Shown here: piece after piece, positions 1-64,000 of the stretch
Layout of the letters: each line of letters begins with the position of its first letter
How positions within the stretch are numbered: position 1 is the first letter of the stretch
IMG/VR virus record: IMGVR_UViG_3300031555_004779
Reading direction: 5' to 3' (one strand)
DNA: 64,000 nt
DNA from: a virus
Lineage: Duplodnaviria > Heunggongvirae > Uroviricota > Caudoviricetes
The notes under the pieces: model-generated
The model's database searches: none
Told to the model about the DNA's origin: nothing
Seen by the model: the letters and a program-made list of their open reading frames with translations, nothing else
Position numbers and translations under genes: made by a program

Positions 1-3000
1 AGTTAAGGTACTACCAAATGAACCATATTGAGTTATTAAATTTTCCGCATATATAGGCAAATCTTTTAATGGGTCAATAACACTCGCATCAACACCAATT
101 TCTTCTAATTGAGTAACTGCTTCTTCAACGCCTAAAGAAGAAGTAAGGTCAGCATCAGCGATAATTTTCTCTGCCTATGCTTTTAAATCACTGTCTTCTA
201 TATTAGCAAGACCAGTAATTATCTTAGTATAAGCATCTGCCATTGCCTATGCAGCTGCTGGGTCATCTTCACCAGCAATTTCTTCAACATATTCAGCATA
301 TTGATTTAATTTATGCTAAATTGCTGTAGAAATTCTATTAGTCGCACCAGCTGTTTCATCCACTGAAATATTTCCTTCTTCGTCAACCTAGCCATATAAT
401 TTACTAAGTTTTTCCCAACGGCCTCCAGCAGATAAACGTTCTAATTTTGCCTATGCTCTTTGTATAGATTCATCTTCAGTTTCAGTTGCCTAATTATAAT
501 GTTCAAGCGCTAAAGCCAATTCTTTGCTGTCAGAATTCGCAGCGACTCCAAGTAAATTAGCAACCTTAGTGGTAAATGTATTTTCATCTAACATGCCAAG
601 TTTTGCTTGTTCAATTAGTGAATTATACTTATCTACATTTTCACCTTCGGTTAGCATCTAAGCTAAAGATTCTGCCGTTGCCATGCGAACATCAGTTTTT
701 TCGGTTAGCGTAGCAGCGGCTTCTGCCTTAATAAAACCTTCATCAGTAAAAATATTTTCATTTACTTCGCGTGTAATTTTATAAGCATCATTCTCACCAG
801 AAGCAATAAAATCAGAAACAGCAGCCGCGATAACAACATCAGCCAAACCTTTTACATCATTAACGGCAGACTCACTATCTAAATTATATGACTATCCTAA
901 TCTGCTATAATTCTCTAGAGAAGTTAACTAAGCCTATTCTAAATTTCTTTTATCCTTTCTTGAATCTAAAGCTAACTAACTCTAATTACCAAAAAATTCA
1001 TTACGTTCTGCGTCTGTATATCCGGTAATTGCAGAGAAAATACTATCAAAAGTTTCTCTAGTTACACCAAAATTAGCATTATTAGCGGCTTCATTTCTTA
1101 TTAAACTTAATAACTCTGCTTCTGTTGTCGCCGCTTGAAAGCCAGTCAATGACTCCTGAGAAGCTTTTGATAAATCAAATAAAGTAGAATATTTTTCCCA
1201 TAATTTTAAATCTTCGTTATTTAAAGCCTATGAAAAATTCTTTATTTGTTCAATACTTAGTCCAGCGTCAGTAAGAGTTAAAATAGAATCAAGGAATCTG
1301 CCGCCTTCTGACCTATCAACAAGTGTTTCATAGCCATATTCTGCATTCGTTGCATAATAAGAACCGCCAAAAGCTTCTAGTAATGAAATCTATCCCCTAG
1401 ATAGTGTCTCTTCATCTAAACTTCCCTATTCTCTGAGAGCTCTAAAAAGGCTTAGCTATTCTTCTTGAGTTATTTTAAATTCCTTACCATCTTTATCCCA
1501 ATAAGAAAACCCTTCAGTAAGAAAATCCATCCAAGTATTTTCATTAGAAAATTCAGCTGTTTTAGCTTTTTCCTAAAAAGCATCCATGAATGGAGTAAGA
1601 GCTGCGTCCGCCGCTTTTTGCTATTCTTCATTTTCCTTAACCGCTGCTTCAGCAGCAATAATTTGCGCCGCGGCCGCTTCATAAGCAGCCTATGCAGCAG
1701 CTTGTCTAGCATTTGTTAATTCTGCTTCAGCAGCTATTACACTAATAATAGCATTGCCTGCGGCATCTACACCAGAAGTTAATTCTGGAAAATTACTAGC
1801 AAAAGCATTTTGAGCATCAATATAAGCCTATTGTGCTTCAAGACTATCGTATTGTTCAGATTCCAAACGTTTCAATTCATCTATAGAAGTCTATAGATTA
1901 CTTGCTCGTTCATTAGCTTTAGCTCGCTCTAAATTTTTCTCTTCGGCTTTTTCATTAGCTTTTTCCAAATCAAATTGAGCTTGCTCTAAATCATTAACAC
2001 CAGTAATTATCGCAGCTAAACCTGCCGCGGCGGCAGTTCCAATTGCTGCCACAGCACCTGCTATTGGATGAATGCTAGCTGCTATACTGGTAATCTAACC
2101 ACCAATTGAAGCCACATTACCAGCAGCAGTCATTTTTCTGCCTGCAACTATATCTTCAGTAGCAGTTTTTGCTCCAGCAACAGTCAAAGCAGAGCCGGCC
2201 ATTGTTAACACAACACCACCGACTTCGCCAATTTTTCCTGCTGTGTTCATTAGTTTTTCGTGCTTTTGTGCTTTTTGCTCTGCATCCAACTGATGCTAAT
2301 ATTCAGCTTCTAATCTTTCTATATTTTTTCTATTTTCGTTTTTACGTTTTTCTAAATCAGCAGATTCTTTATCTATTTCAGCACTTTTCTTTTTTATTTT
2401 CTACTATTCTTCTAATTCATTATTTATTTTATTTTCTAATTCTGCTCTTCTTTTTTGAGCATCATCAATCTGTGATTGATATCTCTAATATGCAGGTCCA
2501 GTTTCAACTACTCCTGCCTAACTTCTTTGGCTATTAGCAATTTCACGGTCTATCTAAGCTCTCTCTTGTTCAAAAGAAGCCATTCTCTTCTATGATTCTT
2601 GCATTTCGGCATTAACAGCTGTTTTTTTCTTATTAACTTCTGTATCGGCACTTTGCAAATCATCATGGAGCTTTCTTTCAGCTTTTACTTGTTCATGTAT
2701 CTATTGAGAACCAGTTAATTCTACAGCTAAAGGTTGCTAAGTTCCATCTTCCTCCAATTTAACTGGAACTGGCTTTTCTTCTCCAGATTGAGTGCCCGTA
2801 GTAGTAGTAGTAGTAAAAGCAGACTACCTCGTTGCTTCTTTGGTACCAAAAATTTTAGAAGCAAAACTACCAAGCACTCCTCCTTTACTCTAAGAAGCGC
2901 CTTTAGTAATCTTACCCATCTTACCAAAAAATCCATCAATCAAACCAGTGGTTAAACCTTTAATTCCCTTAATAGCCGACCCAAAACCTAATATAACATC

Positions 3001-5481
3001 TAGTTTTGGTAATTTATTAATACCCGCCAATAAATCATTAACAAAATCTAATAATCCTCCAATAAGTGGACCATTAACAATATCCATATAAAATTGTTGG
3101 AAATTAGTTTTAATATTATTCAATTTTGTATCTAATGATTCTAGAGTTTTACTATATTGCAGAAGTCCTGCATCTTCACTATTTTCTGCAGCACTAGCAA
3201 CTTCTTGAAGGCGTTCTGCATTAGAAACTAAAGCTAAGAAACGGGATTGTTGACGGTTGCCTGCAAAAATAGTAGCAATATAACGTTGAGTAACACTATC
3301 TAATGTATCCCATTTTCCTGCTAATTCAAAAATTACTTCATCAAAATCACGGAATTGGCCCTACGCATCTTTTAAAGAAATGCCTACAGATTTTAATGCA
3401 GTATCAACACGGTTATAATCTATATCTTCGCCTTCGCTATCTACTGTTAAACCTTTAGTCATTTCACCATAACGAGAAATGATAGATTTCATAGCAGAAC
3501 CAATATTCTGAGGACTTTCACGAGTAGCTTCTACCATGACGGCTAACATTGCTGTAGTATTTTCAAAACTACTACCAACAGAAGCAGCAGAAGAAGCTGT
3601 TTTGGACATAGCGGTTACTAATTCTTGAGTATCAGAGGCAGTAACGGCCGCTACCTTAGAATATACATCAGTAACATGAGCCGCGTCTGTCATCTCCATA
3701 TTGAAACCACGAATAGCGACTGTCATACCATCAGCGGCTTCTTTGTAATCCATGCCGGCAATACGAGCCATTTTTAATGTCTCAGTTGTAGCCGCCATAG
3801 TATCTAATTCATTTAAACCTTGTTGGAAATAAAGCTGAGAAACTTGATAAACACCTTGAGTTGTTACACCATACTATTTGGCAATACCCATATATTCATC
3901 AATTTTTCCCCATAAATCAGAAACACTATAATCAGTAACTACAGCGATTTCTGTCATTGCAGAATCGAGAGATTTTATATCAGCATAAGCACTGCGCAAG
4001 CCACTTTTTACCATTGTAATAACTTGCTGAGCACCCATCCAATGTTTTACACTAGATTTTAAATTATTTTTAAAACTATCTGCTTCAGCCTATGCTCTAG
4101 CCGCTTCCACCTCTCCTCTTCTTCTATCGTCAACTTCAGTCTAATAAACATTAGAAGCACGAGTGTTGTACTAACCAGTTGAAGCAATAATTTGATTCAA
4201 ACGATTAATAGTGCCTTCCTTTGCCTATTTATCAAGAAGTTCAATTTGCTTTTTCTAAGCTTCTATCTATGCATCAAAATGTCCGCTAACAGTTTCAGTG
4301 TGCTAATTAGAAATTGCCTATAATTCACTCTATAAAGCATTAGACAAATTCATTAACTAAGTAGCTTCGCTAATTAACTGTTGTAGTCTAGCAGATTCAG
4401 CTTGATAATTACTTGCCTAACTATTATAGGCATCAACAACACCTTTCGTTGATTCATATTTTGCAACAATGCTAGAATCGCTCTTTCCTGCTGCAGCCTA
4501 AGCACCACGAACTTGATTCTCTAAACCGTGTACACCTTTTCCTCCCTAACTTGGAGCGGCCATAAATTGTCCTAATTTTCCTTGTAAGGTAGTAACAATA
4601 GTTTTAGCATTCTACGTAGCAAAAGCATCAATTTCGGCAGGTGTTAGTTCCATCCACTGACCAACAATTTGTGCAAACTCTAACCCATCTCCAGCCTCTA
4701 ATGTTTGCTTGGTAATATTCTAAGCAAATAAATTACCATAATCAGCAATTACGTCTTCTTTCTTTCTAAAATCAGTTTTTACGCCGCCTAATTTATCTGC
4801 TACAGTTTTTTGTTTTTGTAATTTAATATAATTTTTATACTATTTTTCTAAATTTTCAAAATTGGCTGCTTCCATTGCGGCGGAAGCATTATTATTTTCG
4901 AAAGCTTGCTAATTAGCTTGTAAATCGGCTAATTCTTTACCAAGCGCTGCAATTTCACCCTGAGCTTTGGCAGCAGCTTTTCCTAAACTATTTACATTAG
5001 AAGATAAACTGGCTTCGCTAGAAAAACCGCCCTTTCCAGACGCAGCCATATATTTTGTTAATTGATCTTGAGATAAAACAGTAGATGCACTTTTATTTAT
5101 TTCTGCATTCTTTTCTCTCTAAATCTGTTTTAACATTTTTCTAGCTTCTGTCAGCTAAAGGGTTCCAAGCCCTAATGATTCAGCAGTTGAAGTACTTACT
5201 TTATACTTCATTTCTGCAAAAGCCTATGTAATTTTATCAATCTAAGTAGCAGATTGTTTTAAATCTTTTTCATTAAAAAGATTTTTTCCGAATGAAGATT
5301 TAGTTTTTCCTAAAGTTTTATCTATATTTCCGAAAGCTTTACTAAAACTTTTTTCTAAACCAGGACTTATATCAAGATCTGAAAAAGTCTACTGTAAACC
5401 ATTACTTAAAGACTTAATAACATCTACCTAATTTTCTAAATTCAATTTCGCTGCGACAGAAATCTCAATTGGTTTCGCCAT
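1..5481 (-). CDS. tail tape measure protein. The 3' part of the gene runs off the window start. The frame is continuous only if TAG is read as sense.
   Basis: ATG at 5479-5481 follows RBS AAAGGGAGTGAAAAGGAAT. Same-frame ORF pieces 3361-3798, 2890-3123, 2095-2289 and 658-846 all share one frame and are separated by TAG. Piece 3361-3798 carries a TP901-type tape-measure motif (MARIAGMDYKEAADGMTVAIRGFNM). Piece 2095-2289 has an Ala/Gly-rich hydrophobic segment typical of tape-measure proteins. Confidence 0.75.
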
Positions 5482-5510
5482 ATTCCTTTTCACTCCCTTT
5501 TTGTAAAAAA

Positions 5511-5540
5511 TAAGTGCTCCCAGAATGGGAGCACAACTTA
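5511..5540. terminator. GC-rich hairpin between the tape-measure gene and the upstream tail gene
   Basis: Inverted repeat TAAGTGCTCCCAGAATGGGAGCACAACTTA. Confidence 0.35.
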
Positions 5541-5541
5541 T

Positions 5542-6348
5542 TTAAATACCAAGAATATCATCATCTAGATAAAGCACTTCACACACAGTTGCTTCTCTAT
5601 CTCCTTGTGACTCCGGTATTGCAATTATATTAAAGGTAGACACAGCAGGGTCTGCCCTTTCTCCCATTCTCAAATTTATATTACTCACAACGCGGACTTT
5701 TGGCATACGGAGTAAACCTGTATGATATAGTCCTTCGTTTTCATCTTTCATTAAGAATGTGGCTTCAAGGGTATATAAATTAGTAAATCTTTCCCGAGCC
5801 ATTGAATAAAGTACCGTATCACCATTATGATAAAAGTAGTAATCACAACGTACAACTTCACCAGCATATTTCTTGTCAAAAATTACCTTTCTTCCTTCAA
5901 TAGATATAGGTTTAATTCTTTCTTGAAGATTATCTAAATCATAAATATAAAAGAATGCTTTTTTAAGTTTTAATTCAGGAGTATATTTTAAAACTACTTC
6001 ACCCTAATCTCCAATGATTAAATCTTCAACAAAGAACAATGGGTCATCAGGTTTCTTTTGTAACATATTAGCATTTAAAAGAAGATTAAAACTAGTAGCG
6101 TTTAATGTTCCATTTGTAAAACTAAACATCGTTTCTTTTCTATCTTCCCAAATTACACGAGGTTCATTTCCCCAGCCACCACGTGCCATAATAGGAGTTA
6201 CTTGTTCACTTAGCAAAGCAATTTGAATATTTTCAAAATACATTACAGGTTCGCCAGCTTCAAGTACTCTTTTCCCAAAAGCAGTTTCTTCACGAGTTTT
6301 TATACAAACTCTTTCTAAATCTTTTATTCCTAATTCCTATAAAATCAT
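5542..6348 (-). CDS. tail-associated protein. It is a paralog of the 6427-7284 product (shared ARGGWGNEP/AQGGWGNPK motif) and contains in-frame TAG.
   Basis: ORF pieces 5542-5802 and 6004-6243 share a frame. ATG at 6346-6348 follows GGAGGAAAAAA. The position between the major tail gene and the tape-measure gene suggests a tail chaperone or tube role. Confidence 0.4.
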
Positions 6349-6426
6349 TTTTTTCCTCCAAGATAAAAAAATAAAGGGAGCGGCGGACGTGCCGCACGCT
6401 CCCAAAGGAGAAAACTTTCGTATAAA

Positions 6427-7284
6427 TTAGTTATACTTAATTAGGCTCATCATGTTACCATCGTTATCACGAAGTACATTTAGAGTCATGTTGAAGGTAG
6501 AAGGATCGCCTTCAGCCTGCATGTTTAGAGTTACTTCAGATAGCATCTTAGCCTTGTTGATTACGAACTGGAAGGCTTCATCAGCACCGGTAGCTTCAGA
6601 ACGAATTAGAGCGTCACCAACTACACGATAGGTGCCAGGGAAAGTGTTGGGAGAAATAACGATTTCAGAAGCCTGAGAATTATTTTCGCGAGTTTCTTCC
6701 CAGAAGAAACGAATCTTGCGGGTACCTTCTTCCTCGGTTACAGTATAACCAATTACAGCGCCATCTAGACTATCAACGCCGTTCTTTACATTGCCACGTA
6801 CGCCATCCTTCATGTCGATGTATTGATAGGTGGTCATAGCCTCGGCGGGGAACTGAGCCTTGCCGTCAATAGTCTTACCGGCTTTCTTTTCATCAGTTTC
6901 AACGGGGAAAGCGATAGTATCGCCAGCCTTGAAGTTCTTTTCAGCAGTACGACGAACGATTACATATTCATCAGCAGCAGTCTTTCTGAACTGACCGCCC
7001 TGAATGATACGTAGCTCTTCCCAAGATACGACAGCATCTTCTAGAGTTACGTTAATATCCTTGCCGTAATCCCAAGTAACGAGCTTAGGATTGCCCCAGC
7101 CGCCCTGAGCAGATACGTTTTCAGCAGTGGTTTCAGTGGTAGAAACCTTTAGAGTGTCTAGATAAAGTACTACGTCACCCTCTTGAATGCCGTTGATTTC
7201 GTCATTAGCGAGAGCAAATAGAGAGACGTTAGCTACTTCCTTAATACCATAGCGTTCAAAAATATTTAGAGCCATGAGTAACAT
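6427..7284 (-). CDS. putative major tail (tube) protein
   Basis: Intact 285-aa ORF with RBS AAGGAGGATG, lying upstream of the chaperone-like gene and the tape-measure gene in the usual siphovirus gene order. Confidence 0.45.
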   Translation of the reverse strand: MLLMALNIFERYGIKEVANVSLFALANDEINGIQEGDVVLYLDTLKVSTTETTAENVSAQGGWGNPKLVTWDYGKDINVTLEDAVVSWEELRIIQGGQFRKTAADEYVIVRRTAEKNFKAGDTIAFPVETDEKKAGKTIDGKAQFPAEAMTTYQYIDMKDGVRGNVKNGVDSLDGAVIGYTVTEEEGTRKIRFFWEETRENNSQASEIVISPNTFPGTYRVVGDALIRSEATGADEAFQFVINKAKMLSEVTLNMQAEGDPSTFNMTLNVLRDNDGNMMSLIKYN

Positions 7285-7295
7285 CCTCCTTACTT

Positions 7296-8540
7296 GAATG
7301 TCATGTTTTTAATCCAATGAGAAAGCTTTTCTTTGCTTATCTTTGCACCGGCCATAGCGGCCTGTGAATTTATATTAAACTCTTCATACCAGCCCATCCG
7401 CTTTAGCTAGTCTTGAAAAGCATAATATGTCATATATTGTGTATCTATTAATCTATATGCTCCATTTGTTCCAATCGGAATAGAAGCGATAAGGTCAGTA
7501 AGCTATACTTTACTTTCACCTTTATTTTTTGTCTGCTTTTGCTTAGCAATTTCACGCTTTTTTCGGCCTTCAATTAATTGAATCTTGATACGTCTTGCAT
7601 CTGGAGAATCGCTATCTTTAAACTCTATTCTATCTGAAGTATAGTCTTCCATAGCACAAACAGCACCAATATAACTCTAAAACTCATAGAAATTATCTTT
7701 ATTCAAAATTCGCTTCTCAGTTGGATCGCCCAAAACGATAGAGGAGTTATTCATTAATATCGTACCGCGATCTTGCGTAAATAATTCTAAAGCACGAAGC
7801 AAAACTTGTTTATGTGTCGGTTCCATAGAAACCAACATTAATAGATACTCAAAATCCGTCAGTTTATCTAAGAGTTTTTTCATCTCTCTATCTTCAGCTG
7901 GCGGTTTGGAGGTAAGCAATACTGAAATACACTAATAAAATTCTTCTAAACCAATAGAGGCGACTGTATCCATTAGTGGAGAATATACAAGACAAATATC
8001 TTTATATATTAGTGGCTTACCATATAATAATTTTAATTTATCTCCATCAGTTAAATTCATTTATACTATAATACATTGTATAGCCGCCCATTTGTGGAGA
8101 TAATGTTAGAGGAACGCTGTGAGAAAACTAAAGTTTCCCAATGCCCTCAATTCGCTGTTGATTAAACATCTAGTCTATCTCCTACATTAATAAGTAGGGA
8201 CGCAAGTTATTTTCATCAAGCAACCATTCCTCATAAGGGCAAACAATTTCAAAGCGTAAAGTACATAATTTGAAATCGTCATTATTTGGATTGACAATAT
8301 ATTTGTCAAAAACTACAACGATAAAAGAACATTCCTTATCATCATTTTCTGGTATCTTTGGAACGATGATAAGCTATTTATTTATTAAATCTGTACCGTC
8401 TACATTTGCAAGCTCTTCACTAAAAGGACTTGTATTTTGATATTTTAATAAACGACACAAACGCTAATTTTCAGTAAGTTTATTAAGTATAGAAAATAAA
8501 TTATCGCCCATTATAGCGAATCTGCGTTGTGTAGCCGCCA
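7296..8540 (-). CDS. tail/virion structural protein, TAG-containing, about 414 codons
   Basis: The frame runs from ATG at 8538-8540 (RBS AGGAGGTATAAT) to TAA at 7296-7298. TAG codons occur at 7677-7679 and elsewhere. Confidence 0.4.
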
Positions 8541-8542
8541 TA

Positions 8543-9616
8543 TTATACCTCCTGCCACAAAGAAATAACCTTTATTTCTTTTTCATATTTTACTCCATCA
8601 TAAATTGCTGATAAAGTAAAAGTGCCAAGTTTATTCTTTTTATTTGTAATTACTTTACCTACATTACCATTAGTTTCAACAGTAGCTAGTTCTTCATTTG
8701 AACTTTTGAATTTTATATCTCCATTCAAATTTGGAATTGTTAATTTATATTCAGCAGTTTTAGTTATACGAATATAATCATCGCCACTAATAAAACCAGT
8801 TTGTTTATTTTGTTTGCCTATAGAAACTAAAATAGTTTTCATAGCATTTTCATAAGAAAGAATTACCATAGTTTCTCCAGATTCATTGGCAATAATTTCA
8901 CCATTCTCATTAACAATAAAACCACTGCCCGGCATTATCTAAGGAGCGCCGCTATTTTCTACAATAAGCCCATCTTTAGAAATAGTATACTCTGGTCGGA
9001 AAATTTCTCCAACAGAAATATACATTTTATCTGGAGCATTAATAGACCAAACTTGTTTTTTATCAGCATTTGCTAATTGTTCATACAAATCATCTGTAAG
9101 CTCATTAACTTTTGTTTCAGTAAATGACATATAAATAATACCAGGAACTGAAACTTTATCATAATCAACGAGCCGCCAAGCTTCATCAAAAACAATGATT
9201 TCTGTATTCTTTCTTATTTCCTAATAAGGCATAATAATTTCAATAAACTTGTTTGGCTAAGGAGTAATCAATTCATTCCAAGTTCTAAAATTTTCTTTAA
9301 TTTTAGATTCCTAAGAACCAATAATATGACATAAAGAAGAATGAAGATTACCTTCTTCATCTACCCAATTTATTTTATGATTACACTTAATAATCTCAAA
9401 TTTATCATGAGGTTGATAAGAAGAAATAGTTTTATACCAAATTAACCAATTTGAATTATCCCATTCAATAATATTACCAGCATTTAACTCCACACACGTA
9501 TCAACTAATAATTTTAAAGATGTTTCTAATTCATTTTGCTTATGTGTAAGAATTACACCATCAAATACTTTTTCTCCACTTTTCAACCCGCGAACAGTAT
9601 GTTCGCTATAACGCAA
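8543..9616 (-). CDS. structural protein with a C-terminal Ig-like (BIG2-type) domain, TAG-containing
   Basis: Pieces 9311-9616, 8939-9130 and 8543-8935 are co-frame, joined by TAG at 8939-8941 and at 9221-9223. The C-terminus TLSAIYDGVKYEKEIKV is a typical Ig-like decoration domain. Confidence 0.4.
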
Positions 9617-9701
9617 ATACTATTTAAATTCACGTTTACCAGATTTTAAAGCTCTTTCTTGCGGAGTGATACCCAAATGACCCGCGCGCTTACGATATAC
9701 T

Positions 9702-9977
9702 TCATAATACTCGCTCACCTTTAATCAACTCCTCAACAAGATTCATACACTCAAAAATAGTTTTGCGGAAATATTCATAATTTAAATATTTTAACTCCGA
9801 AAGCTTACCAATGAGTGGCCAATAATTAATTGTTCTTTCGGCTCTGGCCAAACCATGTAATTCAATTAATATTGTATCTAAAAATTTTTCCCAAGCTCCT
9901 TCCTTTTCTCTTTCACAGAGTAAACCAAATAAACGACCTTTTAATTTATGATAAAATCCTTCTTTTGACTCAATCAT
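9702..9977 (-). CDS. hypothetical protein (possible head-tail connector). The N-terminus may extend upstream through TAG.
   Basis: ORF track entry; its position in the morphogenesis module. Confidence 0.3.
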   Translation of the reverse strand: MIESKEGFYHKLKGRLFGLLCEREKEGAWEKFLDTILIELHGLARAERTINYWPLIGKLSELKYLNYEYFRKTIFECMNLVEELIKGERVL

Positions 9978-10204
9978 TTCTTACCAGCCAACTAAGTAAA
10001 GATTTTATTAGGACGATAATTAACTGACCGACTATATCTATCTAACATAAAACGACAATCATCTCGTACCTATACCTAAGTTTTGTTTAATTGATTAAGG
10101 AAATTAGCTTGTGAAAAATCTTTGTCAGAATATAATTGTCTAATATTATCCCAAGTTGCTATTGCTCGGTTTAACCATTCAAGTTTCATAAAAGAACCAA
10201 GAAT

Positions 10205-10426
10205 CTATTTTTCATCATTCCCAAGTTCAGAAACGAATACTTTTCCAATTGGATCATATTCTAATGAAACACGAGGATATCTAAAATGAAAAATCGCCGC
10301 ATCTAACAATTTGTTCCAATCTTTTTCAACAATATCTAAATATTCTCTTTCCATCCATTCATCGGCTTCAACCTTAGAAAGGAAGACATCATAAACATCT
10401 TGTAGTGTTGTTGCCACAAGAATCAC
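10205..10426 (-). CDS. hypothetical protein. The ORF ends at a TAG (10205-10207), so the true 3' end probably lies further downstream.
   Basis: ORF track entry; its terminal codon is TAG. Confidence 0.25.
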   Translation of the reverse strand: MILVATTLQDVYDVFLSKVEADEWMEREYLDIVEKDWNKLLDAAIFHFRYPRVSLEYDPIGKVFVSELGNDEK

Positions 10427-10863
10427 TCCTTACGAGCCATCGCCATGACGTTTAGAATATCTACATTGGTATATTTCTTAATAATATTACAACGACCAGG
10501 ATCGGCAATAGAAAGTTCAACTGCTGTAGCAACGATTTCATCCTGAAGAGCAGGAGAAGCATTCTTTAATGCATCCGCTAATTCTTTTACAGTTTTATCC
10601 GTTAAAAGTTCTTTAACATTAATTTCTGCACCAGTTTTAGTTTCTACTTCAATATGTTCCACACCAGCGTCATTTGTTTCATCGTAAATAACGCTAATAA
10701 AACCCCACTTAACCATATTTTCGCAACCATGGTCATAAATAAACTCTACAAATACATCTTCGGGCATCTGACGTTCCTGCTTAGGACGAAGTTCAGTGCG
10801 GAATCTTACATTGGGAAGATTTACTGTAATTACAGAGTTACTAACATTTTTAATCTTATTCAT
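10423..10863 (-). CDS. hypothetical protein (head completion or connector candidate)
   Basis: Intact 146-aa ORF immediately downstream of the major capsid gene. Confidence 0.35.
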   Translation of the reverse strand: MNKIKNVSNSVITVNLPNVRFRTELRPKQERQMPEDVFVEFIYDHGCENMVKWGFISVIYDETNDAGVEHIEVETKTGAEINVKELLTDKTVKELADALKNASPALQDEIVATAVELSIADPGRCNIIKKYTNVDILNVMAMARKE

Positions 10864-10895
10864 ACGCCTTTTATCTCCTTTCGTTTTGTATAATC

Positions 10896-10921
10896 CGGGT
10901 GGGGTTTTCGCCCCACCCGGT
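10896..10921. other. stable GC hairpin CCGGGTGGGGTTTTCGCCCCACCCGG directly after the capsid gene. It may be an attenuator or RNA-stability element.
   Basis: 11-bp perfect stem with no flanking U-run. Confidence 0.3.
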
Positions 10922-10929
10922 ATCAGTAA

Positions 10930-11967
10930 TTAGTCAATAAACTGTTGATTATCCCAGCCGGGAGCGTCAATAGAAGCATTTAGATAAATGCCCCAATAAT
11001 GAGGTTCAGCGGCTAGACCAATGCCCATCTTCTTATAGAACTGGATTTCAATAGACCAGTCTTCGTTCTGGACATACTTCATATGAGTGTCACCAACTAA
11101 AGCAACCTTAACTAGCTTTTCCTTACCAGCGGGTAGAACATAAGCAAAGCCAGGATGCCATACCATCTTGGAGTTGGTTTCATCGGTGAAAGAGTTGGGC
11201 ATTACAACAACAGGAGCGCCAGCGAAGCGACCGATGTAGCCCTGATTACGGAAATCGCGAATATCTTCATCGCTCATCTTGTAGTTCTGGCCATCGGTGA
11301 TAACATTAACCATGGTAGCAGCAAACTGAGAAGAGCAGTAGATTACGGGATCGCCATAAGCACCAACAGTATTAATTAGAGCGGCCATCTTAGCGCCGTC
11401 AAAGCCATTAGCTAGAACACGGTTAGCAGCAGGACGGCCAGCCTGATTCCAGGTGTGTAGTAAGCAGCCCTGAATTTCTTCAAATACGCGATCAACTAGA
11501 CCTTCAACGAGAATTTCGTGTAGCTCGGTTAGATCTTCCTCGCCATCGAGATAACGTTCCCAGTCCATGATAGCGCCGCCACCAAAGGCGAAGGAGCTGA
11601 CTTCAAAAGTCTCACGGTCTAGACGGAAGGTTTCATATACGCCAGCAGCAGTAGCACGAGTAACATAAGTCTTACCACGGTTACGGCCTAGCTTACGCTT
11701 GAAAATAATCTTATCGTTATTGCCATACTGCTTTACTTCGCAGAAAGGAGCAATAATATCCATTACCTTACGAGGTACGATTTCATCAGCATCCTGCTCT
11801 AGAATAGCAAATACTTCAGGAGCATTCTTCTGTAGTAGGTGATAGTTACCAGCTAGCTTCTTTACTTCGTCGCGAAGAGCAGCCTTATAATCAACGTTCT
11901 GCCCCTCAAATTCGGCAGGGATATTACGGCCGCGGGCACAGTCTAATAATTGCTTTAAAGTCTTCAT
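10930..11967 (-). CDS. major capsid protein (HK97-fold candidate)
   Basis: 345 aa, strong RBS, located between the scaffold and connector genes and followed by a hairpin. Only the size and position are typical of a major capsid protein. Confidence 0.55.
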   Translation of the reverse strand: MKTLKQLLDCARGRNIPAEFEGQNVDYKAALRDEVKKLAGNYHLLQKNAPEVFAILEQDADEIVPRKVMDIIAPFCEVKQYGNNDKIIFKRKLGRNRGKTYVTRATAAGVYETFRLDRETFEVSSFAFGGGAIMDWERYLDGEEDLTELHEILVEGLVDRVFEEIQGCLLHTWNQAGRPAANRVLANGFDGAKMAALINTVGAYGDPVIYCSSQFAATMVNVITDGQNYKMSDEDIRDFRNQGYIGRFAGAPVVVMPNSFTDETNSKMVWHPGFAYVLPAGKEKLVKVALVGDTHMKYVQNEDWSIEIQFYKKMGIGLAAEPHYWGIYLNASIDAPGWDNQQFID

Positions 11968-11985
11968 CTTACATTACCTCCAACA

Positions 11986-12528
11986 TTAAGCCTTTACCAT
12001 GTGATAATGGAGAGCAGGCTCGCCATTGGGCATAGTCCAGACGCGACGAACGCGAGCGAAAACGCCACTTTCGGGCATGGTAGCAGTAACCTGAGGACGG
12101 CCATTGCCAACAACAGGAATTAGATATAGGGGAGCATCCTTTAGAGCAGTAGCGATAGCTTCCATATCGGCATATTCGCCCATATCAAAGCAGTTAGAAG
12201 TGAATACATCACCATCTTCTAGTTCGCCAATACGAGGATACTGACCTTCAACAGCAACGCCACGGAAAGTCTTTAGACCTTCTAGATAACGTCCCCATTC
12301 TTTTTCAGTGGTATAAACAATACCAATCTTGCGAGTGTTCTCAGAAATTAACTTATATTCGCCGTTTGCACGTTCGGCGTCAACCCACATACCATTTTCA
12401 GCGGGTGCTTCAGCAGTGAACTCAGCAGATAGGGGTAGCTGAGAACCGATCATACCAGTCTTGAGGAATCCGGCACGATTAATTTCTAGCTGAGCATATT
12501 GCTTTACAGGAAACTTAGCCATAATCAA
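11986..12528 (-). CDS. head-associated protein (decoration or accessory)
   Basis: 180-aa ORF between the scaffold and capsid genes. Confidence 0.3.
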   Translation of the reverse strand: MIMAKFPVKQYAQLEINRAGFLKTGMIGSQLPLSAEFTAEAPAENGMWVDAERANGEYKLISENTRKIGIVYTTEKEWGRYLEGLKTFRGVAVEGQYPRIGELEDGDVFTSNCFDMGEYADMEAIATALKDAPLYLIPVVGNGRPQVTATMPESGVFARVRRVWTMPNGEPALHYHMVKA

Positions 12529-12541
12529 TTACCTCCAGTAA

Positions 12542-13276
12542 TTACCTTTTATACTTGTTTAAAATTCGTGCTAATGCACTAGGTTCTTCCTGAGGAAGTT
12601 GAGGCACACGAATTTCTTCGTTCTGCTCTCTTGCCATAGAGAAGCTAGTATACTCTAAAGCGAAACGAGTATTCATTTCGTCAATAGTCATAGTTTCTTT
12701 TGCTTCCTCAATTTGTGATACGACATCGGCGGGCAAACGACCAGTGAACTGCTTAATTAAACGTTCCTTCTCTTCAGTTTCGTACTTATTGATAAGTTCA
12801 TGCTGTGAAGAAATCGTGGCGTCTTTTTCGTCAACGTCTTTTTTATATTGCGCACTCTGTTCTTTGAGTGCCTCATACTCACTCATAAGAGTATTCTTTT
12901 CACTCTCAAGAGTTTCGTATTGAGTGCGTAAAGTATTTAGCTCCTCGCTTAGAGCTTCATATTGAGCTTGTAGTTCATTTAGCTTTGCGGCATAATCAAC
13001 TTCAGGCTCGGCGGGAACGCTAGGCTCTTCGGTAGCAGGTTCTTCTTCAGTAGCGGATTCCTCAGCAGGCTGTTCTTCAACAACGGGCTGTTCTTCTTCC
13101 GCAGGCTGTTCTTCTGCAGCGGGAGCACTTTCTTCTTCGGCAACTGGAGGAACTACTTCTTCCTCAGCGGCAGGAGCAACAGGCTGTTCCTGAATCTGTT
13201 CTTCAACAATTGCTTCTTGATTTTCTAACTCCATAGCGTTCATACCTCCATTTTCATAATAATTTTTTATAGCCAA
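12542..13276 (-). CDS. scaffolding protein
   Basis: 244 aa. It is very E/A/Q/P-rich with coiled-coil-type heptads (EEQPAEE repeats) and lies upstream of the capsid gene. Confidence 0.5.
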   Translation of the reverse strand: MAIKNYYENGGMNAMELENQEAIVEEQIQEQPVAPAAEEEVVPPVAEEESAPAAEEQPAEEEQPVVEEQPAEESATEEEPATEEPSVPAEPEVDYAAKLNELQAQYEALSEELNTLRTQYETLESEKNTLMSEYEALKEQSAQYKKDVDEKDATISSQHELINKYETEEKERLIKQFTGRLPADVVSQIEEAKETMTIDEMNTRFALEYTSFSMAREQNEEIRVPQLPQEEPSALARILNKYKR

Positions 13277-13405
13277 AGAAAATTCTTTATAACTATCATC
13301 TTCAGTAGAAAAGAATGCAGCACCCTAAAAACAAGGTGGATGCTTGTCGCCTAAAATACATAGCCCGGCCATTACGCCATCGCTATATACATAAGCATAT
13401 TCTTC

Positions 13406-13771
13406 CTATCCTTCAAAACATACATTCATCCATTCACCTTTAATTGTATCTGGATCAATTTCCATGCTTTGTTTTTTACTAAAAATATTTTCAGCTTCTT
13501 TCCAATACTTAGCCCAAATAATTACATCATAGGTGGCATAGTTACGAATAACGCCATCAGCGTCAGTATTCTTTTCCCAAGTTAAAGAACCTGGAATTAC
13601 ATAGCCGTAACTTTTTGCTTCTTCGTGACTTTCATGGCCTTTAAAATCATTTATCTCTATATCATAAGTACCAATGATAGGCTTTGAATAAGCACTTAAA
13701 GCAAATTTTTCTGCAAACTTATCAGTAATATAACTTCCGTTACGGTTTAGATGTTTGTAGAATACACGCAC
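13406..13771 (-). CDS. hypothetical protein (head morphogenesis region)
   Basis: 121-aa ORF. Confidence 0.3.
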   Translation of the reverse strand: MRVFYKHLNRNGSYITDKFAEKFALSAYSKPIIGTYDIEINDFKGHESHEEAKSYGYVIPGSLTWEKNTDADGVIRNYATYDVIIWAKYWKEAENIFSKKQSMEIDPDTIKGEWMNVCFEG

Positions 13772-13883
13772 CTTACCTGTACGAAGCTCTGGGTCTGAAG
13801 CAATAGAAGAAAAACTAGAAGCAATAAATTCTGCTTCAAACTAAAAAGGAATTGGTTTAATGTCTTTCAACTTACTTCACTCC

Positions 13884-15167
13884 TTAGGTTGCTCCGTCTC
13901 TATTCCGTACCGTTTTATCAGAACGTTGAGTAATAGATTTTTCAGGACGGCCACCTTCATTTGATAAGTCTGGAGAAGATTTAGTCGTACTGGAAGATTT
14001 TTCTGATGAATTAGATTTTTTTTCTTCGTCTCCAGGAGTAGTATAAGATGATTGCAAAGGCACCATCAATTCGGTCATCTTCCATACGTTATTTTCAAAA
14101 TGAGACATTTGTAGTAAATCTGTCATTTCTATACCGATTGCACTAGCTACCAGATTCTTTGGATAACCGTATTGTGCTATCTTGAGATACATGTCAACAT
14201 CTTCGGATTGGAAAATAGTGGTCGTTGGGAAGAAAGAAATCGTAAAATAAAAATTTTCATTCTTTGCTTTATTTTTCAACCAAGCATTTAACCAAACTTG
14301 ATATTGTTTACTCCAAGCAAACATGATAGAAATATCTTTCTTAATAGAATAAGTTAAAGCAGTTGAACCACTTTCTGGATTAAAGATTTCACCAGCAATA
14401 CCTAATTCATCATAAACACTATCTACATACTTAGTAATACGATTTGAAGAAGCAGTAGATGAAGATTCTTCATCTTGAATATTTTCAAGCGATATTTCTG
14501 CGTATGTAGTTAGAACATTTACTGTATCTTCTTCAGCAAGCATATGACAAGTGCCTTGATGGAGCGCTTCGGCTTCTTCCAAAGAAAAAAGCAACTCACC
14601 ATCAGTTTTGTCAATGGGTAGCTTTTGAATAAGTAATTTATTCAAAGCTTTAGAGTCTTTCTTTGTTTCACGGTCGCGGGCAGTCTGTAAGTCGGCGACA
14701 GCACCACTCGCGGATACAAGGGGCGGCAAGTAGTCTTTGTTAAAACTGAAACATATACCCCCGTCTATTGGTGGAATTTCTACCCAATAAGAAATTGGAG
14801 AAAGAGACCTTTGATTGGCTTTCGTTTGTACATATTTTGGGAACAATGATAAAATTGCTTTCCGCTCAGCTTCAGAAGTAGTAACCATACTAAAATAAGT
14901 ACAGTCTAATTCAAGAACAGGCAAGCCATTTTCATCATTAAAACGAGAGCGACAATACTTGGCTGGCAAAGAATAAAATACAGGACGTCCTTGTTCTGTT
15001 TCTTTTAACAAACCAAAATAGACACCTTCTTGAAAGATGACTTTATTGATTTGCGGCAATATATAGTCAAGGTTCATAGATTTAACATATTTCGCCATTT
15101 CCTTATATTGCTTCTTAATTTTTTTTACATTAGGCTTATTGTCTAAGTCATAATGTGGAACGAGCAT
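13884..15167 (-). CDS. portal protein
   Basis: 427 aa, immediately downstream of the large terminase gene, with a Ser/Thr/Lys-rich C-terminal tail. Confidence 0.5.
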   Translation of the reverse strand: MLVPHYDLDNKPNVKKIKKQYKEMAKYVKSMNLDYILPQINKVIFQEGVYFGLLKETEQGRPVFYSLPAKYCRSRFNDENGLPVLELDCTYFSMVTTSEAERKAILSLFPKYVQTKANQRSLSPISYWVEIPPIDGGICFSFNKDYLPPLVSASGAVADLQTARDRETKKDSKALNKLLIQKLPIDKTDGELLFSLEEAEALHQGTCHMLAEEDTVNVLTTYAEISLENIQDEESSSTASSNRITKYVDSVYDELGIAGEIFNPESGSTALTYSIKKDISIMFAWSKQYQVWLNAWLKNKAKNENFYFTISFFPTTTIFQSEDVDMYLKIAQYGYPKNLVASAIGIEMTDLLQMSHFENNVWKMTELMVPLQSSYTTPGDEEKKSNSSEKSSSTTKSSPDLSNEGGRPEKSITQRSDKTVRNRDGAT

Positions 15168-15197
15168 ATAAGCATAATTTAAAAGACTTGAATAATA

Positions 15198-17231
15198 CTA
15201 TTTTGCACGGTCATAAATACCGCTAAAACGAGAAAAGAAACGAGACAAATCACGAATGGCTTCAACATCGCCACTGGCAAGAATCTCATTTATTTCCTCT
15301 TTTGTAAAGCCTTCACTACTTATAGCATTATAAGCCCGTCCAAAACGATTGCGATAACTAGCATCATTCTGCGGTGTGCGGATTACACTGCGAGCAAAGT
15401 TCTTAAATGCCTCAATATCGCGTTCTTGTCTTGGCATAATTATCACCTGCTCTTATCTTTTACCGGGTGAATAAAACATCATTTGCCCTAAGCCGCCTTT
15501 CTTGCGTTTGCGGATTGCTTTATCTTCGTGGTACTTTATTCTATAAAGTCCATAAGCAATAGCGGAAACACGGTCTTTATTTATGCGAGTAGAAATCTAT
15601 TCTACTGCTAACTAATTAGCGGCTCCTGTGGGTCTTAATTTGAGGTTATTTATCTCATCTATAAGTCGCGAAGTCATTATATATGGTAAAAGAAATTTTT
15701 CTCTTTGATACAAATTCATTCGTTGTCCTTTTTTGGTTGATAACAATTTTTCTTTCGCTACACGTTCATTGGCAAGAAGGGCAACATTTCCACTGTTAAA
15801 TTGAACATAAAGATTAGAATAAATTTCGTTGTTTAATTGAGCAGTGGCTTTTAAATTATATACAGTTCCTTTTTCTCCGCGAGGAAGAGGATAATCTTCA
15901 TCATTGAAAACATAAAGTGGCCCATAAAGTTGTCCATGCGGTCCAACAGAAGGAAGAACCAATTCGTCAACAAGACCATGACCAACGCCATTACCGTCAA
16001 CAACTATTTCGCGGGGTTGGAAAAGTTCGTTTAGTTCTTTGATACGGCCAGCCTATTGTGGCAGCATCATTTTAGTAAGGTTTTCAGTATATACTACTCG
16101 TTTCTTCCATGCGCTATCATTGGGATAAACCTTAATCACCATAATGGAAGAATCGTTATTACCTGTGCGCGCAACGTCAACAGACATGATATAAAAAGCA
16201 TCTGGATGTTTTGCTTCGGGTTTTGCTTTGCGTTCGGCATGAAGCAATTTACGAGAAGCAATAAGTTTGTTATTATTAAACCAACTATCATTTGATGAAC
16301 CAGTCCAAATACTCATGCTTTCACGAGCGAAGCCATCTTCACTAAAGGTGGAAGACATCTTCTGGTCAGTAATGGTTTTCTTATCAAATAAACCATAGCG
16401 CAAAGGAAGTTCATAACTCGCGCCGCAGATAAAATAATCTTCTGGGTCAATAACACCCTAAATAGTAAGTTCTACTAAGCGCTCATATGCAAAAGTGTTC
16501 TTACTGCCGGCAGAAGTAATATATGTTTGTTGACTATGGGGTTCTGTTGGATTTGTTCCACCGGAAAGACATAGCCGGGGTATGTTCATCATGGGGATGA
16601 TTACTTCGGAAAGTAAAGTACCATCTACTAGTGCTGCTTCTTCAACCACACCGCCAGTAGCACGTTGACCGCGGCTGGAGGCAGAAAGAGCAAGAATGTG
16701 GAAAATGCTACCGTTCTTAAATTCAAGTTCAATGTAGTCAGTAGACATTTTGGTACTTTTTAGTTCGGCTTTAAGCAATGGATACCAAGACCAAATTTCT
16801 TCAAGTTTCTGACGAGTAATATCAAGAGAAGCCTTTTTAAACTGCGAAACTACGAAACGTTTTGATTTTGGTAAGAACATACAAATAAGATACTAGGATA
16901 GTATTGCTAAGAAGGATTTAGATGTTGCGCGAGTAAACGTGCCAAAGAAATAACGATAGCGTATCATTGCACGAAGAATAATACGCTAATAGTAATAAAA
17001 TTCTATTGGGCAATCTTTTGTTTTTATAAGTTCAAGAAATAGGTCTGGATACCGCATGAAATAGCGGCAGTAGTTTTGACAAAGTTTTTCGTTTTTTTCT
17101 AAAAAATCTTCAGTAAGAACATAACCTTTTTCAACTGGTATACCTTCGCGCAACGTATTCTTATTTACGCGAAAAATATTAACCGGGTTGGAATTATTAG
17201 TTAAGGGCATCGTCATCGTCATAGGAATCAC
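15198..17231 (-). CDS. terminase large subunit, TAG-recoded
   Basis: Pieces 16986-17231, 16458-16880, 16053-16403, 15612-15962 and 15198-15446 are all in one frame. I translated the junctions by hand and found TAG at 16986-16988 and at 16893-16895. A deviant Walker A (GTFTRQTSKS, compare T4 gp17 SRQLGKT) sits near residue 100. An RNaseH-like nuclease start (IMSVDVARTG) follows in the C-terminal half. Confidence 0.65.
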
Positions 17232-18171
17232 CCTCGTCTTTATCTTCGTAGGTTATGTTGGCAAGAATTTCTTCTTCACTATCTCCAAGACTGTAATCAC
17301 CCGAGGCTTCTAGCCGTTCGGCAACTTCTAGTTGTTTGCGGCGGTCTTCTACTTGGTCGCCAATGGAGGCTTCACCCTGAACAAGACGTTTTAGGTAATT
17401 TTGCATTGACTGCATGGTGAAGTCTACACTATCTTGTGGTTCATCATGCCAATTGGGTTTCCAACCACGTTTTTCAAGCCAACCAAATAATTCGCCTACT
17501 GAGTCAAAGTCGCCAAGATTGCGGCTGTTCTTTGGTTCAAAACCTTCGGCTTTGATGATGTTGTGGTACATAGCCATTTCGTTTTTAGCGTCTAAGCCAG
17601 CGCGCAACTTTTGGTTGATGATTAGACCAACTTCACACAAACGTTTGGCGTCATCGCGTTGAGTGGCGGTAACTAGATTTTGTGTGGCAAGCAAATCATT
17701 ATACAGATCTTCAAGATAATGATAATCTTCTACGGTGCGGTCAACCTCACTGGGCCATTTGCGCCGCATTCGCATCATGAATGCTTCGGTAGCGCCATCA
17801 AGGAAGTCGGCAAGCGTGCCAAGGTCTTCTTCTTCGCGCCATTGTTCGTTTATGGTTTTCCAATCTAAGTTGAAGTTGTAGGTTGCGCGGCGCTCATCTA
17901 TCATTTTTGCATATAGGTGTAATGTGCGCTCTTTTGCTGATTTATAAAATTTGGTCCATTGGTCTATTAGAAATGGCCAATCAAGCCACTACATTAATTT
18001 GTCTACGGCCGCGAGGTCATCGGCGGGCACCATACGTTCAAGGCAATCAATACAATAAATGCTGCGGCCACCCGGATGGAATTGAGAGGGCGTGGCAAGA
18101 AATTGGGACTCGCCACAATCTTTTTTACATTTTGGACATTTGCGGTGTCGTTCTATAGTTTCAAGTGCCAT
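17197..18171 (-). CDS. Zn-ribbon DNA-binding protein, candidate terminase small subunit, with one in-frame TAG
   Basis: Pieces 17989-18171 and 17197-17904 are co-frame. I translated the junction by hand and found a single TAG at 17989-17991. The N-terminus has a CPKC..CIDC ribbon and the C-terminus is acidic. Confidence 0.35.
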
Positions 18172-19493
18172 TAGATCTTCACCTCTATTTTCTTTGTGGC
18201 TCGCTTGTTGCGGTTATCACGTTGAATCTTCTGACAATCTTTACACTGGGAGCAATAGCCTGTTTTCTTGTCTTTTGCGCGAGCAAAATATAGAGGGTCA
18301 CGAGGAAGGCTGCGGCCGCACCGAGAACATTTAATTGTGCCGCGATGGCCAGAGGCTACTTCGGATTCAAGGCGTAGACGTTTTGCAGTGTTGGCGAGTT
18401 TGCGCGGAATTACGTTACGGGCCATATTGCGCAATTGGGTGTCGCTAAGAGTGACATCTTCGGCTTCGAGTGCTTTTTGAATTACGAAGAGATTGCGATG
18501 GGCAACACGTTGTTCAAGAACAAACTACTCTACGTCGGTTAGGTTAGATTCTTCTATTAAACGTTCCAGGTCCCAGCATATTTGCCGCATGTCGGATTCA
18601 GGATGTGCGTAACAGCGTTTGAGCAAGCTAACGTAGTTGTCAAGTAGAGCTAAAATATGGGTGGGGTCTTCATAGTCAAGTTTGTTGTCAGATAATTTCC
18701 AATATATGTGGCCGGTAGCATAATTACGCGGCGCATCTTGTAGTAGAGGTTGTTCGTGGTCGCCGGTATGGGGATGACGTTTGCGGGCGCACCATTCTTC
18801 ACTGGGAAGCCATAAGCCGGTGTCGTGGAGGAAGTCGATTTTGCTATGGGAAGCGGGTTTTACATTAAAGAAATGAAGTGTTGGATTATAAACATCCTTA
18901 ATGTAATATTGTTGGCGACGAAGGTCAATTACAAAGTGACCAAGTTTGTATAACTAATATTTTGATATTGGATGCTCCAGCACCCATTCGTTAGGGGTTT
19001 CGTGGCCGCGATACATACGCAGGCGTTCTTCCCATTTGTCGATGCTGGCCCACAGTTCGCGCATGAAGGGAATTTCATTGCCTTCGTTGTCAAAGTCGTC
19101 ACCACGTTCAAGAATTGAGCCATCTTCGGCGTATTTGGTGCGGCGGATTTCTTGTCTATAAACTTTATAGGGGGATTTGTTTTCTGGCCCTACAGGTTTG
19201 GCAGTGTTTTCTATGTCTTGCGCCACCATTGGGTCTTCCAGCAGGCCGTCAAGGGATTCGTTTGATTCGGCTTTCGTGGTGAAGCTATTGTAGCGGCGTT
19301 TAGGCTAGGATATTTCTTTTGTATCTACTGCGCTTAGTAGGGTATCGTCTTTGCCAAACAAAATGTAGTCAGCCATTTGTTCCAAATCGGTTTGGTTTGG
19401 GTCGGTGTCGAGCTCGTCGATAATTTCACAAATGGCATCACAACGTTCGTCGGCGTAGATGATGTCGTAGTTGAGACTGTATTTTTTTTTCAT
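18171..19493 (-). CDS. hypothetical protein with C-terminal CxxC Zn-ribbons, TAG-containing
   Basis: Pieces 19305-19493, 18954-19229 and 18171-18434 are co-frame. It is the first gene after the leftward promoter. Confidence 0.3.
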
Positions 19494-19577
19494 AGGTTAT
19501 CTTGGGATTCACCTCTTTTTTAAATTTGCGGATGTGGTCTACATAAGAGGTATTTACGATTTTTATTTTATAGGAAA

Positions 19578-19606
19578 ATTTTACCAAAAAATTAAAATTT
19601 TGTCAA
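19578..19606 (-). promoter_or_regulatory. leftward sigma70-type promoter for the morphogenesis module
   Basis: On the minus strand: TTGACA, 17-nt spacer, TAAAAT. Confidence 0.4.
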
Positions 19607-19824
19607 ATTTTGTGGCTGTTGGTGGATGGATGAATTGGGTTAAAGTTTGGAGCGAAAATTTGAGCGAAGGGAAATTTAGTTTTGAGGGGAGGAGATTTTT
19701 TTGAAAATTCAGTTCTCTGGACAGTTTACCAGACCCGCCTTCGGCGGGTTAGTTGTGCCTAACTGATGCCCGAAACGGTAGCCCCCTTTGCCAGATTGTA
19801 CATCCTGCGCCTGCTGTCGCCTGT

Positions 19825-19846
19825 TGTCAAGTAATTTTACTTGACA
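19825..19846. promoter_or_regulatory. 22-bp palindrome TGTCAAGTAA-tt-TTACTTGACA in the divergent control region. Operator candidate.
   Basis: 10-bp arms, perfect. It carries TTGACA on both strands. Confidence 0.4.
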
Positions 19847-19946
19847 GCCTGCCGATTTTTGGCGGTTGTCATTTTTGGCCGTTTTTCGCCCATTTCATAC
19901 ACAAAAAATTTTTTTCAAATTACATCAAAAAAAGTGTAAAAAAGGC

Positions 19947-19975
19947 TTGCAATCCCCTGCCCCCTGTGTTATAAT
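19947..19975 (+). promoter_or_regulatory. rightward early promoter
   Basis: TTGCAA, 17 nt, TATAAT, followed by a roughly 115-nt GC-rich leader before the first early gene. Confidence 0.5.
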
Positions 19976-20095
19976 TGACTCAAGCGGTGAGGGAACGCGG
20001 CCCGACCCCCTCGGGAACTGAATAAGCCAAAAAAGCCGAATTGATGGGAAGTAGGCAAAAGGCGAAAAAACTATAATTATATGGAGGTTGGAAAC

Positions 20096-20707
20096 ATGGA
20101 AAAAATCACTGTAAACGGTATCGAGCTGAGTTTTGAGAACAAAAACGACCTGCAAAATTTACGGATTCATCAGCCTGCACTGTTCCGCGCAATTCGCACA
20201 AATAACGCTACACTGATTCGTTGGGCGCTTGACCTGTACATGGACGAGCTTGACAGGCAGGACGAAAAGCTGTCAACTGGAAGTTATGGCAAGCTCGCGG
20301 AAGTATACGACCGTGTAGAGTGCGCGATTGCTAACAGACAGCGCATTTGGCTGCACGATATCCATTGCCGTAGACAGAACATTGATGACCACCGCGTGAA
20401 CGGCGTGCGCTACGAACGCAAGACAGGCTTTGCACAGTGGGAATATGGTGTAAGCTACGAAGATTGCATGGAAAAGCTCGAACGCCGAGCCAATGCAGGA
20501 ATCGTGTGGCGTTGGGAACCGTTCAAAGATGAACGCGTCATTGAAATGCCCCTGCGTGACCTGCTTGACATTCTCGCAAGCTACAACGAAAAGAAGGGGC
20601 TGAAAGTGTGGTTTGGATTTGTAGCCGCCAAAGGACAGCTGCAGATTCAGCCCGTCAAGGGAATCAGCAAAAAGCGCGAAGCTTTCATCGAAAACCTGCT
20701 GAAGTAA
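20096..20707 (+). CDS. early protein, hypothetical
   Basis: GGAGG sits 7 nt before the ATG; TAA stop. The hairpin GGGGAGGGCGAAAGCCCTCCCC follows. Confidence 0.5.
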   Translation: MEKITVNGIELSFENKNDLQNLRIHQPALFRAIRTNNATLIRWALDLYMDELDRQDEKLSTGSYGKLAEVYDRVECAIANRQRIWLHDIHCRRQNIDDHRVNGVRYERKTGFAQWEYGVSYEDCMEKLERRANAGIVWRWEPFKDERVIEMPLRDLLDILASYNEKKGLKVWFGFVAAKGQLQIQPVKGISKKREAFIENLLK

Positions 20708-20763
20708 CCAAACAGGGGAGGGCGAAAGCCCTCCCCAAAGCTACAAAAATGGAGGTTGTGAAA

Positions 20764-21105
20764 ATGTATTTTCCCAAAAATTTCCGCGTAAATACTCGCC
20801 CTGATGAAGCTGAAAAGCTCGCTTTTGAATGTTCGCCGTGGGACGAGCTGATGGTTCTGTCTGATGGAAAAAGCCACATTGTGATGGAAGTTGAAACCCG
20901 TAATTTTTTCCAGACCGAAGCTGAAAGCCCTGAAGCTGCTATCAAGGCATACATTGACTATATTGACGGCGATACCACCGTTTACATCTACGATGAAGAA
21001 GAGGACGGCTGGATTGACACTGATGAAAAAGTCCCTGCAAGCTCGCTGATGGAATTGGAAGAAATCCGCTGTGAATGGGACATGGAACACGGGAAGCTGT
21101 GGTAA
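20764..21105 (+). CDS. early protein, hypothetical (acidic)
   Basis: RBS GGAGGT, then ATG at 20764. Confidence 0.5.
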   Translation: MYFPKNFRVNTRPDEAEKLAFECSPWDELMVLSDGKSHIVMEVETRNFFQTEAESPEAAIKAYIDYIDGDTTVYIYDEEEDGWIDTDEKVPASSLMELEEIRCEWDMEHGKLW

Positions 21106-21141
21106 ACAGCTTCCCAATCTAAAAAAATGGAGGTTAAGAAC

Positions 21142-21318
21142 ATGCTGAAAGTAAATGTTAGCTACACCAATGGAACCTGCGCATCTTGTGACTTTAATGG
21201 CCCTGTAGAAGCTTACAACTTTGCTCGACTGCTGGTAAAAATGGACTGGGTAAATTCTACTGCTATCAAGGATGGCAACTGCATCATCGCTGCTTATGAT
21301 AAGAAGGGAGCTGTGTAA
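21142..21318 (+). CDS. early small protein
   Basis: RBS GGAGGT, then ATG at 21142. Confidence 0.45.
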   Translation: MLKVNVSYTNGTCASCDFNGPVEAYNFARLLVKMDWVNSTAIKDGNCIIAAYDKKGAV

Positions 21319-21319
21319 A

Positions 21320-21457
21320 ATGTTCCATGCTATCAACTGGTGGTATCTTCCCGTTGCTCTTGTAAAGCTCGCTGGTCTGATTGCTGGTATTGCTCTGATT
21401 GCTGTATGCGCCAGCTGGCCACTGTGGGTGTGTGCTGGTATCGTGGGGCTGATTTAA
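21320..21457 (+). CDS. small hydrophobic membrane protein (45 aa)
   Basis: The ATG at 21320 overlaps the preceding TAA. Two hydrophobic segments. Confidence 0.4.
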   Translation: MFHAINWWYLPVALVKLAGLIAGIALIAVCASWPLWVCAGIVGLI

Positions 21458-21475
21458 GAATCAGCCCCAACAAAA

Positions 21476-21494
21476 CTATATGTTTAACATATAG
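21476..21494. promoter_or_regulatory. IPR19 palindrome CTATATGTTTAACATATAG (copy 1). -35 TTGACA at 21503, -10 TATAAT at 21527.
   Basis: Perfect 9-bp arms around a central W. A terminator-like hairpin lies upstream and a promoter lies 8 bp downstream. Confidence 0.6.
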
Positions 21495-21560
21495 TATTTT
21501 TCTTGACAAACAAACTACAAACATGCTATAATAAACCATACTAACAAGGAGGTACAAACC

Positions 21561-21926
21561 ATGTCTCACCGCACTGTTATCCATGCTTCTTTCTACTTCT
21601 CAGCTGACTTCCTGCTGTATAATGACCATGGCCGTGAATTGTTGGTAGTACATGGTGATGACCTTCCTGTTGATGGCGAAGTTGACGAAGCTACTTTCCG
21701 CGCTCTGTTGAAGGATATTCGTGCCAAGGAAAAAGCGCGCTGTCGTGTAAAGTACACTGAAAAGAAAGTTACAGCCGAACCAAAGTTTGACCCTGCACAC
21801 GATGGCTATACTGTTGGGCGTACTTTCGGTGATGGATTTGGCGATGTACAAAAAGCGCTTCGCAATGTAAATAGCGAAACTTATCCTATGACAAAAAGCG
21901 AATGGGCGTTCTCATACTGGGCATAA
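21561..21926 (+). CDS. early protein, hypothetical
   Basis: Cassette gene: AAGGAGG RBS, TAA stop, hairpin GGGCATAAAAACGCCC. Confidence 0.5.
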   Translation: MSHRTVIHASFYFSADFLLYNDHGRELLVVHGDDLPVDGEVDEATFRALLKDIRAKEKARCRVKYTEKKVTAEPKFDPAHDGYTVGRTFGDGFGDVQKALRNVNSETYPMTKSEWAFSYWA

Positions 21927-21944
21927 AAACGCCCTTTATAAAAA

Positions 21945-21963
21945 CTATATGTCTAACATATAG
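21945..21963. promoter_or_regulatory. IPR19 palindrome variant CTATATGTCTAACATATAG (copy 2)
   Basis: One arm mismatch. Confidence 0.55.
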
Positions 21964-22031
21964 TTTTATCACTTTACAATCAAGCGAAAATGTGTTACAA
22001 TACAATCATCAAAGGAAAGGGGTTGCACATC

Positions 22032-22175
22032 ATGAAGAAAAATTATTGGGTCATTATCAAAAACGGTTTTGTAGGTTGCCGCCACTTTATCACAGAAGAC
22101 GACGCAAACGACGCATGCGAGGCCATGAACATGCTTGACCCCGGTTGGATTGTGCAAGGGATTGTGTGCGGTTAA
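22032..22175 (+). CDS. early small protein (47 aa)
   Basis: The promoter -10 TACAAT lies inside the longer track ORF, so the start was taken at the ATG after AAAGGAAAGGGG. Confidence 0.4.
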   Translation: MKKNYWVIIKNGFVGCRHFITEDDANDACEAMNMLDPGWIVQGIVCG

Positions 22176-22192
22176 TCCGCACACAAGAAAAA

Positions 22193-22211
22193 CTATATGT
22201 CTAACATATAG
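22193..22211. promoter_or_regulatory. IPR19 palindrome variant (copy 3)
   Basis: CTATATGTCTAACATATAG. Confidence 0.55.
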
Positions 22212-22278
22212 TTTTAACGCTTTACAAAAAGAAAAAATCATGATATAATAAACCCATCAAATGAAGGAGGTTTTCACC

Positions 22279-22464
22279 ATGACCACCAAATGTTATTTCC
22301 TTGAAAATTCTGATTCTTGCGTCCGCGTCATTGATTACATCACAAATGTTATCCCTTGTTTTATTCGTGAATTGCTTATTGCCAATGATGGTATTACTCT
22401 CACGATTGAATGCCGCGATTATGACCTTGCTTTTGTAGAACGTACCCTTGCGCCCTATGTATAA
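22279..22464 (+). CDS. early small protein
   Basis: RBS AAGGAGG. Confidence 0.45.
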   Translation: MTTKCYFLENSDSCVRVIDYITNVIPCFIRELLIANDGITLTIECRDYDLAFVERTLAPYV

Positions 22465-22482
22465 TACATAGGGCTTAAAAAA

Positions 22483-22501
22483 CTATATGTTTAACATATA
22501 G
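22483..22501. promoter_or_regulatory. IPR19 palindrome (copy 4)
   Basis: CTATATGTTTAACATATAG. Confidence 0.6.
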
Positions 22502-22568
22502 TTTTACCTATTTACAAAAATGCCAAACTGTGTTATACTTATACCATCAAGAGAGGGAGGTATCCACC

Positions 22569-22760
22569 ATGGGTAAGGTAGTCTATTTCGAGTCTGGCGT
22601 TGTTATGGAGTTTAATAAGGAGTACTCTAACCGTAAGCATGTCCGCGAGACCGTGCGGCTGGAGCAAAGCTGGCACAAGGAACGTTTTGGGCGTGCGCCG
22701 CGTGTACGTTATGCGCGCCCGTGGAAACGTGACGAAGTGAATCCCTATTGGAGATGGTAA
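22569..22760 (+). CDS. early small basic protein
   Basis: RBS GGGAGG. Confidence 0.45.
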   Translation: MGKVVYFESGVVMEFNKEYSNRKHVRETVRLEQSWHKERFGRAPRVRYARPWKRDEVNPYWRW

Positions 22761-22777
22761 CATCTCCATTACAAAAA

Positions 22778-22796
22778 CTATATGTTTAACATATAG
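22778..22796. promoter_or_regulatory. IPR19 palindrome (copy 5)
   Basis: CTATATGTTTAACATATAG. -35 TTTACA lies 8 bp downstream. Confidence 0.6.
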
Positions 22797-22882
22797 AAAT
22801 AAGTATTTACAAAAACGAAAAAATGTGATATTATATACTTGTCCGAAGGGGACAAACAAAAAAATGAAAAGAGGTAAAAAAC

Positions 22883-23158
22883 ATGACTATGAACTTTAAC
22901 GCCAAGGAAGCCAACAAGACCACCAACGCCACCCGTGAAGCCCAGCAGGAACGTGCCCGCAAGTGTGCAGAAATCCACGTTGAACAGATGATTGAACCCA
23001 TGATTAAAGACGCCGCCAATCGTGGCGAAAATAACGTGGATGTTCATTTCCATAATTCCACCGTCGGTCTGTATGGGAACATCAATGTCATTCTTTGTGA
23101 AAACGGTTTTGAAACTTCTTTCAATCGTGAGCGCACTTGCTTGCACATCAAATGGTAA
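22883..23158 (+). CDS. early protein, hypothetical
   Basis: RBS AAGAGGT. Confidence 0.45.
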   Translation: MTMNFNAKEANKTTNATREAQQERARKCAEIHVEQMIEPMIKDAANRGENNVDVHFHNSTVGLYGNINVILCENGFETSFNRERTCLHIKW

Positions 23159-23182
23159 GCGCTTCGGCGCTTACTTAAAAAA

Positions 23183-23201
23183 CTATATGTTTAACATATA
23201 G
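23183..23201. promoter_or_regulatory. IPR19 palindrome (copy 6)
   Basis: CTATATGTTTAACATATAG. Confidence 0.6.
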
Positions 23202-23285
23202 AAATAATGATTGACGTTTTAGAAAAAATATGATACAATAAGACCATCAAAAAGGGGTTAACCCCAAAAGAAAGGAAGTCCCACC

Positions 23286-23609
23286 ATGAAAAAGATTTTT
23301 GCCCTGATTCTCTCCATCGCTCTTATTCTGTCCTGTGCCTCTGCCTCTGCTCGTACTGCTTTCGATGCCAACCGCGAAAAAATTCATTTCGTCGTACTTG
23401 ATTATGATGATGAAGCAGACGAAACTTTCACCGCCGTTTGGACTTTCAAAACGGTTATCAGCAAGATTGAGAAGGGCGAAAACTTCTTCGAACTTCTCGC
23501 GATGGAATGCGATGGTTTTATCCCTTGCCGTTGGGAAGTTGATGCAAATGGCAATGGCCACATCTATTCCACATTGGATGACCACGAAATCACACCGGAA
23601 ACTTGGTAA
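23286..23609 (+). CDS. secreted or lipoprotein-like early protein (signal peptide with ILSC lipobox)
   Basis: N-terminus MKKIFALILSIALILSCASA. Confidence 0.5.
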   Translation: MKKIFALILSIALILSCASASARTAFDANREKIHFVVLDYDDEADETFTAVWTFKTVISKIEKGENFFELLAMECDGFIPCRWEVDANGNGHIYSTLDDHEITPETW

Positions 23610-23632
23610 AGGGCGAAAGCCCTTTATAAAAA

Positions 23633-23651
23633 CTATATGTTTAACATATAG
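23633..23651. promoter_or_regulatory. IPR19 palindrome (copy 7)
   Basis: CTATATGTTTAACATATAG. Confidence 0.6.
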
Positions 23652-23734
23652 AAATAGGTATTTACTTTTTCCGCATATGGTGCTATAATAAAGACACTCC
23701 AAAGGGAGAATAAAAACATTCGGAGGTCAAGACC

Positions 23735-23971
23735 ATGAAAATCACTATCACTTCTATGATGCTTTGCGAACTGTGCGGCGGCAAGTTTACCTATGAGGCT
23801 TGCGAGGCTCTGTGCGACTGGTTCGAAGAAACAGCTGACCGCGACTTCGCCCCGGCCATCGGCGACATCTGCGTATCTTACAGCGAGCTGAGAGCTGAGG
23901 ATATTGATGAGGATGATGAAGAAAAAATCATTGCTCATTTGAACAATGGCAACGTACTGATTGCGCTTTAA
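23735..23971 (+). CDS. early small Cys-containing acidic protein
   Basis: RBS GGAGGT. Confidence 0.45.
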   Translation: MKITITSMMLCELCGGKFTYEACEALCDWFEETADRDFAPAIGDICVSYSELRAEDIDEDDEEKIIAHLNNGNVLIAL

Positions 23972-23987
23972 GCGCAATCTTACAAAA

Positions 23988-24006
23988 CTATATGTTTAAC
24001 ATATAG
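23988..24006. promoter_or_regulatory. IPR19 palindrome (copy 8)
   Basis: CTATATGTTTAACATATAG. Confidence 0.6.
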
Positions 24007-24076
24007 AATTAAACCTTTACAATTCTAATTTTTCATGCTATAATGAATCATACAAAAAAACAAGGAGGTTCCCACC

Positions 24077-24358
24077 ATGATGACCATCAGCACCACCCAC
24101 GAACACGGCTCCAACAAAGTTTACTACCGCGTAGAAACCCGCAAGGACTGGAAAGAAGCCTATCAGCTGATTCGTTACAAAGCGAATGCAAAAACGCTGA
24201 GCTACATCATCCACAATGGCCTCATCTATCACTGCATCCCGTGGGGCGAAGGAATCTATGAACACGCACAGAACGCGCCGCACAACGAAAAGCACAGCCG
24301 TTGGGCAATCGCACAAAGCACGCGCCGGCTTTACATTTACGATAAAATGGGGTTGTGA
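24077..24358 (+). CDS. early protein, hypothetical
   Basis: RBS AAGGAGG. Confidence 0.45.
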   Translation: MMTISTTHEHGSNKVYYRVETRKDWKEAYQLIRYKANAKTLSYIIHNGLIYHCIPWGEGIYEHAQNAPHNEKHSRWAIAQSTRRLYIYDKMGL

Positions 24359-24376
24359 AAACAACCCCTTAAGTTT

Positions 24377-24395
24377 CTATATGTTAAACATATAG
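24377..24395. promoter_or_regulatory. IPR19 palindrome (copy 9, central A)
   Basis: CTATATGTTAAACATATAG. Confidence 0.6.
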
Positions 24396-24464
24396 TTTTG
24401 TCTATTGACTTTACCAGGTACGCATGTTATAATAAGTCATACCAAAACGAAAGGGGATCCCACC

Positions 24465-24758
24465 ATGACCAACACTATCAACTCCACCACTCTCCGCACC
24501 ATCTACGACAATCTGTCTGCCGAATCTCGTGCCACCATTCTGTTCATCCTTGACATCGAACTTCGTAATAACATCAATGATGAAGAAGTGTTTGAGCGTT
24601 GGCTGCAGTGCGGCGTGCCGGACGGCTGCATGACAGTCAAAAACGTACAGGAATACATGGACACCGAAAACATGACATGGGAAGAATTTGAAGAATATAT
24701 TCTTCTCGCCGCCAGTTGCTTTGAGATGGATAATGAGGAGGAAGAAGAAGATGAATAA
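24465..24758 (+). CDS. early acidic protein
   Basis: The start was taken after RBS GAAAGGGG. The upstream part of the track ORF overlaps the -10 element. Confidence 0.45.
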   Translation: MTNTINSTTLRTIYDNLSAESRATILFILDIELRNNINDEEVFERWLQCGVPDGCMTVKNVQEYMDTENMTWEEFEEYILLAASCFEMDNEEEEEDE

Positions 24759-24879
24759 TCCTTATTGGTTAATCAGGTTCGTTCAGCGCTATGTAAAGGC
24801 CGAAGGTTGGTTTGACATTATCATTCTTCTCGCAGCGTTTGTTGTGGGAATATATGTAATGGTAGTTAGTTTCATCTAA
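24751..24879 (+). CDS. small membrane protein (42 aa), overlapping the upstream gene
   Basis: ATG lies inside GAAGATGAAT. One hydrophobic helix. Confidence 0.35.
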   Translation: MNNPYWLIRFVQRYVKAEGWFDIIILLAAFVVGIYVMVVSFI

Positions 24880-24897
24880 CTACCAATACTATTAAAA

Positions 24898-24916
24898 CTA
24901 TATGTTAAACATATAG
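24898..24916. promoter_or_regulatory. IPR19 palindrome (copy 10)
   Basis: CTATATGTTAAACATATAG. Confidence 0.6.
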
Positions 24917-24984
24917 AATTGATTGTTGACTTTGTAATACTTTTCTGTTATACTTATACCATCAAATGATGGAGGTGCCCCGCC

Positions 24985-25200
24985 ATGATGAATGAGTGTG
25001 AGGTTCGCAACTGTGGTTACTGGTATCAGGACGAGTACGAAGAACGCCCCTCTTGTCACTATAACGACCATCGCTTCCCTGCTCCTTGTGAAGAGGACGA
25101 CAGCTGCGATGATGACTACTGGGACGATTTCGAACCCGACGACATCGACAGCGATGAAGGCTTTGACCCGTATGAAGGTTGCTTTACATTTGACTGTTAA
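24985..25200 (+). CDS. early Cys/Asp-rich small protein
   Basis: RBS GGAGGTG. Confidence 0.45.
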   Translation: MMNECEVRNCGYWYQDEYEERPSCHYNDHRFPAPCEEDDSCDDDYWDDFEPDDIDSDEGFDPYEGCFTFDC

Positions 25201-25224
25201 CCGCCTTTTGGCGGTTCTTTAGAA

Positions 25225-25243
25225 CTATATGTTAAACATATAG
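25225..25243. promoter_or_regulatory. IPR19 palindrome (copy 11)
   Basis: CTATATGTTAAACATATAG. Confidence 0.6.
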
Positions 25244-25252
25244 TTTTCTCTC

Positions 25253-25281
25253 TTGACTTCCTATATAGGGTATGTTATAAT
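25253..25281 (+). promoter_or_regulatory. promoter of the ORF-less cassette
   Basis: TTGACT, 17 nt, TATAAT. Confidence 0.5.
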
Positions 25282-25287
25282 CCTATT

Positions 25288-25460
25288 GTCGAAAGAAAGA
25301 AAGGACGGGTGAGAGCCAATGGGTTAGGCGTACGGCCACTTGATGCTAAGTGGAGCGACGAATACTTGTGCCGCAAGCATCTGCGGGTCACTTCGGGAGC
25401 GGCGACCGAAGCTGGCATATGAGCCGTGCCACCCAGTGTCCGGAAGCTGGGTGATTTTTG
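25288..25460 (+). ncRNA. candidate promoter-driven non-coding RNA (about 170 nt, GC-rich, structured)
   Basis: Full cassette architecture, but no ORF with an RBS. Several 5-6-bp stems. It ends in the hairpin CCCAG..CTGGG followed by TTTTT. Confidence 0.4.
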
Positions 25461-25471
25461 TATGCTGGAAA

Positions 25472-25490
25472 CTATATGTTAAACATATAG
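25472..25490. promoter_or_regulatory. IPR19 palindrome (copy 12)
   Basis: CTATATGTTAAACATATAG. Confidence 0.6.
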
Positions 25491-25557
25491 AATTAAAGAT
25501 TGACATACTTTTTCTTTTGTGATACAATAACATCATCAAAGGAAAGGAGCGACCACC

Positions 25558-25872
25558 ATGACCATCACCATCAGCAAACTCACATTCTCCAACCACTTCT
25601 GCACTGACCGCCGTGACAGATACGAAACCATTCGGCGCGTAGGCTTCGGCCAAATCGTAAAACAACAATGGTACAACGGTTGCTGGCACTGCCTCACCGA
25701 CATGGGCGTTATGCTGGTAGTTGACGAAGCTGGCAATTATTGTATGACCGCTTACTTTGCAGACTGGGTTGAAGTAAACCGTATCTATCAGGGCAACGTG
25801 CCGCGAGCAATGAAGAAACGCATTGACCGCAATATTTCTTATGGATATACGAAAGCGAGGTATAAGGGATAA
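25558..25872 (+). CDS. early protein, hypothetical
   Basis: RBS AAAGGAGCG. Confidence 0.45.
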   Translation: MTITISKLTFSNHFCTDRRDRYETIRRVGFGQIVKQQWYNGCWHCLTDMGVMLVVDEAGNYCMTAYFADWVEVNRIYQGNVPRAMKKRIDRNISYGYTKARYKG

Positions 25873-26039
25873 TGGATTATGGAAAATTTATAGGCACAAC
25901 AAGCGGCGTATCGGGACTTCGCGCCTTACTTTCCAATTATGAAGGAGCAAATTTACGTTTTGCTTCTAATGATTATGGTGATTCTTGTATGGTAGAAATT
26001 TGGTACGATTCGTCTACCAATACCATCACGCTTGCCTAA
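25872..26039 (+). CDS. small protein (55 aa), translationally coupled through a TAATG overlap
   Basis: Hand translation gives MDYGKFIGTTSGVSGLRALLSNYEGANLRFASNDYGDSCMVEIWYDSSTNTITLA. A hairpin follows. Confidence 0.35.
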   Translation: MDYGKFIGTTSGVSGLRALLSNYEGANLRFASNDYGDSCMVEIWYDSSTNTITLA

Positions 26040-26056
26040 TAGGCAAGCAAATAAAA

Positions 26057-26075
26057 CTATATGTTAAACATATAG
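26057..26075. promoter_or_regulatory. IPR19 palindrome (copy 13)
   Basis: CTATATGTTAAACATATAG. Confidence 0.6.
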
Positions 26076-26172
26076 TTTTCTTTTGAATTTGTTGTTGACT
26101 TCTTCCCAATATGTGATATAATAAGATTGTCCAAAGGGACAAGAAATAAAAAACAGAAAGAGGTTATCAACT

Positions 26173-26598
26173 ATGGCAAAACTCAGCAAGCAGGTTAAGG
26201 ATTACATGTGGAGCAAGGTTCGTGAACGCATGGATGCGGTGCTCGCCCCGCTGAATGAACAGGTGAAAGCTGAAGAAGAGCACATCAGTGAAGTTCTGAC
26301 CACAGCAAAGGAAAAAGCCAATGAACTGTTTCAGTCCATTCTGAAAGCTGAATTCCCTGAACAGTGGAAGGAACTGGAAGAGAAGTGCACCAGCGATTAC
26401 TACACCCGTCTGCCCCGTGCTACTACCAGTGATACCCACATGATTCATTCCCTTGCTCGCCCCGAGCGCGACAAGAAGAAGAAAGAAATGGAAGAATATG
26501 CCAACAAGTTCATGAATGAACTGTTCATGGATGTTGAACTCGGCGCTGTCAAGAAAGATGAAATTCTGAACGCGCTTTCCAAGTTGGAGTTGGGCTAA
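26173..26598 (+). CDS. early protein, hypothetical (coiled-coil)
   Basis: RBS AAAGAGGT. Confidence 0.5.
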   Translation: MAKLSKQVKDYMWSKVRERMDAVLAPLNEQVKAEEEHISEVLTTAKEKANELFQSILKAEFPEQWKELEEKCTSDYYTRLPRATTSDTHMIHSLARPERDKKKKEMEEYANKFMNELFMDVELGAVKKDEILNALSKLELG

Positions 26599-26623
26599 TG
26601 CCCAATTCCTTTTTATAGTAAAA

Positions 26624-26642
26624 CTATATGTTAAACATATAG
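26624..26642. promoter_or_regulatory. IPR19 palindrome (copy 14)
   Basis: CTATATGTTAAACATATAG. Confidence 0.6.
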
Positions 26643-26727
26643 AAATAAAGGTTGACTCTATATTTAAAAGGTGATATAATAAAGACGTTCCAAAGGGGAC
26701 AAAGAATAAAAGAAAGAAGGTTATCCC

Positions 26728-27321
26728 ATGTATTTCAAGACTTACAAGCCCGCCACCCTCGCTGACAACTCCGCTCGTGCCCGTGCCGCTCACATCCTCA
26801 ACGCCGTTGCTCGCCACACCAATGTGTTTGACCCTTCCTTTGAAGATTACGCAGATTATATCTACGAAAAGAAGTTGACTTTCCGCGACCGCGCCCTCAT
26901 CATCGGCGAAGAAGAACGCTGGCTGGAAGAGCTGAAAGTTGAATGGGACAACCTCATGGAGCTTGTCAAAGAATCCAAGAAGCCCACTTGCGCCACCAAG
27001 GGTCATTTCGCTTATTTCCTCATTTTCAATGATGGTTTTGTGAAGAACGGCGAAACCAACAATATTGCTTCTCGCTATTCTCAGTTGAGCAGTGAGCACG
27101 ATGGTATCAATCACATGTGGTACATTGAACTCAACAACGAAGAAGAGCGCAAACTCGCTCAGCATGCCGTTCACAATGTGTTTGACCATTCCCGCGCCAT
27201 GAATCGCGCCATGGGCAAACAGGATTATTATCAGAGCGAACTTGAAACCGCGAATCGTTTCATGACTACCCATAAGGGACAAATCTGGCGCGCTATCATG
27301 GACGCAATCGGGGAGGAGTAA
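26728..27321 (+). CDS. early protein, hypothetical (197 aa)
   Basis: RBS AAGAAGGT. The hairpin GGGGAGGAGTAATCCTCCCC follows. Confidence 0.5.
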   Translation: MYFKTYKPATLADNSARARAAHILNAVARHTNVFDPSFEDYADYIYEKKLTFRDRALIIGEEERWLEELKVEWDNLMELVKESKKPTCATKGHFAYFLIFNDGFVKNGETNNIASRYSQLSSEHDGINHMWYIELNNEEERKLAQHAVHNVFDHSRAMNRAMGKQDYYQSELETANRFMTTHKGQIWRAIMDAIGEE

Positions 27322-27337
27322 TCCTCCCCTTATAAAA

Positions 27338-27356
27338 CTATATGTTAAACATATAG
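27338..27356. promoter_or_regulatory. IPR19 palindrome (copy 15)
   Basis: CTATATGTTAAACATATAG. Confidence 0.6.
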
Positions 27357-27422
27357 AATCTTTTCTTGACTTCTTAACAATTTTCTGATACAATATAACC
27401 ATCAACAAAGGAGGTTGAACCC

Positions 27423-27554
27423 ATGAACCGTTACGAAGTCTTTGAACACATCACTAACAAACACATCTGCGTACTGCTTGCCACCAACTATGCCGAAGCA
27501 TGGAGTATCGCAGAATCTCACGGATGGTATCCCAATAATTATTATATTGTGTAA
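27423..27554 (+). CDS. small protein (43 aa)
   Basis: RBS AAAGGAGGT. Confidence 0.4.
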   Translation: MNRYEVFEHITNKHICVLLATNYAEAWSIAESHGWYPNNYYIV

Positions 27555-27567
27555 GGAGCTGAGAAAC

Positions 27568-27978
27568 ATGGAAGAACTTATTGGCTTAAGCGTTATCCTT
27601 GGTATATTTGTTGTGGCTGGCCTTATCGGCTGGGGCGCGAGCGCTTTGTATAATATTTACTGGAAATATCGTGTCAAAAAGAACCGCATCAATCATCCTA
27701 AACTGATTGAACTTCAAAAAGAACGCGAAAAAATGTGCGAAGAATACAATCAATGGTGGGATGAAAGACATGAAGCAAAAAAGCGTATTGACAAATACAT
27801 GGAAGAAATCAAATACCATGAAGAAGATGTAACCAAAAGTTTTTTGGAAGCAATCAAACAAGAACAGCAAATTTATTCCAACGCCGACAAACACATGAAA
27901 GAACTTTCTCCCTTGGTTGATGCCGCACGTGAAGCAGAGCAAACATACCGCGAAGAACATAACATCCGCCACTGGTAA
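27568..27978 (+). CDS. membrane-anchored coiled-coil protein
   Basis: N-terminal transmembrane helix LSVILGIFVVAGLIGWGASALY, then a charged helical region. Confidence 0.45.
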   Translation: MEELIGLSVILGIFVVAGLIGWGASALYNIYWKYRVKKNRINHPKLIELQKEREKMCEEYNQWWDERHEAKKRIDKYMEEIKYHEEDVTKSFLEAIKQEQQIYSNADKHMKELSPLVDAAREAEQTYREEHNIRHW

Positions 27979-28000
27979 TTTTTACCAGTGGTTCCAAAAA

Positions 28001-28019
28001 CTATATGTTTAACATATAG
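28001..28019. promoter_or_regulatory. IPR19 palindrome (copy 16)
   Basis: CTATATGTTTAACATATAG. Confidence 0.6.
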
Positions 28020-28090
28020 AAATAAATTTGACATTTACAAAATTTTTTGATACAATAAATATACTCCAAAAGGAAAGGAAGGAAACCACC

Positions 28091-28276
28091 ATGACGAACT
28101 TTGAACGCGAAGAAAACCGAATCACTTTTGAATCTCAGAACGCACAGCGCTATGCTATGGCGCAGGTTGAGTGTGGTGCTTGGGATGCTGACTATGCGGA
28201 AGCATGGCTGTCCAATCGTCTTCAGCATCTGCAAGCTGAATGGAATGAACTGCATGACGAGCTGAAAGGAGAATAA
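28091..28276 (+). CDS. early small protein
   Basis: RBS AAGGAAGGAAACC. Confidence 0.45.
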   Translation: MTNFEREENRITFESQNAQRYAMAQVECGAWDADYAEAWLSNRLQHLQAEWNELHDELKGE

Positions 28277-28278
28277 GT

Positions 28279-28437
28279 ATGCCACTTATTACGCTTTTCC
28301 TCTCTATTATTTTTGGCGTGGTTGCTTTTGGTCTTATACTTTGCGCCACTGAAGATAACTATTGGTATTGGGTTCCCGCGGTATGCTTTGGCTTTTGGGC
28401 AGTTGTAGGATTTTTGAAATTCCTTGCAATGTGTTAA
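28279..28437 (+). CDS. small membrane protein (52 aa)
   Basis: Two hydrophobic helices. Its stop codon lies inside the second palindromic motif. Confidence 0.4.
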   Translation: MPLITLFLSIIFGVVAFGLILCATEDNYWYWVPAVCFGFWAVVGFLKFLAMC

Positions 28438-28448
28438 AATTTTAACAA
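28431..28448. promoter_or_regulatory. second palindromic motif, copy 1 (TGTTAAAATTTTAACA)
   Basis: Perfect 8-bp arms, upstream of the -35 of gene 28522. Confidence 0.5.
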
Positions 28449-28521
28449 TGTAAAATTTTTCCATCCGCTTGACAAATGTGTCCATCTATGATATAATATA
28501 TATGTAAGGAGTGATGATGAT

Positions 28522-28716
28522 ATGGAAACTCGCAACTATTATGTGCCTCGTTCTCATTATGCCAAGATGGTTATTGACCGCATTGTGTGTCTTGTGCCGT
28601 GTTGCGTGCCGAACATCGTGCCGAAAGATTACGATTGTTTAGTTGTATCCTTCACTTGTCATCCTCGTTATTATTCTATCGTAGAAACGGTACTCAAACA
28701 GGAAGGTTGGCTTTAA
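28522..28716 (+). CDS. early Cys-rich small protein
   Basis: RBS AAGGAGTG. Confidence 0.45.
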   Translation: METRNYYVPRSHYAKMVIDRIVCLVPCCVPNIVPKDYDCLVVSFTCHPRYYSIVETVLKQEGWL

Positions 28717-28734
28717 TCGGCCAACCGACCTAAA

Positions 28735-28753
28735 CTATATGTTAAACATATAG
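28735..28753. promoter_or_regulatory. IPR19 palindrome (copy 17)
   Basis: CTATATGTTAAACATATAG. Confidence 0.6.
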
Positions 28754-28833
28754 TATTTCATTTTCAAAAAGGATTGACAAAATCCTATTTCCATGTTAGA
28801 ATAAACCATCCCAAAACGAAAGGCGGTTATCTT

Positions 28834-29289
28834 ATGAAACTGACTGTAATCCTCGACATGGACGGCACAATTGCTGACCTCTACAAGGTGGAAAACTGGC
28901 TCGGCAAACTTCGCAACTTTGACCCTTCTCCCTACATTGAAGCATCTTTGATGGTGGCTGGTATCGCAGAAGCTGTCAAGGCAATTCGTGAAGCAGGCGC
29001 GGAAGTTAAGGTTGTAAGCTGGCTGAGCAAAGAAACCAATTCTGACTTTGACAAGCTCGTGCGCAAGGCCAAGCGTGATTGGCTTGCTGAACAGGGCATT
29101 GAGGTTGACAGCGTGCGTTGTGTCCCCTATGGCACACAGAAAGCATACTATCGCAATCCCGAAAACATCAACATTCTGTTTGATGATAATGCCGAAGTGC
29201 GTGAAAGTTTTGAAGGATTCAACAACTGTTTCGCCCTTGACCCCACCGAAAACAACATTGCAGAAGTGTTGAAGGAACTGATGGCGTAA
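28834..29289 (+). CDS. HAD-superfamily 5'(3')-deoxyribonucleotidase-like protein
   Basis: N-terminal DxDGT motif (ILDMDGTIADL) typical of the NT5C-type phosphatase family. The start was taken after AAAGGCGG because the promoter lies inside the longer track ORF. Confidence 0.5.
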   Translation: MKLTVILDMDGTIADLYKVENWLGKLRNFDPSPYIEASLMVAGIAEAVKAIREAGAEVKVVSWLSKETNSDFDKLVRKAKRDWLAEQGIEVDSVRCVPYGTQKAYYRNPENINILFDDNAEVRESFEGFNNCFALDPTENNIAEVLKELMA

Positions 29290-29305
29290 GCCATCAGTTA
29301 TAGAA

Positions 29306-29324
29306 CTATATGTTTAACATATAG
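29306..29324. promoter_or_regulatory. IPR19 palindrome (copy 18)
   Basis: CTATATGTTTAACATATAG. Confidence 0.6.
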
Positions 29325-29337
29325 AAATATTGGGCAC

Positions 29338-29355
29338 TTGTTAAAAACTTAACAA
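29338..29355. promoter_or_regulatory. second palindromic motif, copy 2 (TTGTTAAAAACTTAACAA)
   Basis: TTGTTAA-N4-TTAACAA, sitting between the IPR19 copy and the promoter. Confidence 0.5.
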
Positions 29356-29430
29356 ACTTTATGCTTGACACAATAACCAAAGTGTGATACAATCATAGTG
29401 TCCTAAAAAGGACAGAAAGGAATTGATACC

Positions 29431-29832
29431 ATGCCTAAGAAAACCGTATCGCAGATGCGAACCGAAACCCGTGATAACTTCATGAAAGAAGTTATGGAAC
29501 TCCTGCAAATCCACAAAGGGGATGACACCTTACCTTATAAGGGCAACGCATTCTCCGTCCCTCGCACCCTTGAAAACGGTGATGAAATCTATGTACAATT
29601 AACCATCAGCATTCCTACTGGCACCCGTGATGGCAAGCAGTTTGACGGTTATGAAGAGCATGAAAATTACATGCTTGAACAGGAAGAAAAGCGAATCGCC
29701 GCCGAAGAACGAGCCGCCGAAAAGGCAAAGCAGACCGCAGAGCGCAAGGCAAAGCAGGAAGCCGCACGCAAGAAGCGCGAAGAAGCCGAAGCCGCGAAGA
29801 AAGCACGAAGGGAGGAAAAGGCGGTGGAGTAA
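29431..29832 (+). CDS. early protein with a K/E/A-rich charged C-terminal helix
   Basis: RBS AAAGGAATTG. Confidence 0.45.
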   Translation: MPKKTVSQMRTETRDNFMKEVMELLQIHKGDDTLPYKGNAFSVPRTLENGDEIYVQLTISIPTGTRDGKQFDGYEEHENYMLEQEEKRIAAEERAAEKAKQTAERKAKQEAARKKREEAEAAKKARREEKAVE

Positions 29833-29853
29833 TCCACCGCCCCACAATCCCAC

Positions 29854-30084
29854 ATGAAATACTACAAAGTATTGTGCGAACGTGCGCATGTGGGTAAAGG
29901 CCGAACAGCTTACATAACGTTCTATTATGAAGCAGAAAACGCTTTACACGCAATGAACAAAGCAAAATGCCAACGCGGAACGAAGCGAAGCAAACTTCCG
30001 TTAGGTTGTCAAGAAGTATCCAAAGAGGAATATTTGGAAAACATTTCCACTTCTGCTTATGTACGAGCAGGTGTGCGCGATTGA
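29854..30084 (+). CDS. small basic protein
   Basis: Follows the upstream gene with no strong RBS. The hairpin GTGCGCGATTGAGCGCAC follows. Confidence 0.35.
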   Translation: MKYYKVLCERAHVGKGRTAYITFYYEAENALHAMNKAKCQRGTKRSKLPLGCQEVSKEEYLENISTSAYVRAGVRD

Positions 30085-30100
30085 GCGCACATCTTTGAAA

Positions 30101-30119
30101 CTATATGTTTAACATATAG
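30101..30119. promoter_or_regulatory. IPR19 palindrome (copy 19)
   Basis: CTATATGTTTAACATATAG. Confidence 0.6.
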
Positions 30120-30194
30120 AAATAAAGTTTGACAAACACAAAAATTTGTGATATTATATATACGTTCCTAAGGGAGCAGAAAGGAAGTAAGAAT

Positions 30195-30401
30195 ATGTGG
30201 ATTGGCGAAAAACGTCCGATGCGAAAATGGTATTTCACTCAGGTTTGGATAGAATGGAAGGAAAAGCCCGAAGATGAACTTTCTTTGTCTCTCATCCCCT
30301 TGCGCGCCTACCTCGATGGCGTTCTCGCTCGTTGGTTTAATCCTGATTTTACCTTTCAATTCAAGCTTGTTCCTCCATGGAAGATTCAGTTTACTGAATA
30401 A
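30195..30401 (+). CDS. early small protein
   Basis: RBS GAAAGGAAGT. The hairpin GTAGGCGTAAGCCTAC follows. Confidence 0.45.
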   Translation: MWIGEKRPMRKWYFTQVWIEWKEKPEDELSLSLIPLRAYLDGVLARWFNPDFTFQFKLVPPWKIQFTE

Positions 30402-30420
30402 GTAGGCGTAAGCCTACCGT

Positions 30421-30497
30421 GGGCAGTTGGCGCAATCGGTTAGCGCGGCAGTCTCATAAACTGTTGGTTCTGGGTTCAAGTCCCTGACTGCCCACCA
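30421..30497 (+). tRNA. tRNA-Met (or Ile2), anticodon CAT
   Basis: Acceptor GGGCAGT/ACTGCCC. Anticodon loop CTCATAA. T-arm GGTTCAAGTCC. Encoded CCA. Confidence 0.75.
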
Positions 30498-30519
30498 AAA
30501 ATTTTCTTCAAAAAAAGTA

Positions 30520-30548
30520 TTGACAAACTAAAAAGTTTGTGATACAAT
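30520..30548 (+). promoter_or_regulatory. promoter for the Leu/Lys tRNA pair
   Basis: TTGACA, 17 nt, extended -10 TGTGATACAAT. Confidence 0.5.
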
Positions 30549-30639
30549 ATGATTGTAAGGTTGAGGAAAGGAAATGCCTTATGAAGCATGACTTGCTCTG
30601 CTTCGGCGGTATCGTGAAAAACTCCGAGCCGCCAATTAT

Positions 30640-30723
30640 GCGGGTGTGGTGGAATAGGCAGACACAGGAGACTTAAAATCTCCCGCTTCGTGCGTGCCGG
30701 TTCGAGTCCGGCCATCCGCACCA
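30640..30723 (+). tRNA. tRNA-Leu, anticodon TAA (type II, long variable arm)
   Basis: Acceptor GCGGGTG/CATCCGC. Anticodon stem GGAGA/TCTCC with loop CTTAAAA. T-arm CCGGTTCGAGTCCGG. Encoded CCA. Confidence 0.7.
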
Positions 30724-30794
30724 TTCTGCTTATGCAGATGTATCTGTCAAGGCGACGTAGCACCTCACGACCCGGCGTGTAATCCGGGACAAAC

Positions 30795-30870
30795 GCGCCA
30801 TTAGCTCAGGTGGTAGAGCACGTGACTTTTAATCACGGTGTCCGGGGTTCGAGTCCCCGATGGCGCACCA
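30795..30870 (+). tRNA. tRNA-Lys, anticodon TTT
   Basis: Acceptor GCGCCAT/ATGGCGC. Anticodon stem CGTGA/TCACG with loop CTTTTAA. T-arm GGGGTTCGAGTCCCC. Encoded CCA. Confidence 0.75.
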
Positions 30871-30877
30871 AATTAAA

Positions 30878-30896
30878 CTATATGTTTAACATATAG
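30878..30896. promoter_or_regulatory. IPR19 palindrome (copy 20)
   Basis: CTATATGTTTAACATATAG. Confidence 0.6.
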
Positions 30897-30981
30897 ATAT
30901 CTTGCTTGACACAATACCTAAATCATGATACAATATAATCACTCCAAAGGGAGAAAGAAACTAAGAAAGGAAGTATCTACT

Positions 30982-31410
30982 ATGGCACCTAATGGAATCG
31001 TTCGTCGCATTGATGATCTCGGTCGTATCACTATCCCCAAGGAAATTCGTCGCAACATGGGACTGAATGACGGTGATGCGTTGGAAATTAACTACAATAA
31101 CAATGGCGTTATTTCCATTCGCAAGTACAAGAAGTCTTTCGAGCAGTGTGCGATTGACTGGTACAACAAGGCTATCAATGTCCACGATAACAGCAGCCTT
31201 GATTTTCACTATTTCCGTCATACTGACTTTTGGTATCGCGGCGATTATACTTTTTGTGTAGTCGGCCATACCATTCCCAATTTCGTTCAGCGTGGAGGTT
31301 ACGCCAAGCGTTTTGAAGAGGATATCTTTGATGAACGCATTGGCAAGGTTGCCGCCTATGCTCGTGCCATGGGTCGCAAACTCAACAAGATGATTGGGTA
31401 CGAGGGCTAA
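30982..31410 (+). CDS. AbrB/SpoVT-family (swapped-hairpin) DNA-binding regulator with a C-terminal domain of unknown function
   Basis: N-terminus MAPNGIVRRIDDLGRITIPKEIRRNMGLNDGDALEI closely matches the AbrB/SpoVT N-domain (VRKVDELGRVVIPIELRRTLGI..DALEI). Confidence 0.75.
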   Translation: MAPNGIVRRIDDLGRITIPKEIRRNMGLNDGDALEINYNNNGVISIRKYKKSFEQCAIDWYNKAINVHDNSSLDFHYFRHTDFWYRGDYTFCVVGHTIPNFVQRGGYAKRFEEDIFDERIGKVAAYARAMGRKLNKMIGYEG

Positions 31411-31427
31411 TGCCCTCCCCAACTTAA

Positions 31428-31446
31428 CTATATGTTTAACATATAG
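31428..31446. promoter_or_regulatory. IPR19 palindrome (copy 21)
   Basis: CTATATGTTTAACATATAG. Confidence 0.6.
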
Positions 31447-31529
31447 AAACAACTATTGACTTCATAAAATAACAATGATATAATATTATCGTTCCCAAGA
31501 GAGAGGAACAGAAAGGAAGGTATCCCCAA

Positions 31530-32525
31530 ATGTTCGCAGTCGTTATTGGTATTCTCCTCATCATCGCCGCTATTGCTATTCCCTTTATTACTAATGGTAT
31601 GGGCTATAAGGGTGGCGGTATTGGCTCTGTTATCTGTCTGATTCTCGCCGCGGTTATCATTACCCTGTCCTGTATCTCCACCGTTCCCACTGGCCACACT
31701 GGTATTCTCACTACGTTCGGCCGTGTTGAGGACAAGAATCTTCCCGAAGGTATGAACTTCCATGCTCCGTGGCAGAGTATTACTACCATGACCAATAAGG
31801 AACAGACCAGCACCGAAACCAATATGTGTTTCTCCGCTGACTTGCAGGAAGTTGCCTATACTTACACTACGAAGCATAGTCTGCTTGCTTCTGCCGCGCC
31901 TAACATTTATAAGACCGTAGGTACTGACTATTACAATATCCTCATTGTGCCGCAGGTCAACAACGCCATCAAGGCAGAGTTTGGTTTGGTTGAAGCAGAA
32001 AATATGACTGAACTGCGTACCCAGCTTCAGAAGAACATCAATGACAAGGTACAGACTTTTGCTGATAAGTATGGTATCAACGTTACCGTTGTAATTGATG
32101 ACTTTGACTTCTCCGATGCTTATACCAATGCCATTGAAGCCAAGCAGGTAGCCGAACAGGAAGCCCTGCGCGATAAGACCCAGCAGCAGATGGAAACCGA
32201 GCGCGCTCGTCAGCAGGCAGAACGCACGAAGATTCAGGCCGAAAACGATGCCGCTATTCGTGAAATCAATGCCAACGCCGATGCGGAAGCCGCGCGAATT
32301 AAGGCACAGGCCGATTTTGAAGTCGCCCAGCTTGAAGCCGATGCCATTGCTTACAAGGGCGAAAAGGAAGCCGAAGCAACTGCCGCTCTTGCCGCCGCTA
32401 TTACCGATGAAGTTGTCGCGTATGAATATGCGCAGAACTGGTCTGGTGAACTTCCCCAGTATATGATGGGCGGTACTGGCGCTCTGCCTATCATTGATAT
32501 TCCCATGAATACGGAAGAGGAGTAA
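31530..32525 (+). CDS. SPFH/band-7 (stomatin/HflC-like) membrane protein
   Basis: Two N-terminal transmembrane segments. SPFH core start TGHTGILTTFGRVED..PEGMNFHAPW. Long AEAxA coiled-coil tail. Confidence 0.6.
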   Translation: MFAVVIGILLIIAAIAIPFITNGMGYKGGGIGSVICLILAAVIITLSCISTVPTGHTGILTTFGRVEDKNLPEGMNFHAPWQSITTMTNKEQTSTETNMCFSADLQEVAYTYTTKHSLLASAAPNIYKTVGTDYYNILIVPQVNNAIKAEFGLVEAENMTELRTQLQKNINDKVQTFADKYGINVTVVIDDFDFSDAYTNAIEAKQVAEQEALRDKTQQQMETERARQQAERTKIQAENDAAIREINANADAEAARIKAQADFEVAQLEADAIAYKGEKEAEATAALAAAITDEVVAYEYAQNWSGELPQYMMGGTGALPIIDIPMNTEEE

Positions 32526-32549
32526 TCCTCTTCCTTTTTTAATTTCATT

Positions 32550-32568
32550 CTATATGTTAAACATATAG
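32550..32568. promoter_or_regulatory. IPR19 palindrome (copy 22)
   Basis: CTATATGTTAAACATATAG. Confidence 0.6.
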
Positions 32569-32664
32569 TTTTATTTCAAAATAAGTATTTACAAATCCCA
32601 AAACCTATGATATACTTATATCGTTCCTAAGGGGAACGGAAATAAAAGAAAGAAGGTAAAACAC

Positions 32665-33285
32665 ATGGAAAACAAATATGTATGGAGAAACGAAGAACTC
32701 AACAACCAGCTCACCGCTATCGCTTATGCCAAGAATGAAAATGATATGGCGAAGGCTATTCGTGAATGCTTGAAGAACATCGCTATTGAATGGTGGAAAG
32801 ACCTTTCCGAAGAAACCAAGCAGGCCATCCGTTTGGTTGACTTCAATCATGCTGTTATCTGCTCTCTGATGTTCTTCAGCCCCGAAAGCGTTATGTGCGA
32901 CTATTATCCCATTCGCGCCGCTCTGGATGATATGGTGGAAGCTCATGCCGCTCTCATCACTGGTGAATACCCCTATGGCGGCGTGCCCATCATGCCCCAC
33001 GATGTAAACAATCGTAAGTATTTCTGGGGCACAAGCGAAAACGCCATTCAGGCTACCTATTATCTTAACAAGTGCAAGAAGCAGTTAACCGAAGAAGTGC
33101 AGAATGTCGCTCGCATGTATGGTATTGAAGATGCCAAGGCCATTGTTGAAACTGCTATCGAGCATTCTTCTGTAGTCAACAACCACAAGAAGAACAAGGC
33201 AAAGTATGTATCTGAACTCCGCAAGGAATATCTGCACGAAGTATTTGCTATGCTCAGGCAATATGATGCTTTGAGGGGTGAGTAA
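32665..33285 (+). CDS. early protein, hypothetical (206 aa)
   Basis: RBS AAGAAGGT. The hairpin GGTGAGTAATCACC follows. Confidence 0.5.
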   Translation: MENKYVWRNEELNNQLTAIAYAKNENDMAKAIRECLKNIAIEWWKDLSEETKQAIRLVDFNHAVICSLMFFSPESVMCDYYPIRAALDDMVEAHAALITGEYPYGGVPIMPHDVNNRKYFWGTSENAIQATYYLNKCKKQLTEEVQNVARMYGIEDAKAIVETAIEHSSVVNNHKKNKAKYVSELRKEYLHEVFAMLRQYDALRGE

Positions 33286-33303
33286 TCACCCTTCTTTTTT
33301 ATT

Positions 33304-33322
33304 CTATATGTTAAACATATAG
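33304..33322. promoter_or_regulatory. IPR19 palindrome (copy 23)
   Basis: CTATATGTTAAACATATAG. Confidence 0.6.
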
Positions 33323-33419
33323 TTTTATTTGAAAATTCTTATTGACTTTCCTATAATATGTGATATAATGAATATGTCCTTAAGGAAAGGACATAATAAA
33401 AAGAAAGAAGGTACTTCAC

Positions 33420-33863
33420 ATGGCTAACTACTTCTCCGAACGCAATGAACTGGAAAACAAGATTCGTGACCTCGCTATTGCTCTCGACAGTCTTCGCAGA
33501 ACCAAGGATGATGCTCGTCAGAACTATCTCGCTGAACTCGCCCACCTCATCAAATCTCGTCCCGGCCTGACCGCTTCGCAGTATGCTATGCTTATGAGCA
33601 ACGATGCTTGCGAACGTAACAGCATTCAGATGAGCATCAGCAACATGGGGTACATGGCAGAAGCCTGTGAAAAGAATCTCCGCTCCTATCCCTATTACGG
33701 TGATACTTCCCATGTGGTATGTTCCAATCCTTCCATGCCGTCTTTGAAGCGTAAGCAGACCACAGTCAAGCGCCGTTTCATTGAGGTTGACGAAAACAAT
33801 CAGCCTATCGGCACCCATGAAACCACTGAATACCGTACCGTTTACAGCATCAAGGAGGACTAA
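33420..33863 (+). CDS. early protein, hypothetical
   Basis: RBS AAGAAGGT. Confidence 0.5.
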   Translation: MANYFSERNELENKIRDLAIALDSLRRTKDDARQNYLAELAHLIKSRPGLTASQYAMLMSNDACERNSIQMSISNMGYMAEACEKNLRSYPYYGDTSHVVCSNPSMPSLKRKQTTVKRRFIEVDENNQPIGTHETTEYRTVYSIKED

Positions 33864-33867
33864 ACCA

Positions 33868-34128
33868 ATGAAGAAGATTTTCGCTCTTGTCCTCGCCCTG
33901 ATTCTCGTTTTCGCCGTTGCTTCTCCCGCCCTCGCCAACGTTGGTTGGTTTGACTTCAACTATGACTTCCAGTATGTCATCATCAATTTCGGCTCCCGTA
34001 CCATTGAAGGTACATGCGAAAAATGGTGGGATTATGAAGATAGCGACGTTGTACAGGTACAGATTGACGGCGTTATCTATCTGACCCATTATGAAAATGT
34101 TCTGTTGTGTAGCAAGAAACTGTGGTAA
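33868..34128 (+). CDS. small secreted protein with signal peptide
   Basis: RBS AAGGAGG. N-terminus MKKIFALVLALILVFAVASPALA. Confidence 0.45.
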   Translation: MKKIFALVLALILVFAVASPALANVGWFDFNYDFQYVIINFGSRTIEGTCEKWWDYEDSDVVQVQIDGVIYLTHYENVLLCSKKLW

Positions 34129-34154
34129 AACCACAGTTTCTTTTTTATGAGAAA

Positions 34155-34173
34155 CTATATGTTAAACATATAG
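34155..34173. promoter_or_regulatory. IPR19 palindrome (copy 24)
   Basis: CTATATGTTAAACATATAG. Confidence 0.6.
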
Positions 34174-34189
34174 AATTAAAAGAGTGGAA

Positions 34190-34603
34190 TTACTTCCACT
34201 CAATTTCATCGCAACGCATCTTATTAAAGTTGTGGTCTAACACAAGGTCAGCCATACCATGCAACATACAAGAAACAGTTTTCACTCCCTTTGGCACATA
34301 GAGAATAATTTCTTTTCTTTTTGCAGAAGCATAACCCACTTCAAATGCCGTGCCCGCGTCAGCATTGAAACCCCAATCAATAGCAATCACAAGGTCAGCG
34401 CGTTCAAGCATTTTAATATCATGATGACAAACTTTCGCGCCCCAATTCCAGTTGGGAAGATTATCGCCGTCAGGAACTTTATAATATCGGGGAATGAAGA
34501 TTTCCCAATCATCATATCTGCGCGCGATTTCATCAATGATTCTACTATATTCTTTTTCCTGTTCGGGAGTAAACCAAGGGCCAGCCAAATAAAGCAACTT
34601 CAT
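34190..34603 (-). CDS. nucleoside 2-deoxyribosyltransferase-like (DNPH1/Rcl-like) protein, in an inverted cassette
   Basis: Motifs LYLAGPWFTPEQ and GTAFEVGYA. The minus-strand promoter (TTGACA, 17 nt, TATACT) and RBS AAGGAAGG are read from the palindrome at 34668-34686. The start was set at MKLLYLAG. Confidence 0.5.
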   Translation of the reverse strand: MKLLYLAGPWFTPEQEKEYSRIIDEIARRYDDWEIFIPRYYKVPDGDNLPNWNWGAKVCHHDIKMLERADLVIAIDWGFNADAGTAFEVGYASAKRKEIILYVPKGVKTVSCMLHGMADLVLDHNFNKMRCDEIEWK

Positions 34604-34667
34604 GATATAGCACCTTCCTTTCGTGATATAGTATATCATGTTTAGTGTTGCTTGTCAACAAGAAAAA

Positions 34668-34686
34668 CTATATGTTAAACATATAG
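34668..34686. promoter_or_regulatory. IPR19 palindrome (copy 25), serving the minus-strand cassette
   Basis: CTATATGTTAAACATATAG. Confidence 0.6.
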
Positions 34687-34695
34687 AAACAAGCG

Positions 34696-34723
34696 TTGAC
34701 TTTTCTCCAAAAATGAGTATAAT
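34696..34723 (+). promoter_or_regulatory. promoter with no ORF before the next promoter at 34815-34843
   Basis: TTGACT, 16 nt, TATAAT, followed by a roughly 85-nt GGA-rich transcript. Confidence 0.4.
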
Positions 34724-34902
34724 AGATAATGTCAAGAGGCAAGAGGGTAGGGCGAAGGTTAGAGGGTAATCCGGAACCCACCAAAAAAATCCTCAAAAAA
34801 ATCTCAAAAAGCACTTGACAACCGCCACAAACTGTGGTACAATAAAATCACTCCAAAGGGAGTAAATAAGAAAGTCCTAACATGGACAGAAAGAGGTATC
34901 TT

Positions 34903-35412
34903 ATGGCTAACATGAAGGAAATCACCGCTACCGTTCTCGCTCAGTATCCCGATGCTACCGCTTGCCGCAATGGCTCCAATGGCAACTTCCTCGCCGTGAT
35001 GGGCGAAGTTGTTGATGGTGTTCAGACCTACTACGGCGTGAAGGTATGGAAGCTCGCCGCCAAGGCCACCAAGACCAACCCTGCCTTTGATGTGGAAGCC
35101 GCCCACGCGGAGTATGAAGCCTATGCCGCGAAGCAGGCCGAAAAGGCAAGCAAGCCCAAGGTTTCTAAGGAACCCGACCCCGAGAAGGTTGCCGCGAAGA
35201 AACGCCGTCAGGCCGGCCTGCTCGAGTACATGACCGAGAACGCAGGTGTGGAAGTTACTTCCAATGATGTGTTCACCGCCTTGAAGGATAGCGTGTACGA
35301 TGGTTGTCTTATCATGGCAGTCGGCTCCGACCTTCAGGCTCTTGCCAAGGTTGACGAAAAGTTGACCGTTCGCGTTGAGAAGGGCAAGAAGTACTGGACT
35401 TACAACGCCTGA
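34903..35412 (+). CDS. paralog family member A (170 aa), hypothetical
   Basis: RBS AAAGAGGT. The protein aligns along its length with the products of 37476-38006 and 38926-39438. All three end in a conserved C-terminus such as EKGKKYWTYNA. Confidence 0.5.
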   Translation: MANMKEITATVLAQYPDATACRNGSNGNFLAVMGEVVDGVQTYYGVKVWKLAAKATKTNPAFDVEAAHAEYEAYAAKQAEKASKPKVSKEPDPEKVAAKKRRQAGLLEYMTENAGVEVTSNDVFTALKDSVYDGCLIMAVGSDLQALAKVDEKLTVRVEKGKKYWTYNA

Positions 35413-35459
35413 TGTACAAGGTGGGAAGGAAACTTCCCACCTTTTCCATCCCAACAAAA

Positions 35460-35478
35460 CTATATGTTAAACATATAG
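35460..35478. promoter_or_regulatory. IPR19 palindrome (copy 26)
   Basis: CTATATGTTAAACATATAG. Confidence 0.6.
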
Positions 35479-35491
35479 AAAAACAGCCCGC

Positions 35492-35509
35492 TTGTTAAAA
35501 ACTTAACGA
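35492..35509. promoter_or_regulatory. second palindromic motif, copy 3 (TTGTTAAAAACTTAACGA)
   Basis: One arm mismatch. Confidence 0.45.
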
Positions 35510-35584
35510 AATTTGTTGTTGACATATCACGCAACCTATGATACAATGTATACATCCTAAGAAAAGAAAGGCGGTTACTATCCC

Positions 35585-36346
35585 ATGGAAACCATTCTCG
35601 TATTTGACACCGAAACCACAAGCATTGACAAACCTTTTGCCTATGATGTGGGCTATAAGATTCTGACCCGAAATTTTGAAACGCTCGAATCCAAGCACTT
35701 TGTGATTGAACAGATTTGGCATAATCTCCCTCTGTTTGAATCTACTTATTACAAAGATAAGCGCCCTTTGTACGTTCTCGCCATGCGTAAGCATGAAGCC
35801 ATCATGACCAAGTGGGGATACATGGTTGCTAAAATGCTCCGCGACATTAAGAAATATAATGTTGTAGCCGCTTATGCTTTCAATAGCACTTTCGATGACC
35901 GTGTTTTTCTTCACAACTGCGAATGGTTCAAAACTCGCAACCCCTTTGATACCATTCCCATCTATGATATTTGGGGCTATTCCTCCCAGTTTATCACGAA
36001 TACGCAAGCATACCGCGATTTTGCCGAAGCAAACCAATGCTTCACCGAATCCGGCAACATCAGCGGAAACGCCGAAAACCTTTACCGCTTCATGACCGCC
36101 GACCCCGATTTTGAAGAAGCGCACCAAGGCTTGCAAGACGTGGAAATTGAAGCCGAAATTTTACGCGAGTGCATCAAGCGTGGTGCAGAGTGGGACACCG
36201 AATATAAAGTGGTACAAAAGATTCCGCGTGAAATTGAACACCCTTACGCAATCAAGGTGAATGGAAAAGTTATCCATGAAGGCAAGTACACCAAAAAGTA
36301 TGTACGCAAGGATGTATATTCCTTCACGGAAGAAATGGTGGAGTAA
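35585..36346 (+). CDS. DEDDh-family 3'-5' exonuclease (DnaQ/RNase T-like)
   Basis: Exo I motif LVFDTETTS at the N-terminus. An H-x4-D Exo III motif (AHQGLQDVEIE) near residue 180. Confidence 0.55.
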   Translation: METILVFDTETTSIDKPFAYDVGYKILTRNFETLESKHFVIEQIWHNLPLFESTYYKDKRPLYVLAMRKHEAIMTKWGYMVAKMLRDIKKYNVVAAYAFNSTFDDRVFLHNCEWFKTRNPFDTIPIYDIWGYSSQFITNTQAYRDFAEANQCFTESGNISGNAENLYRFMTADPDFEEAHQGLQDVEIEAEILRECIKRGAEWDTEYKVVQKIPREIEHPYAIKVNGKVIHEGKYTKKYVRKDVYSFTEEMVE

Positions 36347-36373
36347 TCCACCATTTCTTCCATCACAACAAAA

Positions 36374-36392
36374 CTATATGTTAAACATATAG
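36374..36392. promoter_or_regulatory. IPR19 palindrome (copy 27)
   Basis: CTATATGTTAAACATATAG. Confidence 0.6.
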
Positions 36393-36462
36393 AAAATAAA
36401 TTTGACAAACATAAAAAATTCTGATATACTATATATGAAAATTAAGAAAGGAAGATGATTCT

Positions 36463-36696
36463 ATGACCGAACACGTCCACCCTTACATTGATGATGAACA
36501 CGATATCACCTGTCCTTACTGTGGCTCTCCGCTGTACAACTGGCGCGAAGAAACAGGGGATGTGGAATGGGAAGAACTACACAACGGACGTTTCACCTAT
36601 AAGGAAACGTGTGAACAGTGCAACCGTCGTGTAACGTATCATTTGAACTTCACCATAACTTGTGCCGTAGTTGAAGAAGAAAGGTTAGATAGGTAA
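36463..36696 (+). CDS. Zn-ribbon small protein (CPYCG..CEQCN)
   Basis: RBS AAAGGAAGATG. Confidence 0.45.
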   Translation: MTEHVHPYIDDEHDITCPYCGSPLYNWREETGDVEWEELHNGRFTYKETCEQCNRRVTYHLNFTITCAVVEEERLDR

Positions 36697-36881
36697 TGGT
36701 AACATATCTCGCCCTTGCTAATCTCGTAGTTAGCACATTCAGTACCGTATGGTTTAGCCGCGACACCGATATTTACACTGTAACAGATGTTATCATGACT
36801 ATGCTGTGCTGTGTACTTCCTATCATTCCCCTTTGCTATCTCTACCGTTGGTGTAACAAGTTTGTGAGAGGAGAAATCTAA
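36696..36881 (+). CDS. small membrane protein
   Basis: ATGA overlap with the upstream gene. Two hydrophobic helices. Confidence 0.4.
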   Translation: MVTYLALANLVVSTFSTVWFSRDTDIYTVTDVIMTMLCCVLPIIPLCYLYRWCNKFVRGEI

Positions 36882-36883
36882 CT

Positions 36884-37321
36884 ATGGAAGTTAAGACTAT
36901 CTATATTGCCAATGATGGCACGGAGTTTGAAGATAAGGAAGAATGCCTTACCTATGAATCTTCTTTGACATCTGAATGCGATTTTGTCCAACTGTATGAC
37001 AATGATGGCAAACTCATTGATTGGAATCCCGATGATTATGATGGTATGTGGGATCATCTCTATTACATCGTCATTGAACCGCACCGCGAAGAAGAAGCAG
37101 AAGAATGGTGGGCCAATTCCTTTGGCGTTATGCTTGGTGTTAATCCGTTCAGTGAAATGGATAACGACTGGAAAGCATGGAAACACCATTATCATGGTGA
37201 CGAACCGACCGTTCTTGCTTTTGACTTCGGAGGAAATGACAGTTGGATTATTTTCAATGAAGTCTATGACGAAGTAAAAGGCATTGTTCGCGGCCTTGAC
37301 CTTGTGGATGCTCTCGGTTGA
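36884..37321 (+). CDS. acidic early protein, hypothetical
   Basis: ORF track entry. A hairpin follows. Confidence 0.45.
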   Translation: MEVKTIYIANDGTEFEDKEECLTYESSLTSECDFVQLYDNDGKLIDWNPDDYDGMWDHLYYIVIEPHREEEAEEWWANSFGVMLGVNPFSEMDNDWKAWKHHYHGDEPTVLAFDFGGNDSWIIFNEVYDEVKGIVRGLDLVDALG

Positions 37322-37336
37322 GAGCATTCCAATAAA

Positions 37337-37355
37337 ACTATATGTTAAACATATA
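37337..37355. promoter_or_regulatory. IPR19 palindrome (copy 28)
   Basis: CTATATGTTAAACATATAG. Confidence 0.6.
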
Positions 37356-37368
37356 GAAATATCACCCG

Positions 37369-37386
37369 CTTGTTAAAAACTTAACA
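37369..37386. promoter_or_regulatory. second palindromic motif, copy 4 (TTGTTAAAAACTTAACAA)
   Basis: Identical to copy 2. Confidence 0.5.
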
Positions 37387-37475
37387 AAGAAAATACTTGA
37401 CCAATCACCAAAAGTGTGATACAATAAATACGTCCTCAAGAGAGGAACACTAAATAAGAAAGAGGTATCCCAATT

Positions 37476-38006
37476 ATGAAGAACGAACTTCGCGCCGAAG
37501 CCCTGTCCGCAGTCCTGCCCAAGGTAATGGAAATGTTCCCCGATGCCGTCAATGTCTGCGTTTCCAACAAGAACATGCTTGCCGTTGATACTGGCAAGGT
37601 TGATGACAATGGTAAACCCATCTACGCCACCATTGATATTACCATCAAGGACAACGAAGCCACCAAGACCCGCGAAGGCTTTGACCTGATGACCGCCGTC
37701 AACGCCTACAACGAAAAGGCTTCCAAGGCTACCGAGCGTAAGTCCAAGACCCCTTCCGCGCCCAAGAACACCGAAGCCGCCGAGCGCAAGAACAAGCGTA
37801 TGACCGCCCTGCGCGAGTGGTGGACGAATGAAGCCGTTTCCGGCGAGGGCTACACCAGCACCATGATCAAGACCGAGCTTGCCGATGTGTATAGCGAACT
37901 GACCATTATGCAGGTTGGCTCTGACCTCAAGACCCTGTCTGAAATCATTCCCACCGAGTGCGAGATGCGCGTGGTCGAGGGCAAGAAGCACTACTTCAAG
38001 GCGTAA
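37476..38006 (+). CDS. paralog family member B
   Basis: RBS AAGAGGT. Ends in VEGKKHYFKA. A classic terminator hairpin GCTCCCCGAAAGGGGAGC plus a T-run follows. Confidence 0.5.
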   Translation: MKNELRAEALSAVLPKVMEMFPDAVNVCVSNKNMLAVDTGKVDDNGKPIYATIDITIKDNEATKTREGFDLMTAVNAYNEKASKATERKSKTPSAPKNTEAAERKNKRMTALREWWTNEAVSGEGYTSTMIKTELADVYSELTIMQVGSDLKTLSEIIPTECEMRVVEGKKHYFKA

Positions 38007-38012
38007 GTCAGC

Positions 38013-38038
38013 GCTCCCCGAAAGGGGAGCATTTTTTG
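38013..38038 (+). terminator. rho-independent terminator
   Basis: GCTCCCC-GAAA-GGGGAGC followed by ATTTTTTG. Confidence 0.6.
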
Positions 38039-38047
38039 TTTGGAAAA

Positions 38048-38066
38048 CTATATGTTAAACATATAG
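38048..38066. promoter_or_regulatory. IPR19 palindrome (copy 29)
   Basis: CTATATGTTAAACATATAG. Confidence 0.6.
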
Positions 38067-38082
38067 AATAAAAAAGGAACGC

Positions 38083-38562
38083 TTAACGTTCCTTCGGTGG
38101 AGCATATTTATTGTATTTTTCTCTTTGCTCACCATATCCCACAGTACCAAGCATACTATAGTTATCGCGCAGATAGAAAATCATACCTTCTAAGATATCT
38201 TTCGTGCGCTCACGTTCATGACGAATTGCTTCTGCCTTGATTGCGTTATTGCCTAACTTCAAGATGCGGTCTGCCTGCTCAGTAACAGTTGCTTCAACGG
38301 CATTCTCTTCATATTTGCTAATGACTTCATCCATAGGATATTCATCAAAGCCAATATACCAAAAACCTTCTCTGCTCTTGTCGGCATTCTGCACATAGCT
38401 TTCATACTGAGAAAACTTCTTCATAGTCAAGCGTTCCCAACAACGAATTGCTTCTGCTCTGTCATCAGTAACAAACAAAGTTTTCCAGTAATACCAGCCA
38501 TGCTCAACGATTTCATAAATTGTTTTCTTAGAACAGAACTCCATAAACATCTTCTTATCCAT
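38083..38562 (-). CDS. hypothetical protein (159 aa) in an inverted cassette
   Basis: The minus-strand promoter (TTGACG, 17 nt, TATAAT) and RBS AAAGGGGTG are read from the palindrome at 38631-38649. Confidence 0.45.
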   Translation of the reverse strand: MDKKMFMEFCSKKTIYEIVEHGWYYWKTLFVTDDRAEAIRCWERLTMKKFSQYESYVQNADKSREGFWYIGFDEYPMDEVISKYEENAVEATVTEQADRILKLGNNAIKAEAIRHERERTKDILEGMIFYLRDNYSMLGTVGYGEQREKYNKYAPPKER

Positions 38563-38630
38563 GTGTTACACCCCTTTCTTGATTGCTTCTATATTATAAC
38601 ATTTGTTTTTTATTCCGTCAAGTACTAAAA

Positions 38631-38649
38631 CTATATGTTAAACATATAG
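38631..38649. promoter_or_regulatory. IPR19 palindrome (copy 30), serving the minus-strand cassette
   Basis: CTATATGTTAAACATATAG. Confidence 0.6.
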
Positions 38650-38744
38650 TTTCCCCTTTTCCGCCCGGATTTCCGGGCTTTTCTTTTACTCTCTCATCCC
38701 ACTGCGTACCGCACGATTCCCAAAATTTTCCAAAATATACAAAA

Positions 38745-38797
38745 AGCTGGAAAGCTGGAAAATTTTTCCAAAGCTGGAAATTTTATAGAAGCTGGAA
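38745..38797. repeat. four direct repeats of AGCTGGAA just upstream of a TTGACA-17-TATAAT promoter
   Basis: Copies at 38745, 38754, 38772 and 38790, at spacings of 9, 18 and 18 bp. Confidence 0.5.
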
Positions 38798-38925
38798 TCA
38801 TATAAAAATTTGACAAATTCTAAAATTTTTCGTATAATATACCCATAAAGAACGAAAGAGTTCTAGAAATAATTATGGAGAAGGAAAACTCCAAATACAG
38901 AAACCCTCGAAAAAGGAGAAAACTT

Positions 38926-39438
38926 ATGGATGTAATGACTCGTGATGCCCTACGTACTGCTGTAATTGACAAGCTACTAGCTGACTTCCCCAAGGCCCAG
39001 AAGGTTGCCGGTGGTGTTGCCTTCATGTCTGAGACCCTAGATGAGGAAACTGGCCTATATTTCCCTGTTGAGATTAAGGTAAGTGTAAAGAATACTCAGG
39101 CTACCGCTCGTTCTGAAGCCTATGACTTTGAAAAGGCTGTTGCTGATTTCGCCGCTAAGCCCGGTCGCCGTACTGTTGACCCTGCCAAGAAGGCTGAACG
39201 TGAAGCTGCTCATGCTGCCTCTGTTGCTAAGAAGAATGCTAATCTAAAGGTTCTACGCGACTGGATTGCTGGCCATGAGATGAACGAAATGACCGCTACC
39301 ATGGTTTATGAGGCTATTCCTGAACTACAGACTGGTACTCTAATGGCTGTTGGTACTCTACTAAAGGAACTAGTTGAAGACGGTACTGTTGTAGTAACTC
39401 TAAGCGAGAAGCGCAAGAAGCTATATACCAAGGCGTGA
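38926..39438 (+). CDS. paralog family member C. It is diverged and Leu is coded mainly by CTA.
   Basis: RBS AAGGAGAA. Ends in SEKRKKLYTKA. An in-frame upstream ATG at 38875 has a weaker RBS. Confidence 0.45.
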   Translation: MDVMTRDALRTAVIDKLLADFPKAQKVAGGVAFMSETLDEETGLYFPVEIKVSVKNTQATARSEAYDFEKAVADFAAKPGRRTVDPAKKAEREAAHAASVAKKNANLKVLRDWIAGHEMNEMTATMVYEAIPELQTGTLMAVGTLLKELVEDGTVVVTLSEKRKKLYTKA

Positions 39439-39466
39439 GCGTCTAACGACGCTCAGAGAGCGTCAC

Positions 39467-39490
39467 GAGGAGCGTAAGCTCCTCTTTTTT
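39467..39490 (+). terminator. rho-independent terminator
   Basis: GAGGAGC-GTAA-GCTCCTC followed by TTTTTT. Confidence 0.6.
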
Positions 39491-39499
39491 ATTTTCCGA

Positions 39500-39517
39500 T
39501 TGTTAAAATTTTAACAA
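39500..39517. promoter_or_regulatory. second palindromic motif, copy 5 (TTGTTAAAATTTTAACAA, perfect)
   Basis: 18-bp perfect palindrome. Confidence 0.5.
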
Positions 39518-39754
39518 AGTGTGTATGATAAAAAGAAGCGCTTAAAATGTATAACTCGTCAGGCTTGATTTGTTAAATTTTATATGACATAAATTTGACT
39601 TATTAGAAAAATTATGCTACAATATAAATAAAGCTGGATACTTATAGTTTGAGCGAAACGCTCTTATTGATATTATGGGAGGTGTTCGCAATTCCGAACA
39701 AACTTTTTGAATAGCTGGAAAACTACCGATTAACCAACCAACTAACTGTTACCA

Positions 39755-39784
39755 AATTGGTAGAATTGGTAGGAATTGGTAGAA
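39755..39784. repeat. three tandem copies of AATTGGTAG(A/G) at an exact 10-bp period
   Basis: Copies at 39755, 39764 and 39774. Related copies occur at 40480 (inverted) and 40625. Confidence 0.5.
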
Positions 39785-39872
39785 CTACATATTATGAATG
39801 GAAGAATGGCAAGCCGCCAGCAAAGTTAATTACTTACCAAAAAGTAGAACAATTTCTACAAGGAGAATAGAA

Positions 39873-40043
39873 ATGACTTATTTCAATTGTTATAGTGCCA
39901 AGTTAGCAGGATTTCTACGTAAAAAGGGCTTCAAAATTGTAGGCACAAAAGTAAACCTAAAGAAACCGCAATATGACATATTCCTATTTGAAGAAACAGA
40001 AGAATTAAAGAAAGCTGTAGATGAATATTGCCACAGCCTATAA
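39873..40043 (+). CDS. small basic protein (56 aa), possible DNA-binding protein
   Basis: RBS AAGGAGAATAG. An in-frame upstream ATG at 39798 lacks an RBS. Confidence 0.4.
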   Translation: MTYFNCYSAKLAGFLRKKGFKIVGTKVNLKKPQYDIFLFEETEELKKAVDEYCHSL

Positions 40044-40056
40044 TGGAGGAGTTCCA

Positions 40057-40473
40057 ATGATTAACAGTTTCAAAGATAATAAAGTGCGCGATAGTGCTTT
40101 AGTTTATAACGGCACTTGGGAGCAAATAAAAAAATTATATGCCACCAATCCGCAGCAAGCGGGAGAGCTGGCAATTTCTGCCATTGAAATGGCATTGACA
40201 GGCGATATTAGTTCTGATGACTTTCTTGTTGGAATCGCTTTGGAAAACATGAGAGTGGTAGCTAAAAAGAATAAGGATAAATGGGATAAAGAATGCGACA
40301 GAAAACGCACGAATAAAATCGCCGCGCTTGCTCTTGATAAAATTGCGGAGTTATATTTACAAAAAATACCACAAACAAAAATTGGTCAAGAATTAAATAT
40401 TCCACAACAAACAGTTAGTTATCGCTTAAATATTATACGCAAAGAATTTCCTGAATTACTAAAAGAGGAATAG
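40057..40473 (+). CDS. ArpU/Alt-like late transcription regulator (sigma region-4-like C-terminal HTH). Its terminal codon is TAG and the frame stays open beyond it.
   Basis: RBS GGAGGAG. C-terminal helix-turn-helix IGQELNIPQQTVSYRLNIIRKEF. About 140 aa, located at the early/late boundary ahead of a repeat-rich AT region. Confidence 0.4.
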   Translation: MINSFKDNKVRDSALVYNGTWEQIKKLYATNPQQAGELAISAIEMALTGDISSDDFLVGIALENMRVVAKKNKDKWDKECDRKRTNKIAALALDKIAELYLQKIPQTKIGQELNIPQQTVSYRLNIIRKEFPELLKEE

Positions 40474-40554
40474 GACCTTACCAATTCTACCAACTTTACT
40501 AATATTGGTAATTTTAGTACCAATGGTACCAGTAGTACCAACAATCCAACGTAT

Positions 40555-40614
40555 GATACTGATACTGTAACTGATACTGATACTGATACTGTAACTGATA
40601 CTGTAACTGATACT
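40555..40614. repeat. hexanucleotide tandem array (GATACT/GTAACT) of 10 units
   Basis: In frame with the open extension behind the ArpU-like gene, where it would encode (DT/VT)n. Confidence 0.6.
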
Positions 40615-40865
40615 TCTTTACCCGCTACGCGGGAAATTGGTAGAACCTACCAAAAAATGTCAGTGACAGAAATTGACAAAATGTTGGTAGAAAATGATAC
40701 GGAAGAAATTGTATATAAGGACGGCGCGCTAACGAATTACACAACTGGTGAGGTTATCTATCTTGACGCAGATAGCCAAAAGGAATATGATTCTTATCTT
40801 TATGAATGGAGCTAATTTCATTTTCATTTCTTGAAAGCGTTTCAAAAATCCAATTTCATTTCCAT

Positions 40866-40896
40866 ATAACCCGAAACCCTCCCCTACGCGGGAGGG
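40866..40896 (+). terminator. rho-independent terminator
   Basis: ACCCTCCC-CTACGC-GGGAGGGT followed by TGTTTGTTTT. Confidence 0.55.
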
Positions 40897-41099
40897 TTGT
40901 TTGTTTTCCCGAAACTATGCCGGCGGGCAGATGGTTCTCTTCCACCATTATAATGTTATCATAAATTTGTCAAATTGTCAATGTTTCTTTCAGTTAAAAA
41001 TTTGCGTGGGATGAAGATACCAAAGGTTAGATGTATTGAATTTTGACAGTGTAAAAATGATGATTGATTATATGTTTTTCCATATGATTTTTATAGTAT

Positions 41100-41225
41100 A
41101 TCAAAAGTTGGAGAAAACTTAAAAAAATTTTTAAAAAATTTTTAAAAAAGAAAATTTTATTTAAAAAAAATTTAATTTAAATAAAAAATAAAATAATTAA
41201 ATTTCCACGGGAATTTTTTGGATAT
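41100..41225. other. phased A-tract/T-tract block (AAAAAATTTTTAAAAAATTTTTAAAAAA...), about 90% A+T, likely intrinsically bent. Candidate DNA-unwinding element, origin or packaging region.
   Basis: Alternating A5-7 and T5 runs at roughly 10-11-bp intervals. A C/A-rich strand-biased tract follows at 41320-41410. Confidence 0.35.
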
Positions 41226-41523
41226 AATGGGAAAATTTGATTGAACGACACCTCGGTTTTTCTACTTATACGATGAAGATGAAAACGGATTTTGTAGGGG
41301 AAAAATGAAGGATGGTCACTAAAACACCACACCACCCACACCACACACTACCATTCACCTCGGCGACACAACTTTACCCCACCAAAACCCCAAAATCAAC
41401 GCATCATCTCCTTTCGTTTTGCTTATATTATTATTTATTTCCTCTTTAAAGCAGAAAAGAAGTAGGCGTATAAACCTTCCTTCTAACCGCCCTAAACAAA
41501 CTAAAAAAATACACTGAGGAAGA

Positions 41524-41931
41524 ATGAGAAACATTATGAAAAAAGCATATCCAAGTAAAGAGCAAATCCGCGATACGCTAACAGCAATCAACAAGTCCTA
41601 TCGTCAAATCGCTCTTGACAGCGGCATATCGTTAAAATCAGTTTTAAATATAATGGACCTGAAAAATTATAATTTTTCATCATACGAAAAAATTATAGCC
41701 TATTGCCGCACTCAAGTGCCAGAAAAAGATTGGACTTATGTTCCTATCGCCGATTTGCTCTTATTTTTTTCGTCTAATAGAATTTCTAACAAAATCGCCG
41801 CCAAGTATGGATATACATCCTCTATAAGAAAAAGTTTTTTTGCGCAAAGAAACTTACCTAGAATAGATACATATATCCTCCTATGTAATATCAAAATTGA
41901 AATGGAGGCTGAAAACCTATGTTTAGAATAA
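41524..41931 (+). CDS. HTH (XRE-like) protein, first gene of the rightward late block
   Basis: Helix-turn-helix IALDSGISLKSVLNIM. RBS GAGGAAG. Confidence 0.4.
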   Translation: MRNIMKKAYPSKEQIRDTLTAINKSYRQIALDSGISLKSVLNIMDLKNYNFSSYEKIIAYCRTQVPEKDWTYVPIADLLLFFSSNRISNKIAAKYGYTSSIRKSFFAQRNLPRIDTYILLCNIKIEMEAENLCLE

Positions 41932-42107
41932 TCTCAACCAACCTGGAACCCACCCCCGTTTATGTTGCTGATACCAAAGAAGACTTAGAAGCAATTAAGC
42001 GCCAGCAATATGACAACGATATGCAAGGCATCGCTGCACTAGTGTTGGATGACGGGGACGGCAAGCCAATGTTGTATGTAATGAATACCGAAGGAGAGTG
42101 GGTATAA
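41919..42107 (+). CDS. hypothetical small protein
   Basis: ORF track entry. Confidence 0.35.
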   Translation: MFRIISTNLEPTPVYVADTKEDLEAIKRQQYDNDMQGIAALVLDDGDGKPMLYVMNTEGEWV

Positions 42108-42108
42108 T

Positions 42109-42561
42109 ATGATAGATGTTGCAGCATATGCGCTATTAAAACGCGGCATTACTACCGCAGGTTCCACCACTCCAGGAGTAGGCATCGTTGATGCCAAAAT
42201 TGAAAATGGTCACCTAATCCTAATCATGAGTGATGGAAGCACTATTGACGCTGGCCTATTACCTACTGGCGCCGGCATAGATGACTCTGTGGTTTCTACT
42301 GAAACTACATGGTCAAGTGCGAAAATAGAAGAATACCACACTCAACATGTTGAAATCCGTGCTGCTGAAATTGCGCAAGAAGTCGCCGAACGCGCTTTAA
42401 GTGAATTTGTACCCGAACTAATTAGTGGTGGTACCGCAGAAAGCACAATAGAGTACATTGAAGGTGGTTCTGCCTCAGATGTAGAGCCAGATGTACTTTA
42501 CGGTATGGATGCCGATGAAGAGCCCGTAGGCGTAAAATTTGATTTTTCCGAGGAGGCGTAA
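42109..42561 (+). CDS. hypothetical protein (150 aa, Gly/Thr-rich N-terminus, acidic C-terminus)
   Basis: ORF track entry. Confidence 0.4.
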   Translation: MIDVAAYALLKRGITTAGSTTPGVGIVDAKIENGHLILIMSDGSTIDAGLLPTGAGIDDSVVSTETTWSSAKIEEYHTQHVEIRAAEIAQEVAERALSEFVPELISGGTAESTIEYIEGGSASDVEPDVLYGMDADEEPVGVKFDFSEEA

Positions 42562-42564
42562 CAT

Positions 42565-42792
42565 ATGGCACGTTTAATTGAACTAGAAAACCAAAAACAA
42601 TGCGCCTCTTGGGGCTATCAAGGTGAAAGTGGCGCAACAATTTTAATCGCTTCTATAAGCGAATTTGCAGCCCAGTATCCAACTGGAAAACCCAATGTAA
42701 TTTTCCAACGTCATGATGGTCATCCTTATATGCACAAATTTATTCTTTCAGGGGAAAATCTCCTTATAGAATTAAATTCTACTGATACTTAG
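42565..42792 (+). CDS. hypothetical small protein
   Basis: ORF track entry. Confidence 0.35.
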   Translation: MARLIELENQKQCASWGYQGESGATILIASISEFAAQYPTGKPNVIFQRHDGHPYMHKFILSGENLLIELNSTDT

Positions 42793-42846
42793 CAATGGGG
42801 AAAGTGCGAAGTTCAAATTAGCTGGCTCGTCAGCGGTAACAAAGTA

Positions 42847-43263
42847 ATGAAGAAGAAAATTTATTCTTCCTACATTTTGCCTGGCGATCTTGAAGGTGAC
42901 CTTCCACTTACAGACGAAAGTATTTTAGCTTTGGATAATTTGGAAGCTTATGTAGAAGAAGCAAAATTGCTATTAAATGAAGCAAAACAATACGCCGCTG
43001 AACTGGTATTTGTTGAAGCATTACCCGAAGTTGGTGATAACACTAAACTTTATATTGACAAAGCAACTTCTTCTATGTATTATTGGAGTGGCGATGCCTT
43101 TATGCTTCTCAATCCTTCTTATGAATGCGATTGTGACGATAAAAAGCCTAGTCCGCCACCACCACCTCCACGTCCACCACACATTCCTTGTCCGCCAATA
43201 ACAGGCGATGGACAAGAGATTCTTTATGGTGGCAATGCTTTCTTTCCACAAGCAGAAGACTAA
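42847..43263 (+). CDS. protein with a proline-rich segment (PSPPPPPRPPHIPCPP)
   Basis: ORF track entry. Confidence 0.4.
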   Translation: MKKKIYSSYILPGDLEGDLPLTDESILALDNLEAYVEEAKLLLNEAKQYAAELVFVEALPEVGDNTKLYIDKATSSMYYWSGDAFMLLNPSYECDCDDKKPSPPPPPPRPPHIPCPPITGDGQEILYGGNAFFPQAED

Positions 43264-43307
43264 TAAATAAATCCCCACAACTAGATTAACGCAAGCAGGT
43301 GAATAAA

Positions 43308-44756
43308 ATGGCGACAGTTTTAAGCACTAAAATCATTCTTCGTAATGATACTGCGGCTAGTTGGTTAGAACACAATCCAATTCTATCTGCCGGCGAATTT
43401 GGTATTGAATGGGATACTGGTTTATTTAAAATCGGTAACGGTACAACCACCTATAACAAATTACCATATGCCGGCGCTCCTAGTGCAAGCGGTTCTGCTA
43501 TTCTAGATGCTGATGGATATACCTTAAGCGCGAATCTAGAACGCAAACTTGGCTTAAACAAATGGGGCATAGAATACCACAAATGGGTTGGCGACCACTA
43601 TGAGCTTGTTCCCGTTGATGCGAACAATCCATGGAAAATCAACTTACAACCAAAAGTCGCGCAAAACCCAACCACTGGTACCTTAGAGCTTGCTTGGTTT
43701 GAACCTTCCCCAATTTCTGCGGAAGACATTTCTGGCGCAGTTTCCGATTTACAAGAAACTGTTAATACTCTAAGTACTACTGTTGGTACAAAGGAAGATG
43801 CCGCAGGAACTGATAGTGTTTTTGGCGCAATAGCAACGCTAGACCAAAAACATAACGAACTTGCCGCGATTTCACTTCCTCTCACCGGCGGCCAAATGAC
43901 AGGTGAACTTCTACTTGCAGACGGTTCTCCTGCAGTTTCTGAGAAAACTGTAGATGATAAGATTACCTATGCTGTCGTAAACATGGGCACACTAAAACGC
44001 AAAGTAGTTACTGTTCTTCCTGATGTGGCTGATGCTGATGAGAACACAATTTATATGATAAAGAAGGGAACTTCTTTATTAAGCAATAGTTACGATGAAT
44101 ATTTCTTAATTGAAGGTACATTTGAATTAATTGGCGATACGTCTGCCGATTTGGAAGATTATATCAAAAAGCCATTAACATTCACCGAAGGAAATATTGC
44201 TTTATTTAGTAATGATGGTTCAATTAAAGATGCCGGCATTACTGCTAAAGATATATCAGAACATATTGCTGACAATGTTCTTCACATTACTGCCGAAGAA
44301 CGTGCTCGTTGGAACTCTGGAACTGGTTCTGGCGAAGCTCCAATTTATATTTTCGGTTCTGGCTTACAAGCTGACAATACTGGCGCAGTAACTTTAAAAG
44401 TTGCTGAAGAAAGTAATGGTATTACCGTTAGTGATGACGGTATTGCTCTTGCTCTTGCAACCAATGAATCCGCTGGCGCGATGTCCGCTGCACAATATTC
44501 TAAAATTTCTAATATGAAAGATATTTAGGGTGTTGTTCTTGGTGATATTGTTGAAGCAGCTTTCGACCCAAAGAATCGTGTACATATTCCAATGGCAAAT
44601 TCTGTAAGTCCTGGTGTTGTAGTTTCCTCTAGTGCTACCAACTCTATTGCAGTTGATATGCTTTCTGGTACCATGACCGTAAATACAATTGAAACAAGTA
44701 AACTTGTAGTTCCTGAAGGACAAGAGCTAATCTTAAATGGTGGCTCTGCTTCTTAA
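43308..44756 (+). CDS. tail fibre protein 1. The conserved N-terminal anchor domain is shared with five other genes. One in-frame TAG at 44526.
   Basis: RBS AGGTG. N-terminus IILRNDTAASW..P.L..GE.G.E.DTG..KIGNGTT.YN.LPY. The frame continues past the TAG to TAA at 44754. Confidence 0.55.
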
Positions 44757-44783
44757 TTTTATTAAAAAGTGAGGTAAAAATTT

Positions 44784-46535
44784 ATGGCTGATAATCATAC
44801 CCTAAATACTCGCATTAAACTTAAATATGACAGTTATGAAAACTGGATTGCAAAGGACCCTGTCCTACTAGCTGGCGAAGTTGCCATTGCTACCGTTGCT
44901 TCTAATGATGCTGAAGGCAAGCCTGGCTTTCAAAACCTACCCAACATTGTATTCAAGGTTGGTGACGGAAGCAGCAAATACAGCGCCCTAAAGTTCGTAT
45001 CTGCTCTAGCTGCTGACGTACACAGCTGGGCTAAGGCTGCTGATAAGCCTGTTTACACCGCCGCTGAAATTGATGGAATCAAGGCTTATATTGATGGCGT
45101 AATTGGCGATCACAGTGAAATTCAAGATACTGATACCAAGTATATCATGGAAACTGTAGATGGCAACACCTATAAGTACGGTCTATATTCTACCAACAAG
45201 GCTGGCGAAAACAAGACTCTAGTATATACTCTAGACCTAAGTGGTGTAGACGGACGTCTAGATGATCTAGAAGCCGCTGTTGGTGAATCTGGTAAAGTTT
45301 CTCAACAGATTGCTGCTGCTATTGAAGCTATCGCAGTTGCCGAAACCAACCTTGGCACCACTGAAATGTATTCTGGTTACAAGCAGGTTGGCGGTATTGT
45401 AACTCTAAACAAGCGTACTCTAGGTATTGCTAACGTAGATGGCCTACAGACCGCTCTAGACGCTAAGCAGGACAACTTAGTCTTCGAGACTGCTTATGAT
45501 GCTGCTACCAATAAGGTTGCCACTATGGCTAACGTTACTGGTGCTATCGACGCTCTAGATAAGGCCGATGCCGCTGTTGAAAAACAGTTTGTAACCGCCG
45601 TATCTGAAGAAAATGGTATCATCACTGTAAGTCGTGCTGCTCTAAAGGCTTCTGATATTCCTAATATCACTCAGAGCCAGGTAGACGGCCTAGAAGATGC
45701 CTTAGATGCTAAGCAGGATAACCTAGTAATTGCCGACAATTACAATGCCGAAAGCAATAAGGTTGCTACCGAAGCTACCGTAACTAAGGCTGTTGCTGAC
45801 TTAAATGGTGCTATGCACTTTGAAGGCGTTGCGCCTAAGGATCCCACTACCTTCACCAACAAAGAAAATGATGTTTATAGTGGTGGCGACGTCTTACTAT
45901 TCGGTTATGACGAATATGTATATGATGGAAATACTTGGCACAAGCTAGGCAACGAATCCATTTATAAGCTAAAGAGCGAAGCTGCTACCGAGCACGAAGC
46001 TATGCAAGGTGAAATTGATGCTCTAGAAGCTAATAAGCAGGATAACCTTGGCTTTGAAGGTACCTACAACAAGGACACCAACAAGGTTGTAACCAAGTCT
46101 GCAATGACTGATGCCATCACCTCTGCTGTTGACGCCCTAGATAAGGCTGATACTGCCGTTGAGCATCAGTTCGTAACTAGCGTAAGCGAAGAAAATGGTG
46201 TTATTACTGTTCTACGCGCTCAGCCTGCTATCGCTGACGTAAATGGTCTAACCGAACGTCTAAGCGGTATTGACAGCGAGATTGCTAAGAAGCAAGATAT
46301 TGTTGGTTTTGCCGATGATTACAATAAGGACACCAATAAGGCTGCGACCGTAGCAACCGTAACCAATGCTATCAATGCTCTAGACAAAGCTGATGCTGCT
46401 GTTGAAGGACAGTTCGTTACTGCTGTACCTCAGGAAAATGGTATTGTAACCGTTTCTCGTGCTGCTGTAACCACTGACCACATCCAGCAAGGCACCAAGC
46501 CTTTCATTCTTGATTGTGGCACTGCCACTCTTTAA
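44784..46535 (+). CDS. tail fibre protein 2 (coiled-coil and repeat rich). CTA is the main Leu codon.
   Basis: N-terminus IKLKYDSYENW..P.L.AGE......KVGDGSSKY. A hairpin terminator (46547-46578) follows. Confidence 0.55.
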   Translation: MADNHTLNTRIKLKYDSYENWIAKDPVLLAGEVAIATVASNDAEGKPGFQNLPNIVFKVGDGSSKYSALKFVSALAADVHSWAKAADKPVYTAAEIDGIKAYIDGVIGDHSEIQDTDTKYIMETVDGNTYKYGLYSTNKAGENKTLVYTLDLSGVDGRLDDLEAAVGESGKVSQQIAAAIEAIAVAETNLGTTEMYSGYKQVGGIVTLNKRTLGIANVDGLQTALDAKQDNLVFETAYDAATNKVATMANVTGAIDALDKADAAVEKQFVTAVSEENGIITVSRAALKASDIPNITQSQVDGLEDALDAKQDNLVIADNYNAESNKVATEATVTKAVADLNGAMHFEGVAPKDPTTFTNKENDVYSGGDVLLFGYDEYVYDGNTWHKLGNESIYKLKSEAATEHEAMQGEIDALEANKQDNLGFEGTYNKDTNKVVTKSAMTDAITSAVDALDKADTAVEHQFVTSVSEENGVITVLRAQPAIADVNGLTERLSGIDSEIAKKQDIVGFADDYNKDTNKAATVATVTNAINALDKADAAVEGQFVTAVPQENGIVTVSRAAVTTDHIQQGTKPFILDCGTATL

Positions 46536-46609
46536 TTAAATAATATGCCGACCGACTGATGTCGGTCGGCATTTTTTTCATATATAATTCTATTAAAAGG
46601 AGAATGCAC

Positions 46610-49600
46610 ATGAGTAGAAAATTAATCACCAAGATTATTCTACGCAACGATGTAACTCAAAATTGGTTACTCGTTGCCGATACCATGGTACTCCTACGCG
46701 GTGAAATTGGTTTAGAATATACTGATACTGGCGTAAAAATGAAAATAGGTGACGGCATCTCTACATGGGGACAGCTTCCTTATTTTGTTTCTGGCGCTGG
46801 CACAGCCGAACTACCTGAGAATTTTACTTGGGCTGATTTACTAGGTGTAGCCGCTGAAGGAGAAACAACCTCCACTACAAATATTGGTTTAGTAAAACCC
46901 GCTTTAGCAGATAAAGTTGATGTTAATATTTTAAATGCTAATGCTGAAATTATTGATACTAATATTTTTGACCTAACTGAAAAAATTGGTTCTTTAACTA
47001 CACTTGTTGAAGAAAATGTCAATCAAATTCGTGCTACTTTAGCTGATTATGAAGGACGCATTGCGGCTCTAGAAAACAATAGTCCTGAAATTGATTCTGC
47101 TGAATTAGAAGCATTAAAAACTTCTGTTGCAGAATTAACTGAACGTGTTGTAATTCTTGAAAATCGCCAACCTACTGAAGGTGGTACTGTTGATTTCACT
47201 GAAATCAATAATGCGATTGCAGCCTTAGACAAGCGCATTGTAGCTATAGAAGAATCTTTTGTTAAAAAAGAAGAACTAACTTCTGTAAAAGATGAATTTA
47301 ATAAAACTCTTGAAAATTATACTACCAGAGAAGATTTAAGTTCTGTAAAAGAAATTGTTTACGGAAATACCGAGTGTATTACTGAAGTTGAAAATTTCGC
47401 TAAAAAGTTAGAAGAACAAGCCGGCCGTGTTAATGTATAGCTAAATGAAATGACAGAAAAAGACCTTTCTCTTGAACGTCGTATTACCACTCTTGAAGAA
47501 AATGGCGTTCCAGGTGATGGCGGTTCTGCCGAAGTAAGTCCTGAAACTCTTGCTCAAATTGAAGCTAATACTGCTAATATTGCTACTCTAACTGAAACTG
47601 TTGGTGGATTTGACGAACGTATTACTACTGCAGAAGAAAATGCCGCGACCGCTTTAACCTTTGATGAGCGCATTACCGCTGCTGAAACTACTGTCGCTGG
47701 TTATGATACTAAAGTTAATGCTGCCGTAGAAGCTACTCAAGCTATTACTGGTATGCAAACTACCATTAATGAAACAACCGCTCGTATGGAAGCAGTTGAA
47801 ACAGAAATGGAAGCTACCAACACTAATGTAGAAGCTATGGGTACTCGTGTTGAAGCAGCAGCTTCTGTCGTAGAAGAATTTGATGGCCGCGTAACTACCA
47901 CCGAAGCTCGTTTAGAAGAATTAATTGAAGCTTCTTCTAATGGCGAACTTGACGGTGTAGCCGAAGTAGTTGATGCTCGCGTAGCAACTGATGGTACCAC
48001 CTATGAAAACTTAGGTTCTCACGTTCGTGCTTTAGGTGATGAAATCGCTTATGTAAAGAACAATACCGCTGATTTAGTTGGTGGAAAACTTGTTGATGGT
48101 CTTTCTTATGAAGGATATATGCTACAATTAACTGCCGGCGGTAATCCTGTTGGTAACGCTGTAGAAATCAAGGGTGGTTCTGGTACTGGTACTGGTGGAG
48201 CAGGCACTTATACTGCCACTTTAACTAACCTACTAGATAGCCGTATGATTTCTGTTCCTAAAGGCGAATCTGTTGTACTAAAGTACAAGTATACTTCTGT
48301 TGATAACGAAGGGACTGACGATGGCGATGGCATCGGTGCAATTTCTGTTGAAAACGTTATCAAAGCTCGCTTCCCTGTAGCCCAAGGTGAAGTTGAAACA
48401 GATATTACTAATTACTTAGTAAATGGTACCAACACTGTTAAATTAACTGTTGAAAACTCTGAAGGTACGGTAAAGACTATTATTTATACCGTTACTGTTA
48501 TTGCTTTGACTTTAACCACTCCCTTTGCTGAAATGAATACTTATTCTGGCGATGTGGGATTCCAATATACAATTACTGGTAATGGTGCTAAAGTAATTCA
48601 TTTCATTTTAGATGACGATTATGAAGTTGGCACTGAAACTATCACTGCTGTAAATGCTACTCGTACTTTCACTATTCCAAAGCAAACTGATGGTGCTCAT
48701 ATTTTCAGTGTTTATGCCGAAACTGAAGCTGAAGGTACTATCATTCGTTCTGACGAATTACGTCTCGGTATGATGTGGACCTCTAGTGAAATGACTGAAA
48801 AAGCAGTTCTAGTTAATTATAACGGCGGTGAAAAGCAATAGGGTGAAATTATTCAGATTCCTTATTTAATATATGATCCATTCTCTCAAAATGCTGATGT
48901 ATTCTTTAGCATTTATAATGAAGATGGTTCTTTATATTATGAATCTGAGTCTAGTATTGTAGACCAGACTGCTAAGATTTGGTCAGTACAAGATTTCCCT
49001 GAAGGAAACACTGTTTTCCGTGTAACTGCTGGTAATAAAGAAGATACCGCGGAAACTAATGTATATGAAGAAGTTGTTATTAAGATTAATCCTTCTTCTT
49101 TCACTAATACTATAATTGATGATAACCTCCTACTAGACTTCAACGCTCGCAATAAGACTAATTATGTTGAAAACCCGGGCCACTGGGAATACAATGGTAT
49201 TGTTGCTGAATTTGACAACTTCAACTGGGCAGAAGCCGATGGTTGGGTAACCGACAAAGATGGCGCAAGCGTACTACGCTTCCTACCTGGCGGCAAGATG
49301 GTTATTCCTTTCAAGCCTTTTGAAAGTGATATTCGTAACTCCGGTTACACCATTGAAGCAGAGTTTGCAACCAATAATGTTCGTGACTATGATAGCGTTG
49401 TAATTGACACTTACAGTGGCGGTCGTGGTTTGATTATTCGTTCTCAGAACGCAGCTCTAAACTCTGAACAGTCTGGTGTAGGTGTACAGTTCAAAGAAGA
49501 CGCACGTATTCGTTTGACTTTCGTAGTCGAACAGAACACTCTAAATCGTTTTGTATATGTTTATATTGATGGTATCCTTTGCGGCATCACTCAATATTCA

Positions 49601-52600
49601 CTAACTGACAACTTCAAACAGACCGACCCAGTTGATATCACTATTGGCGCTGAAACTTGTGGTCTTGACCTATATAATCTACGTTTCTATGGCCGCGCTT
49701 TTTCTATTGATGAACAACTCAACAACTTCATGTGCGACCGTTCTACTCTAGAAGAGCGTATTGCTGTTCGCGACCGCAATGCTATTACTGATGATGCTGG
49801 TAAGATTACTGTAGACAAGATTAGTCTTTCTATCCCCTACATGATTATGGAATGTCCCGAACTTCCTCAATTTAAGGGTGATAAGAAAAAGAAGATGTCT
49901 GTAAAATATGTTGATGGATTACATCCCGATTATAGTTTCGAGGCAACTGGATGCGAATTTGACGTACAGGGTACTTCTTCTGCTGGTTATCCCGTAAAGA
50001 ACTTTAAAGTAAAATTAAAGAGTGGATTAACCTATACTGCTTCTGGCGAATATGCTGACGGTTGGTTATTTGATAAAGAAAACTCTCTACCCACTGAAGT
50101 ATTCTGCTTAAAAGCTGACTACGCTTCTTCTGAACACGCTAATAACGTAATGTTAGTTGACTATTATGATAAGGTAAGCCCATATCGTATGCCTCCTCAG
50201 CAGATTGATGACCGTGTTCGCAGTGGCGTAAATGGTAAGGCTATTATTGTTTTCTGGCACAATACCGATACTGGTGAAGTAACCTTCTAGGGTTGCTATA
50301 ACATGAATGATGATAAGTCTAATGAACAGACCTTTGGTTTCGTAGATATTGATGTTACTTCTTTAATTCCTGAACCTCGCATTGAATGCTGGGAATGGTG
50401 TAACAACAATAATGACCTAGTTCTTTTCCTTGATGACGCCGCATTTGACCAAACTAAGGTTGATGAAGACGGTAAGCCCTATCCCGCTTGGCAGGATGAC
50501 TTTGAACCTCGTTTCCCAGACTTAGATGACCATATGTATGGCGAACAAGAGGGCGAACTTGATAAACTACGTCGTATGGTTAGTTGGGTAGTTTCCACTA
50601 ACCAAAAAACAGCAACCAATAATATTATTGCTCCAGTAACCTTACCTCATTATTTAACTGGTGTACCAACTGAATATGCAGTTGATTCTGCTGAATATAG
50701 ATTAGCGAAGTTCAAGTCCGAATTTGAAGATTACTTTGAAATGGATGCAATGACTTTCTACTATATCTTCACCGAAGTATTCCTCATGGTTGATAACCGT
50801 GCTAAGAACATGTTCTTAACCACTTTTGATGGCGATCATTGGTTCCCAATTCCTTACGATATGGATACTGCGATTGGTATTAACAATGAAGGTGCTCTTG
50901 CCTTTGAATATCACCTTGAAGATACTGACTATGTAGATGACGAGAAAGTATACAATGGTCAGGATAGCGTACTATGGATTAATTTCCGTATGTGCTTCCC
51001 CTCTGAAATCCGCACTATGTATCAAGAACTTCGTTCTAACAATGAGAATCCTTTCTCTTACTAGGCTATTTACGAAAAGATGAAGAAACACCAAGAAACT
51101 TGGCCTGAAGTTGCTTGGAACTGGGATGCTCAGTTTAAGTATCTTGAGCCTTTCCATCTTGGTTCTAACAACCTTGCCATGCTACAAGGTAACAAAGCTT
51201 CTCAGCGAGATTGGTGGCTATATAATGCCTTTAAGTATCGCGATAGTAAATATCAGGCTGGTGAGTCTTTAACCAATTATATTCACCTTCGTTTATATGA
51301 AGCCGGTGAAATCAATATCGTTCCTTATTCTCACTTATACACTCGTGTTAAGTTTGGTCAAGCCAAAGACGAGACTCAAAGAACATTCCGTGACCAAACC
51401 GCTTGCTTCACTACTGAAGGTATTGCTGACTTAAATGACCTTGAAACACACATTTATTCTGCTGACCGTCTAGTAGACATCGGCGACTTAAGTGCTTTAA
51501 AGATTGGTTATTGTGACGTTTCTCCTGCTATTAAACTTGGCCGACTAATCCTCGGTAGTGAAGCAGATGGATATACCAATCCCAACTTAAAGACCTTAAA
51601 CATTGGTCGTAATGAATTACTACAAGAGATTAATGTAAGTAACTGTACTGGTCTTGGTACTCCCGATAAAACTGGTGCTATTCCTACCGCCGTTATTGAC
51701 GCTAGCAAGTGCCCCAGCCTTGAAGTACTAAAGGCAAAGGGAACTTCTGTACTCGGTGCTAACTTTACTGATGGTGGCCGTCTACGTGAAGTATATCTAC
51801 CTGGTACTGTAACTTCCATTACTCTACGTAATCAGCATAACCTAGAAACCTTTGAACTAGAAAGCTACGCTAATATTTCTACCATCTTAATTGACAATAC
51901 CGCTAATATGCCTATTGAAGAAATGGTAGCAAATGCCGGCAAACTTGACCGTGTTCGTATTACTAATTAGTCTTGGAATGCCACTGATGAAGCTTCTCTA
52001 TTGGCTACTGTCCGTAAGTTAGCTGCTTGTGACGGTTTAAGTGCTGATGGTTCTACTACATTAGAAAATCAGCCTATCGTAACTGGTCGCGCGCATGTAG
52101 CTTCTATTAGTGAAGCAGCTCTTGAAGAAATCAATACTCTATTCCCAGAACTAATTGTTGTTGTAAATGGAGTACCAAAACTCTTTATGCGCTATCTAAA
52201 CTACGACAATACTCTACTCTATCGTTATGTAATTAACGCTGGTGAAGATGCTATTGATCCAATTGCGAAGGGTTATATCAGTGCTCCCGATCGCGCGGAT
52301 ACTGAAACTGCAGAATATACCTTTATTGGTTGGTCTGAACTACCCACTAACGTACAGAAAGCTTATAACATTGTTGCTAAGTATGATGGACGTTTCCGCG
52401 TAGATTTTACTAATCTTGAGGGTGAAGTTATTAATTCTCAATGGATTCTTGATGGCGAAGATGCGGTAGAACCCGTTTCTAGTGGCTTGGTAAATGCTCC
52501 TGTTAAAGAAAGTACAGCACAATATGATTACGAATTTGCTGGTTGGGATCGTAGCTTTATTAAAGTTGAAGAGCCTTTGGTTCTAAAACCTCTATTCAAC

Positions 52601-53533
52601 CCAATTCTTCGTAGTTATAAAGTATTCTTCTATAATGATTCTACATTAATTGAAGAACACACTATCTTCTATGGTAGTACTGCTACTTTCACTGGAGATA
52701 CTACTAAAATTAAGAAAATCATTGGCGGAGAAGAAAGTATTTATTATGAATTCACTGGTTGGTCACCAAGTCCTGATAAACCAATTATTAGTAATACTTG
52801 GTATTATGCTGAATTCTCATTTAATGGCTATATTACTGATAGTTGGGAAACTATCGCTGCTGCCGCTAAAGCCGGGGATGTAAGTGCTTATGGCTTAGGC
52901 GGACGTAAGATTTTAGAATATAGTGTTAACGGAGTAAGTTATTCCAAAATTGAACTTGAAATTGTAGGAAAAAATCATGATATTCTTGCAAAAGAAGATA
53001 GTTCCTATAACGGTGGTTCAGGAAAAGCCGCTTTAACATTTATTGCAAAATTAATAGGTGATGAAGCCCGTATTATGAACCAAACTCAGCATTCTATCGG
53101 TGCTAATAGCTCTCTAAATACTGGCGGCTGGGCAGTTTCTGATATGCGTCTATGGATGCAGAATACTCTTTGGGTAGCAATGCCCGCTGAATTACAAGCC
53201 GCTATCAAACCAGTCATTAAAAAAAGCGATAATGGTTTCTTCGTTTCTACTATTCGTGAAACTGAAGACACATTATGGTTGCCTTCTGATCGTGAACTTA
53301 ACTGCGAAAATACTGGCTTGGTTCTCGCTGGACAGGGCGAACCGTATCCTGTTTATACTGACGCAGCTAGTCGCAAGAAATAGAATAAGGGCGGTGGCTT
53401 AAAACTATATTGGACTCGTTCTACTGGTCGTGAAGGATAGCATTATTATCGTTACATTGATAGCCAAGGTAACGGTGGTAATCTAGGCGCGGCTTCTCAA
53501 AACCTTGGTGTAGCCTTTGGCTTCTGTATCTAA
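46610..53533 (+). CDS. giant tail fibre/tail spike protein (about 2307 codons). The frame is continuous only if at least eight TAG codons are read as sense.
   Basis: Track ORFs 46559-47440, 47450-48841, 49298-50290, 50303-51064, 51080-51970 and 52001-53383 are all in one frame, each joined by a single TAG. The 48842-49297 stretch is open with no ATG. The terminal stop is TAA at 53531. The start was set at ATG 46610 after AAAGGAGAATGCAC. The N-terminus carries the shared anchor motif. Confidence 0.55.
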
Positions 53534-53547
53534 GGAGGAAAACTAAT

Positions 53548-53907
53548 ATGTTCTATAAAGTAATGTTTAACAACATGGTCGTTGACCTCCTTACCGAGGC
53601 ACGCTGGGTTCGTTATCTTCCTAATTCCAAACGCTTGGTTGCCACTGATAGCCAAGCGGCTAATGGAATTATGGGCAGCGACCATGATACTGTATATCAT
53701 TTGTTTGGCAAGCCTTATACTTTTGATAAAGAAGTAAAAACTGTTGAGGTAATTAAGATTGACGGTGTAGAATATGAAAAACTACGTGGCCAATTTATGT
53801 TACAGCAACAGGAAAATGAAAGCATGAAGAAAGAAATTTGCTCTTTAAAAGAGCAATTAAATTCTCAAGAAGCTTTGTTACAAGCTATTTTAGCTAAACT
53901 ATCTTAA
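53548..53907 (+). CDS. possible tail fibre assembly or chaperone protein (C-terminal coiled coil)
   Basis: RBS AAGGAGGAAAACT. Positioned directly after the fibre gene. Confidence 0.35.
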   Translation: MFYKVMFNNMVVDLLTEARWVRYLPNSKRLVATDSQAANGIMGSDHDTVYHLFGKPYTFDKEVKTVEVIKIDGVEYEKLRGQFMLQQQENESMKKEICSLKEQLNSQEALLQAILAKLS

Positions 53908-54049
53908 TAAATAGGGGAGAATTTTCTCCCCTATTTTTTTTGATTGTTAAGAATAAAATGCTTTAATGAATTGTTTTTTTTAACACATTATAAATGAGAG
54001 TAATCTCTTTTAAAAATTCCTTCTTATTTATAACATGGAGGTTAAACAT

Positions 54050-56869
54050 ATGGCATAGAAAGTTCTTAAAACTCGTATAAAACAAAGAATAGATACTGCC
54101 GAAAACTGGGCTCAAATTGCTGAAGCTCCATTAGAAGGCGAAATTATTATTTATAAATCAACAGACGATACAATCCCTGATAAAATAAAAATTGGCGATG
54201 GCGCGACTACCGCTTCTAATTTACCTTTTATTACCGATGTTGATACTAATAATCTTTCCGCCGGCGTTCGCATTCCAGAGAGCGACACTAATTCTCTCGG
54301 CTCTGTTACTCAGGGTATTTATTGGGAAAATGGTCGTCCTCAATTAATGTCTTACACTTTAGGTAAGAGTGTTCCTTCCAACGCAGTATTTACTGATACA
54401 AACACCAAAGTTACTTCTGCCGCTAATCACTATGCACCACAGACAGATAGTGCTTCTGCTTTAAATGTTGATGCTTCTAGTACAACTGCGGCAACTTGGG
54501 GTTCTACTAGTTTGGTTACTGGTGTTAATCTAACTCGTGATGCTAAAGGACACGTAACTGGCATGACAGTTGATTCAATTAAGATGCCATCCGACCCAAC
54601 TTATACTTTACCTACAGCAACTTATAATACTCTTGGTGGTGTAAAACCTGCTTACACTTCAACTGGTTCTGCTACGCTAACTACTGCCGCTGCAACGAAT
54701 ACTACTACTCCTACCATTCAAAAGAAATCTACTACTTCATCTCGTTATTATGGCGTAGAAGCAGACGTAAATGGTATTTTATTTGTTAACGTTCCTTGGA
54801 CTGGTGATATTACTGGTGTAACTGCTGGCGATGGTTTAACCGGTGGCGGTTCTTCTGGTTCCGTAACGCTAAAAGTTGGCGCTGGCGCTGGTATTACTGT
54901 TAGTGCTGACGCAGTTGGACATACTAACAGTGTAACTGCGGATACCGCTTCCGAGGGTGGCTCTGCTCGTACTTTGGCTCATGGTGGTACTTTTAATATC
55001 CCAAGTGTTACTTATGATACTGAAGGTCATATCACAGCAAAAGGTTCTACCACCTTAACTCTACCAAGTCTTCCCAACGCAGGTACAAGTGCGGGCGTTG
55101 TAAAGTCTGGTGGCGTAGCTACTATTGCTGATGGTGTAATTACTGCTGTTAGCGGCGCTAGCAATGCAGATACCGCAGGCACTGCTAATAAAGTAGCTAA
55201 TTCTCTATCAATTCAAGGCAATGGAACTGGTATTACTTTTGATGGTTCTGCGGCTAAAACTGTAAATATTAAAGGTTCTGGCACCGTTTCTGTAACTGGC
55301 AATACCAGTGGTGTAATTACTATTACTGGCTCAGCCCATCCTACTGCTTTAAAGAACCCAAATGCGTTGACTATAGATGTAAATGGAACTTCTACTTCTT
55401 ACGACGGTTCTTCTACTAAGACTGTAACTATTAATGCCGCGGCTTTAGGTTTATCCAGTGCTATGCAATTTGGCGGCGTTGTAACTTCTTTACCAACATC
55501 AAGTACTGCTGGTACTGTTGTACTAATGGGTAATAAGGAATATGTATACGATACCAATGGAAATTGGGTTGAACTTGGTGACGAAGGAAGTCATGCTTTA
55601 AAAACAATTAAAGTTACTGCTAATGCTGGTTTGACTGGTGGTGGCACTCTTGCTTCTGATATGACTATTGGTCATGCTAATAGCATCACCGCGGGCACCG
55701 CGCAAGGTAGCAGTGGTACATTAAGTCATGGCGGAACATTTACTATTCCTAAGATTACTTATGATGCTTATGGTCATATTACTGGCGCGTCTACTACAAC
55801 TTATACATTACCTGCTGATAGCAATACTCACTATACTGCTAACTTATATTTAGGTGCTTCTGGCGCTTCTTCTAATGCTACTACCGCAGTAAGCAATCCT
55901 TACTTAGTATTACGTGAAAATAGCACTACAAGAAACAATATTCAATTAAAAGGTAGTTCTGGCATTTCTGTAAGTGGTGCAAGCGGAGTGGCAACTATTG
56001 GACATACCAACTCTGTTACCGCTGCTACCGCATAGGGTTCCGCAACTGGCACTTTAAGTTTTGGTGGAACATTTACAATTCCCACTATTACTTATGACGC
56101 TCAAGGACATATTACTGGTAAGGGCACTACAACTCTTACTATGCCAGCGAACCCCAATACCGATACTCACTGGACAGCCAACTTAATTACTGGCGCTTCT
56201 GCCACAGCGACCGCTAATGCGGCAGCATCTGATGGTAGCGTTTATTTGAACTTAATTGAAAATGGCAGTGTTCGCAATTCTCATCTCATTGATGGCGCGG
56301 GTACTGTTACTGTTACTAGTGATACAAATGGCAAAATTACTATTACTGGTTCTGCGCATCCAACAGTTAATAATGCCAAGATTACCCTTAGTGCTGGTAC
56401 TGGTCTAACTGGCGGCGGAGATTTTACTCTAAATCAATCTGGTGCAGAGACAATTTCCTTTGGACATAGTAATAGTGTTACTGCTGGCACAGCGCAAGGC
56501 GGTAGTGGCCAGTTAAGTCATGGTGGTACTTTTACTGTACCTACTATTACCTATGACGCACAAGGTCACATTACTGCTAAAGGTACTACTACTTATACCT
56601 TACCTACTGACAATAACACAGATACCAAAGTAACTCAGGCAGCGGCAATTGCTACTAATGGTAATTATCCTGTTCTACTTGCTTATAGTACATCTACATC
56701 TTCTGTAACTAATACTGTAAATAAGAGCACAACTTTGTTATATAATCCTTCTACTGGAACATTAAGTGCTACCAAGTTCAGTGGTAATGGTAATTCCTTA
56801 ACAGATATTAATGCAGTCCAATTAACTCTTGCTGATAGCGATGAATTGATTCTTGACTGTAATGATTAA
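54050..56869 (+). CDS. tail fibre protein 4 with four internal repeats of about 50 aa. TAG-recoded.
   Basis: RBS GGAGGT, then ATG at 54050. TAG at 54056 and at 56033. Repeat unit GH(T/A)NS(V/I)TAGTAQGSSGTLSHGGTF(T/N)IP.ITYDA.GHIT. A TAG in one repeat aligns with a CAA (Gln) codon in its sister repeats. Confidence 0.55.
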
Positions 56870-56948
56870 TAAAACTTAAAGGGCTGGCTGGAATGATGCC
56901 AGCTCTATTTTCCAATATCTGGAATGATGATATAAAGGAGATGTTATT

Positions 56949-58478
56949 ATGGCGACAAATACGTTAAAAACACGTATTCAACATAAAAATGGTTCAGCTT
57001 CTGATTGGTCTTAGGCAACAACGTTCGTACCTCTAAAAGGCGAGCTTATTATATATAATGATGCTACTACACCAAAAATTAAGGTTGGTGACGGTGCAAC
57101 ACTAGTAGAAAATCTACCTTTTGTAGGTGCTTCTATTACAATGAATGGAGCAATAGCCTCCAGTCCAAGTTTTTACGCACCTACAACCGCTGGTACAGCG
57201 GGGCAGGTATTAAAATCTAATGGTTCTGGCGCTCCTACTTGGGCGGCAGAATACAGTTATACTTTACCAACCGCCACATCATCAGTTCTTGGCGGTGTAA
57301 AAGTAGGTTCTAATATTACAGTATCCAGCGGTACAATTAGTTTGACTAAAGCGAATGTTACCGCGGCATTAGGTTATACACCACCAACAAGTGATACAAA
57401 TACAACCTATTCTGCTGGCACTGGTATTAGTTTAAGTGGTACTACATTCTCAAATAGTGGTGTTCGTTCTATTTCTACTGGTTCAAGCAATGGTACAATT
57501 AGTGTAAATACTAATGGCACAAGTGCCAATGTTGCGGTAAAGGGATTGGGTAGCGCGGCGTATCTAGCTAGTACGGATTTGATTCATTCTGTATCTTTGG
57601 CTACAGACGGTACTCTTAGAGTAAATAATGGTAGTGGTACTTCTATTCTTTCTTTAGGTAATTATTATTTAAAGCTTTCTGGTGGTACAGTAACTGGGAA
57701 TATCAACATTCAAGGTACAAGTTATCCATCTTTTTGCTTGCAACCAACTACTGCTAACAGTGCTGGAACATATACTGGAGGCTTCTTTGAAGGAAGTTAT
57801 GTAGATAATGTAAGTATGTGGGTATGGACTGATAGAAATAATAGCGCTAAATCTCGTCGTGGTTTAGTTTTATATGGTTATGCTTAGTAGACAAATGATA
57901 ATTATGCTTTAGCCTTACGCAGATGTGATACCTCTGGTAATTGGCAGTCGGATTTAAATATACTTCATAGTGGTAATTTTTCTTCTTACGCTTTATCATT
58001 ATCTGGCGGCACAATTTCTGGTAATTTAACTGTTACAGGCACTATTACTGGCACAAAAGTCTACGGTGCCGTTTGGAATGACTATGCCGAATATCGCTCT
58101 CAAAACGAAACTATCGAACCTGGCTACATCACCTATTGTGATGACGATGGCAAATTGAAGAAAACTGCCAAACGTCTCCAAAAATACGAAGGCGTTGTGT
58201 CCGATACCTTTGGTTTCGCAATTGGTGAAACTGACGATTGCAAAACTCCTCTTGCAGTATCTGGTCGTGCTCTTGTTTACTGCGACCCAGAAGAACACTT
58301 CCACTCTGGTGATTGTGTATGTGCTGGACCAAATGGTTTGGCGTATCGTATGATGAGAGAAGAAATTATTGAATTCCCTGACCGTATTGTTGGTGTTGTT
58401 TCTGAGATTCCAACATATGAAACTTGGGGTACTGGAAATGTAAAAGTTGATGGTCGTATTTGGATAAAAATTAAATAA
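56949..58478 (+). CDS. tail fibre protein 5. TAG at 57010 and a tandem TAG-TAG at 57886-57891.
   Basis: The N-terminal anchor motif is present. The frame stays open through both TAGs into track ORF 58155-58478 and ends in TAA TAA. Confidence 0.5.
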
Positions 58479-58554
58479 TAATACCATTGATTTAATAATA
58501 GAATATTATCCCGCCCAAGTATAAAATTTGGGCGGGAAGTTAAGGAGGATAGTT

Positions 58555-59076
58555 ATGACTTAGAAAAAAATTTTTAGACCAAGAAGGTGTGCAATATCTT
58601 TGGTCTAAAGTGTCTTTGCAAGACTACCCTAATAATGATACTTTAATTGCAGTTTTAAATGCAATTGATGAAACTAAAGCTGATAAGGAAGAAATTCCTT
58701 CAAAAATAAGTCAATTAGAAAATGATTCTAATTTAATGACTCAAGAATAGGCTGATAGCCTAGCCACCAATTACGATGCTGCTGGTTCTGCTGCTCAGGC
58801 GCTAGTAGATGCCAAGGCTTATGCTGATGGTCTTGCTGGTAACTATGATGCTAAGGGTTCCGCCGCGCAGGCCCTAACCGATGCTAAGGCTTATAGTGAT
58901 GGCAATTTAGGTGTTGCTAAGACTTATAGTGATACTAACTTGGCTGCGGCGAAGACTTATAGTGATGGTAACCTAAATACTGCTAAAGCTTATACCGATA
59001 CTGAATTAGCCAAGGTAGTAGCACTATCTACTGAGGAAATTGACGCCGCAATCGCTGCTGCTACTCCTGCTAATTA
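58555..59076 (+). pseudogene. repeat protein (AKAYxDxNL repeats) with a frame break at an A7T5 homopolymer just after the start codon
   Basis: ATG 58555 follows AAGGAGGATAGTT. The long ORF lies in the +1 frame relative to the ATG, after AAAAAAATTTTT at 58564-58575. An in-frame TAG lies at 58747-58749. Confidence 0.3.
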
Positions 59077-59112
59077 ATCAGTTAGTTAATTTGGTTTCGG
59101 TGAGGGATGTTT

Positions 59113-59296
59113 ATGCAAGTTGTAAGACTTTGTTAGAGAAATGACATTGAAGCTAATTGGAAGATTAGTAATCCCGTACTATATATGGGAGAAATCGCAG
59201 TTAGTATTGACGTCAATAATCTCAAAATCGGTGATGGAAAAACCGCGTGGAAAGACTTGCCATATTATATGTAGTCTCTAACCGATGAAGAAATTT
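59113..59296 (+). CDS. stand-alone tail-fibre N-terminal anchor domain (about 60 aa) with two in-frame TAG codons
   Basis: Hand translation gives MQVVRLC*RNDIEANWKISNPVLYMGEIAVSIDVNNLKIGDGKTAWKDLPYYM*SLTDEEILALCK. A hairpin plus T-run terminator follows (59314-59345). Confidence 0.4.
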
Positions 59297-59401
59297 TGGC
59301 GTTATGTAAATAAAAGGGGTGATTATTCACCCCTTTATTTTATTATAAAAATTTGACAAAAAGAAAAAATTATTTTATACTTAAAAGAAAAGAGGTATAA
59401 A

Positions 59402-60487
59402 ATGAGAGTTTCTTGTAATGATTTAAAAAGACAAATAAATAAATATTCTTCTGAGTTAGAAGAAAAATTATCTAATGTATTTTATAGTGGCTCTTATATT
59501 CTTGGTTAGGAAGTCGCAGCTTTTGAAGAAGAATTTTCTTCTTATTTGGATATTAAACATTGTATAGGAGTGGCTAGCGGATTAGATTCTTTAATTCTAG
59601 CTTTTTAGCTTTTAGGAATTGGCGCTGGTGATGAAGTAGTTATGGCGGCGAATGTTTATACAGCTTGTGCTTTAGCTGCCATTAAAAATGGAGCGATTCC
59701 TGTATTAGTTGATTGCAATGAGTATTATAATATAGATGTTTCTCAAATTGAAAAAGTTATAACACCAAAAACAAAGGCTATTTTAGCCGTCCATTTATAT
59801 GGACAAAGTTGCGATATGGATGCTATAATGTCTATAGCAGAGAAATATAATTTATATGTTATTGAGGACTGCGCTCAAGCACATGGTGTGACTTTTAATG
59901 GGAAAAAAGTTGGTACTTTTGGTGATATTGGTTGTTTTAGTTTTTATCCAACTAAAAATCTTGGAGCTTTGGGAGACGGTGGTTGTCTAGTAACGAATAA
60001 TGATGCTATTGCTAAAAGGGGTCGTATTCTTCATAATTATGGCCAAAAAGAAAAAAATATTTTTGATGAAATTGGCATGAATAGTAGACTTGATGAAATT
60101 TAGGCTGGTTTACTAAGAATAAAATTAAAACATTTGGATGAAATGAATAAAGAACGAGAAGAAATTGCTAATTATTATTTACAAGAAATTCAAAATGATA
60201 ATATAAATTTGCCAAAAATACAACCAAAAAGTAGCTGTGTATGGCATCAATTTGTAATTAGTTCTAAAAGACGTGATGAATTAAAAGAATTTTTAAACGA
60301 AAAAAATATAGAAACTCTTATTCATTATCCGTTGCCTTTTTATTTAAACAAAGCTTATAGTTTTTTAAAATATAAATAGGGAGACTTTCCCAATGCAGAG
60401 AAAAAAGTATTGAGTTTACCGATGTTTATTGGTATTAATAAAAGTGAAAAAAAGAAAGTAGTGGAAACATTAAGGGAGTTTAATTAA
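59402..60487 (+). CDS. DegT/DnrJ/EryC1/StrS-family PLP-dependent sugar aminotransferase. TAG-recoded, with four in-frame TAG codons.
   Basis: RBS AAGAGGT. PLP-Lys motif [16 protein letters not shown]. The motif NSRLDEI(TAG)AGLLRIK aligns with the family-conserved NYRMxEIQAAxG, which places Gln at the TAG position. Confidence 0.75.
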
Positions 60488-60640
60488 TTAAATGAATAAG
60501 AAATTTATTTATTCTACATTATTATATTCCGATGATTATATTGAGAACGAAATAAAAAATTTTGTTCTCTTATTTTTTTTACATTTTTATAATTTTGTGT
60601 TATAATAAATCACAAAAGAAAAAAGAAAGTAGGAAAATCT

Positions 60641-60823
60641 ATGTTTAAACTTGGTCCTAAACGTTCTTGTCGTGAATGTGCTTGTCTTGCTCTTCATAAA
60701 GATGGGAGCGGCACTTGTTATCCTAATAGTCCTGACTGTGGAGCAGAATATGAATTAACAGCAGAAGAAATTAACACTCCCGAAGTATGTGATTTTTGGA
60801 GGAAAAAGAGCGATGAATTATGA
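60641..60823 (+). CDS. small Cys-rich protein
   Basis: RBS AAAGTAGGAAAAT. Confidence 0.4.
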   Translation: MFKLGPKRSCRECACLALHKDGSGTCYPNSPDCGAEYELTAEEINTPEVCDFWRKKSDEL

Positions 60824-61058
60824 GAATATTTTGAATTTATTAAAAGGTAACAATTATTATACCAGCGTATATAGTAATACACAATGGTATCCAGAAGATA
60901 TAGCAGCACAAAAATATATTGATGATAGCATTAGAAGTATTTGGTACTCTGATGGAAAGACTGAAATTGAAGTAAAGGAAGAGAAGAAAAATGCCGAAAC
61001 CAAATCCGAAGTATGTTCCTCCAGCCAGCATCCCGACGACGGATGTATCTACTGGTAA
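60813..61058 (+). CDS. hypothetical small protein. Its extent is uncertain and it overlaps the next ORF.
   Basis: RBS GGAGGAAAAAGAG, then ATG at 60813. Confidence 0.3.
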   Translation: MNYENILNLLKGNNYYTSVYSNTQWYPEDIAAQKYIDDSIRSIWYSDGKTEIEVKEEKKNAETKSEVCSSSQHPDDGCIYW

Positions 61059-61242
61059 GCTTTCTGAGAAGTGGGAAACAGCGGTATCTAATGGAGATAC
61101 TTTTACTCATCCGTATAATGGCAAGCCGTATATTAGACTTTCTATTGAATATGATGATATTAATAAGATTCGCAATGCTCTTCGTGTTGCGGAGAAGAAT
61201 CCGAAGGTGGGTGTGAAGATTGACAAAGGAATCACTTGGTAA
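60991..61242 (+). CDS. hypothetical small protein
   Basis: RBS AAGGAAGAGAAG. Confidence 0.35.
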   Translation: MPKPNPKYVPPASIPTTDVSTGKLSEKWETAVSNGDTFTHPYNGKPYIRLSIEYDDINKIRNALRVAEKNPKVGVKIDKGITW

Positions 61243-61999
61243 TCGTGTAATTGATTGTAAGAAATACGCAGACAATATTCTAAACTCCATTTCTGGTGAT
61301 GGCCGTCTTGCTATTATTAGTGTTGGAGAAAATGCCGCGTCAGAAGCATATATGCGCGGCAAGCAGAAAGATTGTGACCGCGTAGAATTTCATTGTTCTC
61401 GTCATCATTTTCCTAACGGCACACTACAGAGTGCGATTGTTGATACGATTAGCATTTTAAATGAAGATGAACGAGTAACTGGTATTATTATTCAGTTGCC
61501 TCTCCCCGAAGGATATGATGAAGAATATCTTACTAGTTTGGTCTATCCCGAAAAGGACGTGGATGGTTTTGTAGAAGGTAGCCACTTTCAGCCTTGTACG
61601 CCCGAAGGTGTAATTTACATTGCTGAGCAAGAAGTGGGCGACCTTACCGGTAAGAATGTTGTAATTATTGGACGAGGAAAACTTGTTGGTCGTCCGTTGG
61701 TACAGATGATGATTGATAAGAATGCTACTGTGTCTGTTTGTCATAGTAAAACTTCGGAGAATACAATAAAATATCTTACCGAAAAAGCGGACGTTATTGT
61801 TGTTGCTACTGGTACTCCAGAAAGATGGCTCTTTAATAATTCTAATGCTATCGTAATTGATTGTGGCATTAGTCGTAATGCTGAAGGAAAACTTGTTGGC
61901 GATGTAGCCTATACTCCTGGCCGTTGTACTCCCGTGCCCGGTGGTGTTGGACTTATGACGAGAGCAATACTGATGAAGCATGTAGAAAGGAAAAAGTAA
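61220..61999 (+). CDS. folD: bifunctional 5,10-methylene-tetrahydrofolate dehydrogenase / 5,10-methenyl-tetrahydrofolate cyclohydrolase
   Basis: Motifs GIIIQLPLP, IGRGKLVGRPL and TPVPGGVGLMT match FolD hallmarks. The start is probably TTG at 61220 after GGTGGGTG. Confidence 0.8.
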   Translation: MTKESLGNRVIDCKKYADNILNSISGDGRLAIISVGENAASEAYMRGKQKDCDRVEFHCSRHHFPNGTLQSAIVDTISILNEDERVTGIIIQLPLPEGYDEEYLTSLVYPEKDVDGFVEGSHFQPCTPEGVIYIAEQEVGDLTGKNVVIIGRGKLVGRPLVQMMIDKNATVSVCHSKTSENTIKYLTEKADVIVVATGTPERWLFNNSNAIVIDCGISRNAEGKLVGDVAYTPGRCTPVPGGVGLMTRAILMKHVERKK

Positions 62000-62172
62000 T
62001 GGAAGATATTAGTTTAGCCACAGATATTTGGCTACAATTTTTTAATAAAAATAAAGACCAAATGTATACAACGCTTAGTCAAGATAATGTTAATACTATG
62101 ATTAACTATCTCAATGCGGTAGAAAGCGTCATCATGGACTATCGGCGTGAGCGAGGAGATTTTAGTTGGTGA
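61999..62172 (+). CDS. hypothetical small protein (ends DFSW)
   Basis: ATGA overlap with the folD stop. Confidence 0.35.
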   Translation: MEDISLATDIWLQFFNKNKDQMYTTLSQDNVNTMINYLNAVESVIMDYRRERGDFSW

Positions 62173-62189
62173 GAAGCGCGCTTGATGTA

Positions 62190-62378
62190 ATGCGAGATAG
62201 TGTTCAATCTTGGACTGTTGGATATGGAGAATACCAATACCCGACTTACACAATTGAAGGTGGCGGTCCAAAGTTTTTGGAATTTATTGAATGGCTAAAA
62301 CGTACTCCATATAAAGAATACGTATATGAACCTGTTGAACCAGTAAAGGAGCCAAAGGATGAAGGCATTAGTTGGTGA
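62190..62378 (+). CDS. hypothetical small protein (ends GISW)
   Basis: Weak RBS. Its C-terminus resembles that of the upstream ORF. Confidence 0.3.
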   Translation: MRDSVQSWTVGYGEYQYPTYTIEGGGPKFLEFIEWLKRTPYKEYVYEPVEPVKEPKDEGISW

Positions 62379-62568
62379 GAGTTATCCTCTTTATTATAAA
62401 TATAAAGACTTAACTTATTTGGATGCAATGAATTTAGATTATCGTCTTTCCGAATTGGACGATATGGGAGCATTTTCCGCCACAGAATATATTGTAATTA
62501 AACGAGCATTGGAAAATACTTATCCATCATATAAACGATGGAGAGAAAGGAATATTAAAAATGGCTAA
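62359..62568 (+). CDS. hypothetical small protein
   Basis: ORF track entry. Confidence 0.35.
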   Translation: MKALVGESYPLYYKYKDLTYLDAMNLDYRLSELDDMGAFSATEYIVIKRALENTYPSYKRWRERNIKNG

Positions 62569-62971
62569 ATATGTTCACCGTAGTGGTTTTGTTGAGGCAG
62601 AACTAACTACAAATGGAACCTATATTATTAATGGTTCTACCTATATGACTGCCGAGCAGTTTAAACAAGAATTTATTGAGTTCCCTGAATCCCGAATTGG
62701 TGAGTGGCTTTTCTTTTCAAATCGTCCAGTCGACCTAACTAAAGAACGCTATAAAGGGCTTCATGAGTCTTGGGGCGAATGCTTTGAAAGTGGCTTTGAA
62801 TGCTCTATTTGCGGTGGTGTGGGAACTGCCGGCATGGGACCGCGAGGCGACATTCCTGAACAAGACAATTGGTCTATTGAAGATGAACGCTCACCTTTTT
62901 GTCCTCATTGTGGTGCTAAAATGAAATATTGGAATGAAACTTATGAAGAATGGAAGGAAAGAAAAAGATGA
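62561..62971 (+). CDS. Zn-ribbon protein (CSICGG..CPHCGAKM)
   Basis: ORF track entry. Confidence 0.4.
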   Translation: MAKYVHRSGFVEAELTTNGTYIINGSTYMTAEQFKQEFIEFPESRIGEWLFFSNRPVDLTKERYKGLHESWGECFESGFECSICGGVGTAGMGPRGDIPEQDNWSIEDERSPFCPHCGAKMKYWNETYEEWKERKR

Positions 62972-63126
62972 AATATTTTTTGCCTTTAACTAATGGTATG
63001 ATTATTGGTTCTGGTTTATATTTGCTTTATGAAATGTTTATTGGTTACGGCAACGTAATTGAAATCGCAGGCTTATTTGTTTTTAGCCTTATTTGTCGCG
63101 CCGTAGCCGGTATTTGGGAGAAGTAA
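62968..63126 (+). CDS. small membrane protein (two transmembrane helices)
   Basis: ATGA overlap with the upstream gene. Confidence 0.35.
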   Translation: MKYFLPLTNGMIIGSGLYLLYEMFIGYGNVIEIAGLFVFSLICRAVAGIWEK

Positions 63127-63127
63127 A

Positions 63128-63379
63128 ATGGAAGAAAAACGAGAACTTACTTGTCGCGATTGCGGGAATGTAGAAACTATTTATTATTGTAAAGCGCTTG
63201 CGACAGAAATTGAAAATGAGAAGAAACTCGTTGAATGCCCCTATAGCCATAATTGGCAACGCGGCAATGCTCTATATATTTGGTATTGCCCCGAATGTGG
63301 CAATCAGTTATTGGCAGTGACCCCACCTGAAAAATGTCCTGAATGTAATACCCTTCTTGGAAGAAAAAATGTAAAATAA
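63128..63379 (+). CDS. triple CxxC Zn-ribbon protein
   Basis: CRDCG, CPYSH, CPECG and CPECN motifs. Confidence 0.4.
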   Translation: MEEKRELTCRDCGNVETIYYCKALATEIENEKKLVECPYSHNWQRGNALYIWYCPECGNQLLAVTPPEKCPECNTLLGRKNVK

Positions 63380-63394
63380 AGGAGAGAAAGAATT

Positions 63395-63604
63395 ATGGGT
63401 TTTCTAGTTATTTGTGTATGGTTTTGTTTCCTATCTTATGTTGTTGGTGTAGTAGTTGGTGAACATCGCTCTGATCGCTATTGGCGTGAAAAGTGGTGGG
63501 AACTTCGTGAAGAATATATAAGCGAATACCCCGAATCTTTTGAGGATGACCCCGATGACGACGACGATGACGAGGAAGAGGAAGATGAGTCTACTAGGGA
63601 CTAA
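63395..63604 (+). CDS. small membrane protein with a poly-acidic tail
   Basis: RBS AAGGAGAGAAAG. Confidence 0.4.
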   Translation: MGFLVICVWFCFLSYVVGVVVGEHRSDRYWREKWWELREEYISEYPESFEDDPDDDDDDEEEEDESTRD

Positions 63605-63788
63605 TTGTACCAATTGTCGTAATAATGATTGTTGTTCTCTAATATTAGGTTTTCGTACTGCTTGGTGTAAAATTGAAAGTCTATATGAAAATTTGACAAA
63701 AGAATTTTATTGTGGTACAATAACAATGAAATGTGATAATTATAGTCAGAAAGAAGAAAATAATAATGAATATGGATATGGACTTTGA
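63585..63788 (+). CDS. Cys-rich small protein
   Basis: RBS GAGGAAGAGGAAG. Overlaps the upstream gene. Confidence 0.3.
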   Translation: MSLLGTNCTNCRNNDCCSLILGFRTAWCKIESLYENLTKEFYCGTITMKCDNYSQKEENNNEYGYGL

Positions 63789-64000
63789 TAAAAAAGAACT
63801 GGCAAAAGAACTTGTTCACGCATGGGAAGAGGAACGAATAATTCTTCTTCCTGTGCCGATTGGCACAAAGGTTTGGCGTGTTCATTGTTCTTATGTGCCT
63901 AAAAGTGATAACAAAAGTATTTACCGTAGTTGGGAAAAAACTTATGTTTATGATGAAGAAAAATATGAATTGTCTATGTATAACGCCGTAGATATTTATT
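63766..64000 (+). CDS. hypothetical protein (3' partial, runs off the window end)
   Basis: Open frame to the window end. Confidence 0.3.
   Translation, partial: MNMDMDFDKKELAKELVHAWEEERIILLPVPIGTKVWRVHCSYVPKSDNKSIYRSWEKTYVYDEEKYELSMYNAVDIY

Follow-up and report, generated by a model that had tools for sequence, protein, structure and literature searches.

Phages that use genetic code 15, together with a code-switch model for them, were described by Borges et al. (bioRxiv 10.1101/2021.08.26.457843); the Agate clade has Firmicutes hosts and genomes of 154 ± 27 kb, and a suppressor tRNA with the anticodon CUA is frequent in TAG-recoded genomes without being universal (about 40% of them). The reassignment of TAG to glutamine was proven by mass spectrometry in crAss-like phages (PMC9523058), and for one crAss-like phage a capsid gene without recoded codons was noted (bioRxiv 10.64898/2026.08.21.746148). 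Another TAG-recoded phage of the human gut, the siphovirus phAss-1 (OQ749652; Babkin et al. 2023), has a genome of 136 kb and belongs to the proposed Phassvirus, whose members share 80–86% nucleotide identity (PMC10607447). The recoding reported here is real, and it is a further example of this phenomenon already described in gut phages.

The DNA analysed, a 64-kb stretch (hereafter, the window), is part of the genome of a large tailed phage that probably comprises about 170 kb; the genomes of its relatives are 167–174 kb. We consider it very probable that this phage is a large siphovirus of the Bacillota-phage type which uses code 15, UAG being translated as glutamine in the majority of its genes for virion, packaging and fibre proteins. 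Like the Agate and other code-15 gut phages, it reads TAG as sense in its structural genes, with other modules compatible with the standard code, and its recoded genes lie in several modules across the genome (two in the window). In both cases the genomes are large, recoded and non-recoded members are mixed, and suppressor tRNAs occur in some members only. The crAss-like and Lak phages share with the window the reassignment of TAG to Gln and the bias towards late genes (PMC7886860, PMC9523058), but they have unrelated virion modules (podovirus, megaphage) and Bacteroidota hosts.

The likeness to phAss-1 includes the siphovirus type, a tape measure of great length (3,149 aa in phAss-1), and TAG read as Gln in the terminase, portal, tape-measure and fibre genes; neither phAss-1 nor the window was found to encode a dedicated aminoacyl-tRNA synthetase, and one of the phAss-1 tRNA-Sup(CUA) genes has the same long extra arm as the suppressors of the window's relatives (PMC10607447). 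However, the layout of phAss-1 differs, its suppressors lying beside NrdD (PMC10607447). The two terminases are just 32.7% identical and no nucleotide similarity was detected by megablast, which places the window outside Phassvirus.

The resemblance seen in the structural module of the window is to SPbeta and its relatives (Geobacillus E3, Lactococcus 949, Brevibacillus Sundance), which likewise have YonB, YonD, YomU and a YonF-type terminase as well as large genomes. Their terminases, on the other hand, are at most 40% identical to that of the window and are annotated as single, intact genes, from which the SPbeta-type phages appear to use the standard code. By tblastn, the large terminase of the window matched YonF-type terminases from Bacillota phages, and a Bacillota host is suggested through the hosts of the cultured phages with related terminases. 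Scanning 185,579 bacterial and archaeal genomes for the terminase returned nothing, and hence neither a prophage nor a host clue. Megablast of the window's 1–20 kb against GenBank phages gave no match, an exact 60-mer of the right end was absent from the viral and metagenome collections, and a FolD query and a tape-measure C-terminus query retrieved no relatives. By exact-protein look-ups, the window was extended by just 0.8 kb to the right and 1.8 kb to the left, with no tRNA in either extension.

Table 1. Features of the window, with strand and number of in-frame TAG codons.
Feature	Coordinates	Strand	TAG	Remarks
Giant tape measure, N-terminal 1,827 codons	1–5481	−	58	no TAA/TGA; continues past left end
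Virion structural protein	5542–6348	−	2	phrog_2729 over residues 10–254 in one stretch
Tail-tube-like protein, YomU_Tube	6427–7275	−	0	GC3 0.40; TAG-free in all relatives
Head/tail completion genes (five)	7290–10417	−		relatives' homologues likewise TAG-bearing
Head/tail completion gene	7290–8060	−	4	
Head/tail completion gene	8047–8541	−	5	stop TGA
Head/tail completion gene	8543–9721	−	5	
Head/tail completion gene	9702–9977	−	0	
Head/tail completion gene	9974–10417	−	4	stop TGA
TAG-free cluster (10423–10863, 10930–11967, 11986–12522)	10423–12522	−	0	CAG preferred, higher GC3
Major-capsid-like YonB	10930–11967	−	0	PF27364 YonB
YonD-like (scaffold-like) gene	12542–13843	−	2–3	fused across the TAGs
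Portal	13884–15437	−	1	TAG at residue 80; phrog_2739 5.5e-74 over residues 25–515
Large terminase	15453–17222	−	6	TAG at residues 79, 110, 255, 390, 537, 542
Gene upstream of terminase	17197–18171	−	1	
Second gene upstream of terminase	18171–19493	−	3	C-terminal part resembles a family annotated as sigma factor
Early block, ~30 called genes	20096–39438	+	0	4,070 codons; stops TAA/TGA only; GC3 ~0.5–0.6
tRNA, anticodon CAU	30421–30497	+		ARAGORN, Rfam
tRNA-Leu, anticodon UAA	30640–30723	+		ARAGORN, Rfam
tRNA-Lys, anticodon UUU	30795–30870	+		ARAGORN, Rfam
Two genes inside early block	34190–34603, 38083–38562	−		
Second TAG-using block, tail-fibre and related genes	40057–59313	+		
Gene in tail-fibre block	40057–40815	+	1	
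Gene in tail-fibre block	42565–43263	+	1	
Gene in tail-fibre block	43308–44756	+	1	
Fibre gene, 583 aa	44784–46535	+	0	
Gene in tail-fibre block, 2,307 aa	46610–53533	+	7	
Fibre gene	53548–53907	+	0	
Fibre gene	54050–56869	+	2	
Fibre gene	56949–58478	+	3	
Gene in tail-fibre block	58736–59077	+	1	
Gene in tail-fibre block	59113–59313	+	2	
DegT/DnrJ/EryC1 sugar aminotransferase	59402–60487	+	4	TAG at residues 36, 69, 234, 326
Start of further TAG-free block	60641–64000	+		includes FolD-like gene 61220–61999

TAG is a sense codon in the TAG-bearing late genes. In all called late genes (12,630 codons), 114 in-frame TAG and not a single in-frame TAA or TGA were found. With TAG as sense, ORFs of at least 100 aa cover 0.99 of the first 19.5 kb, compared with 0.59 under code 11; TGA as sense gives only 0.67, and reassignment of TGA or TAA was rejected. 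The tape-measure frame (1–5541, minus strand; 1,847 codons) contains 58 TAG and no TAA or TGA, and the five other frames of the same stretch have 67–201 TAA and TGA each. The TAG sites of the large terminase, portal and DegT genes are each spanned by a single uninterrupted family-profile match, phrog_2 covering terminase residues 72–566 and PF01041 (1.7e-109) covering DegT residues 17–358 in one stretch.

An earlier note on this DNA had reached the same reading by hand translation across junctions of the large terminase gene and of the gene 17197–18171. Both terminase TAGs (16986–16988 and 16893–16895) are in frame at these coordinates, where they form codons 88 and 119 of the stop-to-stop frame 15453–17252 (minus strand) and are crossed by the phrog_2 match, and the second gene does have its one in-frame TAG. 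Some of the wording of the note was too broad. TAG terminates none of the 68 called genes, but the TAG-bearing genes do not all end in TAA: TGA closes four of the 29 late genes, including 8047–8541 and 9974–10417. Most fibre genes are interrupted by TAG, but not every one (44784–46535 and 53548–53907). There are also two TAG-using blocks, of which the span 1–19493 takes in just the first; the other is located at 40057–60487 on the plus strand.

Several virion genes were annotated in addition to the profiles above. The tape-measure ORF extends through the whole of L024, a PhageMin_Tail Pfam match was found on its fragment at 3361–3798, and the tape measures of the relatives are about 4,000 aa long with 54–72 TAG, the gene taking up about 12 kb. 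A phrog_4088 match lies within the TAG-free cluster 10423–12522. Standard-code calls break the YonD-like gene in two, one piece being YonD_N and the other 230 aa long. The two genes upstream of the terminase (17197–19493) had phrog_3314 and phrog_5767 matches and no Pfam match.

In-frame TAG is absent from 4,070 early codons and present 114 times in the late genes (Fisher p = 1.8e-14). TAG-terminated ORFs within the early block look non-coding, and no credible early gene stops at TAG, so the claim of TAG-free early genes ending in TAA or TGA stands. The early/late split, which the earlier note had assumed, is independently supported by promoter content: between 19.5 and 39.5 kb, 92 sigma-70-like sites were predicted where 40 were expected, and about 35 of the 92 are near-consensus host-type promoters (TTGACA-17-TGnTAYAAT), and both TAG-using blocks have such sites at the background level.

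It might be supposed that no switch exists at all, that is, UAG already encodes an amino acid in the host, the phage is written in the host code, and the early genes lack TAG as a result of GC3 codon bias. Indeed, TAG use falls with rising GC3 across the late genes (Spearman −0.71), GC3 is highest in the early genes, and the window has no suppressor tRNA. Nevertheless, this is very unlikely, since the early genes contain 23 CAA codons, for which about 11 TAG would be predicted from the CAA:TAG ratio of the late genes (about 2:1), and none was seen. TAG never serves as a terminator, five lineage members among the 22 examined lack in-frame TAG in their long tail-gene ORFs, and the tRNA(CUA) of the closest relative would be pointless if the host had one. 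We know of no bacterium in which UAG has been described to encode Gln.

We favour a switch of the code between the early and late genes. The early block would be expressed by the host RNA polymerase and by standard-code translation of the host. A phage tRNA with the anticodon CUA, derived from tRNA-Gln and encoded outside the window, would then allow ribosomal read-through of UAG, by which the late genes could be completed. We infer this temporal order from published work (bioRxiv 10.1101/2021.08.26.457843), because the suppressor was found in relatives and not in the window. The three tRNA genes of the window (30421–30870) all lie within the early block. ARAGORN (with introns and a relaxed threshold) and Rfam (to E = 5) revealed neither tRNA(CUA) nor a further stop-anticodon tRNA in the window, which likewise has no release factor or aminoacyl-tRNA synthetase genes. 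Within 10 kb downstream of the tail genes, no tRNA was found in the 22 relatives.

The suppressors of the relatives were detected using a pattern derived from those of phAss-1 (GGTCTCTAAAACC...GGTTCRAWTCC). One tRNA(CUA) sits in the 21-tRNA array (L164) of the closest large relative; the 174-kb contig that carries it also includes L005, in which the terminase shows 69% identity with that of the window. This tRNA has U1-A72, G2-C71, G3-C70, G73 and CCA. In two family contigs, tRNA(CUA) is located about 500 nt downstream of (L060) or about 2.3 kb from (L135) the homologue of the fibre gene 56949–58478. A long extra arm is an unusual trait of the relatives' suppressors. In L164 and L173, the acceptor stem of the suppressor (U1-A72, G73) is the same as that of the tRNA-Gln(UUG) genes in the L098 and L173 arrays, and these features suggest charging with Gln.

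The assignment of TAG to glutamine is strongly supported by a codon-by-codon comparison with relatives, an invariant Gln of DegT and a paralogous fibre repeat. In the relatives L005–L010 (terminase about 70% identical), 124 residues lie opposite window TAGs and 52% of them are Gln; the window's own CAA and CAG codons are matched by Gln in 46%, and the seven other tabulated residues (including K, E, W, Y, L and S) in at most 4%. In all eleven relative loci, the codons aligned to window TAGs include 45 CAA and 34 CAG; the assignment rests on substitution patterns, in which Gln matches are inflated by TAG and CAG being one transition apart, yet CAA is the more frequent. By log-likelihood, Gln was the best residue in the close relatives, more than 140 nats above the next (ahead of His, Thr, Glu and Lys), and was first by 13 nats in the distant ones. 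Two arguments of the earlier note were also borne out: the TAG at residue 234 of DegT (SRLDEI-Q-AG) corresponds to Q in all four distinct solved homologues among the alignments listed, and the TAG at 56033–56035 in the fibre repeat (GCT ACC GCA TAG GGT) has CAA as its counterpart in the copy at 55673 (GCG CAA GGT).

It is highly unlikely that UAG is read as another residue, such as pyrrolysine, Tyr, Glu, Lys, Leu, Ser or Trp. ARAGORN labels CUA tRNAs as 'Pyl', a label given from the anticodon alone; the long variable arm of the relatives' suppressors is also known from Leu, Ser and Tyr tRNAs, and K or R is found opposite DegT residue 69. Furthermore, Gln-tRNA is made via Glu-tRNA in many Bacillota, and incomplete amidation of Glu-tRNA would give Glu. 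All of this is outweighed by the lead of Gln in both close and distant relatives and by the tRNA-Gln-like acceptor stem. In addition, Trp and Tyr of the window align to Gln in just 0–1% of cases in the close relatives, and none of these codons lies opposite the relatives' TAGs. Pyrrolysine decoding was rejected: no pylS or pylBCD was found among the scanned window proteins, the TAG sites behave as Gln, and the tRNA(CUA) genes of the relatives have the Gln-like acceptor stem.

The window sequence is carried at 99.9–100% identity by 13 contigs from 10 different metagenome samples, which shows that the TAGs are not sequencing errors; the samples containing this phage include JGI 3300032167, 3300029705, 3300028242, 3300019378, 3300018427, 3300024303 and 3300024272 and ENA ERZ27248457 and ERZ27248370. 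In the diverged relatives, the same genes bear TAG at different positions, and the protein sequence is conserved across them. Although standard-code gene callers do yield strings of short fragments here, the idea of pseudogenes of a decaying element or of assembly or sequencing artefacts can be dismissed almost entirely and pseudogenisation was rejected, given frames broken by TAG alone, identical independent assemblies and displaced TAGs in diverged relatives.

Of the 22 relatives that share the tape-measure C-terminus, 15 show heavy TAG recoding, and five are those without TAG in long tail-gene ORFs. Within conserved alignments, L011, L012, L014 and L015 have a few in-frame TAG and L013 has none internally. 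This mixed lineage is a good place for studying the origin of a code change. With the window, the recoded phages gain a lineage that combines SPbeta-type structural genes with a giant tape measure.

The distribution of TAG is not simply early versus late. The promoter-rich early block is TAG-free, but so are five minus-strand virion genes, namely those for the capsid-like YonB and the tail tube and three of their neighbours. This is true of the window and of every relative examined in which they are present (six diverged relative loci). These five genes have an early-gene-like, CAG-preferring codon usage. The TAG-bearing genes have a high AT3 and make heavy use of TTA, ATA, CAA and AAA, with TTA enriched 12-fold and ATA 16-fold in the TAG-using late genes. 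Thus, together with the negative correlation with GC3 given above, TAG use tracks the AT-rich codon usage of late genes; the late usage rich in ATA and TTA could be served by the early-expressed tRNAs of the phage.

It is conceivable, although doubtful, that the number of TAGs acts as a graded expression dial beyond the on/off lock of late genes, each UAG multiplying the yield by a suppression efficiency below 1. The load rises from zero in the five virion genes, which are taken to include high-copy proteins, through a few in the portal and terminase to 58 in the 1,827 tape-measure codons of the window. A virion requires the tape measure in just a few copies. If the exclusion does reflect suppression efficiency, it would bear on how these phages set the amounts of virion proteins. 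The conserved exclusion of TAG from five genes of the capsid and tail-tube region, and the coupling of TAG to codon composition, are new here. They are probably undescribed in the preprint of Borges et al., since neither 'major capsid protein' nor 'highly expressed' occurs in its text.

It should be noted that annotation with table 15 is required for this sequence; under the standard code, dozens of 'hypothetical proteins' take the place of the terminase, the tape measure and the fibres. Such fragments may already sit in reference families, since consecutive pieces of the window terminase are matched by three PHROGs of 'unknown function'. As to the sugar aminotransferase at the right end of the plus-strand block, several of its TAG sites face K/R or variable residues rather than Q.

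Reading TAG as sense raised the longest ORFs of the window from 659 aa to lengths of 2,330 and 1,847 aa, an effect that neither TGA nor TAA had when treated as a sense codon. With TAG as sense, positions 1–19,496 of the minus strand are tiled by 16 contiguous frames, which are bounded only by TAA/TGA and hold 93 in-frame TAG in total, and a second set of frames on the plus strand (40,009–60,487) holds 21 further in-frame TAG. Under code 11, 0.59 of the first 19.5 kb is covered by ORFs of at least 100 aa, vs 0.99 once TAG is sense. Most extreme is the tape-measure frame, with 58 TAG in 1,847 codons; the other five frames of its DNA contain 67–201 TAA+TGA. Ten metagenome samples yielded 13 contigs that carry the window sequence with 99.9–100% identity, and therefore the TAGs are not errors. 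The earlier note had proposed that TAG is sense in the late genes, and this was borne out: the frames fuse, and no TAA or TGA falls inside the tape-measure frame. Every coordinate that it quoted was also confirmed.

In the fused ORFs of the terminase, portal and DegT genes, family profiles run unbroken across the TAG sites. The PHROG terminase family phrog_2 matched residues 72–566, with all six TAG sites inside; the PHROG portal family phrog_2739 (5.5e-74) matched residues 25–515, and Pfam DegT_DnrJ_EryC1 (1.7e-109) residues 17–358, with four TAG sites inside. In an identical public contig, standard-code gene calls break the same region into 35–145 aa products.

To assign the amino acid, IMG/VR relatives were fetched via the terminase, and every TAG of the window was mapped to its aligned codon. 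Across six loci (65–71% terminase identity), 124 TAG positions stood opposite a standard codon, which was Gln in 52% (control: window CAA/CAG matched by Gln in 46%; Lys, Glu, Trp, Tyr, Leu and Ser at most 4%). A likelihood comparison over these six closer loci placed Gln more than 140 nats above any other residue, and in the more distant loci Gln was again first opposite TAG (20%; true Gln codons reached 21.5%). In the eleven loci combined, the codon opposite TAG was CAA 45 times and CAG 34 times, so one-step TAG/CAG mutation does not by itself account for the Gln signal. In-frame TAG occurs in the relatives too, and 16 of the 26 TAGs of one of them (L009) lie opposite Gln codons of the window. 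Independent confirmation came from the DegT motif SRLDEIQA, where TAG occupies the invariant Gln, and from the fibre repeat, in one copy of which CAA is replaced by TAG. These results uphold the proposed Gln reading and show that most late genes use UAG as a sense codon with Gln-like behaviour.

It should be noted that four loci with terminases 35–41% identical to that of the window (L011, L012, L014 and L015) have just 1–4 in-frame TAG within conserved alignments, opposite Leu or Tyr of the window. These could represent sparse or incipient recoding. Another locus, L013, has no internal in-frame TAG.

The called early genes (20–39.5 kb) contain 0 TAG in 4,070 codons and those of the block from 60.6 kb on 0 in 881, compared with 114 in 12,630 codons of the late genes (Fisher p = 1.8e-14). 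Of the 68 called genes, 58 terminate with TAA and 10 with TGA. Thus, the early genes do lack internal TAG and stop with TAA or TGA, as had been claimed. The TAG-ended plus-strand ORFs of the early block all look non-coding; one runs antisense to a genuine gene on the minus strand, that for nucleoside 2-deoxyribosyltransferase. The label "early", assumed in the earlier note, is supported by promoter content: the 19.5–39.5 kb block holds 92 sigma-70-like sites vs 40 ± 6 after shuffling; roughly 35 of the 92 lie on the coding strand with a near-consensus sequence (TTGACA-17-TGnTAYAAT). The TAG-using blocks show no excess of such sites over background (68 vs 57 and 67 vs 57). The block is a run of small genes, most with their own near-consensus extended −10 promoter, and has many hairpin terminators.

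The early/late contrast holds insofar as early genes avoid TAG, but it is not purely temporal, because some virion genes are TAG-free too (see the table). Taken together, the TAG-free late genes have 65 Gln codons and 0 TAG (p = 7e-9 vs the TAG share of other late genes). Wherever a relative locus has a homologue of the minus-strand genes at 6427, 9702, 10423, 10930 and 11986, that homologue is also TAG-free. Gene 12542 carries 3 TAG in the window and none in the relatives. Genes for portal, terminase and tape measure contain TAG in every locus holding them, and completion genes in most. A capsid gene without recoded codons is known from one earlier remark, on a crAss-like phage (bioRxiv 10.64898/2026.08.21.746148).

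Coordinates of features in the window and in other loci (L-numbers)
Feature	Position	Strand	TAG or remark
Tape-measure gene	1-5481	-	
Tail tube	6427-7275	-	0 TAG
Capsid gene	10930-11967	-	0 TAG
Capsid neighbours	11986-12522, 10423-10863	-	0 TAG
Terminase	15453-17222	-	
Early block	19500-39499	+	
tRNA, anticodon CAU	30421-30497	+	
Nucleoside 2-deoxyribosyltransferase	34190-34603	-	opposite strand within early block
Second opposite-strand gene of early block	38083-38562	-	
Fibre-block gene	44784-46535	+	0 TAG
Fibre-block protein, 2,307 aa	46610-53533	+	7 TAG
DegT-family sugar aminotransferase	59402-60487	+	4 TAG
FolD-like methylene-tetrahydrofolate dehydrogenase/cyclohydrolase	61220-61999	+	TAG-free
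Long-form tRNA(CUA)	L164:1968-2065; L173:3304-3398; L060:1423-1507; L135:5384-5472; L023:12445-12532		
Gene upstream of tRNA array	L164:3-1091	+	TAG-containing
Inserts splitting genes	L009:11041-12278; L010:10888-13390; L009 ~19.2-20.2 kb		
Tape-measure gene, closest relative	L031:608-12730		

Composition shifts sharply inside this one genome, by GC3 class. At GC3 of ~0.15–0.3, TAG-bearing genes favour CAA, AAA and TTA; early genes, with a GC3 of ~0.5–0.6, favour CAG, AAG and CTG; TAG-free virion genes, at ~0.35–0.4, prefer CAG and AAG, but not CTG. In a set of 23 late genes, the fraction of Gln codons written as TAG drops as GC3 rises (Spearman −0.71, p = 1.4e-4). Behind TAG, ATA (16-fold) and TTA (12-fold) show the strongest late-over-early enrichment, and CTG is ~15-fold scarcer in the TAG-using late genes than in the early ones. 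The three tRNA genes of the early block have anticodons UAA (reading TTA), UUU (reading AAA) and CAU. The last was called Met by ARAGORN. Ile2 (lysidine) tRNAs, which read ATA, also have the gene anticodon CAU, and this tRNA could be one of them instead of Met. TAG forms part of a wider AT3-rich codon usage of late genes, which phage tRNAs could serve.

These three were the only tRNAs in the window, with no tRNA(CUA) detected by ARAGORN (default, intron and relaxed) or Rfam (gathering threshold, E up to 5). IMG/VR was scanned with the anticodon-arm and T-loop pattern common to both suppressors of phAss-1, and at least 120 loci matched. Among the matches listed, at least three (L164, L060 and L135) lie on contigs already known as relatives. 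The 174-kb contig of L164, syntenic with the window and with a terminase 69% identical, carries an array of 21 tRNAs; the second of them is a tRNA(CUA) of 98 nt, which has the acceptor pairs U1-A72, G2-C71 and G3-C70, discriminator G73, encoded CCA and a 7-bp extra arm. L060 and L135, on contigs of two tape-measure relatives, each have a tRNA(CUA) near a homologue of fibre gene 56949-58478 (~500 nt downstream and ~2.3 kb away, respectively). The U1-A72/G73 acceptor, a hallmark of bacterial tRNA-Gln, is the same as in tRNA-Gln(UUG) genes of the phage tRNA arrays L098 and L173. The presence of tRNA(CUA) in the relatives' contigs and this acceptor therefore show a phage-borne Gln-type UAG suppressor in the lineage; by analogy, we infer one for the window's own phage.

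Members of the recurrent tRNA(CUA) class measure 84–98 nt; their variable region bears an additional hairpin with a CTCTGAAG-like loop, and some also have a tRNA-Gln-type acceptor stem. This long form makes up ~47 of the 128 CUA tRNAs among the matches listed in the pattern scan. The suppressor-holding array of L164, on the closest relative, starts just downstream of a gene that may be a lysis gene, since by eye the protein it encodes looks like a SpoIID/LytB-type cell-wall enzyme.

UAG is missing both as a sense codon and as a terminator from early genes with host-type promoters. In the published model, early genes would be translated under the host standard code, and UAG-containing genes could be finished once the suppressor has built up (bioRxiv 10.1101/2021.08.26.457843; PMC7886860). 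By analogy, a timed early-to-late switch would operate in the window phage.

Several earlier studies had predicted TAG=Gln phages by bioinformatics, mass spectrometry proved this reading in crAss-like phages (PMC9523058), and recoded phages have been surveyed widely (bioRxiv 10.1101/2021.08.26.457843). The recoding here is known biology in a new lineage, and the earlier note was, on the whole, correct and well observed. By its description, Agate appears to be the best-fitting clade of the survey (~154 kb, with multiple recoded modules and a mixture of codes 11, 15 and 4; bioRxiv 10.1101/2021.08.26.457843). Such code mixing is seen in the window lineage as well. Among 22 relatives with a common tape-measure C-terminus, 15 are heavily recoded, 2 have only 2–4 in-frame TAG, and the remaining 5 have no in-frame TAG in long tail-gene ORFs. 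The window phage also resembles phAss-1, a TAG-recoded siphovirus with a long tape measure (3,149 aa; PMC10607447) and suppressors similar to those in the relatives, but the phAss-1 terminase is only 33% identical. Somewhat beyond the published accounts consulted are the exclusion of TAG from capsid/tail-tube-region genes, kept across relatives, the tight coupling of TAG use to AT3-rich codon usage servable by phage tRNAs, and the long-arm, Gln-type suppressors.

The structural module contains SPbeta-type families (YonB (capsid), YonD_N and YomU_Tube). The nearest cultured relatives by terminase are Bacillota phages at no more than 40% identity (Geobacillus E3, Enterococcus, Bacillus and Lactococcus 949-like). 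Consecutive pieces of the terminase were matched by phrog_15503, phrog_24618 and phrog_26582 ("unknown function"), which were probably built from TAG-truncated fragments of recoded phages. In two relatives (L009 and L010), inserts of 1.2–2.5 kb split the terminase and the homologue of window gene 8543-9721; the window copies are uninterrupted. A by-eye reading of an ORF in one insert as GIY-YIG homing endonuclease-like suggests that these are introns. In the 2,307-aa fibre-block protein, the N-terminus is like those of other fibre genes, a further region is weakly CotH-like, and DUF6273 lies at the C-terminus. Auxiliary metabolic genes (DegT aminotransferase and FolD-like) lie at both sides of the fibre-block end. 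The tape-measure gene has at least 1,827 codons within the window, and its ORF runs on through all 2,444 nt of the locus L024. Its counterpart is 4,041 aa in the closest relative and 3,000–4,400 aa in other family members; at the usual scale of 0.15 nm per residue, such a gene would correspond to a tail of ~600 nm.

Follow-up and report, generated by a model that had tools for sequence, protein, structure and literature searches.

A uniform 19-bp palindrome at the cassette boundaries of a phage early region as a candidate type-specific operator and recombination signal

The window, which is the whole 64,000-nucleotide stretch of Caudoviricetes DNA analysed here, contained an early region at 21476-38649 with 30 palindromes of 19 bp and 29 gene cassettes, of which 27 were forward and two inverted. 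Outside this TAG-poor array, the phage read TAG as a sense codon. The sequence CTATATGTTWAACATATAG had 28 exact matches in the window, with none expected from 100 shuffles, and tolerating up to three mismatches brought in two further copies and no others, at 21945 and 22193, both of them GTCTAAC variants with a single mismatch; no copy had two or three, and no orphan half-site was found anywhere across the 64 kb. The 30 palindromes reported in an earlier note on this DNA were therefore real, and its coordinates were right except for 37337, which is correctly 37338. The 9-bp arms assigned there gave way to a 7+5+7 anatomy of two inverted 7-bp arms around a 5-bp centre, so that the T9>C change of the GTCTAAC pair, described as an arm mismatch, fell in the variable centre. 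The arms were perfect in all 30 window copies and in 714 of 755 copies across a comparison set of more than 40 related metagenomic loci, which represent a large family of uncultivated phages. The bases flanking the 19 bp were weakly conserved (AAA on the promoter-distal side). The order of hairpin, palindrome, TTGACA-17-TGnTATAAT promoter, GGAGG and ORF was confirmed, and the early promoters were of the host sigma-A type, near consensus, with an extended -10 box.

Palindrome 1 (21476-21494), with a T at its centre, lay 8 nt from the TTGACA-18-TGcTATAAT promoter of the gene at 21561-21926, and palindrome 2 (21945-21963; centre GTCTAAC) lay 9 nt from TTTACA-17-TACAAT, ahead of the gene at 22023-22175. 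The distance of 9 nt was repeated in the next eight cassettes, namely those of palindrome 3 (22193-22211; gene 22279-22464), whose GTCTAAC centre was also kept at the orthologous junction of locus L071, and palindromes 4 (22483-22501; gene 22569-22760), 5 (22778-22796; gene 22883-23158), 6 (23183-23201; gene 23286-23609), 7 (23633-23651; gene 23735-23971), 8 (23988-24006; gene 24077-24358), 9 (24377-24395; gene 24465-24758) and 10 (24898-24916; gene 24985-25200). The cassette of palindrome 11 (25225-25243), also with its promoter 9 nt away, contained no ORF, and its predicted product is a structured non-coding RNA of about 185 nt (25284-25471). Palindromes 12 (25472-25490; genes 25558-25872 and 25872-26039), 14 (26624-26642; gene 26728-27321) and 15 (27338-27356; genes 27423-27554 and 27568-27978) were again 9 nt from their promoters, palindrome 16 (28001-28019; gene 28091-28437) was 8 nt away, and palindrome 13 (26057-26075; gene 26173-26598) stood one helical turn farther, 19 nt from TTGACT-16-TGaTATAAT. 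The cassettes of palindromes 6 and 14 were missing from L074.

In the second half of the array, palindrome 17 (28735-28753) was 20 nt from the promoter of a HAD-like gene (28834-29289), a cassette missing from L021, and palindrome 18 (29306-29324) was 40 nt from the promoter of the genes at 29431-29832 and 29854-30084. Palindrome 19 (30101-30119; promoter 9 nt away) preceded the gene at 30195-30401 followed by tRNA-Met, tRNA-Leu and tRNA-Lys. Directly after tRNA-Lys came palindrome 20 (30878-30896), 9 nt from the promoter of a plus-strand gene (30982-31410) for an AbrB/SpoVT-like protein with a PF04014 N-domain and an unknown C-domain. Palindrome 21 (31428-31446) was 9 nt from the promoter of a Band7/SPFH gene (31530-32525), palindrome 22 (32550-32568; gene 32665-33285) was 19 nt from its promoter, and palindrome 23 (33304-33322; genes 33420-33863 and 33868-34128) was 19 nt from TTGACT-16-TGaTATAAT. 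Palindrome 26 (35460-35478) stood 40 nt from the promoter of a DEDD-type exonuclease gene (35585-36346), palindrome 27 (36374-36392) 9 nt from that of three genes in 36463-37321, a unit with an additional palindrome and promoter in L015, and palindrome 28 (37338-37356; gene 37476-38006) 40 nt from its promoter. In each of the three 40-nt gaps lay a second, unrelated palindrome, TTGTTAA-N4-TTAACAA, found at 29338-29355 and also at 28431, 35492, 37370 and 39500, which is probably a second operator.

Both inverted cassettes proposed earlier, with the dyad used in the opposite sense, were confirmed. The minus-strand cassette at 34174-34667 carried a nucleoside 2-deoxyribosyltransferase (Ndt) gene (34190-34603). 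Its left border was palindrome 24 (34155-34173), an orphan without promoter between convergent terminator hairpins, while palindrome 25 (34668-34686) served two divergent promoters, TTGACA-17-TATACT on the minus strand and TTGACT-16-TATAAT on the plus strand, each 9 nt away. The minus-strand cassette at 38067-38630 (gene 38083-38562) lay likewise between an orphan without promoter, palindrome 29 (38048-38066), which was flanked by convergent terminators, and palindrome 30 (38631-38649), the last of the window array, which served only a reverse-strand promoter, TTGACG-17-TGtTATAAT, at 9 nt. In L008 the array ran two cassettes beyond this position. The claim that every copy sits between a hairpin and a promoter thus held for the promoter at 28 of 30 copies, the exceptions being 34155 and 38048 with hairpins on both sides. 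Three strong array promoters (28469, 30520 and 34815) had no palindrome.

The earlier estimate of about 8 bp to the -35 box needed correction. Of the 29 promoters, 22 lay 9 nt from their palindrome, or 8 nt in two cases; four, those of palindromes 26057, 28735, 32550 and 33304, had gaps of 19-20 nt, and the other three, those of 29306, 35460 and 37338, had gaps of 40 nt. The 9-nt gap puts the dyad centre at about -54, in agreement with the guess of -55. Across the family loci, the gap between the element and the downstream -35 box was 8-10 nt or was lengthened in steps of about 10.5 bp. The short gap occurred in 384 of 493 promoter-linked copies, a class with 285 distinct spacer sequences, and the remaining gaps clustered at 19, 31-32, 41 and 51 nt. 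When the long spacers of the whole family were clustered conservatively into 13 independent classes, they were in phase with the 9-nt class at 10.5 bp (Rayleigh R=0.86, p about 7e-5). The discrete classes partly represent inserted modules, such as phased A-tracts and other small palindromes, and tandem element copies in L040 repeated at a 21-bp period. No strong promoter lay within 120 nt of two perfect window copies and of 140 of 633 family copies. The distance from the upstream hairpin to the element varied from 4 to 17 nt while the -35 gap was fixed at 9 nt or helical-turn increments, which supports the idea of a promoter-tied site. The neighbouring GC hairpins all differed in sequence, whereas the palindrome was invariant, which supports the earlier preference for a protein site over a terminator.

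The cassette layout was shared with relatives, in which another palindrome took the place of the window's at each junction. Six arm types were found (CTATATG, TTATATG, TTAGATG, TTAGGTG, TTAGACG and TTATCYG), which differed from one another by single mirrored steps, and each genome was uniform for one type. In L085, whose cassette proteins were 80-98% identical to those of the window, every element was replaced together with about 4-6 nt on its left, and the junction flanks were 93.5% identical to the window, compared with 93.9% for the same-type relative L074. Between near-identical relatives, a block of 23-26 bp was cleanly swapped at 12 of 12 comparable junctions; at the junction of palindrome 16, relatives with near-identical flanks had TTAGATG or TTATCCG elements. 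Such a clean swap would be hard to explain by selection and ordinary recombination, and an active process targeted to the element would fit better. The uniformity within genomes could reflect concerted gene conversion instead of purifying selection alone. Hybrid-arm copies existed in the family, and nine of ten elements of L087 were heterotypic. The centre base toggled between complementary bases, A/T in the window and G/C in L033, and the entire 5-bp centre was fully variable in the TTAGACG lineage. Together with an asymmetric L087 variant, which preceded promoters of the same direction in either orientation, this toggling makes recognition of the element read as symmetric.

Among the relatives compared, cassettes were gained, lost, replaced and inverted exactly at palindromes. 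Whole-cassette insertions, deletions or replacements set L007, L021, L023, L074 and L071 apart from the window, and the Ndt cassette, inverted in the window, L015 and L074, was forward in L018, L013 and L073, with the palindromes as breakpoints. Adjacent cassettes of the window and L074 were 70-97% identical; among orthologous copies, centre bases were flipped in 6 of 26 and arms were never changed. Exchanges also occurred outside the element, as shown by a chimeric promoter region in L017. The orphan at 34155 stayed perfect in relatives where the cassette was only 70% identical, and such promoter-less copies suggest a role beyond promoter control.

These properties are best explained, at a probability of roughly 0.5, by an operator function, in which a symmetric factor, specific to the phage type and probably encoded by the phage, would recognise the element and work together with RNA polymerase at about 29 early promoters. 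A twofold-symmetric, sequence-specific protein would bind the 7-5-7 element, and since its specificity differs between related phages, the phage itself is its most likely source. Relative to the promoter downstream, the bound protein would always occupy the same side of the helix, centred at about -54 or one to four turns farther, so that one factor could act with RNA polymerase at all of these promoters at once. The earlier idea that a single factor might switch the early programme is thus plausible. The sign of regulation we infer only from the promoters: since they are near consensus with an extended -10, timed shut-off or the exclusion of a same-type superinfecting phage seems likelier than activation. 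A precedent for shut-off is p4 of phi29, which over-stabilises RNA polymerase at a strong promoter. Lying at every gene boundary and reading the same on both strands, the repeated element may also double as the crossover point in the cassette rearrangements seen among relatives.

The rearrangements bounded by elements could mean instead that the element is primarily a dedicated, type-specific recombinase or nuclease site for inversion, excision and capture of cassettes, its proximity to promoters being secondary; non-cognate elements of co-infecting relatives could then also be cut and converted to the cognate type, much as in homing. The block replacement at every comparable junction, the hybrid-arm copies, the heterotypic L087 elements in both orientations and the orphans flanking inverted cassettes, as a crossover within the dyad predicts, all fit this explanation, and the centre flips with unchanged arms were far commoner than point mutation would give. 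We nevertheless consider it unlikely, as it leaves the fixed 9-nt gap and the helical phasing over 285 spacer sequences unexplained. The L017 exchange fell outside the element, the window ORFs scanned gave no match to a recombinase, integrase or HUH-transposase, and a centre of 1-5 bp is short for tyrosine recombinases, whose overlap region is 6-8 bp. The same phasing weakens the proposal of a roadblock or insulator, in which the bound protein would halt RNA polymerase reading through from the upstream cassette and shield each strong promoter from interference, since a roadblock requires no fixed phase. Such help could be needed where upstream hairpins lack a U-tract, which followed only about one third of them, an A-run following most (about two thirds). 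The boundary order of hairpin, element and promoter and the maintenance of orphans between convergent genes also speak for it. Cluster A mycobacteriophage repressors are described as terminating elongation at numerous stoperators (PMC9283540). Stoperators, however, are asymmetric and oriented with transcription while the window element is symmetric and orientation-free, and the variable hairpin-to-element distance is a further objection. As the main explanation a roadblock is rather improbable, and it could be a compatible role of the same protein at the proposed operator. An element acting in RNA, as a 7-bp stem with a 5-nt loop in read-through transcripts for processing, stability or second termination, seems highly improbable. 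The arms did co-vary with pairing preserved, the centre was loop-like (as the TTAGACG lineage shows), a palindrome gives an identical stem from either strand, and TTTT followed 9 of 30 copies. But the fixed -35 phase is a property of DNA, and within a genome the sequence and not pairing alone was invariant, unlike that of the neighbouring structural hairpins. Moreover, the stem was A/T-rich, no Rfam family matched the element, and one-arm variants were equal in both arms (six G4>A and seven C16>T), without a G-U strand bias.

The identity of the factor raises two further alternatives. The AbrB/SpoVT-like protein, which the earlier note had named as an obvious candidate ligand, was not supported, as its sequence did not track palindrome type, and it is quite unlikely to be the palindrome-binding factor. 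It has a genuine AbrB-type DNA-binding domain encoded within the array, its gene was found in each of the four relatives whose loci extend over this part of the array, and L071 had a second copy whose cassette lay between hybrid-arm palindromes. One DNA-contact position varied between RR (CTATATG, TTATATG) and RQ/RK (TTAGATG), in a set of five sequences confounded by phylogeny; the contact arginines were otherwise largely the same across phages with different palindromes. Against its candidacy, the identity to the window protein was 67% in same-type L074 and 65% in different-type L087, homologues also occurred in the palindrome-free loci L054 and L060, and the N-domain was nearly identical to that of host-type SpoVT/AbrB proteins, a family that binds degenerate sites. 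The protein may target host regulons instead. No type-tracking protein was found among the array proteins, the AbrB-like protein and a nearby HTH_3 protein. The absence of a phage-encoded binder among the proteins compared, together with the host sigma-A-type promoters, might point to a host protein, for example a global regulator of a Bacillota host, with arm types tracking different hosts; host Spo0A sites occur in phi29 early promoters. This is very doubtful because arm types differed even where cassette proteins were 80-98% identical and flanks about 94%, and phages as close as these are unlikely to infect hosts with diverged global regulators. The exact 19-mer gave only single hits in 185,579 genomes, by our own arithmetic no more than chance, and thus no host regulon with this exact sequence.

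The same architecture was not described in the literature searched. The closest analogues are the T4 PeSL cassettes, the 17-bp repeats of Cluster O and the stoperators. The common layout with its exchanged palindromes suggests a type-specific signal of a kind not yet described, used by the entire early gene set in control and recombination.

The 19-bp palindrome was present in the window as 28 exact copies of CTATATGTTWAACATATAG, against none expected from 100 dinucleotide-preserving shuffles. Allowing up to three mismatches added just two copies, at 21945 and 22193, both carrying GTCTAAC; copies with two to four mismatches and isolated half-sites were absent from the 64-kb window, and every copy fell within 21476-38649. 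The 30 positions given in the earlier note were recovered, except that 37337 should read 37338. Reading the flanks at each boundary and scoring promoters with a script gave a common order of GC-rich hairpin, A-rich run, palindrome, short A/T spacer, promoter (TTGACA-like, 16-18 nt, TGnTATAAT-like), GGAGG-type ribosome-binding site, and ORF, and the hairpin, the AT-rich stretch, and TTGACA-17-TGnTATAAT were found at 28 of the 30 boundaries. A consensus scan of 21-39 kb returned 89 promoter-like sites, where shuffles gave 36.6 +/- 6.3; the sites with 10-12 of 12 consensus matches almost all adjoined palindromes; strong promoters without a palindrome were located within the array at 28469, 30520, and 34815. 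A promoter had been proposed beside every copy, at about 8 bp from the -35 box. By the promoter script, this held for all copies but those at 34155 and 38048, which had no promoter on either side. Of the 29 promoters, 22 had a gap of 9 nt (8 nt for two of them), four had a gap of 19-20 nt, and three had a gap of 40 nt. Palindrome 34668 served two divergent promoters, and 38631 served a reverse promoter only.

Most hairpins in the window had an A-run, not a U-tract, after them. In 22 of 26 cassettes, the upstream ORF had its stop codon in or at the hairpin loop, often a GUAA tetraloop containing UAA (e.g., 27313-27330, 32513-32534, and 36340-36362), so that the last three to four codons form the 5' arm of the stem. 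Small hairpins, GTCC-AAAGG-GGAC or GTTCC..GGAAC, were also observed in many cassette 5' leaders a few nucleotides past the -10 box (e.g., 26126-26142, 22848-22862, and 31496-31515); they could be mRNA-stabilising 5'-terminal stem-loops or a common protein-binding site.

The window belonged to a phage genome, and the array was flanked on the left by the portal protein and structural genes on the minus strand and on the right by tail-fibre-like genes. Judged by the portal protein, the closest isolates were large Bacillus and Lactococcus siphoviruses (26-28% identity); no isolate shared array DNA, and a near-DNA search matched tRNAs only. Most cassette products had no Pfam or PHROG assignment. 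Those assigned were an AbrB/SpoVT-type protein at 30982-31410 (PF04014, E=7e-11; SpoVT and AbrB N-domains, E=2e-12 to 1e-9), a Band7/SPFH protein (31530-32525), a nucleoside 2-deoxyribosyltransferase (Ndt) in the inverted cassette 34174-34667, a HAD-like hydrolase, a DEDD-type exonuclease, and a zinc-ribbon protein. The ORF-less cassette at 25225-25472, whose part between the palindromes is 25244-25471, contained a structured RNA of ~185 nt, with a palindrome-linked promoter of its own ahead of it and a U-tract terminator behind. By comparison with L007 and L023 (L-numbers denote related metagenomic or IMG/VR phage loci), two helices of this RNA had compensatory changes, and it matched no Rfam family even at E values up to 1. 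The array contained three tRNA genes, and three tRNAs were all that the Rfam search returned from the whole window. A consensus promoter without a palindrome (TTGACA-17-TGnTACAAT, 30520-30548) was located between tRNA-Met and tRNA-Leu, so that tRNA-Leu and tRNA-Lys may have their own unregulated promoter.

A second palindrome, TTGTTAA-N4-TTAACAA, occurred five times (28431, 29338, 35492, 37370, and 39500; 0.08 expected). At three cassettes it separated the main palindrome from the promoter, and it also adjoined two promoters without the main palindrome. It was kept in relatives with a different main palindrome (L071, L073, L085, and L087) and is probably a second operator. Just past the array end, iterons of AGCTGGAA (reverse complement TTCCAGCT) were present in 4-8 copies, at 38745-38797 and 39713 in the window, at ~6900-7100 in L077, and at ~640-760 in L078. 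They preceded a 12/12 consensus promoter at 38810 in the window, adjoined a 400-bp A/T-rich repeat region in L077, and look like a candidate replication origin or a further regulator site.

The exact 19-mer had no match in IMG/VR and gave six single matches in 185,579 genomes, which is consistent with chance because ~17 were expected (18 fixed bases, 596 Gb); in the literature, the exact motif strings returned only unrelated primers and similar items. It was present in arrays on metagenome contigs whose coding parts were 75-87% identical to the window, and these contigs held 40 perfect and 3 one-mismatch copies and none more degenerate. Remoter relatives, including contigs of 100-180 kb, were reached from the array proteins Band7, exonuclease, g29431, and g38926, and most of them showed the same layout with a 19-bp element of different sequence, at 10-40 copies per 20 kb. 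All relatives shared one constant anatomy, a 5-bp centre between two inverted 7-bp arms. The arm types were CTATATG (the window, L074, and L086), TTATATG (L071 and L084), TTAGATG (many loci, including L085, contig ena:ERZ27303126:k141_645536), TTAGGTG (L045 and L049), TTAGACG with a fully variable centre, and the asymmetric TTATCCG..CAGATAA (TTATCYG; L087 and L078), which had no match in IMG/VR. T2, A3, and G7 were invariant across the arm types, and neighbouring types were one mirrored substitution apart. Among 755 family copies, the arms were perfect in 714, had one mismatch in 36, and had two in 5, and some of the one-mismatch copies were hybrids of two arm types. In L071, hybrid-arm palindromes at 11747 and 12480 (TTAGATG..CATATAA and TCATATG..CATCTAA) flanked a cassette with a second AbrB-like gene. 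The exonuclease regions of Phass-1 and Enterococcus EF1 held no comparable repeat, and no relative of g29431 was found in isolated phages. All but one of the IMG/VR contigs reached via Band7 (L024-L032 and L034) shared that gene alone and are therefore uninformative on the absence of the palindrome; at 82-85% identity, their Band7 gene was closer to that of the window than that of the true relative L033 (73%), which points to probable horizontal transfer. These contigs had a different repeated leader motif, ACAATACAAAATGAATG.

Comparison of orthologous junctions, with flank identity measured 8-45 nt out from the element, showed that the element was exchanged as a block. Between the window and L074, which is of the same CTATATG type, the flanks of 27 junctions were 93.9% identical, the arms 100%, and the centre 93%. 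L085, of the TTAGATG type, carried TTAGATGTAATACATCTAA and had cassette proteins 80-98% identical to those of the window; at 12 junctions, its flanks were 93.5% identical, the arms 71% with four fixed differences, and the centre 52%, and positions -6 to -1 and +1 beside the element had also diverged. The corresponding values for five junctions of the TTATCYG-type L087 were 94.7%, 63%, and 88%. At junction 28001, the alignment of six phages contained identical hairpin, spacer, and promoter with three different elements inside. A block of ~23-26 bp was thus replaced at every junction while each genome remained uniform, which implies a trans-acting factor of differing specificity, element-targeted conversion, or both. 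Individual copies were also inherited in place, since a rare T9>C centre variant was confined to the first three junctions of three phages, one of them with different outer arm bases.

Whole cassettes were gained, lost, and rearranged among the relatives. The Ndt cassette was inverted in the window, L015, and L074 and forward in L018, L013, and L073, and the inversion took in everything between its two palindromes. Compared with the window, L074 was without cassettes 6, 14, and 25 and had three extra ones, L071 had cassettes 2 and 3 in reversed order, L021 was without the HAD-like cassette, L023 had one extra, and L007 carried unrelated cassettes at two positions; these whole-cassette differences ended at the motifs. 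The array of L008 ran on past 38631, L015 had an extra element within a three-gene unit, and L033 contained several inverted cassettes of the same geometry. Adjacent cassettes of the window and L074 differed widely in identity, from 70% to 97%. A chimeric promoter region in L017 indicated that some exchanges occurred in the spacer or promoter, outside the element.

The element was closely coupled to the promoter. Among 633 family copies far enough from the locus ends, which are not all independent because some loci are near-duplicates, 493 had a strong promoter within 120 nt, and the gap to the -35 box was 8-10 nt in 384 of these, a class with 285 distinct spacer sequences. The other gaps clustered at 19, 31-32, 41, and 51 nt, and the long spacers consisted of phased A/T tracts, other small palindromes, or tandem element copies at a 21-bp period. 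After 83 distinct long spacers had been collapsed to 13 similarity clusters, the Rayleigh test peaked at 10.5-10.75 bp (R=0.86-0.88, p ~5e-5 to 7e-5), and the mean phase of the long spacers was 10-13 degrees or less from that of the 9-nt class. Since the -35 gap was phased and the distance from hairpin to element was variable (4-17 nt in the window), the element is placed in relation to the promoter and keeps to a single helical face. When the gap is 9 nt, its centre would lie at about -54, if the spacer is 17 nt and transcription starts ~7 nt past the -10 box. In L040, four tandem elements at a 21-bp period (3115-3195) were located ahead of one promoter.

The central base toggled between complements, A/T in the window and G/C in L033 and L068. 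In the window it formed 6 runs compared with 15.7 expected (z=-3.7), and between the window and L074 it was flipped in 6 of 26 orthologous copies with the 14 arm positions unchanged. The asymmetric element of L087 occurred in either orientation ahead of same-direction promoters with the 9-nt gap kept, and one-arm variants had the same frequency in either arm. Together, these features argue against a strand-specific RNA signal. They fit a twofold-symmetric reader of double-stranded DNA, and they would also suit frequent exchange between copies in either alignment.

The AbrB-like protein had been put forward in the earlier note as the candidate ligand of the palindrome. Its N-domain was of genuine AbrB/SpoVT type (swapped-hairpin) and close to host SpoVT, but the proposal was not borne out: identity to the window protein did not differ between a relative of the same palindrome type and one of another type, and homologues were found in palindrome-free loci. 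Its contact arginines were largely common to the types, with R24 replaced by Q or K in two of five sequences, both of them from TTAGATG phages. The protein g29431 was the most widespread array-resident protein without an assigned function, and a fold search with it gave no informative match. A small Cro/CI-type HTH_3 protein (39715-39870; gene region 39685-39870), encoded just right of the array, was rejected as the binder because its recognition helix, GIGRTTYYEWKNGK, was the same in the CTATATG-type L074 and the TTATCCG-type L078, the two loci on which the comparison rests, most other contigs being too short to pair with a type. The HTH_3 gene had an in-frame TAG at about codon 11, where the L074 orthologue had Glu and a normal ATG start, and its translation may depend on TAG suppression. 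With regard to operators of dimeric regulators, the inverted repeat was found at a fixed promoter position, with a 9-nt gap or helical-turn steps; as to a cognate protein, the site type varied between relatives, and no protein in the sampled segments tracked the palindrome type. The palindrome factor may be encoded outside these segments.

Judged from the reading frames, TAG is a sense codon (code-15-like) outside the array, at 1-19500 on the minus strand and 43290-60487 on the plus strand. The portal ORF (13884-15452) extended to 522 codons with one in-frame TAG read through, the large-terminase ORF (15453-17252) contained six in-frame TAGs spanned by the terminase profile match, and on the right, at 46544-53533, six same-frame ORFs merged into one of 2,329 codons with seven TAGs. 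A sigma-factor-like gene at 18171-19496 on the minus strand (phrog_5767, E=1e-20) had three in-frame TAGs and a C-terminal zinc-ribbon/HNH-like tail; it was divergent from the early region and had a consensus promoter without a palindrome at 19606-19578. Its product may be a late-switch factor whose translation waits for TAG suppression. None of the array genes needed an in-frame TAG or ended in TAG, and the TAG density was 5.4/kb in the array versus 12-17/kb elsewhere, a reduction to a third. No suppressor tRNA was present in the window. Because its genes do not use TAG, the array constitutes a code-neutral early compartment of a recoded phage, in line with the published proposal that recoding holds back the translation of late genes (bioRxiv 10.1101/2021.08.26.457843). 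Promoters and palindromes go unmentioned in the paper on phAss-1, a related phage that is also TAG-recoded.

The earlier note knew of no such architecture in described phages, and no description was found in the literature searched. Several known repeat systems differed from the array in defining features. An intrinsic terminator is contradicted by the A/T-rich stem, by TTTT following the palindrome in just 9 of 30 copies, and by the terminator-like hairpins being separate GC stems upstream. CRISPR arrays consist of 23-47 bp repeats with non-coding spacers of similar length, and the intervals here were 247-1122 bp and contained promoters and genes. An integron cassette array, which has an adjacent IntI integrase, an attI site, and promoterless cassettes of one orientation behind a common promoter, was rejected since no integrase match was found among the window ORFs scanned, each cassette had its own promoter, and two were inverted. 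In attC sites, which are 57-141 bp long and imperfectly palindromic, structure is conserved and sequence is not, and the element is 19 bp and sequence-invariant, the likeness of its central GTTWAAC to the GTTRRRY core being a match by inspection only. A RAYT (HUH Y1) gene, which accompanies its cognate palindromes in REP elements, had no match among the window ORFs scanned, all of them read with TAG as a stop. N4-type hairpin promoters, parS sites, restriction sites, and RNase III sites were, like CRISPR arrays, rejected on anatomy.

Closer parallels were found in three groups of phages. The PeSL (promoter-early stem-loop) of T4-like phages combines a terminator-like stem-loop, an AT-rich stretch, and a strong host-sigma promoter between small genes, mostly of unknown function (Arbiol et al. 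2010, PMC2839356; Comeau et al. 2014, PMC4122927), and indels and replacements between close relatives end in the motifs, for which modular shuffling was proposed (PMC2839356, PMC4122927). PeSLs are defined in the hyperplastic regions of T4-like myoviruses, and mini-circles of cassettes, arising when flanking motifs recombine, are a further trait ascribed to them. The array resembles it in the composite hairpin-promoter motif between genes and in the differences between relatives that end there. PeSL as described has no separate invariant palindrome, its conserved part being the promoter and a GGGG...CCCC stem, whereas the array has an extra 19-bp 7-5-7 element that is fixed in helical phase, genome-uniform, and block-swapped, and inversions are common. 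Its carriers are of an unrelated lineage with other hosts, TAG-recoded and siphovirus-like with probable Bacillota hosts, and the array is an analogue of PeSL rather than a member because the portal-nearest isolates are siphoviruses, not T4-like myoviruses. The Cluster O mycobacteriophages have a 17-bp repeat, TGTTCGG-NNN-CCGAACA, in >30 copies per genome (Cresawn et al. 2015, PMC4351075). Recombination between its copies explains indels, and the authors suggested a dimeric protein site; with many copies intragenic and most away from promoters, they held transcriptional control to be unlikely (PMC4351075). The palindrome shares with it the invariant 7-bp arms, the variable A/T-rich centre, an orientation free of transcription, the copy number, and repeat-mediated indels, but its centre is 5 bp instead of 3 bp, its sequence is unrelated, and neither type variation nor block swapping was reported for Cluster O (PMC4351075). 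Cluster A stoperators are described (PMC9283540, PMC6550527) as dozens of copies in short intergenic spaces bound by one phage protein, the L5 gp71-type repressor, with stoperator sequence and repressor specificity diverging between related phages into immunity groups. As described there, stoperators are asymmetric, 13-14 bp long, oriented with transcription, monomer-bound, and active in the lysogeny of temperate phages; the palindrome is symmetric and independent of orientation, keeps a locked phase with the -35 boxes, and occurs only in the early-gene array. The centre and asymmetric variants in both orientations ahead of same-direction promoters also argue against stoperator membership.

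Our preferred reading, to which we give a probability of about one half, is a type-specific symmetric DNA-binding factor; this one factor would read the elements upstream of ~29 early promoters and act there together with RNA polymerase, and the repeated element would double as the crossover point in cassette shuffling. The p4 protein of phi29, reportedly a small regulator with inverted-repeat sites upstream of sigma-A early and late promoters (Monsalve, Rojo, Salas and co-workers), offers a mechanistic model for a site that lies upstream of consensus promoters. By contacting RNA polymerase from a fixed upstream face, p4 activates a weak promoter and over-stabilises, and so represses, a strong one. 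The p4 sites are few, differ in sequence and spacing, and have no cassette array, type swapping, or recombination role. Because the array promoters are near-consensus with extended -10 boxes, we infer by analogy with p4 that shut-off or same-type exclusion would be favoured over activation. The quick diversification of site specificity among close relatives would also resemble immunity or exclusion systems such as the Cluster A stoperators (PMC6550527).

Because blocks are swapped cleanly, centre bases flip often, and orphan copies are retained, two rivals stay seriously in play, namely that the element is the site of a recombinase or nuclease dedicated to it, or that it acts as a roadblock; the same protein possibly performs such a role together with that of the type-specific factor. 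A wider proposal appears unlikely, namely a phage-borne enzyme or regulator with a changeable 'address code' that would control ~30 early promoters, catalyse or focus the inversion, capture, and loss of single-gene cassettes, and overwrite or exclude relatives with another code in mixed infection. Such overwriting or exclusion would account for the replacement of 23-26-bp blocks between otherwise near-identical genomes, and the system, if true, would give virulent TAG-recoded phages a mechanism akin to both integrons and immunity.

In metagenomic phage contigs, the element can be used to locate early promoters and the boundaries of cassettes, and its variants can supply orthogonal operators to synthetic biology in Bacillota. 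Should one type-specific factor read the element, as in our preferred reading, it would be a compact master switch for ~30 host-takeover genes in a widespread uncultivated group of phages from gut and rumen-type metagenomes, in which the genetic code is switched during infection. It is unusual for an element to be exchanged so cleanly between near-identical relatives, and the exchange reveals an operator 'specificity code' that evolves in concert across dozens of sites, which makes operator-regulator co-evolution, heteroimmunity-like exclusion in lytic phages, and the mechanism of modular shuffling directly testable.

Follow-up and report, generated by a model that had tools for sequence, protein, structure and literature searches.

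The features of the cassette that we describe are the following, with positions counted in the window, by which we mean the whole stretch of 64,000 nt that was analysed.

25225..25243, no strand assigned: array palindrome CTATATGTTAAACATATAG, 19 bp, the upstream cassette boundary and presumed operator
25253..25281, plus strand: sigma-A/sigma-70-type promoter (TTGACT, 17-nt spacer, TG-n-TATAAT)
25288..25459, plus strand: RNA gene, about 172 nt, 57% GC, covered by covariance model R1
25288..25337, plus strand: nearly invariant 5′ module (polypurine run, bipartite Shine-Dalgarno, AUG-GGU-UAG)
25298-25305, plus strand: Shine-Dalgarno-like AGAAAGGA, with GGUGA at 25308-25312 and CG between them
25319-25327, plus strand: start-stop frame (AUG 25319-25321, GGU 25322-25324, UAG 25325-25327)
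25329..25360, plus strand: hairpin P2, apical stem 25336-25341 with 25348-25353, loop L2 GAUGCU at 25342-25347
25371..25386, plus strand: hairpin P3, CCGCA/UGCGG, loop L3 AGCAUC at 25376-25381, complementary to L2
25387..25416, plus strand: hairpin P4, GUCA-CUUCGG ... CCGAAG-C-UGGC, directly abutting P3
25430..25453, plus strand: intrinsic terminator hairpin, apical C-GNRA-G, U-run at 25455-25459
25472..25490, no strand assigned: next copy of the array palindrome CTATATGTTAAACATATAG, followed by the promoter of the next cassette

The palindrome occurs in 30 copies between 21476 and 38649, against none expected in shuffles, and each is followed, at a distance of about 8-30 nt, by a promoter; that of the next cassette runs from TTGACA at 25500 to TACAAT at 25528. 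An initial sequence-only reading had placed a palindrome at 25225, a TTGACT-17-TATAAT promoter at 25253-25281 and a second palindrome at 25472, and all three lie exactly there. Among the 29 intervals between palindromes, 25225-25490 is the sole one without a cassette-filling ORF. Each of the remaining 28 carries an ORF of at least 50 codons that bears a Shine-Dalgarno (SD) sequence and covers most of the interval, in agreement with the earlier statement that the other cassettes possess ribosome-binding sites. These ORFs have an ATG start and plus-strand orientation in 26 cases; the one in cassette 2 is listed from a TTG start, and those in cassettes 24 and 29 are on the minus strand. Their stops are TAA or TGA, never TAG.

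The array lies in the early part of a large TAG-recoded phage genome, the part that depends on host RNA polymerase. In the late genes TAG is a sense codon, and the early ORFs never use it. The large terminase is canonical and full-length once TAG is read as sense, and the portal is about 28% identical to portals of large Bacillus siphophages; the phage is not phi29-like, and its host is probably one of the Firmicutes. A tRNA cluster lies at 30421-30870, about 5 kb from the RNA, and no suppressor tRNA was found within the window. Around the cassette are small early accessory genes that shuffle rapidly, and one of these neighbours is very acidic and 71 aa long.

The promoter boxes, TTGACT at 25253-25258 and TATAAT at 25276-25281, agree with the consensus at 11 of 12 positions and include a TG extension, and the promoter core and its discriminator CCTATT are conserved in all homologues described below. 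Judging from promoter spacing, transcription would begin at about G25288, and we place the 3′ end at the terminator. The transcribed interval of roughly 170 nt proposed earlier fits well with the approximately 172 nt between this inferred start and the terminator U-run. The hairpin and T-run reported at the end of the interval are also real: arms CACCCAGT...GCTGGGTG at 25430-25453 are followed by ATTTTTG, and this is the only terminator-like site within 24850-25650. The terminator hairpin has a folding energy of -14.5 kcal/mol (z = -3.0), three of its pairs are compensatory among homologues, and its apical loop changes from GGAA to GCGA in some of them, remaining GNRA in 10/10. A candidate anti-terminator, UGGGU (25320-25324) paired with ACCCA in the terminator 5′ arm, was rejected on inspection, as the arm changes in L005-type sequences while its partner does not. 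The contrast in base composition described earlier as 60% against 40% GC does exist but is smaller, with 57.3% in the transcribed 25288-25458, 39.8% in the window and an average of 45% (37-52%) in the neighbouring early ORFs.

Homologues of the RNA were found in related contigs. Covariance model R1 scores the window at 217.8 bits (25282-25464) and nine distinct homologues, all on metagenome contigs, at 175-215 bits, so that one copy of the RNA is present in each of 10 distinct related contigs; no paralogue beyond one copy per positive contig was found with the model in the window and 44 loci. An exact-pattern scan of metagenomes contributed one new contig (L008). The same kind of scan of IMG/VR and GTDB genomes gave no match, nor did a nucleotide search of INPHARED phages. 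In IMG/VR, the RNA was found neither via single neighbouring proteins, nor in any of 19 loci reached by an alignment of the upstream protein, nor via an alignment of the downstream protein. No partner gene consistently co-occurs with the RNA cassette.

The earlier proposal to look for covariation against homologous phages proved productive, and three hairpins, a loop-loop pairing and the terminator hairpin are all kept by compensatory changes. In the model-fitted alignment of 10 sequences, 95.1% of cells are paired, versus 31-50% when the pairing partners are slid, and 13 pairs are changed on both sides. An independent MAFFT alignment gave very similar values (94.8% versus 32-49%; 12 pairs changed on both sides), and in 500 shuffles of it none reached the observed paired fraction, both-sided pair count or covariation score. 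RNAalifold applied to a fresh MAFFT alignment recovered the hairpins P2, P3 and P4 as well as the terminator, and counted 11 compensatory pairs. Covariation events are nevertheless few and phylogenetically linked, because the family is narrow (10 sequences, one clade).

Looking at individual elements, P2 folds in every homologue tested, and four of its apical pairs are changed on both sides (UA/GC/AU, UG/AU/CG/UA, CG/GC/UA). P3 has two compensatory stem pairs (CG:5/UA:5 and AU:5/UA:5). In L005, L006 and L010, the entire P4 helix is exchanged for another helix of 9-10 bp (GCAUGGUAG/CUGCUAUGU). The 6-bp kissing interaction between L2 and L3, which lies outside the covariance model, is paired in 98.3% of cells versus 32-57% when slid; one of its pairs appears as GC:6 AU:3 GU:1, and L010 retains pairing via two wobble changes. 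All three hairpins that the sequence-only reading had named (CCACTT/AAGTGG, CTTCGG/CCGAAG and CCCAG/CTGGG) are real. Its suggestion of a folding check met with a divided result, in that the structure is backed by the alignment of homologues but the single-sequence fold is unexceptional (z = -0.86). The claim of structure is made because of these comparative data, not because of folding energy.

The 5′ module is by far the most constrained part of the RNA, with a mean pairwise identity of 95.4%, compared with 70.5% over the remainder of the RNA and 82.4% in gene B next to it. It contains a 13-nt bipartite SD, then a 6-nt spacer, then AUG 25319, and the frame of this ATG closes after two codons (ATG GGT TAG). 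The two SD elements, AGAAAGGA and GGUGA, lie 11-25 nt from the inferred 5′ end. Their predicted pairing of -17.5 kcal/mol, calculated with an assumed Bacillus-type 16S 3′ tail that may not be the host's, is the strongest of 27 cassette start sites (the others range from -10.4 to -16.2). The earlier statement that the ATGs of this interval lack ribosome-binding sites was therefore wrong for the first ATG, which has the strongest predicted SD in the array. AUG and UAG are kept in 10/10 homologues around a middle codon that is GGU in eight and GAU in two (AUG-GRU-UAG). This invariance is not separable from that of the module as a whole, since seven variable sites would miss these six positions with P ~0.38. 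Two incompatible models of the internal fold fit equally well, because the module hardly varies and offers no covariation by which to test a fold; depending on the model, there is a second possible GNRA loop, which is GAGG in L019. The polypurine run and a short 5′ hairpin are common to other leaders of the array.

We found no reading frame, in the standard code or in code 15, that is conserved among the homologues. The homologues are separated by indels of 1-3 nt that change the frame and leave the downstream nucleotides as they were; L003, for example, is frame-shifted relative to L008 and L025 with the same nucleotides retained. Which strand and frame hold the longest ORF varies from homologue to homologue. 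The view that the cassette encodes a non-coding RNA rather than a protein is thus supported by 10 homologues, by covariation and by the lack of a conserved frame. With its own promoter, its own terminator, a conserved structure and no conserved ORF, the locus looks like a free-standing sRNA gene, and we consider it very probable that this is a real non-coding RNA gene, independently transcribed and terminated.

The RNA does not resemble a described family in the collections that were searched. Rfam 15 (4227 models), applied to the whole window at gathering thresholds, gave no match in the RNA, and there was none for the L005 homologue or for the 411-nt neighbourhood. The Rfam check proposed earlier, extended to E values up to 10, returned only an NsiR1-like hit to the terminator hairpin (18.5 bits versus a 39-bit threshold) and a microRNA model. 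ARAGORN reported no tRNA or tmRNA with its default threshold or with one of 80%, and thresholds of 60-70% gave nothing but implausible calls; a CUA in the L2 loop of the window is not conserved among homologues. The RNA showed no likeness to CRISPR repeats, ToxI-type repeats, tRNAs or any Rfam family, and no type III antitoxin-like or other internal repeats were seen by inspection when the RNA was read and aligned. The presence of Mtd_N-domain tail proteins led us to consider the template repeat of a diversity-generating retroelement (DGR), but the body of the RNA occurs only once in the window. In the literature on recoded phages, we found no description of a comparable RNA. We take the RNA to represent a new family, absent from Rfam 15.

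The cassette is optional. Relatives L001, L007, L020 and L022 lack it in their syntenic regions, and where it is present its position shifts relative to its neighbours, which indicates a self-contained accessory module. Its downstream neighbour also varies among homologues (gene B, a 108-aa ORF, a homologue of the 71-aa gene, a 54-aa ORF or a radical-SAM-like ORF), and in every homologue the cassette that follows is equipped with a separate palindrome and promoter. We find it likely that the RNA is a trans-acting accessory RNA rather than a cis element. Our preferred reading, to which we would give about even weight, is that of a trans-acting early structured RNA, with the ribosome-binding 5′ module as its functional or stabilising end. 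The RNA would be made abundantly early in infection and would act in trans as an accessory function. The 5′ module would bind the 30S/70S ribosome, a partner that is predicted from pairing and that we propose tentatively, at a little under even confidence. At minimum, the bound ribosome could shield the RNA from 5′ exonucleolytic decay, like the STAB-SD/polypurine stabilisers in Bacillus, and the co-varying scaffold of P2, P3 and P4 would form a compact, nuclease-resistant body just downstream of the stop codon. Since constraint is highest in the start-stop ribosome-binding module, this is probably the functional end as well.

A stabilising role would have parallels in known 5′ elements. The polypurine 5′ stabiliser presumably derives from phage SP82. 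In Bacillus, SD-like or polypurine elements near the 5′ end, together with initiating ribosomes, stabilise RNAs against RNase J1 (PMC5737220), and such 5′ stabilisers are the subject of Agaisse & Lereclus 1996 and Hue et al. 1995, as entered in the reference list of PMC3997798. A ribosome sitting on an element of this kind protects the RNA downstream of it in Firmicutes (PMC5737220; references in PMC3997798), and hbs mRNA is protected by ribosomes from RNase J1. Like STAB-SD (cryIIIA), the polypurine stabiliser and hbs mRNA, the RNA described here has a purine-rich SD-like element within about 25 nt of its 5′ end, and it shares with STAB-SD an extended complementarity to the 16S 3′ tail, as predicted with the assumed Bacillus-type anti-SD. 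However, the element in STAB-SD and hbs precedes an mRNA, whereas here it precedes a non-coding structured RNA with a complete AUG-NNN-UAG minicistron. Invariance over about 50 nt is also far beyond what a stabiliser needs, so a stabilising role cannot be the whole story. A more general parallel is offered by T4 species 1 and 2 and RNA C/D, which are stable phage small RNAs encoded next to tRNA genes and have no assigned function. The RNA described here is likewise phage-encoded, stable-looking and of no assigned function, a likeness by description only; it differs in lying about 5 kb from the tRNA cluster and in having its own promoter and terminator.

The same conservation profile could be explained by base pairing with another RNA. 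The 5′ 50 nt would then be the seed of a regulatory sRNA directed at a host or phage RNA, and the hairpins and terminator would be a stability or chaperone-binding module. A 5′ end far more conserved than the scaffold is what is seen in seed-type sRNAs, the gene has its own promoter and terminator, and the (ARN)n-like run GAAAGAAAGAAAG could bind Hfq-type proteins. Known seeds are 6-16 nt, though, and an invariant seed of 50 nt would be far longer. In the 64-kb window, the best duplex (-34.6 kcal/mol) falls inside the range obtained with shuffled seeds (-33 to -39), and there is no minus-strand match of at least 12 nt. We regard this explanation as unlikely, if a serious candidate.

A decoy or anti-defence function, in which the RNA sequesters a host protein such as a defence nuclease, an RNA-binding regulator or an RNase and the 5′ module is the protein recognition site, likewise seems to us unlikely. 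It would suit the location among small, fast-shuffling early accessory genes, the optional and mobile nature of the cassette among relatives, and the compact tertiary fold with its kissing loop and GNRA-capped terminator hairpin. The RNA, however, has no CRISPR-, ToxI-, tRNA- or Rfam-like features, and it has no consistent partner gene.

The identity of the stop codon raises the idea of a device for TAG reassignment. As a highly expressed mimic of an mRNA with an optimised ribosome-binding site, the RNA might trap terminating ribosomes and titrate scarce release factor 1, such that TAG-containing late genes are read through; alternatively, it might signal that UAG suppression has begun, since ribosomes reading through would unfold it. 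Both forms we judge improbable. TAG is sense in the late genes and avoided in the early ORFs, UAG is invariant in 10/10 while the preceding codon varies (GGU/GAU), the predicted SD is the strongest in the array, and L005, a relative that carries the RNA, also looks recoded. A stable kissing-loop structure begins about 8 nt after UAG, and this stop-spacer-structure geometry resembles that of known read-through stimulators, for which there is a rule of stop-to-structure spacing. In the MuLV gag-pol UAG and pseudoknot, as here, about 8 nt separate UAG from a helix in tertiary contact; the difference is that our RNA has no conserved coding either upstream (two codons) or downstream of UAG. The case for such a device is purely circumstantial, and the invariance of UAG is inseparable from that of the whole module. 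Beyond UAG, the frame does not stay open throughout the family, with an in-frame UGA interrupting it in L019. Several relatives lack the RNA in their syntenic early region, and the window has no suppressor tRNA. We know of no RNA of this code-switching type described so far.

The minicistron itself has a phage precedent. The bar minigenes of phage lambda are SD-AUG-AUA-UAA two-codon minicistrons, and their toxicity results from sequestration of one specific tRNA as peptidyl-tRNA. Phage-encoded minicistrons are covered in the minigene literature (PMC2490762). The RNA described here also has an SD, AUG, one sense codon and a stop (10/10 homologues), but its sense codon varies, its stop is a codon that the phage reassigns, and its minicistron is fused to a folded RNA. 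That the sense codon is GGU in eight homologues and GAU in two argues against dependence on one tRNA.

Recoding of TAG also bears on the ORF argument for this cassette. ORFs of 37-68 codons are present, ATG 25319 has a strong predicted SD, and TAG is sense elsewhere in the phage, so a small protein might be read from a 37-codon GTG frame (25309-25422), from a 47-codon minus-strand frame or, in code 15, from a TAG-containing frame that starts at ATG 25319. This is very improbable. Of the nine other homologues, seven interrupt the GTG frame with a stop about 19-23 codons in, and L024 alone retains it; the code-15 frame would have to extend across the terminator and then across the palindrome and promoter of the next cassette, and in L019 it contains a UGA; and substitutions in the stems are compensatory, not synonymous. 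An open frame after UAG was rejected as a conserved feature, given the UGA in L019 and the sparseness of stops in all frames of this GC-rich RNA.

A structured domain directly followed by a terminator is the classic riboswitch layout, but a cis-regulatory leader (riboswitch or attenuator) governing terminator read-through into the downstream cassette is scarcely credible when that cassette is invariably preceded by a palindrome and a consensus promoter of its own and its gene varies, when inspection showed no conserved anti-terminator alternative, and when no Rfam riboswitch matches. Least credible of all is a phi29-pRNA-like oligomer, in which L2 and L3 would pair between molecules to form a ring for packaging or another assembly. 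Homo-oligomeric large bacterial RNAs do assemble through kissing loops, and the pRNA, at about 174 nt, is close to the approximately 172 nt found here. The formation of homo-oligomeric complexes by large bacterial RNAs is documented (PMC12286853). The phage is probably one of a Firmicutes host, and the RNA, like phi29-family pRNA (Rfam family Phage_pRNA), is an early transcript of about 170 nt with drifting sequence, co-varying structure and a pair of complementary loops. It differs in that there is no match to the Rfam pRNA model and no co-varying 5′/3′ helix A to close a three-way junction, the 3′ end being a terminator hairpin; the phage, not phi29-like, has a canonical full-length large terminase in place of the pRNA-dependent packaging ATPase of phi29-type genomes, and the fact that several relatives lack this optional cassette in their syntenic early region speaks against an essential role in packaging.

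To our knowledge, phages have yielded few well-supported structured non-coding RNAs, and stop-codon-recoded phages almost none. The architecture of this one is unusual, since what it conserves best is a full ribosome-binding site whose start-stop frame closes on the codon that the phage has reassigned. Small and clonable at 172 nt, the RNA could be used to study how early phage RNAs may engage the host translation machinery, and it raises the question of whether recoded phages use RNA besides suppressor tRNAs to manage the code switch. Even if the 5′ module only stabilises, the family would add a new RNA fold and indicate that a non-coding RNA can fill a shuffling promoter-gene-terminator module of the phage early region.

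The RNA under study, a candidate non-coding transcript of about 172 nt (window 25288-25459, + strand), lies in interval 11 of an early array of palindrome-promoter-gene cassettes, and its own cassette has the following parts.

25225-25243: palindrome CTATATGTTAAACATATAG, upstream boundary of the RNA cassette
25253-25258 and 25276-25281: promoter, TTGACT and TATAAT with a 17-nt spacer and TG ahead of TATAAT
25225-25490: the interval, its transcribed part about 172 nt
25430-25453: terminator hairpin CACCCAGU/GCUGGGUG, then AUUUUUG
25472-25490: second copy of the same palindrome, then the next promoter

The palindrome, of the form CTATATGT(T/C)(A/T)AACATATAG across the window, occurs in 30 copies between 21476 and 38649, where shuffles predict none, and each copy lies directly upstream of a consensus promoter, TTGAC-17-TGnTATAAT. 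A simple scan for a Shine-Dalgarno sequence (SD) plus ORF was applied to all 29 intervals between palindromes. In the other 28, an ORF of at least 50 codons with an SD occupies most of the interval, and the sole frame in interval 11 is a 37-codon GTG frame with an SD 3 nt from the start. The cassette ORFs are ATG-initiated on the + strand in 26 cases; for cassette 2 the scan gives a TTG start, and the ORFs of cassettes 24 and 29 lie on the − strand. The sequence-only reading had described a full promoter cassette without a protein gene, GC-rich at about 60% against about 40%. The interval contents, ORF scan and GC figures therefore confirm this observation, with palindromes, promoter and terminator all in place; the GC contrast has the claimed direction but is smaller (57.3% at 25288-25458, compared to 39.8% for the whole window and a mean of 45% for early ORFs).

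Cassette order and content are shuffled among relatives, as though cassettes were swapped as units. Because two related contigs, L005 (around 9365-9385 and 9615-9635) and L006, carry a different palindrome, TTAGATGTAnTACATCTAA, at equivalent positions, sequence comparison suggests that the array palindrome is an operator co-evolving with a phage regulator. In cassette 25 two promoters stand in tandem (TTGACT...TATAAT at 34697-34724 and a second near 34815-34843, with the ORF at 34903), separated by about 85 nt of G-rich untranslated sequence with A-runs, and the more distant relative L013 (10460-10660) has a similar tandem layout with a near-identical first promoter. The arrangement could represent another short non-coding transcript, or else a leader under regulation. 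Many cassette leaders (22797-23300, 26076-26180, 30120-30200, 30897-31000, 31447-31530 and others) have a short hairpin at the inferred +1, for example GUCCgaagGGGAC or GUUCCuaaGGGAGC, then a purine-rich run and an SD; hairpin and run look like 5′-end stabilisers. The RNA under study shares this design at its 5′ end, GUC-GAAAGAAAGAAAG-GAC.

A nucleotide search of the phage collection gave nothing similar to the RNA. Protein searches with the two flanking small genes led to related metagenome contigs, and scanning metagenomes for a sequence pattern contributed L008. Trained on the first five sequences, a covariance model finds exactly one copy each in the window, L003, L005, L006, L008, L010, L019, L023, L024 and L025, scoring 175-218 bits, and the RNA body of L004 is the same as that of L003. 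L001/L002, L007, L011-L018 and L020-L022 yield no copy with this model, and neither do 19 IMG/VR loci surrounding homologues of the upstream gene. The Rfam comparison, which the sequence-only reading had suggested, was run and places the RNA in no family. It is a phage-encoded small structured RNA, and its family is new and narrow: ten sequences, from metagenome contigs of one phage clade. The cassette usually sits between a 71-aa gene and a 104-aa gene. In L005 it lies ahead of the 71-aa homologue, L003, L010 and L023 have additional ORFs in between, and L022 lacks the RNA, its two genes being direct neighbours. These positional exceptions argue that the RNA cassette is a self-contained, optional and mobile module.

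The 71-aa upstream neighbour (24985-25200; homologues P0005-P0025) is extremely acidic with conserved cysteines; C5, C10, C24, H25, C35, C66, C71 and a GFDPYEGC motif are invariant. Related phages carry it widely, IMG/VR contigs of 30-190 kb among them; it has no PHROG match and may be a DNA-mimic or zinc-binding takeover protein. Also in the early array of related phages, a MazE-antitoxin-domain (AbrB/SpoVT-type) gene adjoins a Band_7/SPFH gene (L010 13349-13762, L005 15012-15428, L019 6487-6882, L011 4835-5116); the window's Band_7 gene is at 31530-32525.

In the late and structural genes of this phage TAG serves as a sense codon, with evidence at five loci, one of them in the relative L005.

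46544-53533 (+), window: six consecutive ORFs join into one 2329-codon frame
13884-17252 (−), window: recoding evidence, with a restored 599-codon frame at 15453-17252
18171-19496 (−), window: recoding evidence
54014-58478 (+), window: recoding evidence
1913-5105 (−), L005: the relative looks recoded as well

Large terminase, portal and a sigma-factor-like protein are full length only with TAG read through. The portal frame is restored to 522 codons. In the 599-codon frame, which the standard code breaks into three pieces of 116-140 aa, residues 72-566 match large-terminase profiles. Portals of large Bacillus siphophages and of an uncultured human-faecal phage share 26-31% identity with the window's portal, and the window's promoters and SDs are of Firmicutes type. 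The early cassette ORFs have no internal TAG, and all 28 stop at TAA or TGA. Only Met-CAT, Leu-TAA and Lys-TTT tRNAs were found in the window, with no suppressor among them. The cassette at 30120-30877 holds a 68-codon ORF (30195-30401) followed by tRNA-Met(CAT), tRNA-Leu(TAA) and tRNA-Lys(TTT), and L005 (14600-14910) has the same three tRNAs in the same order. Two tail-region proteins (43299-44528, 46559-47440) carry Mtd_N, the N-terminal domain of the major tropism determinant, which is known from targets of diversity-generating retroelements; the RNA itself was rejected as a diversity-generating template repeat, as it matches no sequence in the window in that role.

Recoding matters for the RNA in two respects: the RNA carries an invariant in-frame UAG, and the earlier ORF argument needed re-examination under code 15. 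Seven of the nine other homologues close the 37-codon GTG frame after about 19-23 codons, and L024 alone keeps it at roughly its full length. With TAG as sense, the frame from ATG 25319 gives unrelated peptides among homologues, with an in-frame UGA in L019. Indels of 1-3 nt in the linker between hairpins P2 and P3 shift the frame and leave the nucleotides of P4 unchanged, and the longest ORF varies in strand and frame between homologues. PHROG searches with the 37-aa frame and the neighbouring genes gave no match. The unconserved frames, frame-shifting indels and L019 UGA speak strongly against a protein-coding interval and make the rival that the cassette encodes a small protein very unlikely.

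The structure assessed was specified by hand (P0, P1a, P2, P3, an L2-L3 kissing loop, P4, terminator). In the five-sequence alignment, 94.8% of cells pair, compared to 32-49% with partners slid by 1-3 columns, and 12 pairs have changed on both sides. None of 500 shuffles reaches the real alignment in paired fraction, both-sided pair count or covariation score, the one measure that fails to exceed the shuffles being the number of further pair types. For the five sequences, aligned independently with MAFFT, RNAalifold gives the hairpins and 12 compensatory pairs. With ten sequences, in an alignment fitted to the model, the figures are 95.1% against 31-50%, with 13 doubly changed pairs, and in a fresh MAFFT/RNAalifold run on the ten, P2, P3, P4 and the terminator come back, backed by 11 compensatory pairs. 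The P2 apex appears as CCACUU/AAGUGG, CCUUCG/CGGAGG or CCGAG/CUCGG, P3 as CCGCA/UGCGG or CCGUU/AACGG, and the terminator stem as CACCCAG/CUGGGUG or CGUUCAG/CUGAACG, its apex being C-GNRA-G in 10/10 (GGAA or GCGA). In P4, CACUUCGG/CCGAAG-UG is swapped outright for GCAUGGUAG/CUGCUAUGU in other homologues. The 6-nt apical loops of P2 and P3, L2 (GAUGCU) and L3 (AGCAUC), are exact complements and vary in step: the L003 type pairs GGUGUU with AGCACC, and L010 pairs GGUGCU with AGUGCC via two wobble-preserving changes. This helix, outside the covariance model, pairs in 98.3% of cells compared to 32-57% slid, with modest shuffle support (17/500). Stems are thus kept through compensatory changes, as the sequence-only reading had proposed to check, and together with the lack of a conserved frame this supports its non-coding interpretation. 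These data establish that the transcription unit is conserved, folded and non-coding, and that its 5′ end looks like a ribosome-binding site.

That end, the 5′ module (25288-25337), has 95.4% mean pairwise identity, compared to 70.5% for the remaining 120 nt and 82.4% at nucleotide level for the adjacent protein gene. This contrast argues that the module is the sequence-specific end and the rest a structural scaffold. Its sequence is GUCGAAAGAAAGAAAGGAYGGGUGAGAGCCA-AUG-GRU-UAG-GCGUACGGCC. After a polypurine run come a two-part stretch complementary to a Bacillus-type 16S 3′ tail (AGAAAGGA, 2-nt bulge, GGUGA), a 6-nt spacer, AUG, one sense codon (GGU in eight homologues, GAU in two) and UAG; the stable part of P2 starts 8 nt later. 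Assuming a Bacillus-type anti-SD, the predicted pairing of −17.5 kcal/mol is the strongest among 27 cassette start sites. The invariant stretch runs from about −31 to +19 relative to AUG, approximately the footprint of an initiating ribosome. The few single-sided changes in these 50 nt fit two folds: a 3-bp 5′ hairpin plus a GGU-GNRA-GCC hairpin, or a hairpin at 25307-25331 with AUG at its apex plus 5′ GUCG pairing with CGAC 25356-25359.

We propose that host polymerase would transcribe the RNA early from its near-consensus promoter, and that the RNA, released at its own terminator, would act in trans with a ribosome bound by the 5′ module. In Firmicutes, SD-like or polypurine elements near the 5′ end, with initiating ribosomes, block RNase J1 and stabilise downstream RNA, according to PMC5737220 and to Agaisse & Lereclus 1996 and Hue et al. 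1995, both in the reference list of PMC3997798. Such stabilisation would be the module's minimal role, and on paper the RNA's 5′ end resembles these STAB-SD or polypurine stabilisers. The module is, however, constrained far beyond a stabiliser's need and beyond the ordinary leaders of the same phages, which diverge freely; the ribosome-bound start-stop complex itself may therefore be the functional state, a reading to which we give slightly less than an even chance. Rival roles are a protein decoy, a cis leader and a long 5′ base-pairing seed, the last finding no antisense target within the window. On paper the 5′ end also resembles the lambda bar minigene, but that the sense codon varies speaks against a mechanism like bar's, in which one specific tRNA is sequestered. 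The arrangement of UAG, spacer and structure is reminiscent of read-through stimulators, yet lacks any coding sequence into which ribosomes could read. A device tied to TAG reassignment, which would make the RNA categorically new and link it to genetic-code switching, seems a long shot. As for a pRNA-like ring, the RNA has its length, the type of phage host and a pair of co-varying complementary loops in common with phi29 pRNA but lacks three defining features (model match, helix A, terminase-less packaging motor).

The RNA's mix of features is unusual enough to merit experimental work: an invariant super-RBS whose start-stop frame closes on the reassigned codon, a fast co-varying kissing-loop scaffold, and a site in the early accessory region of a recoded phage.
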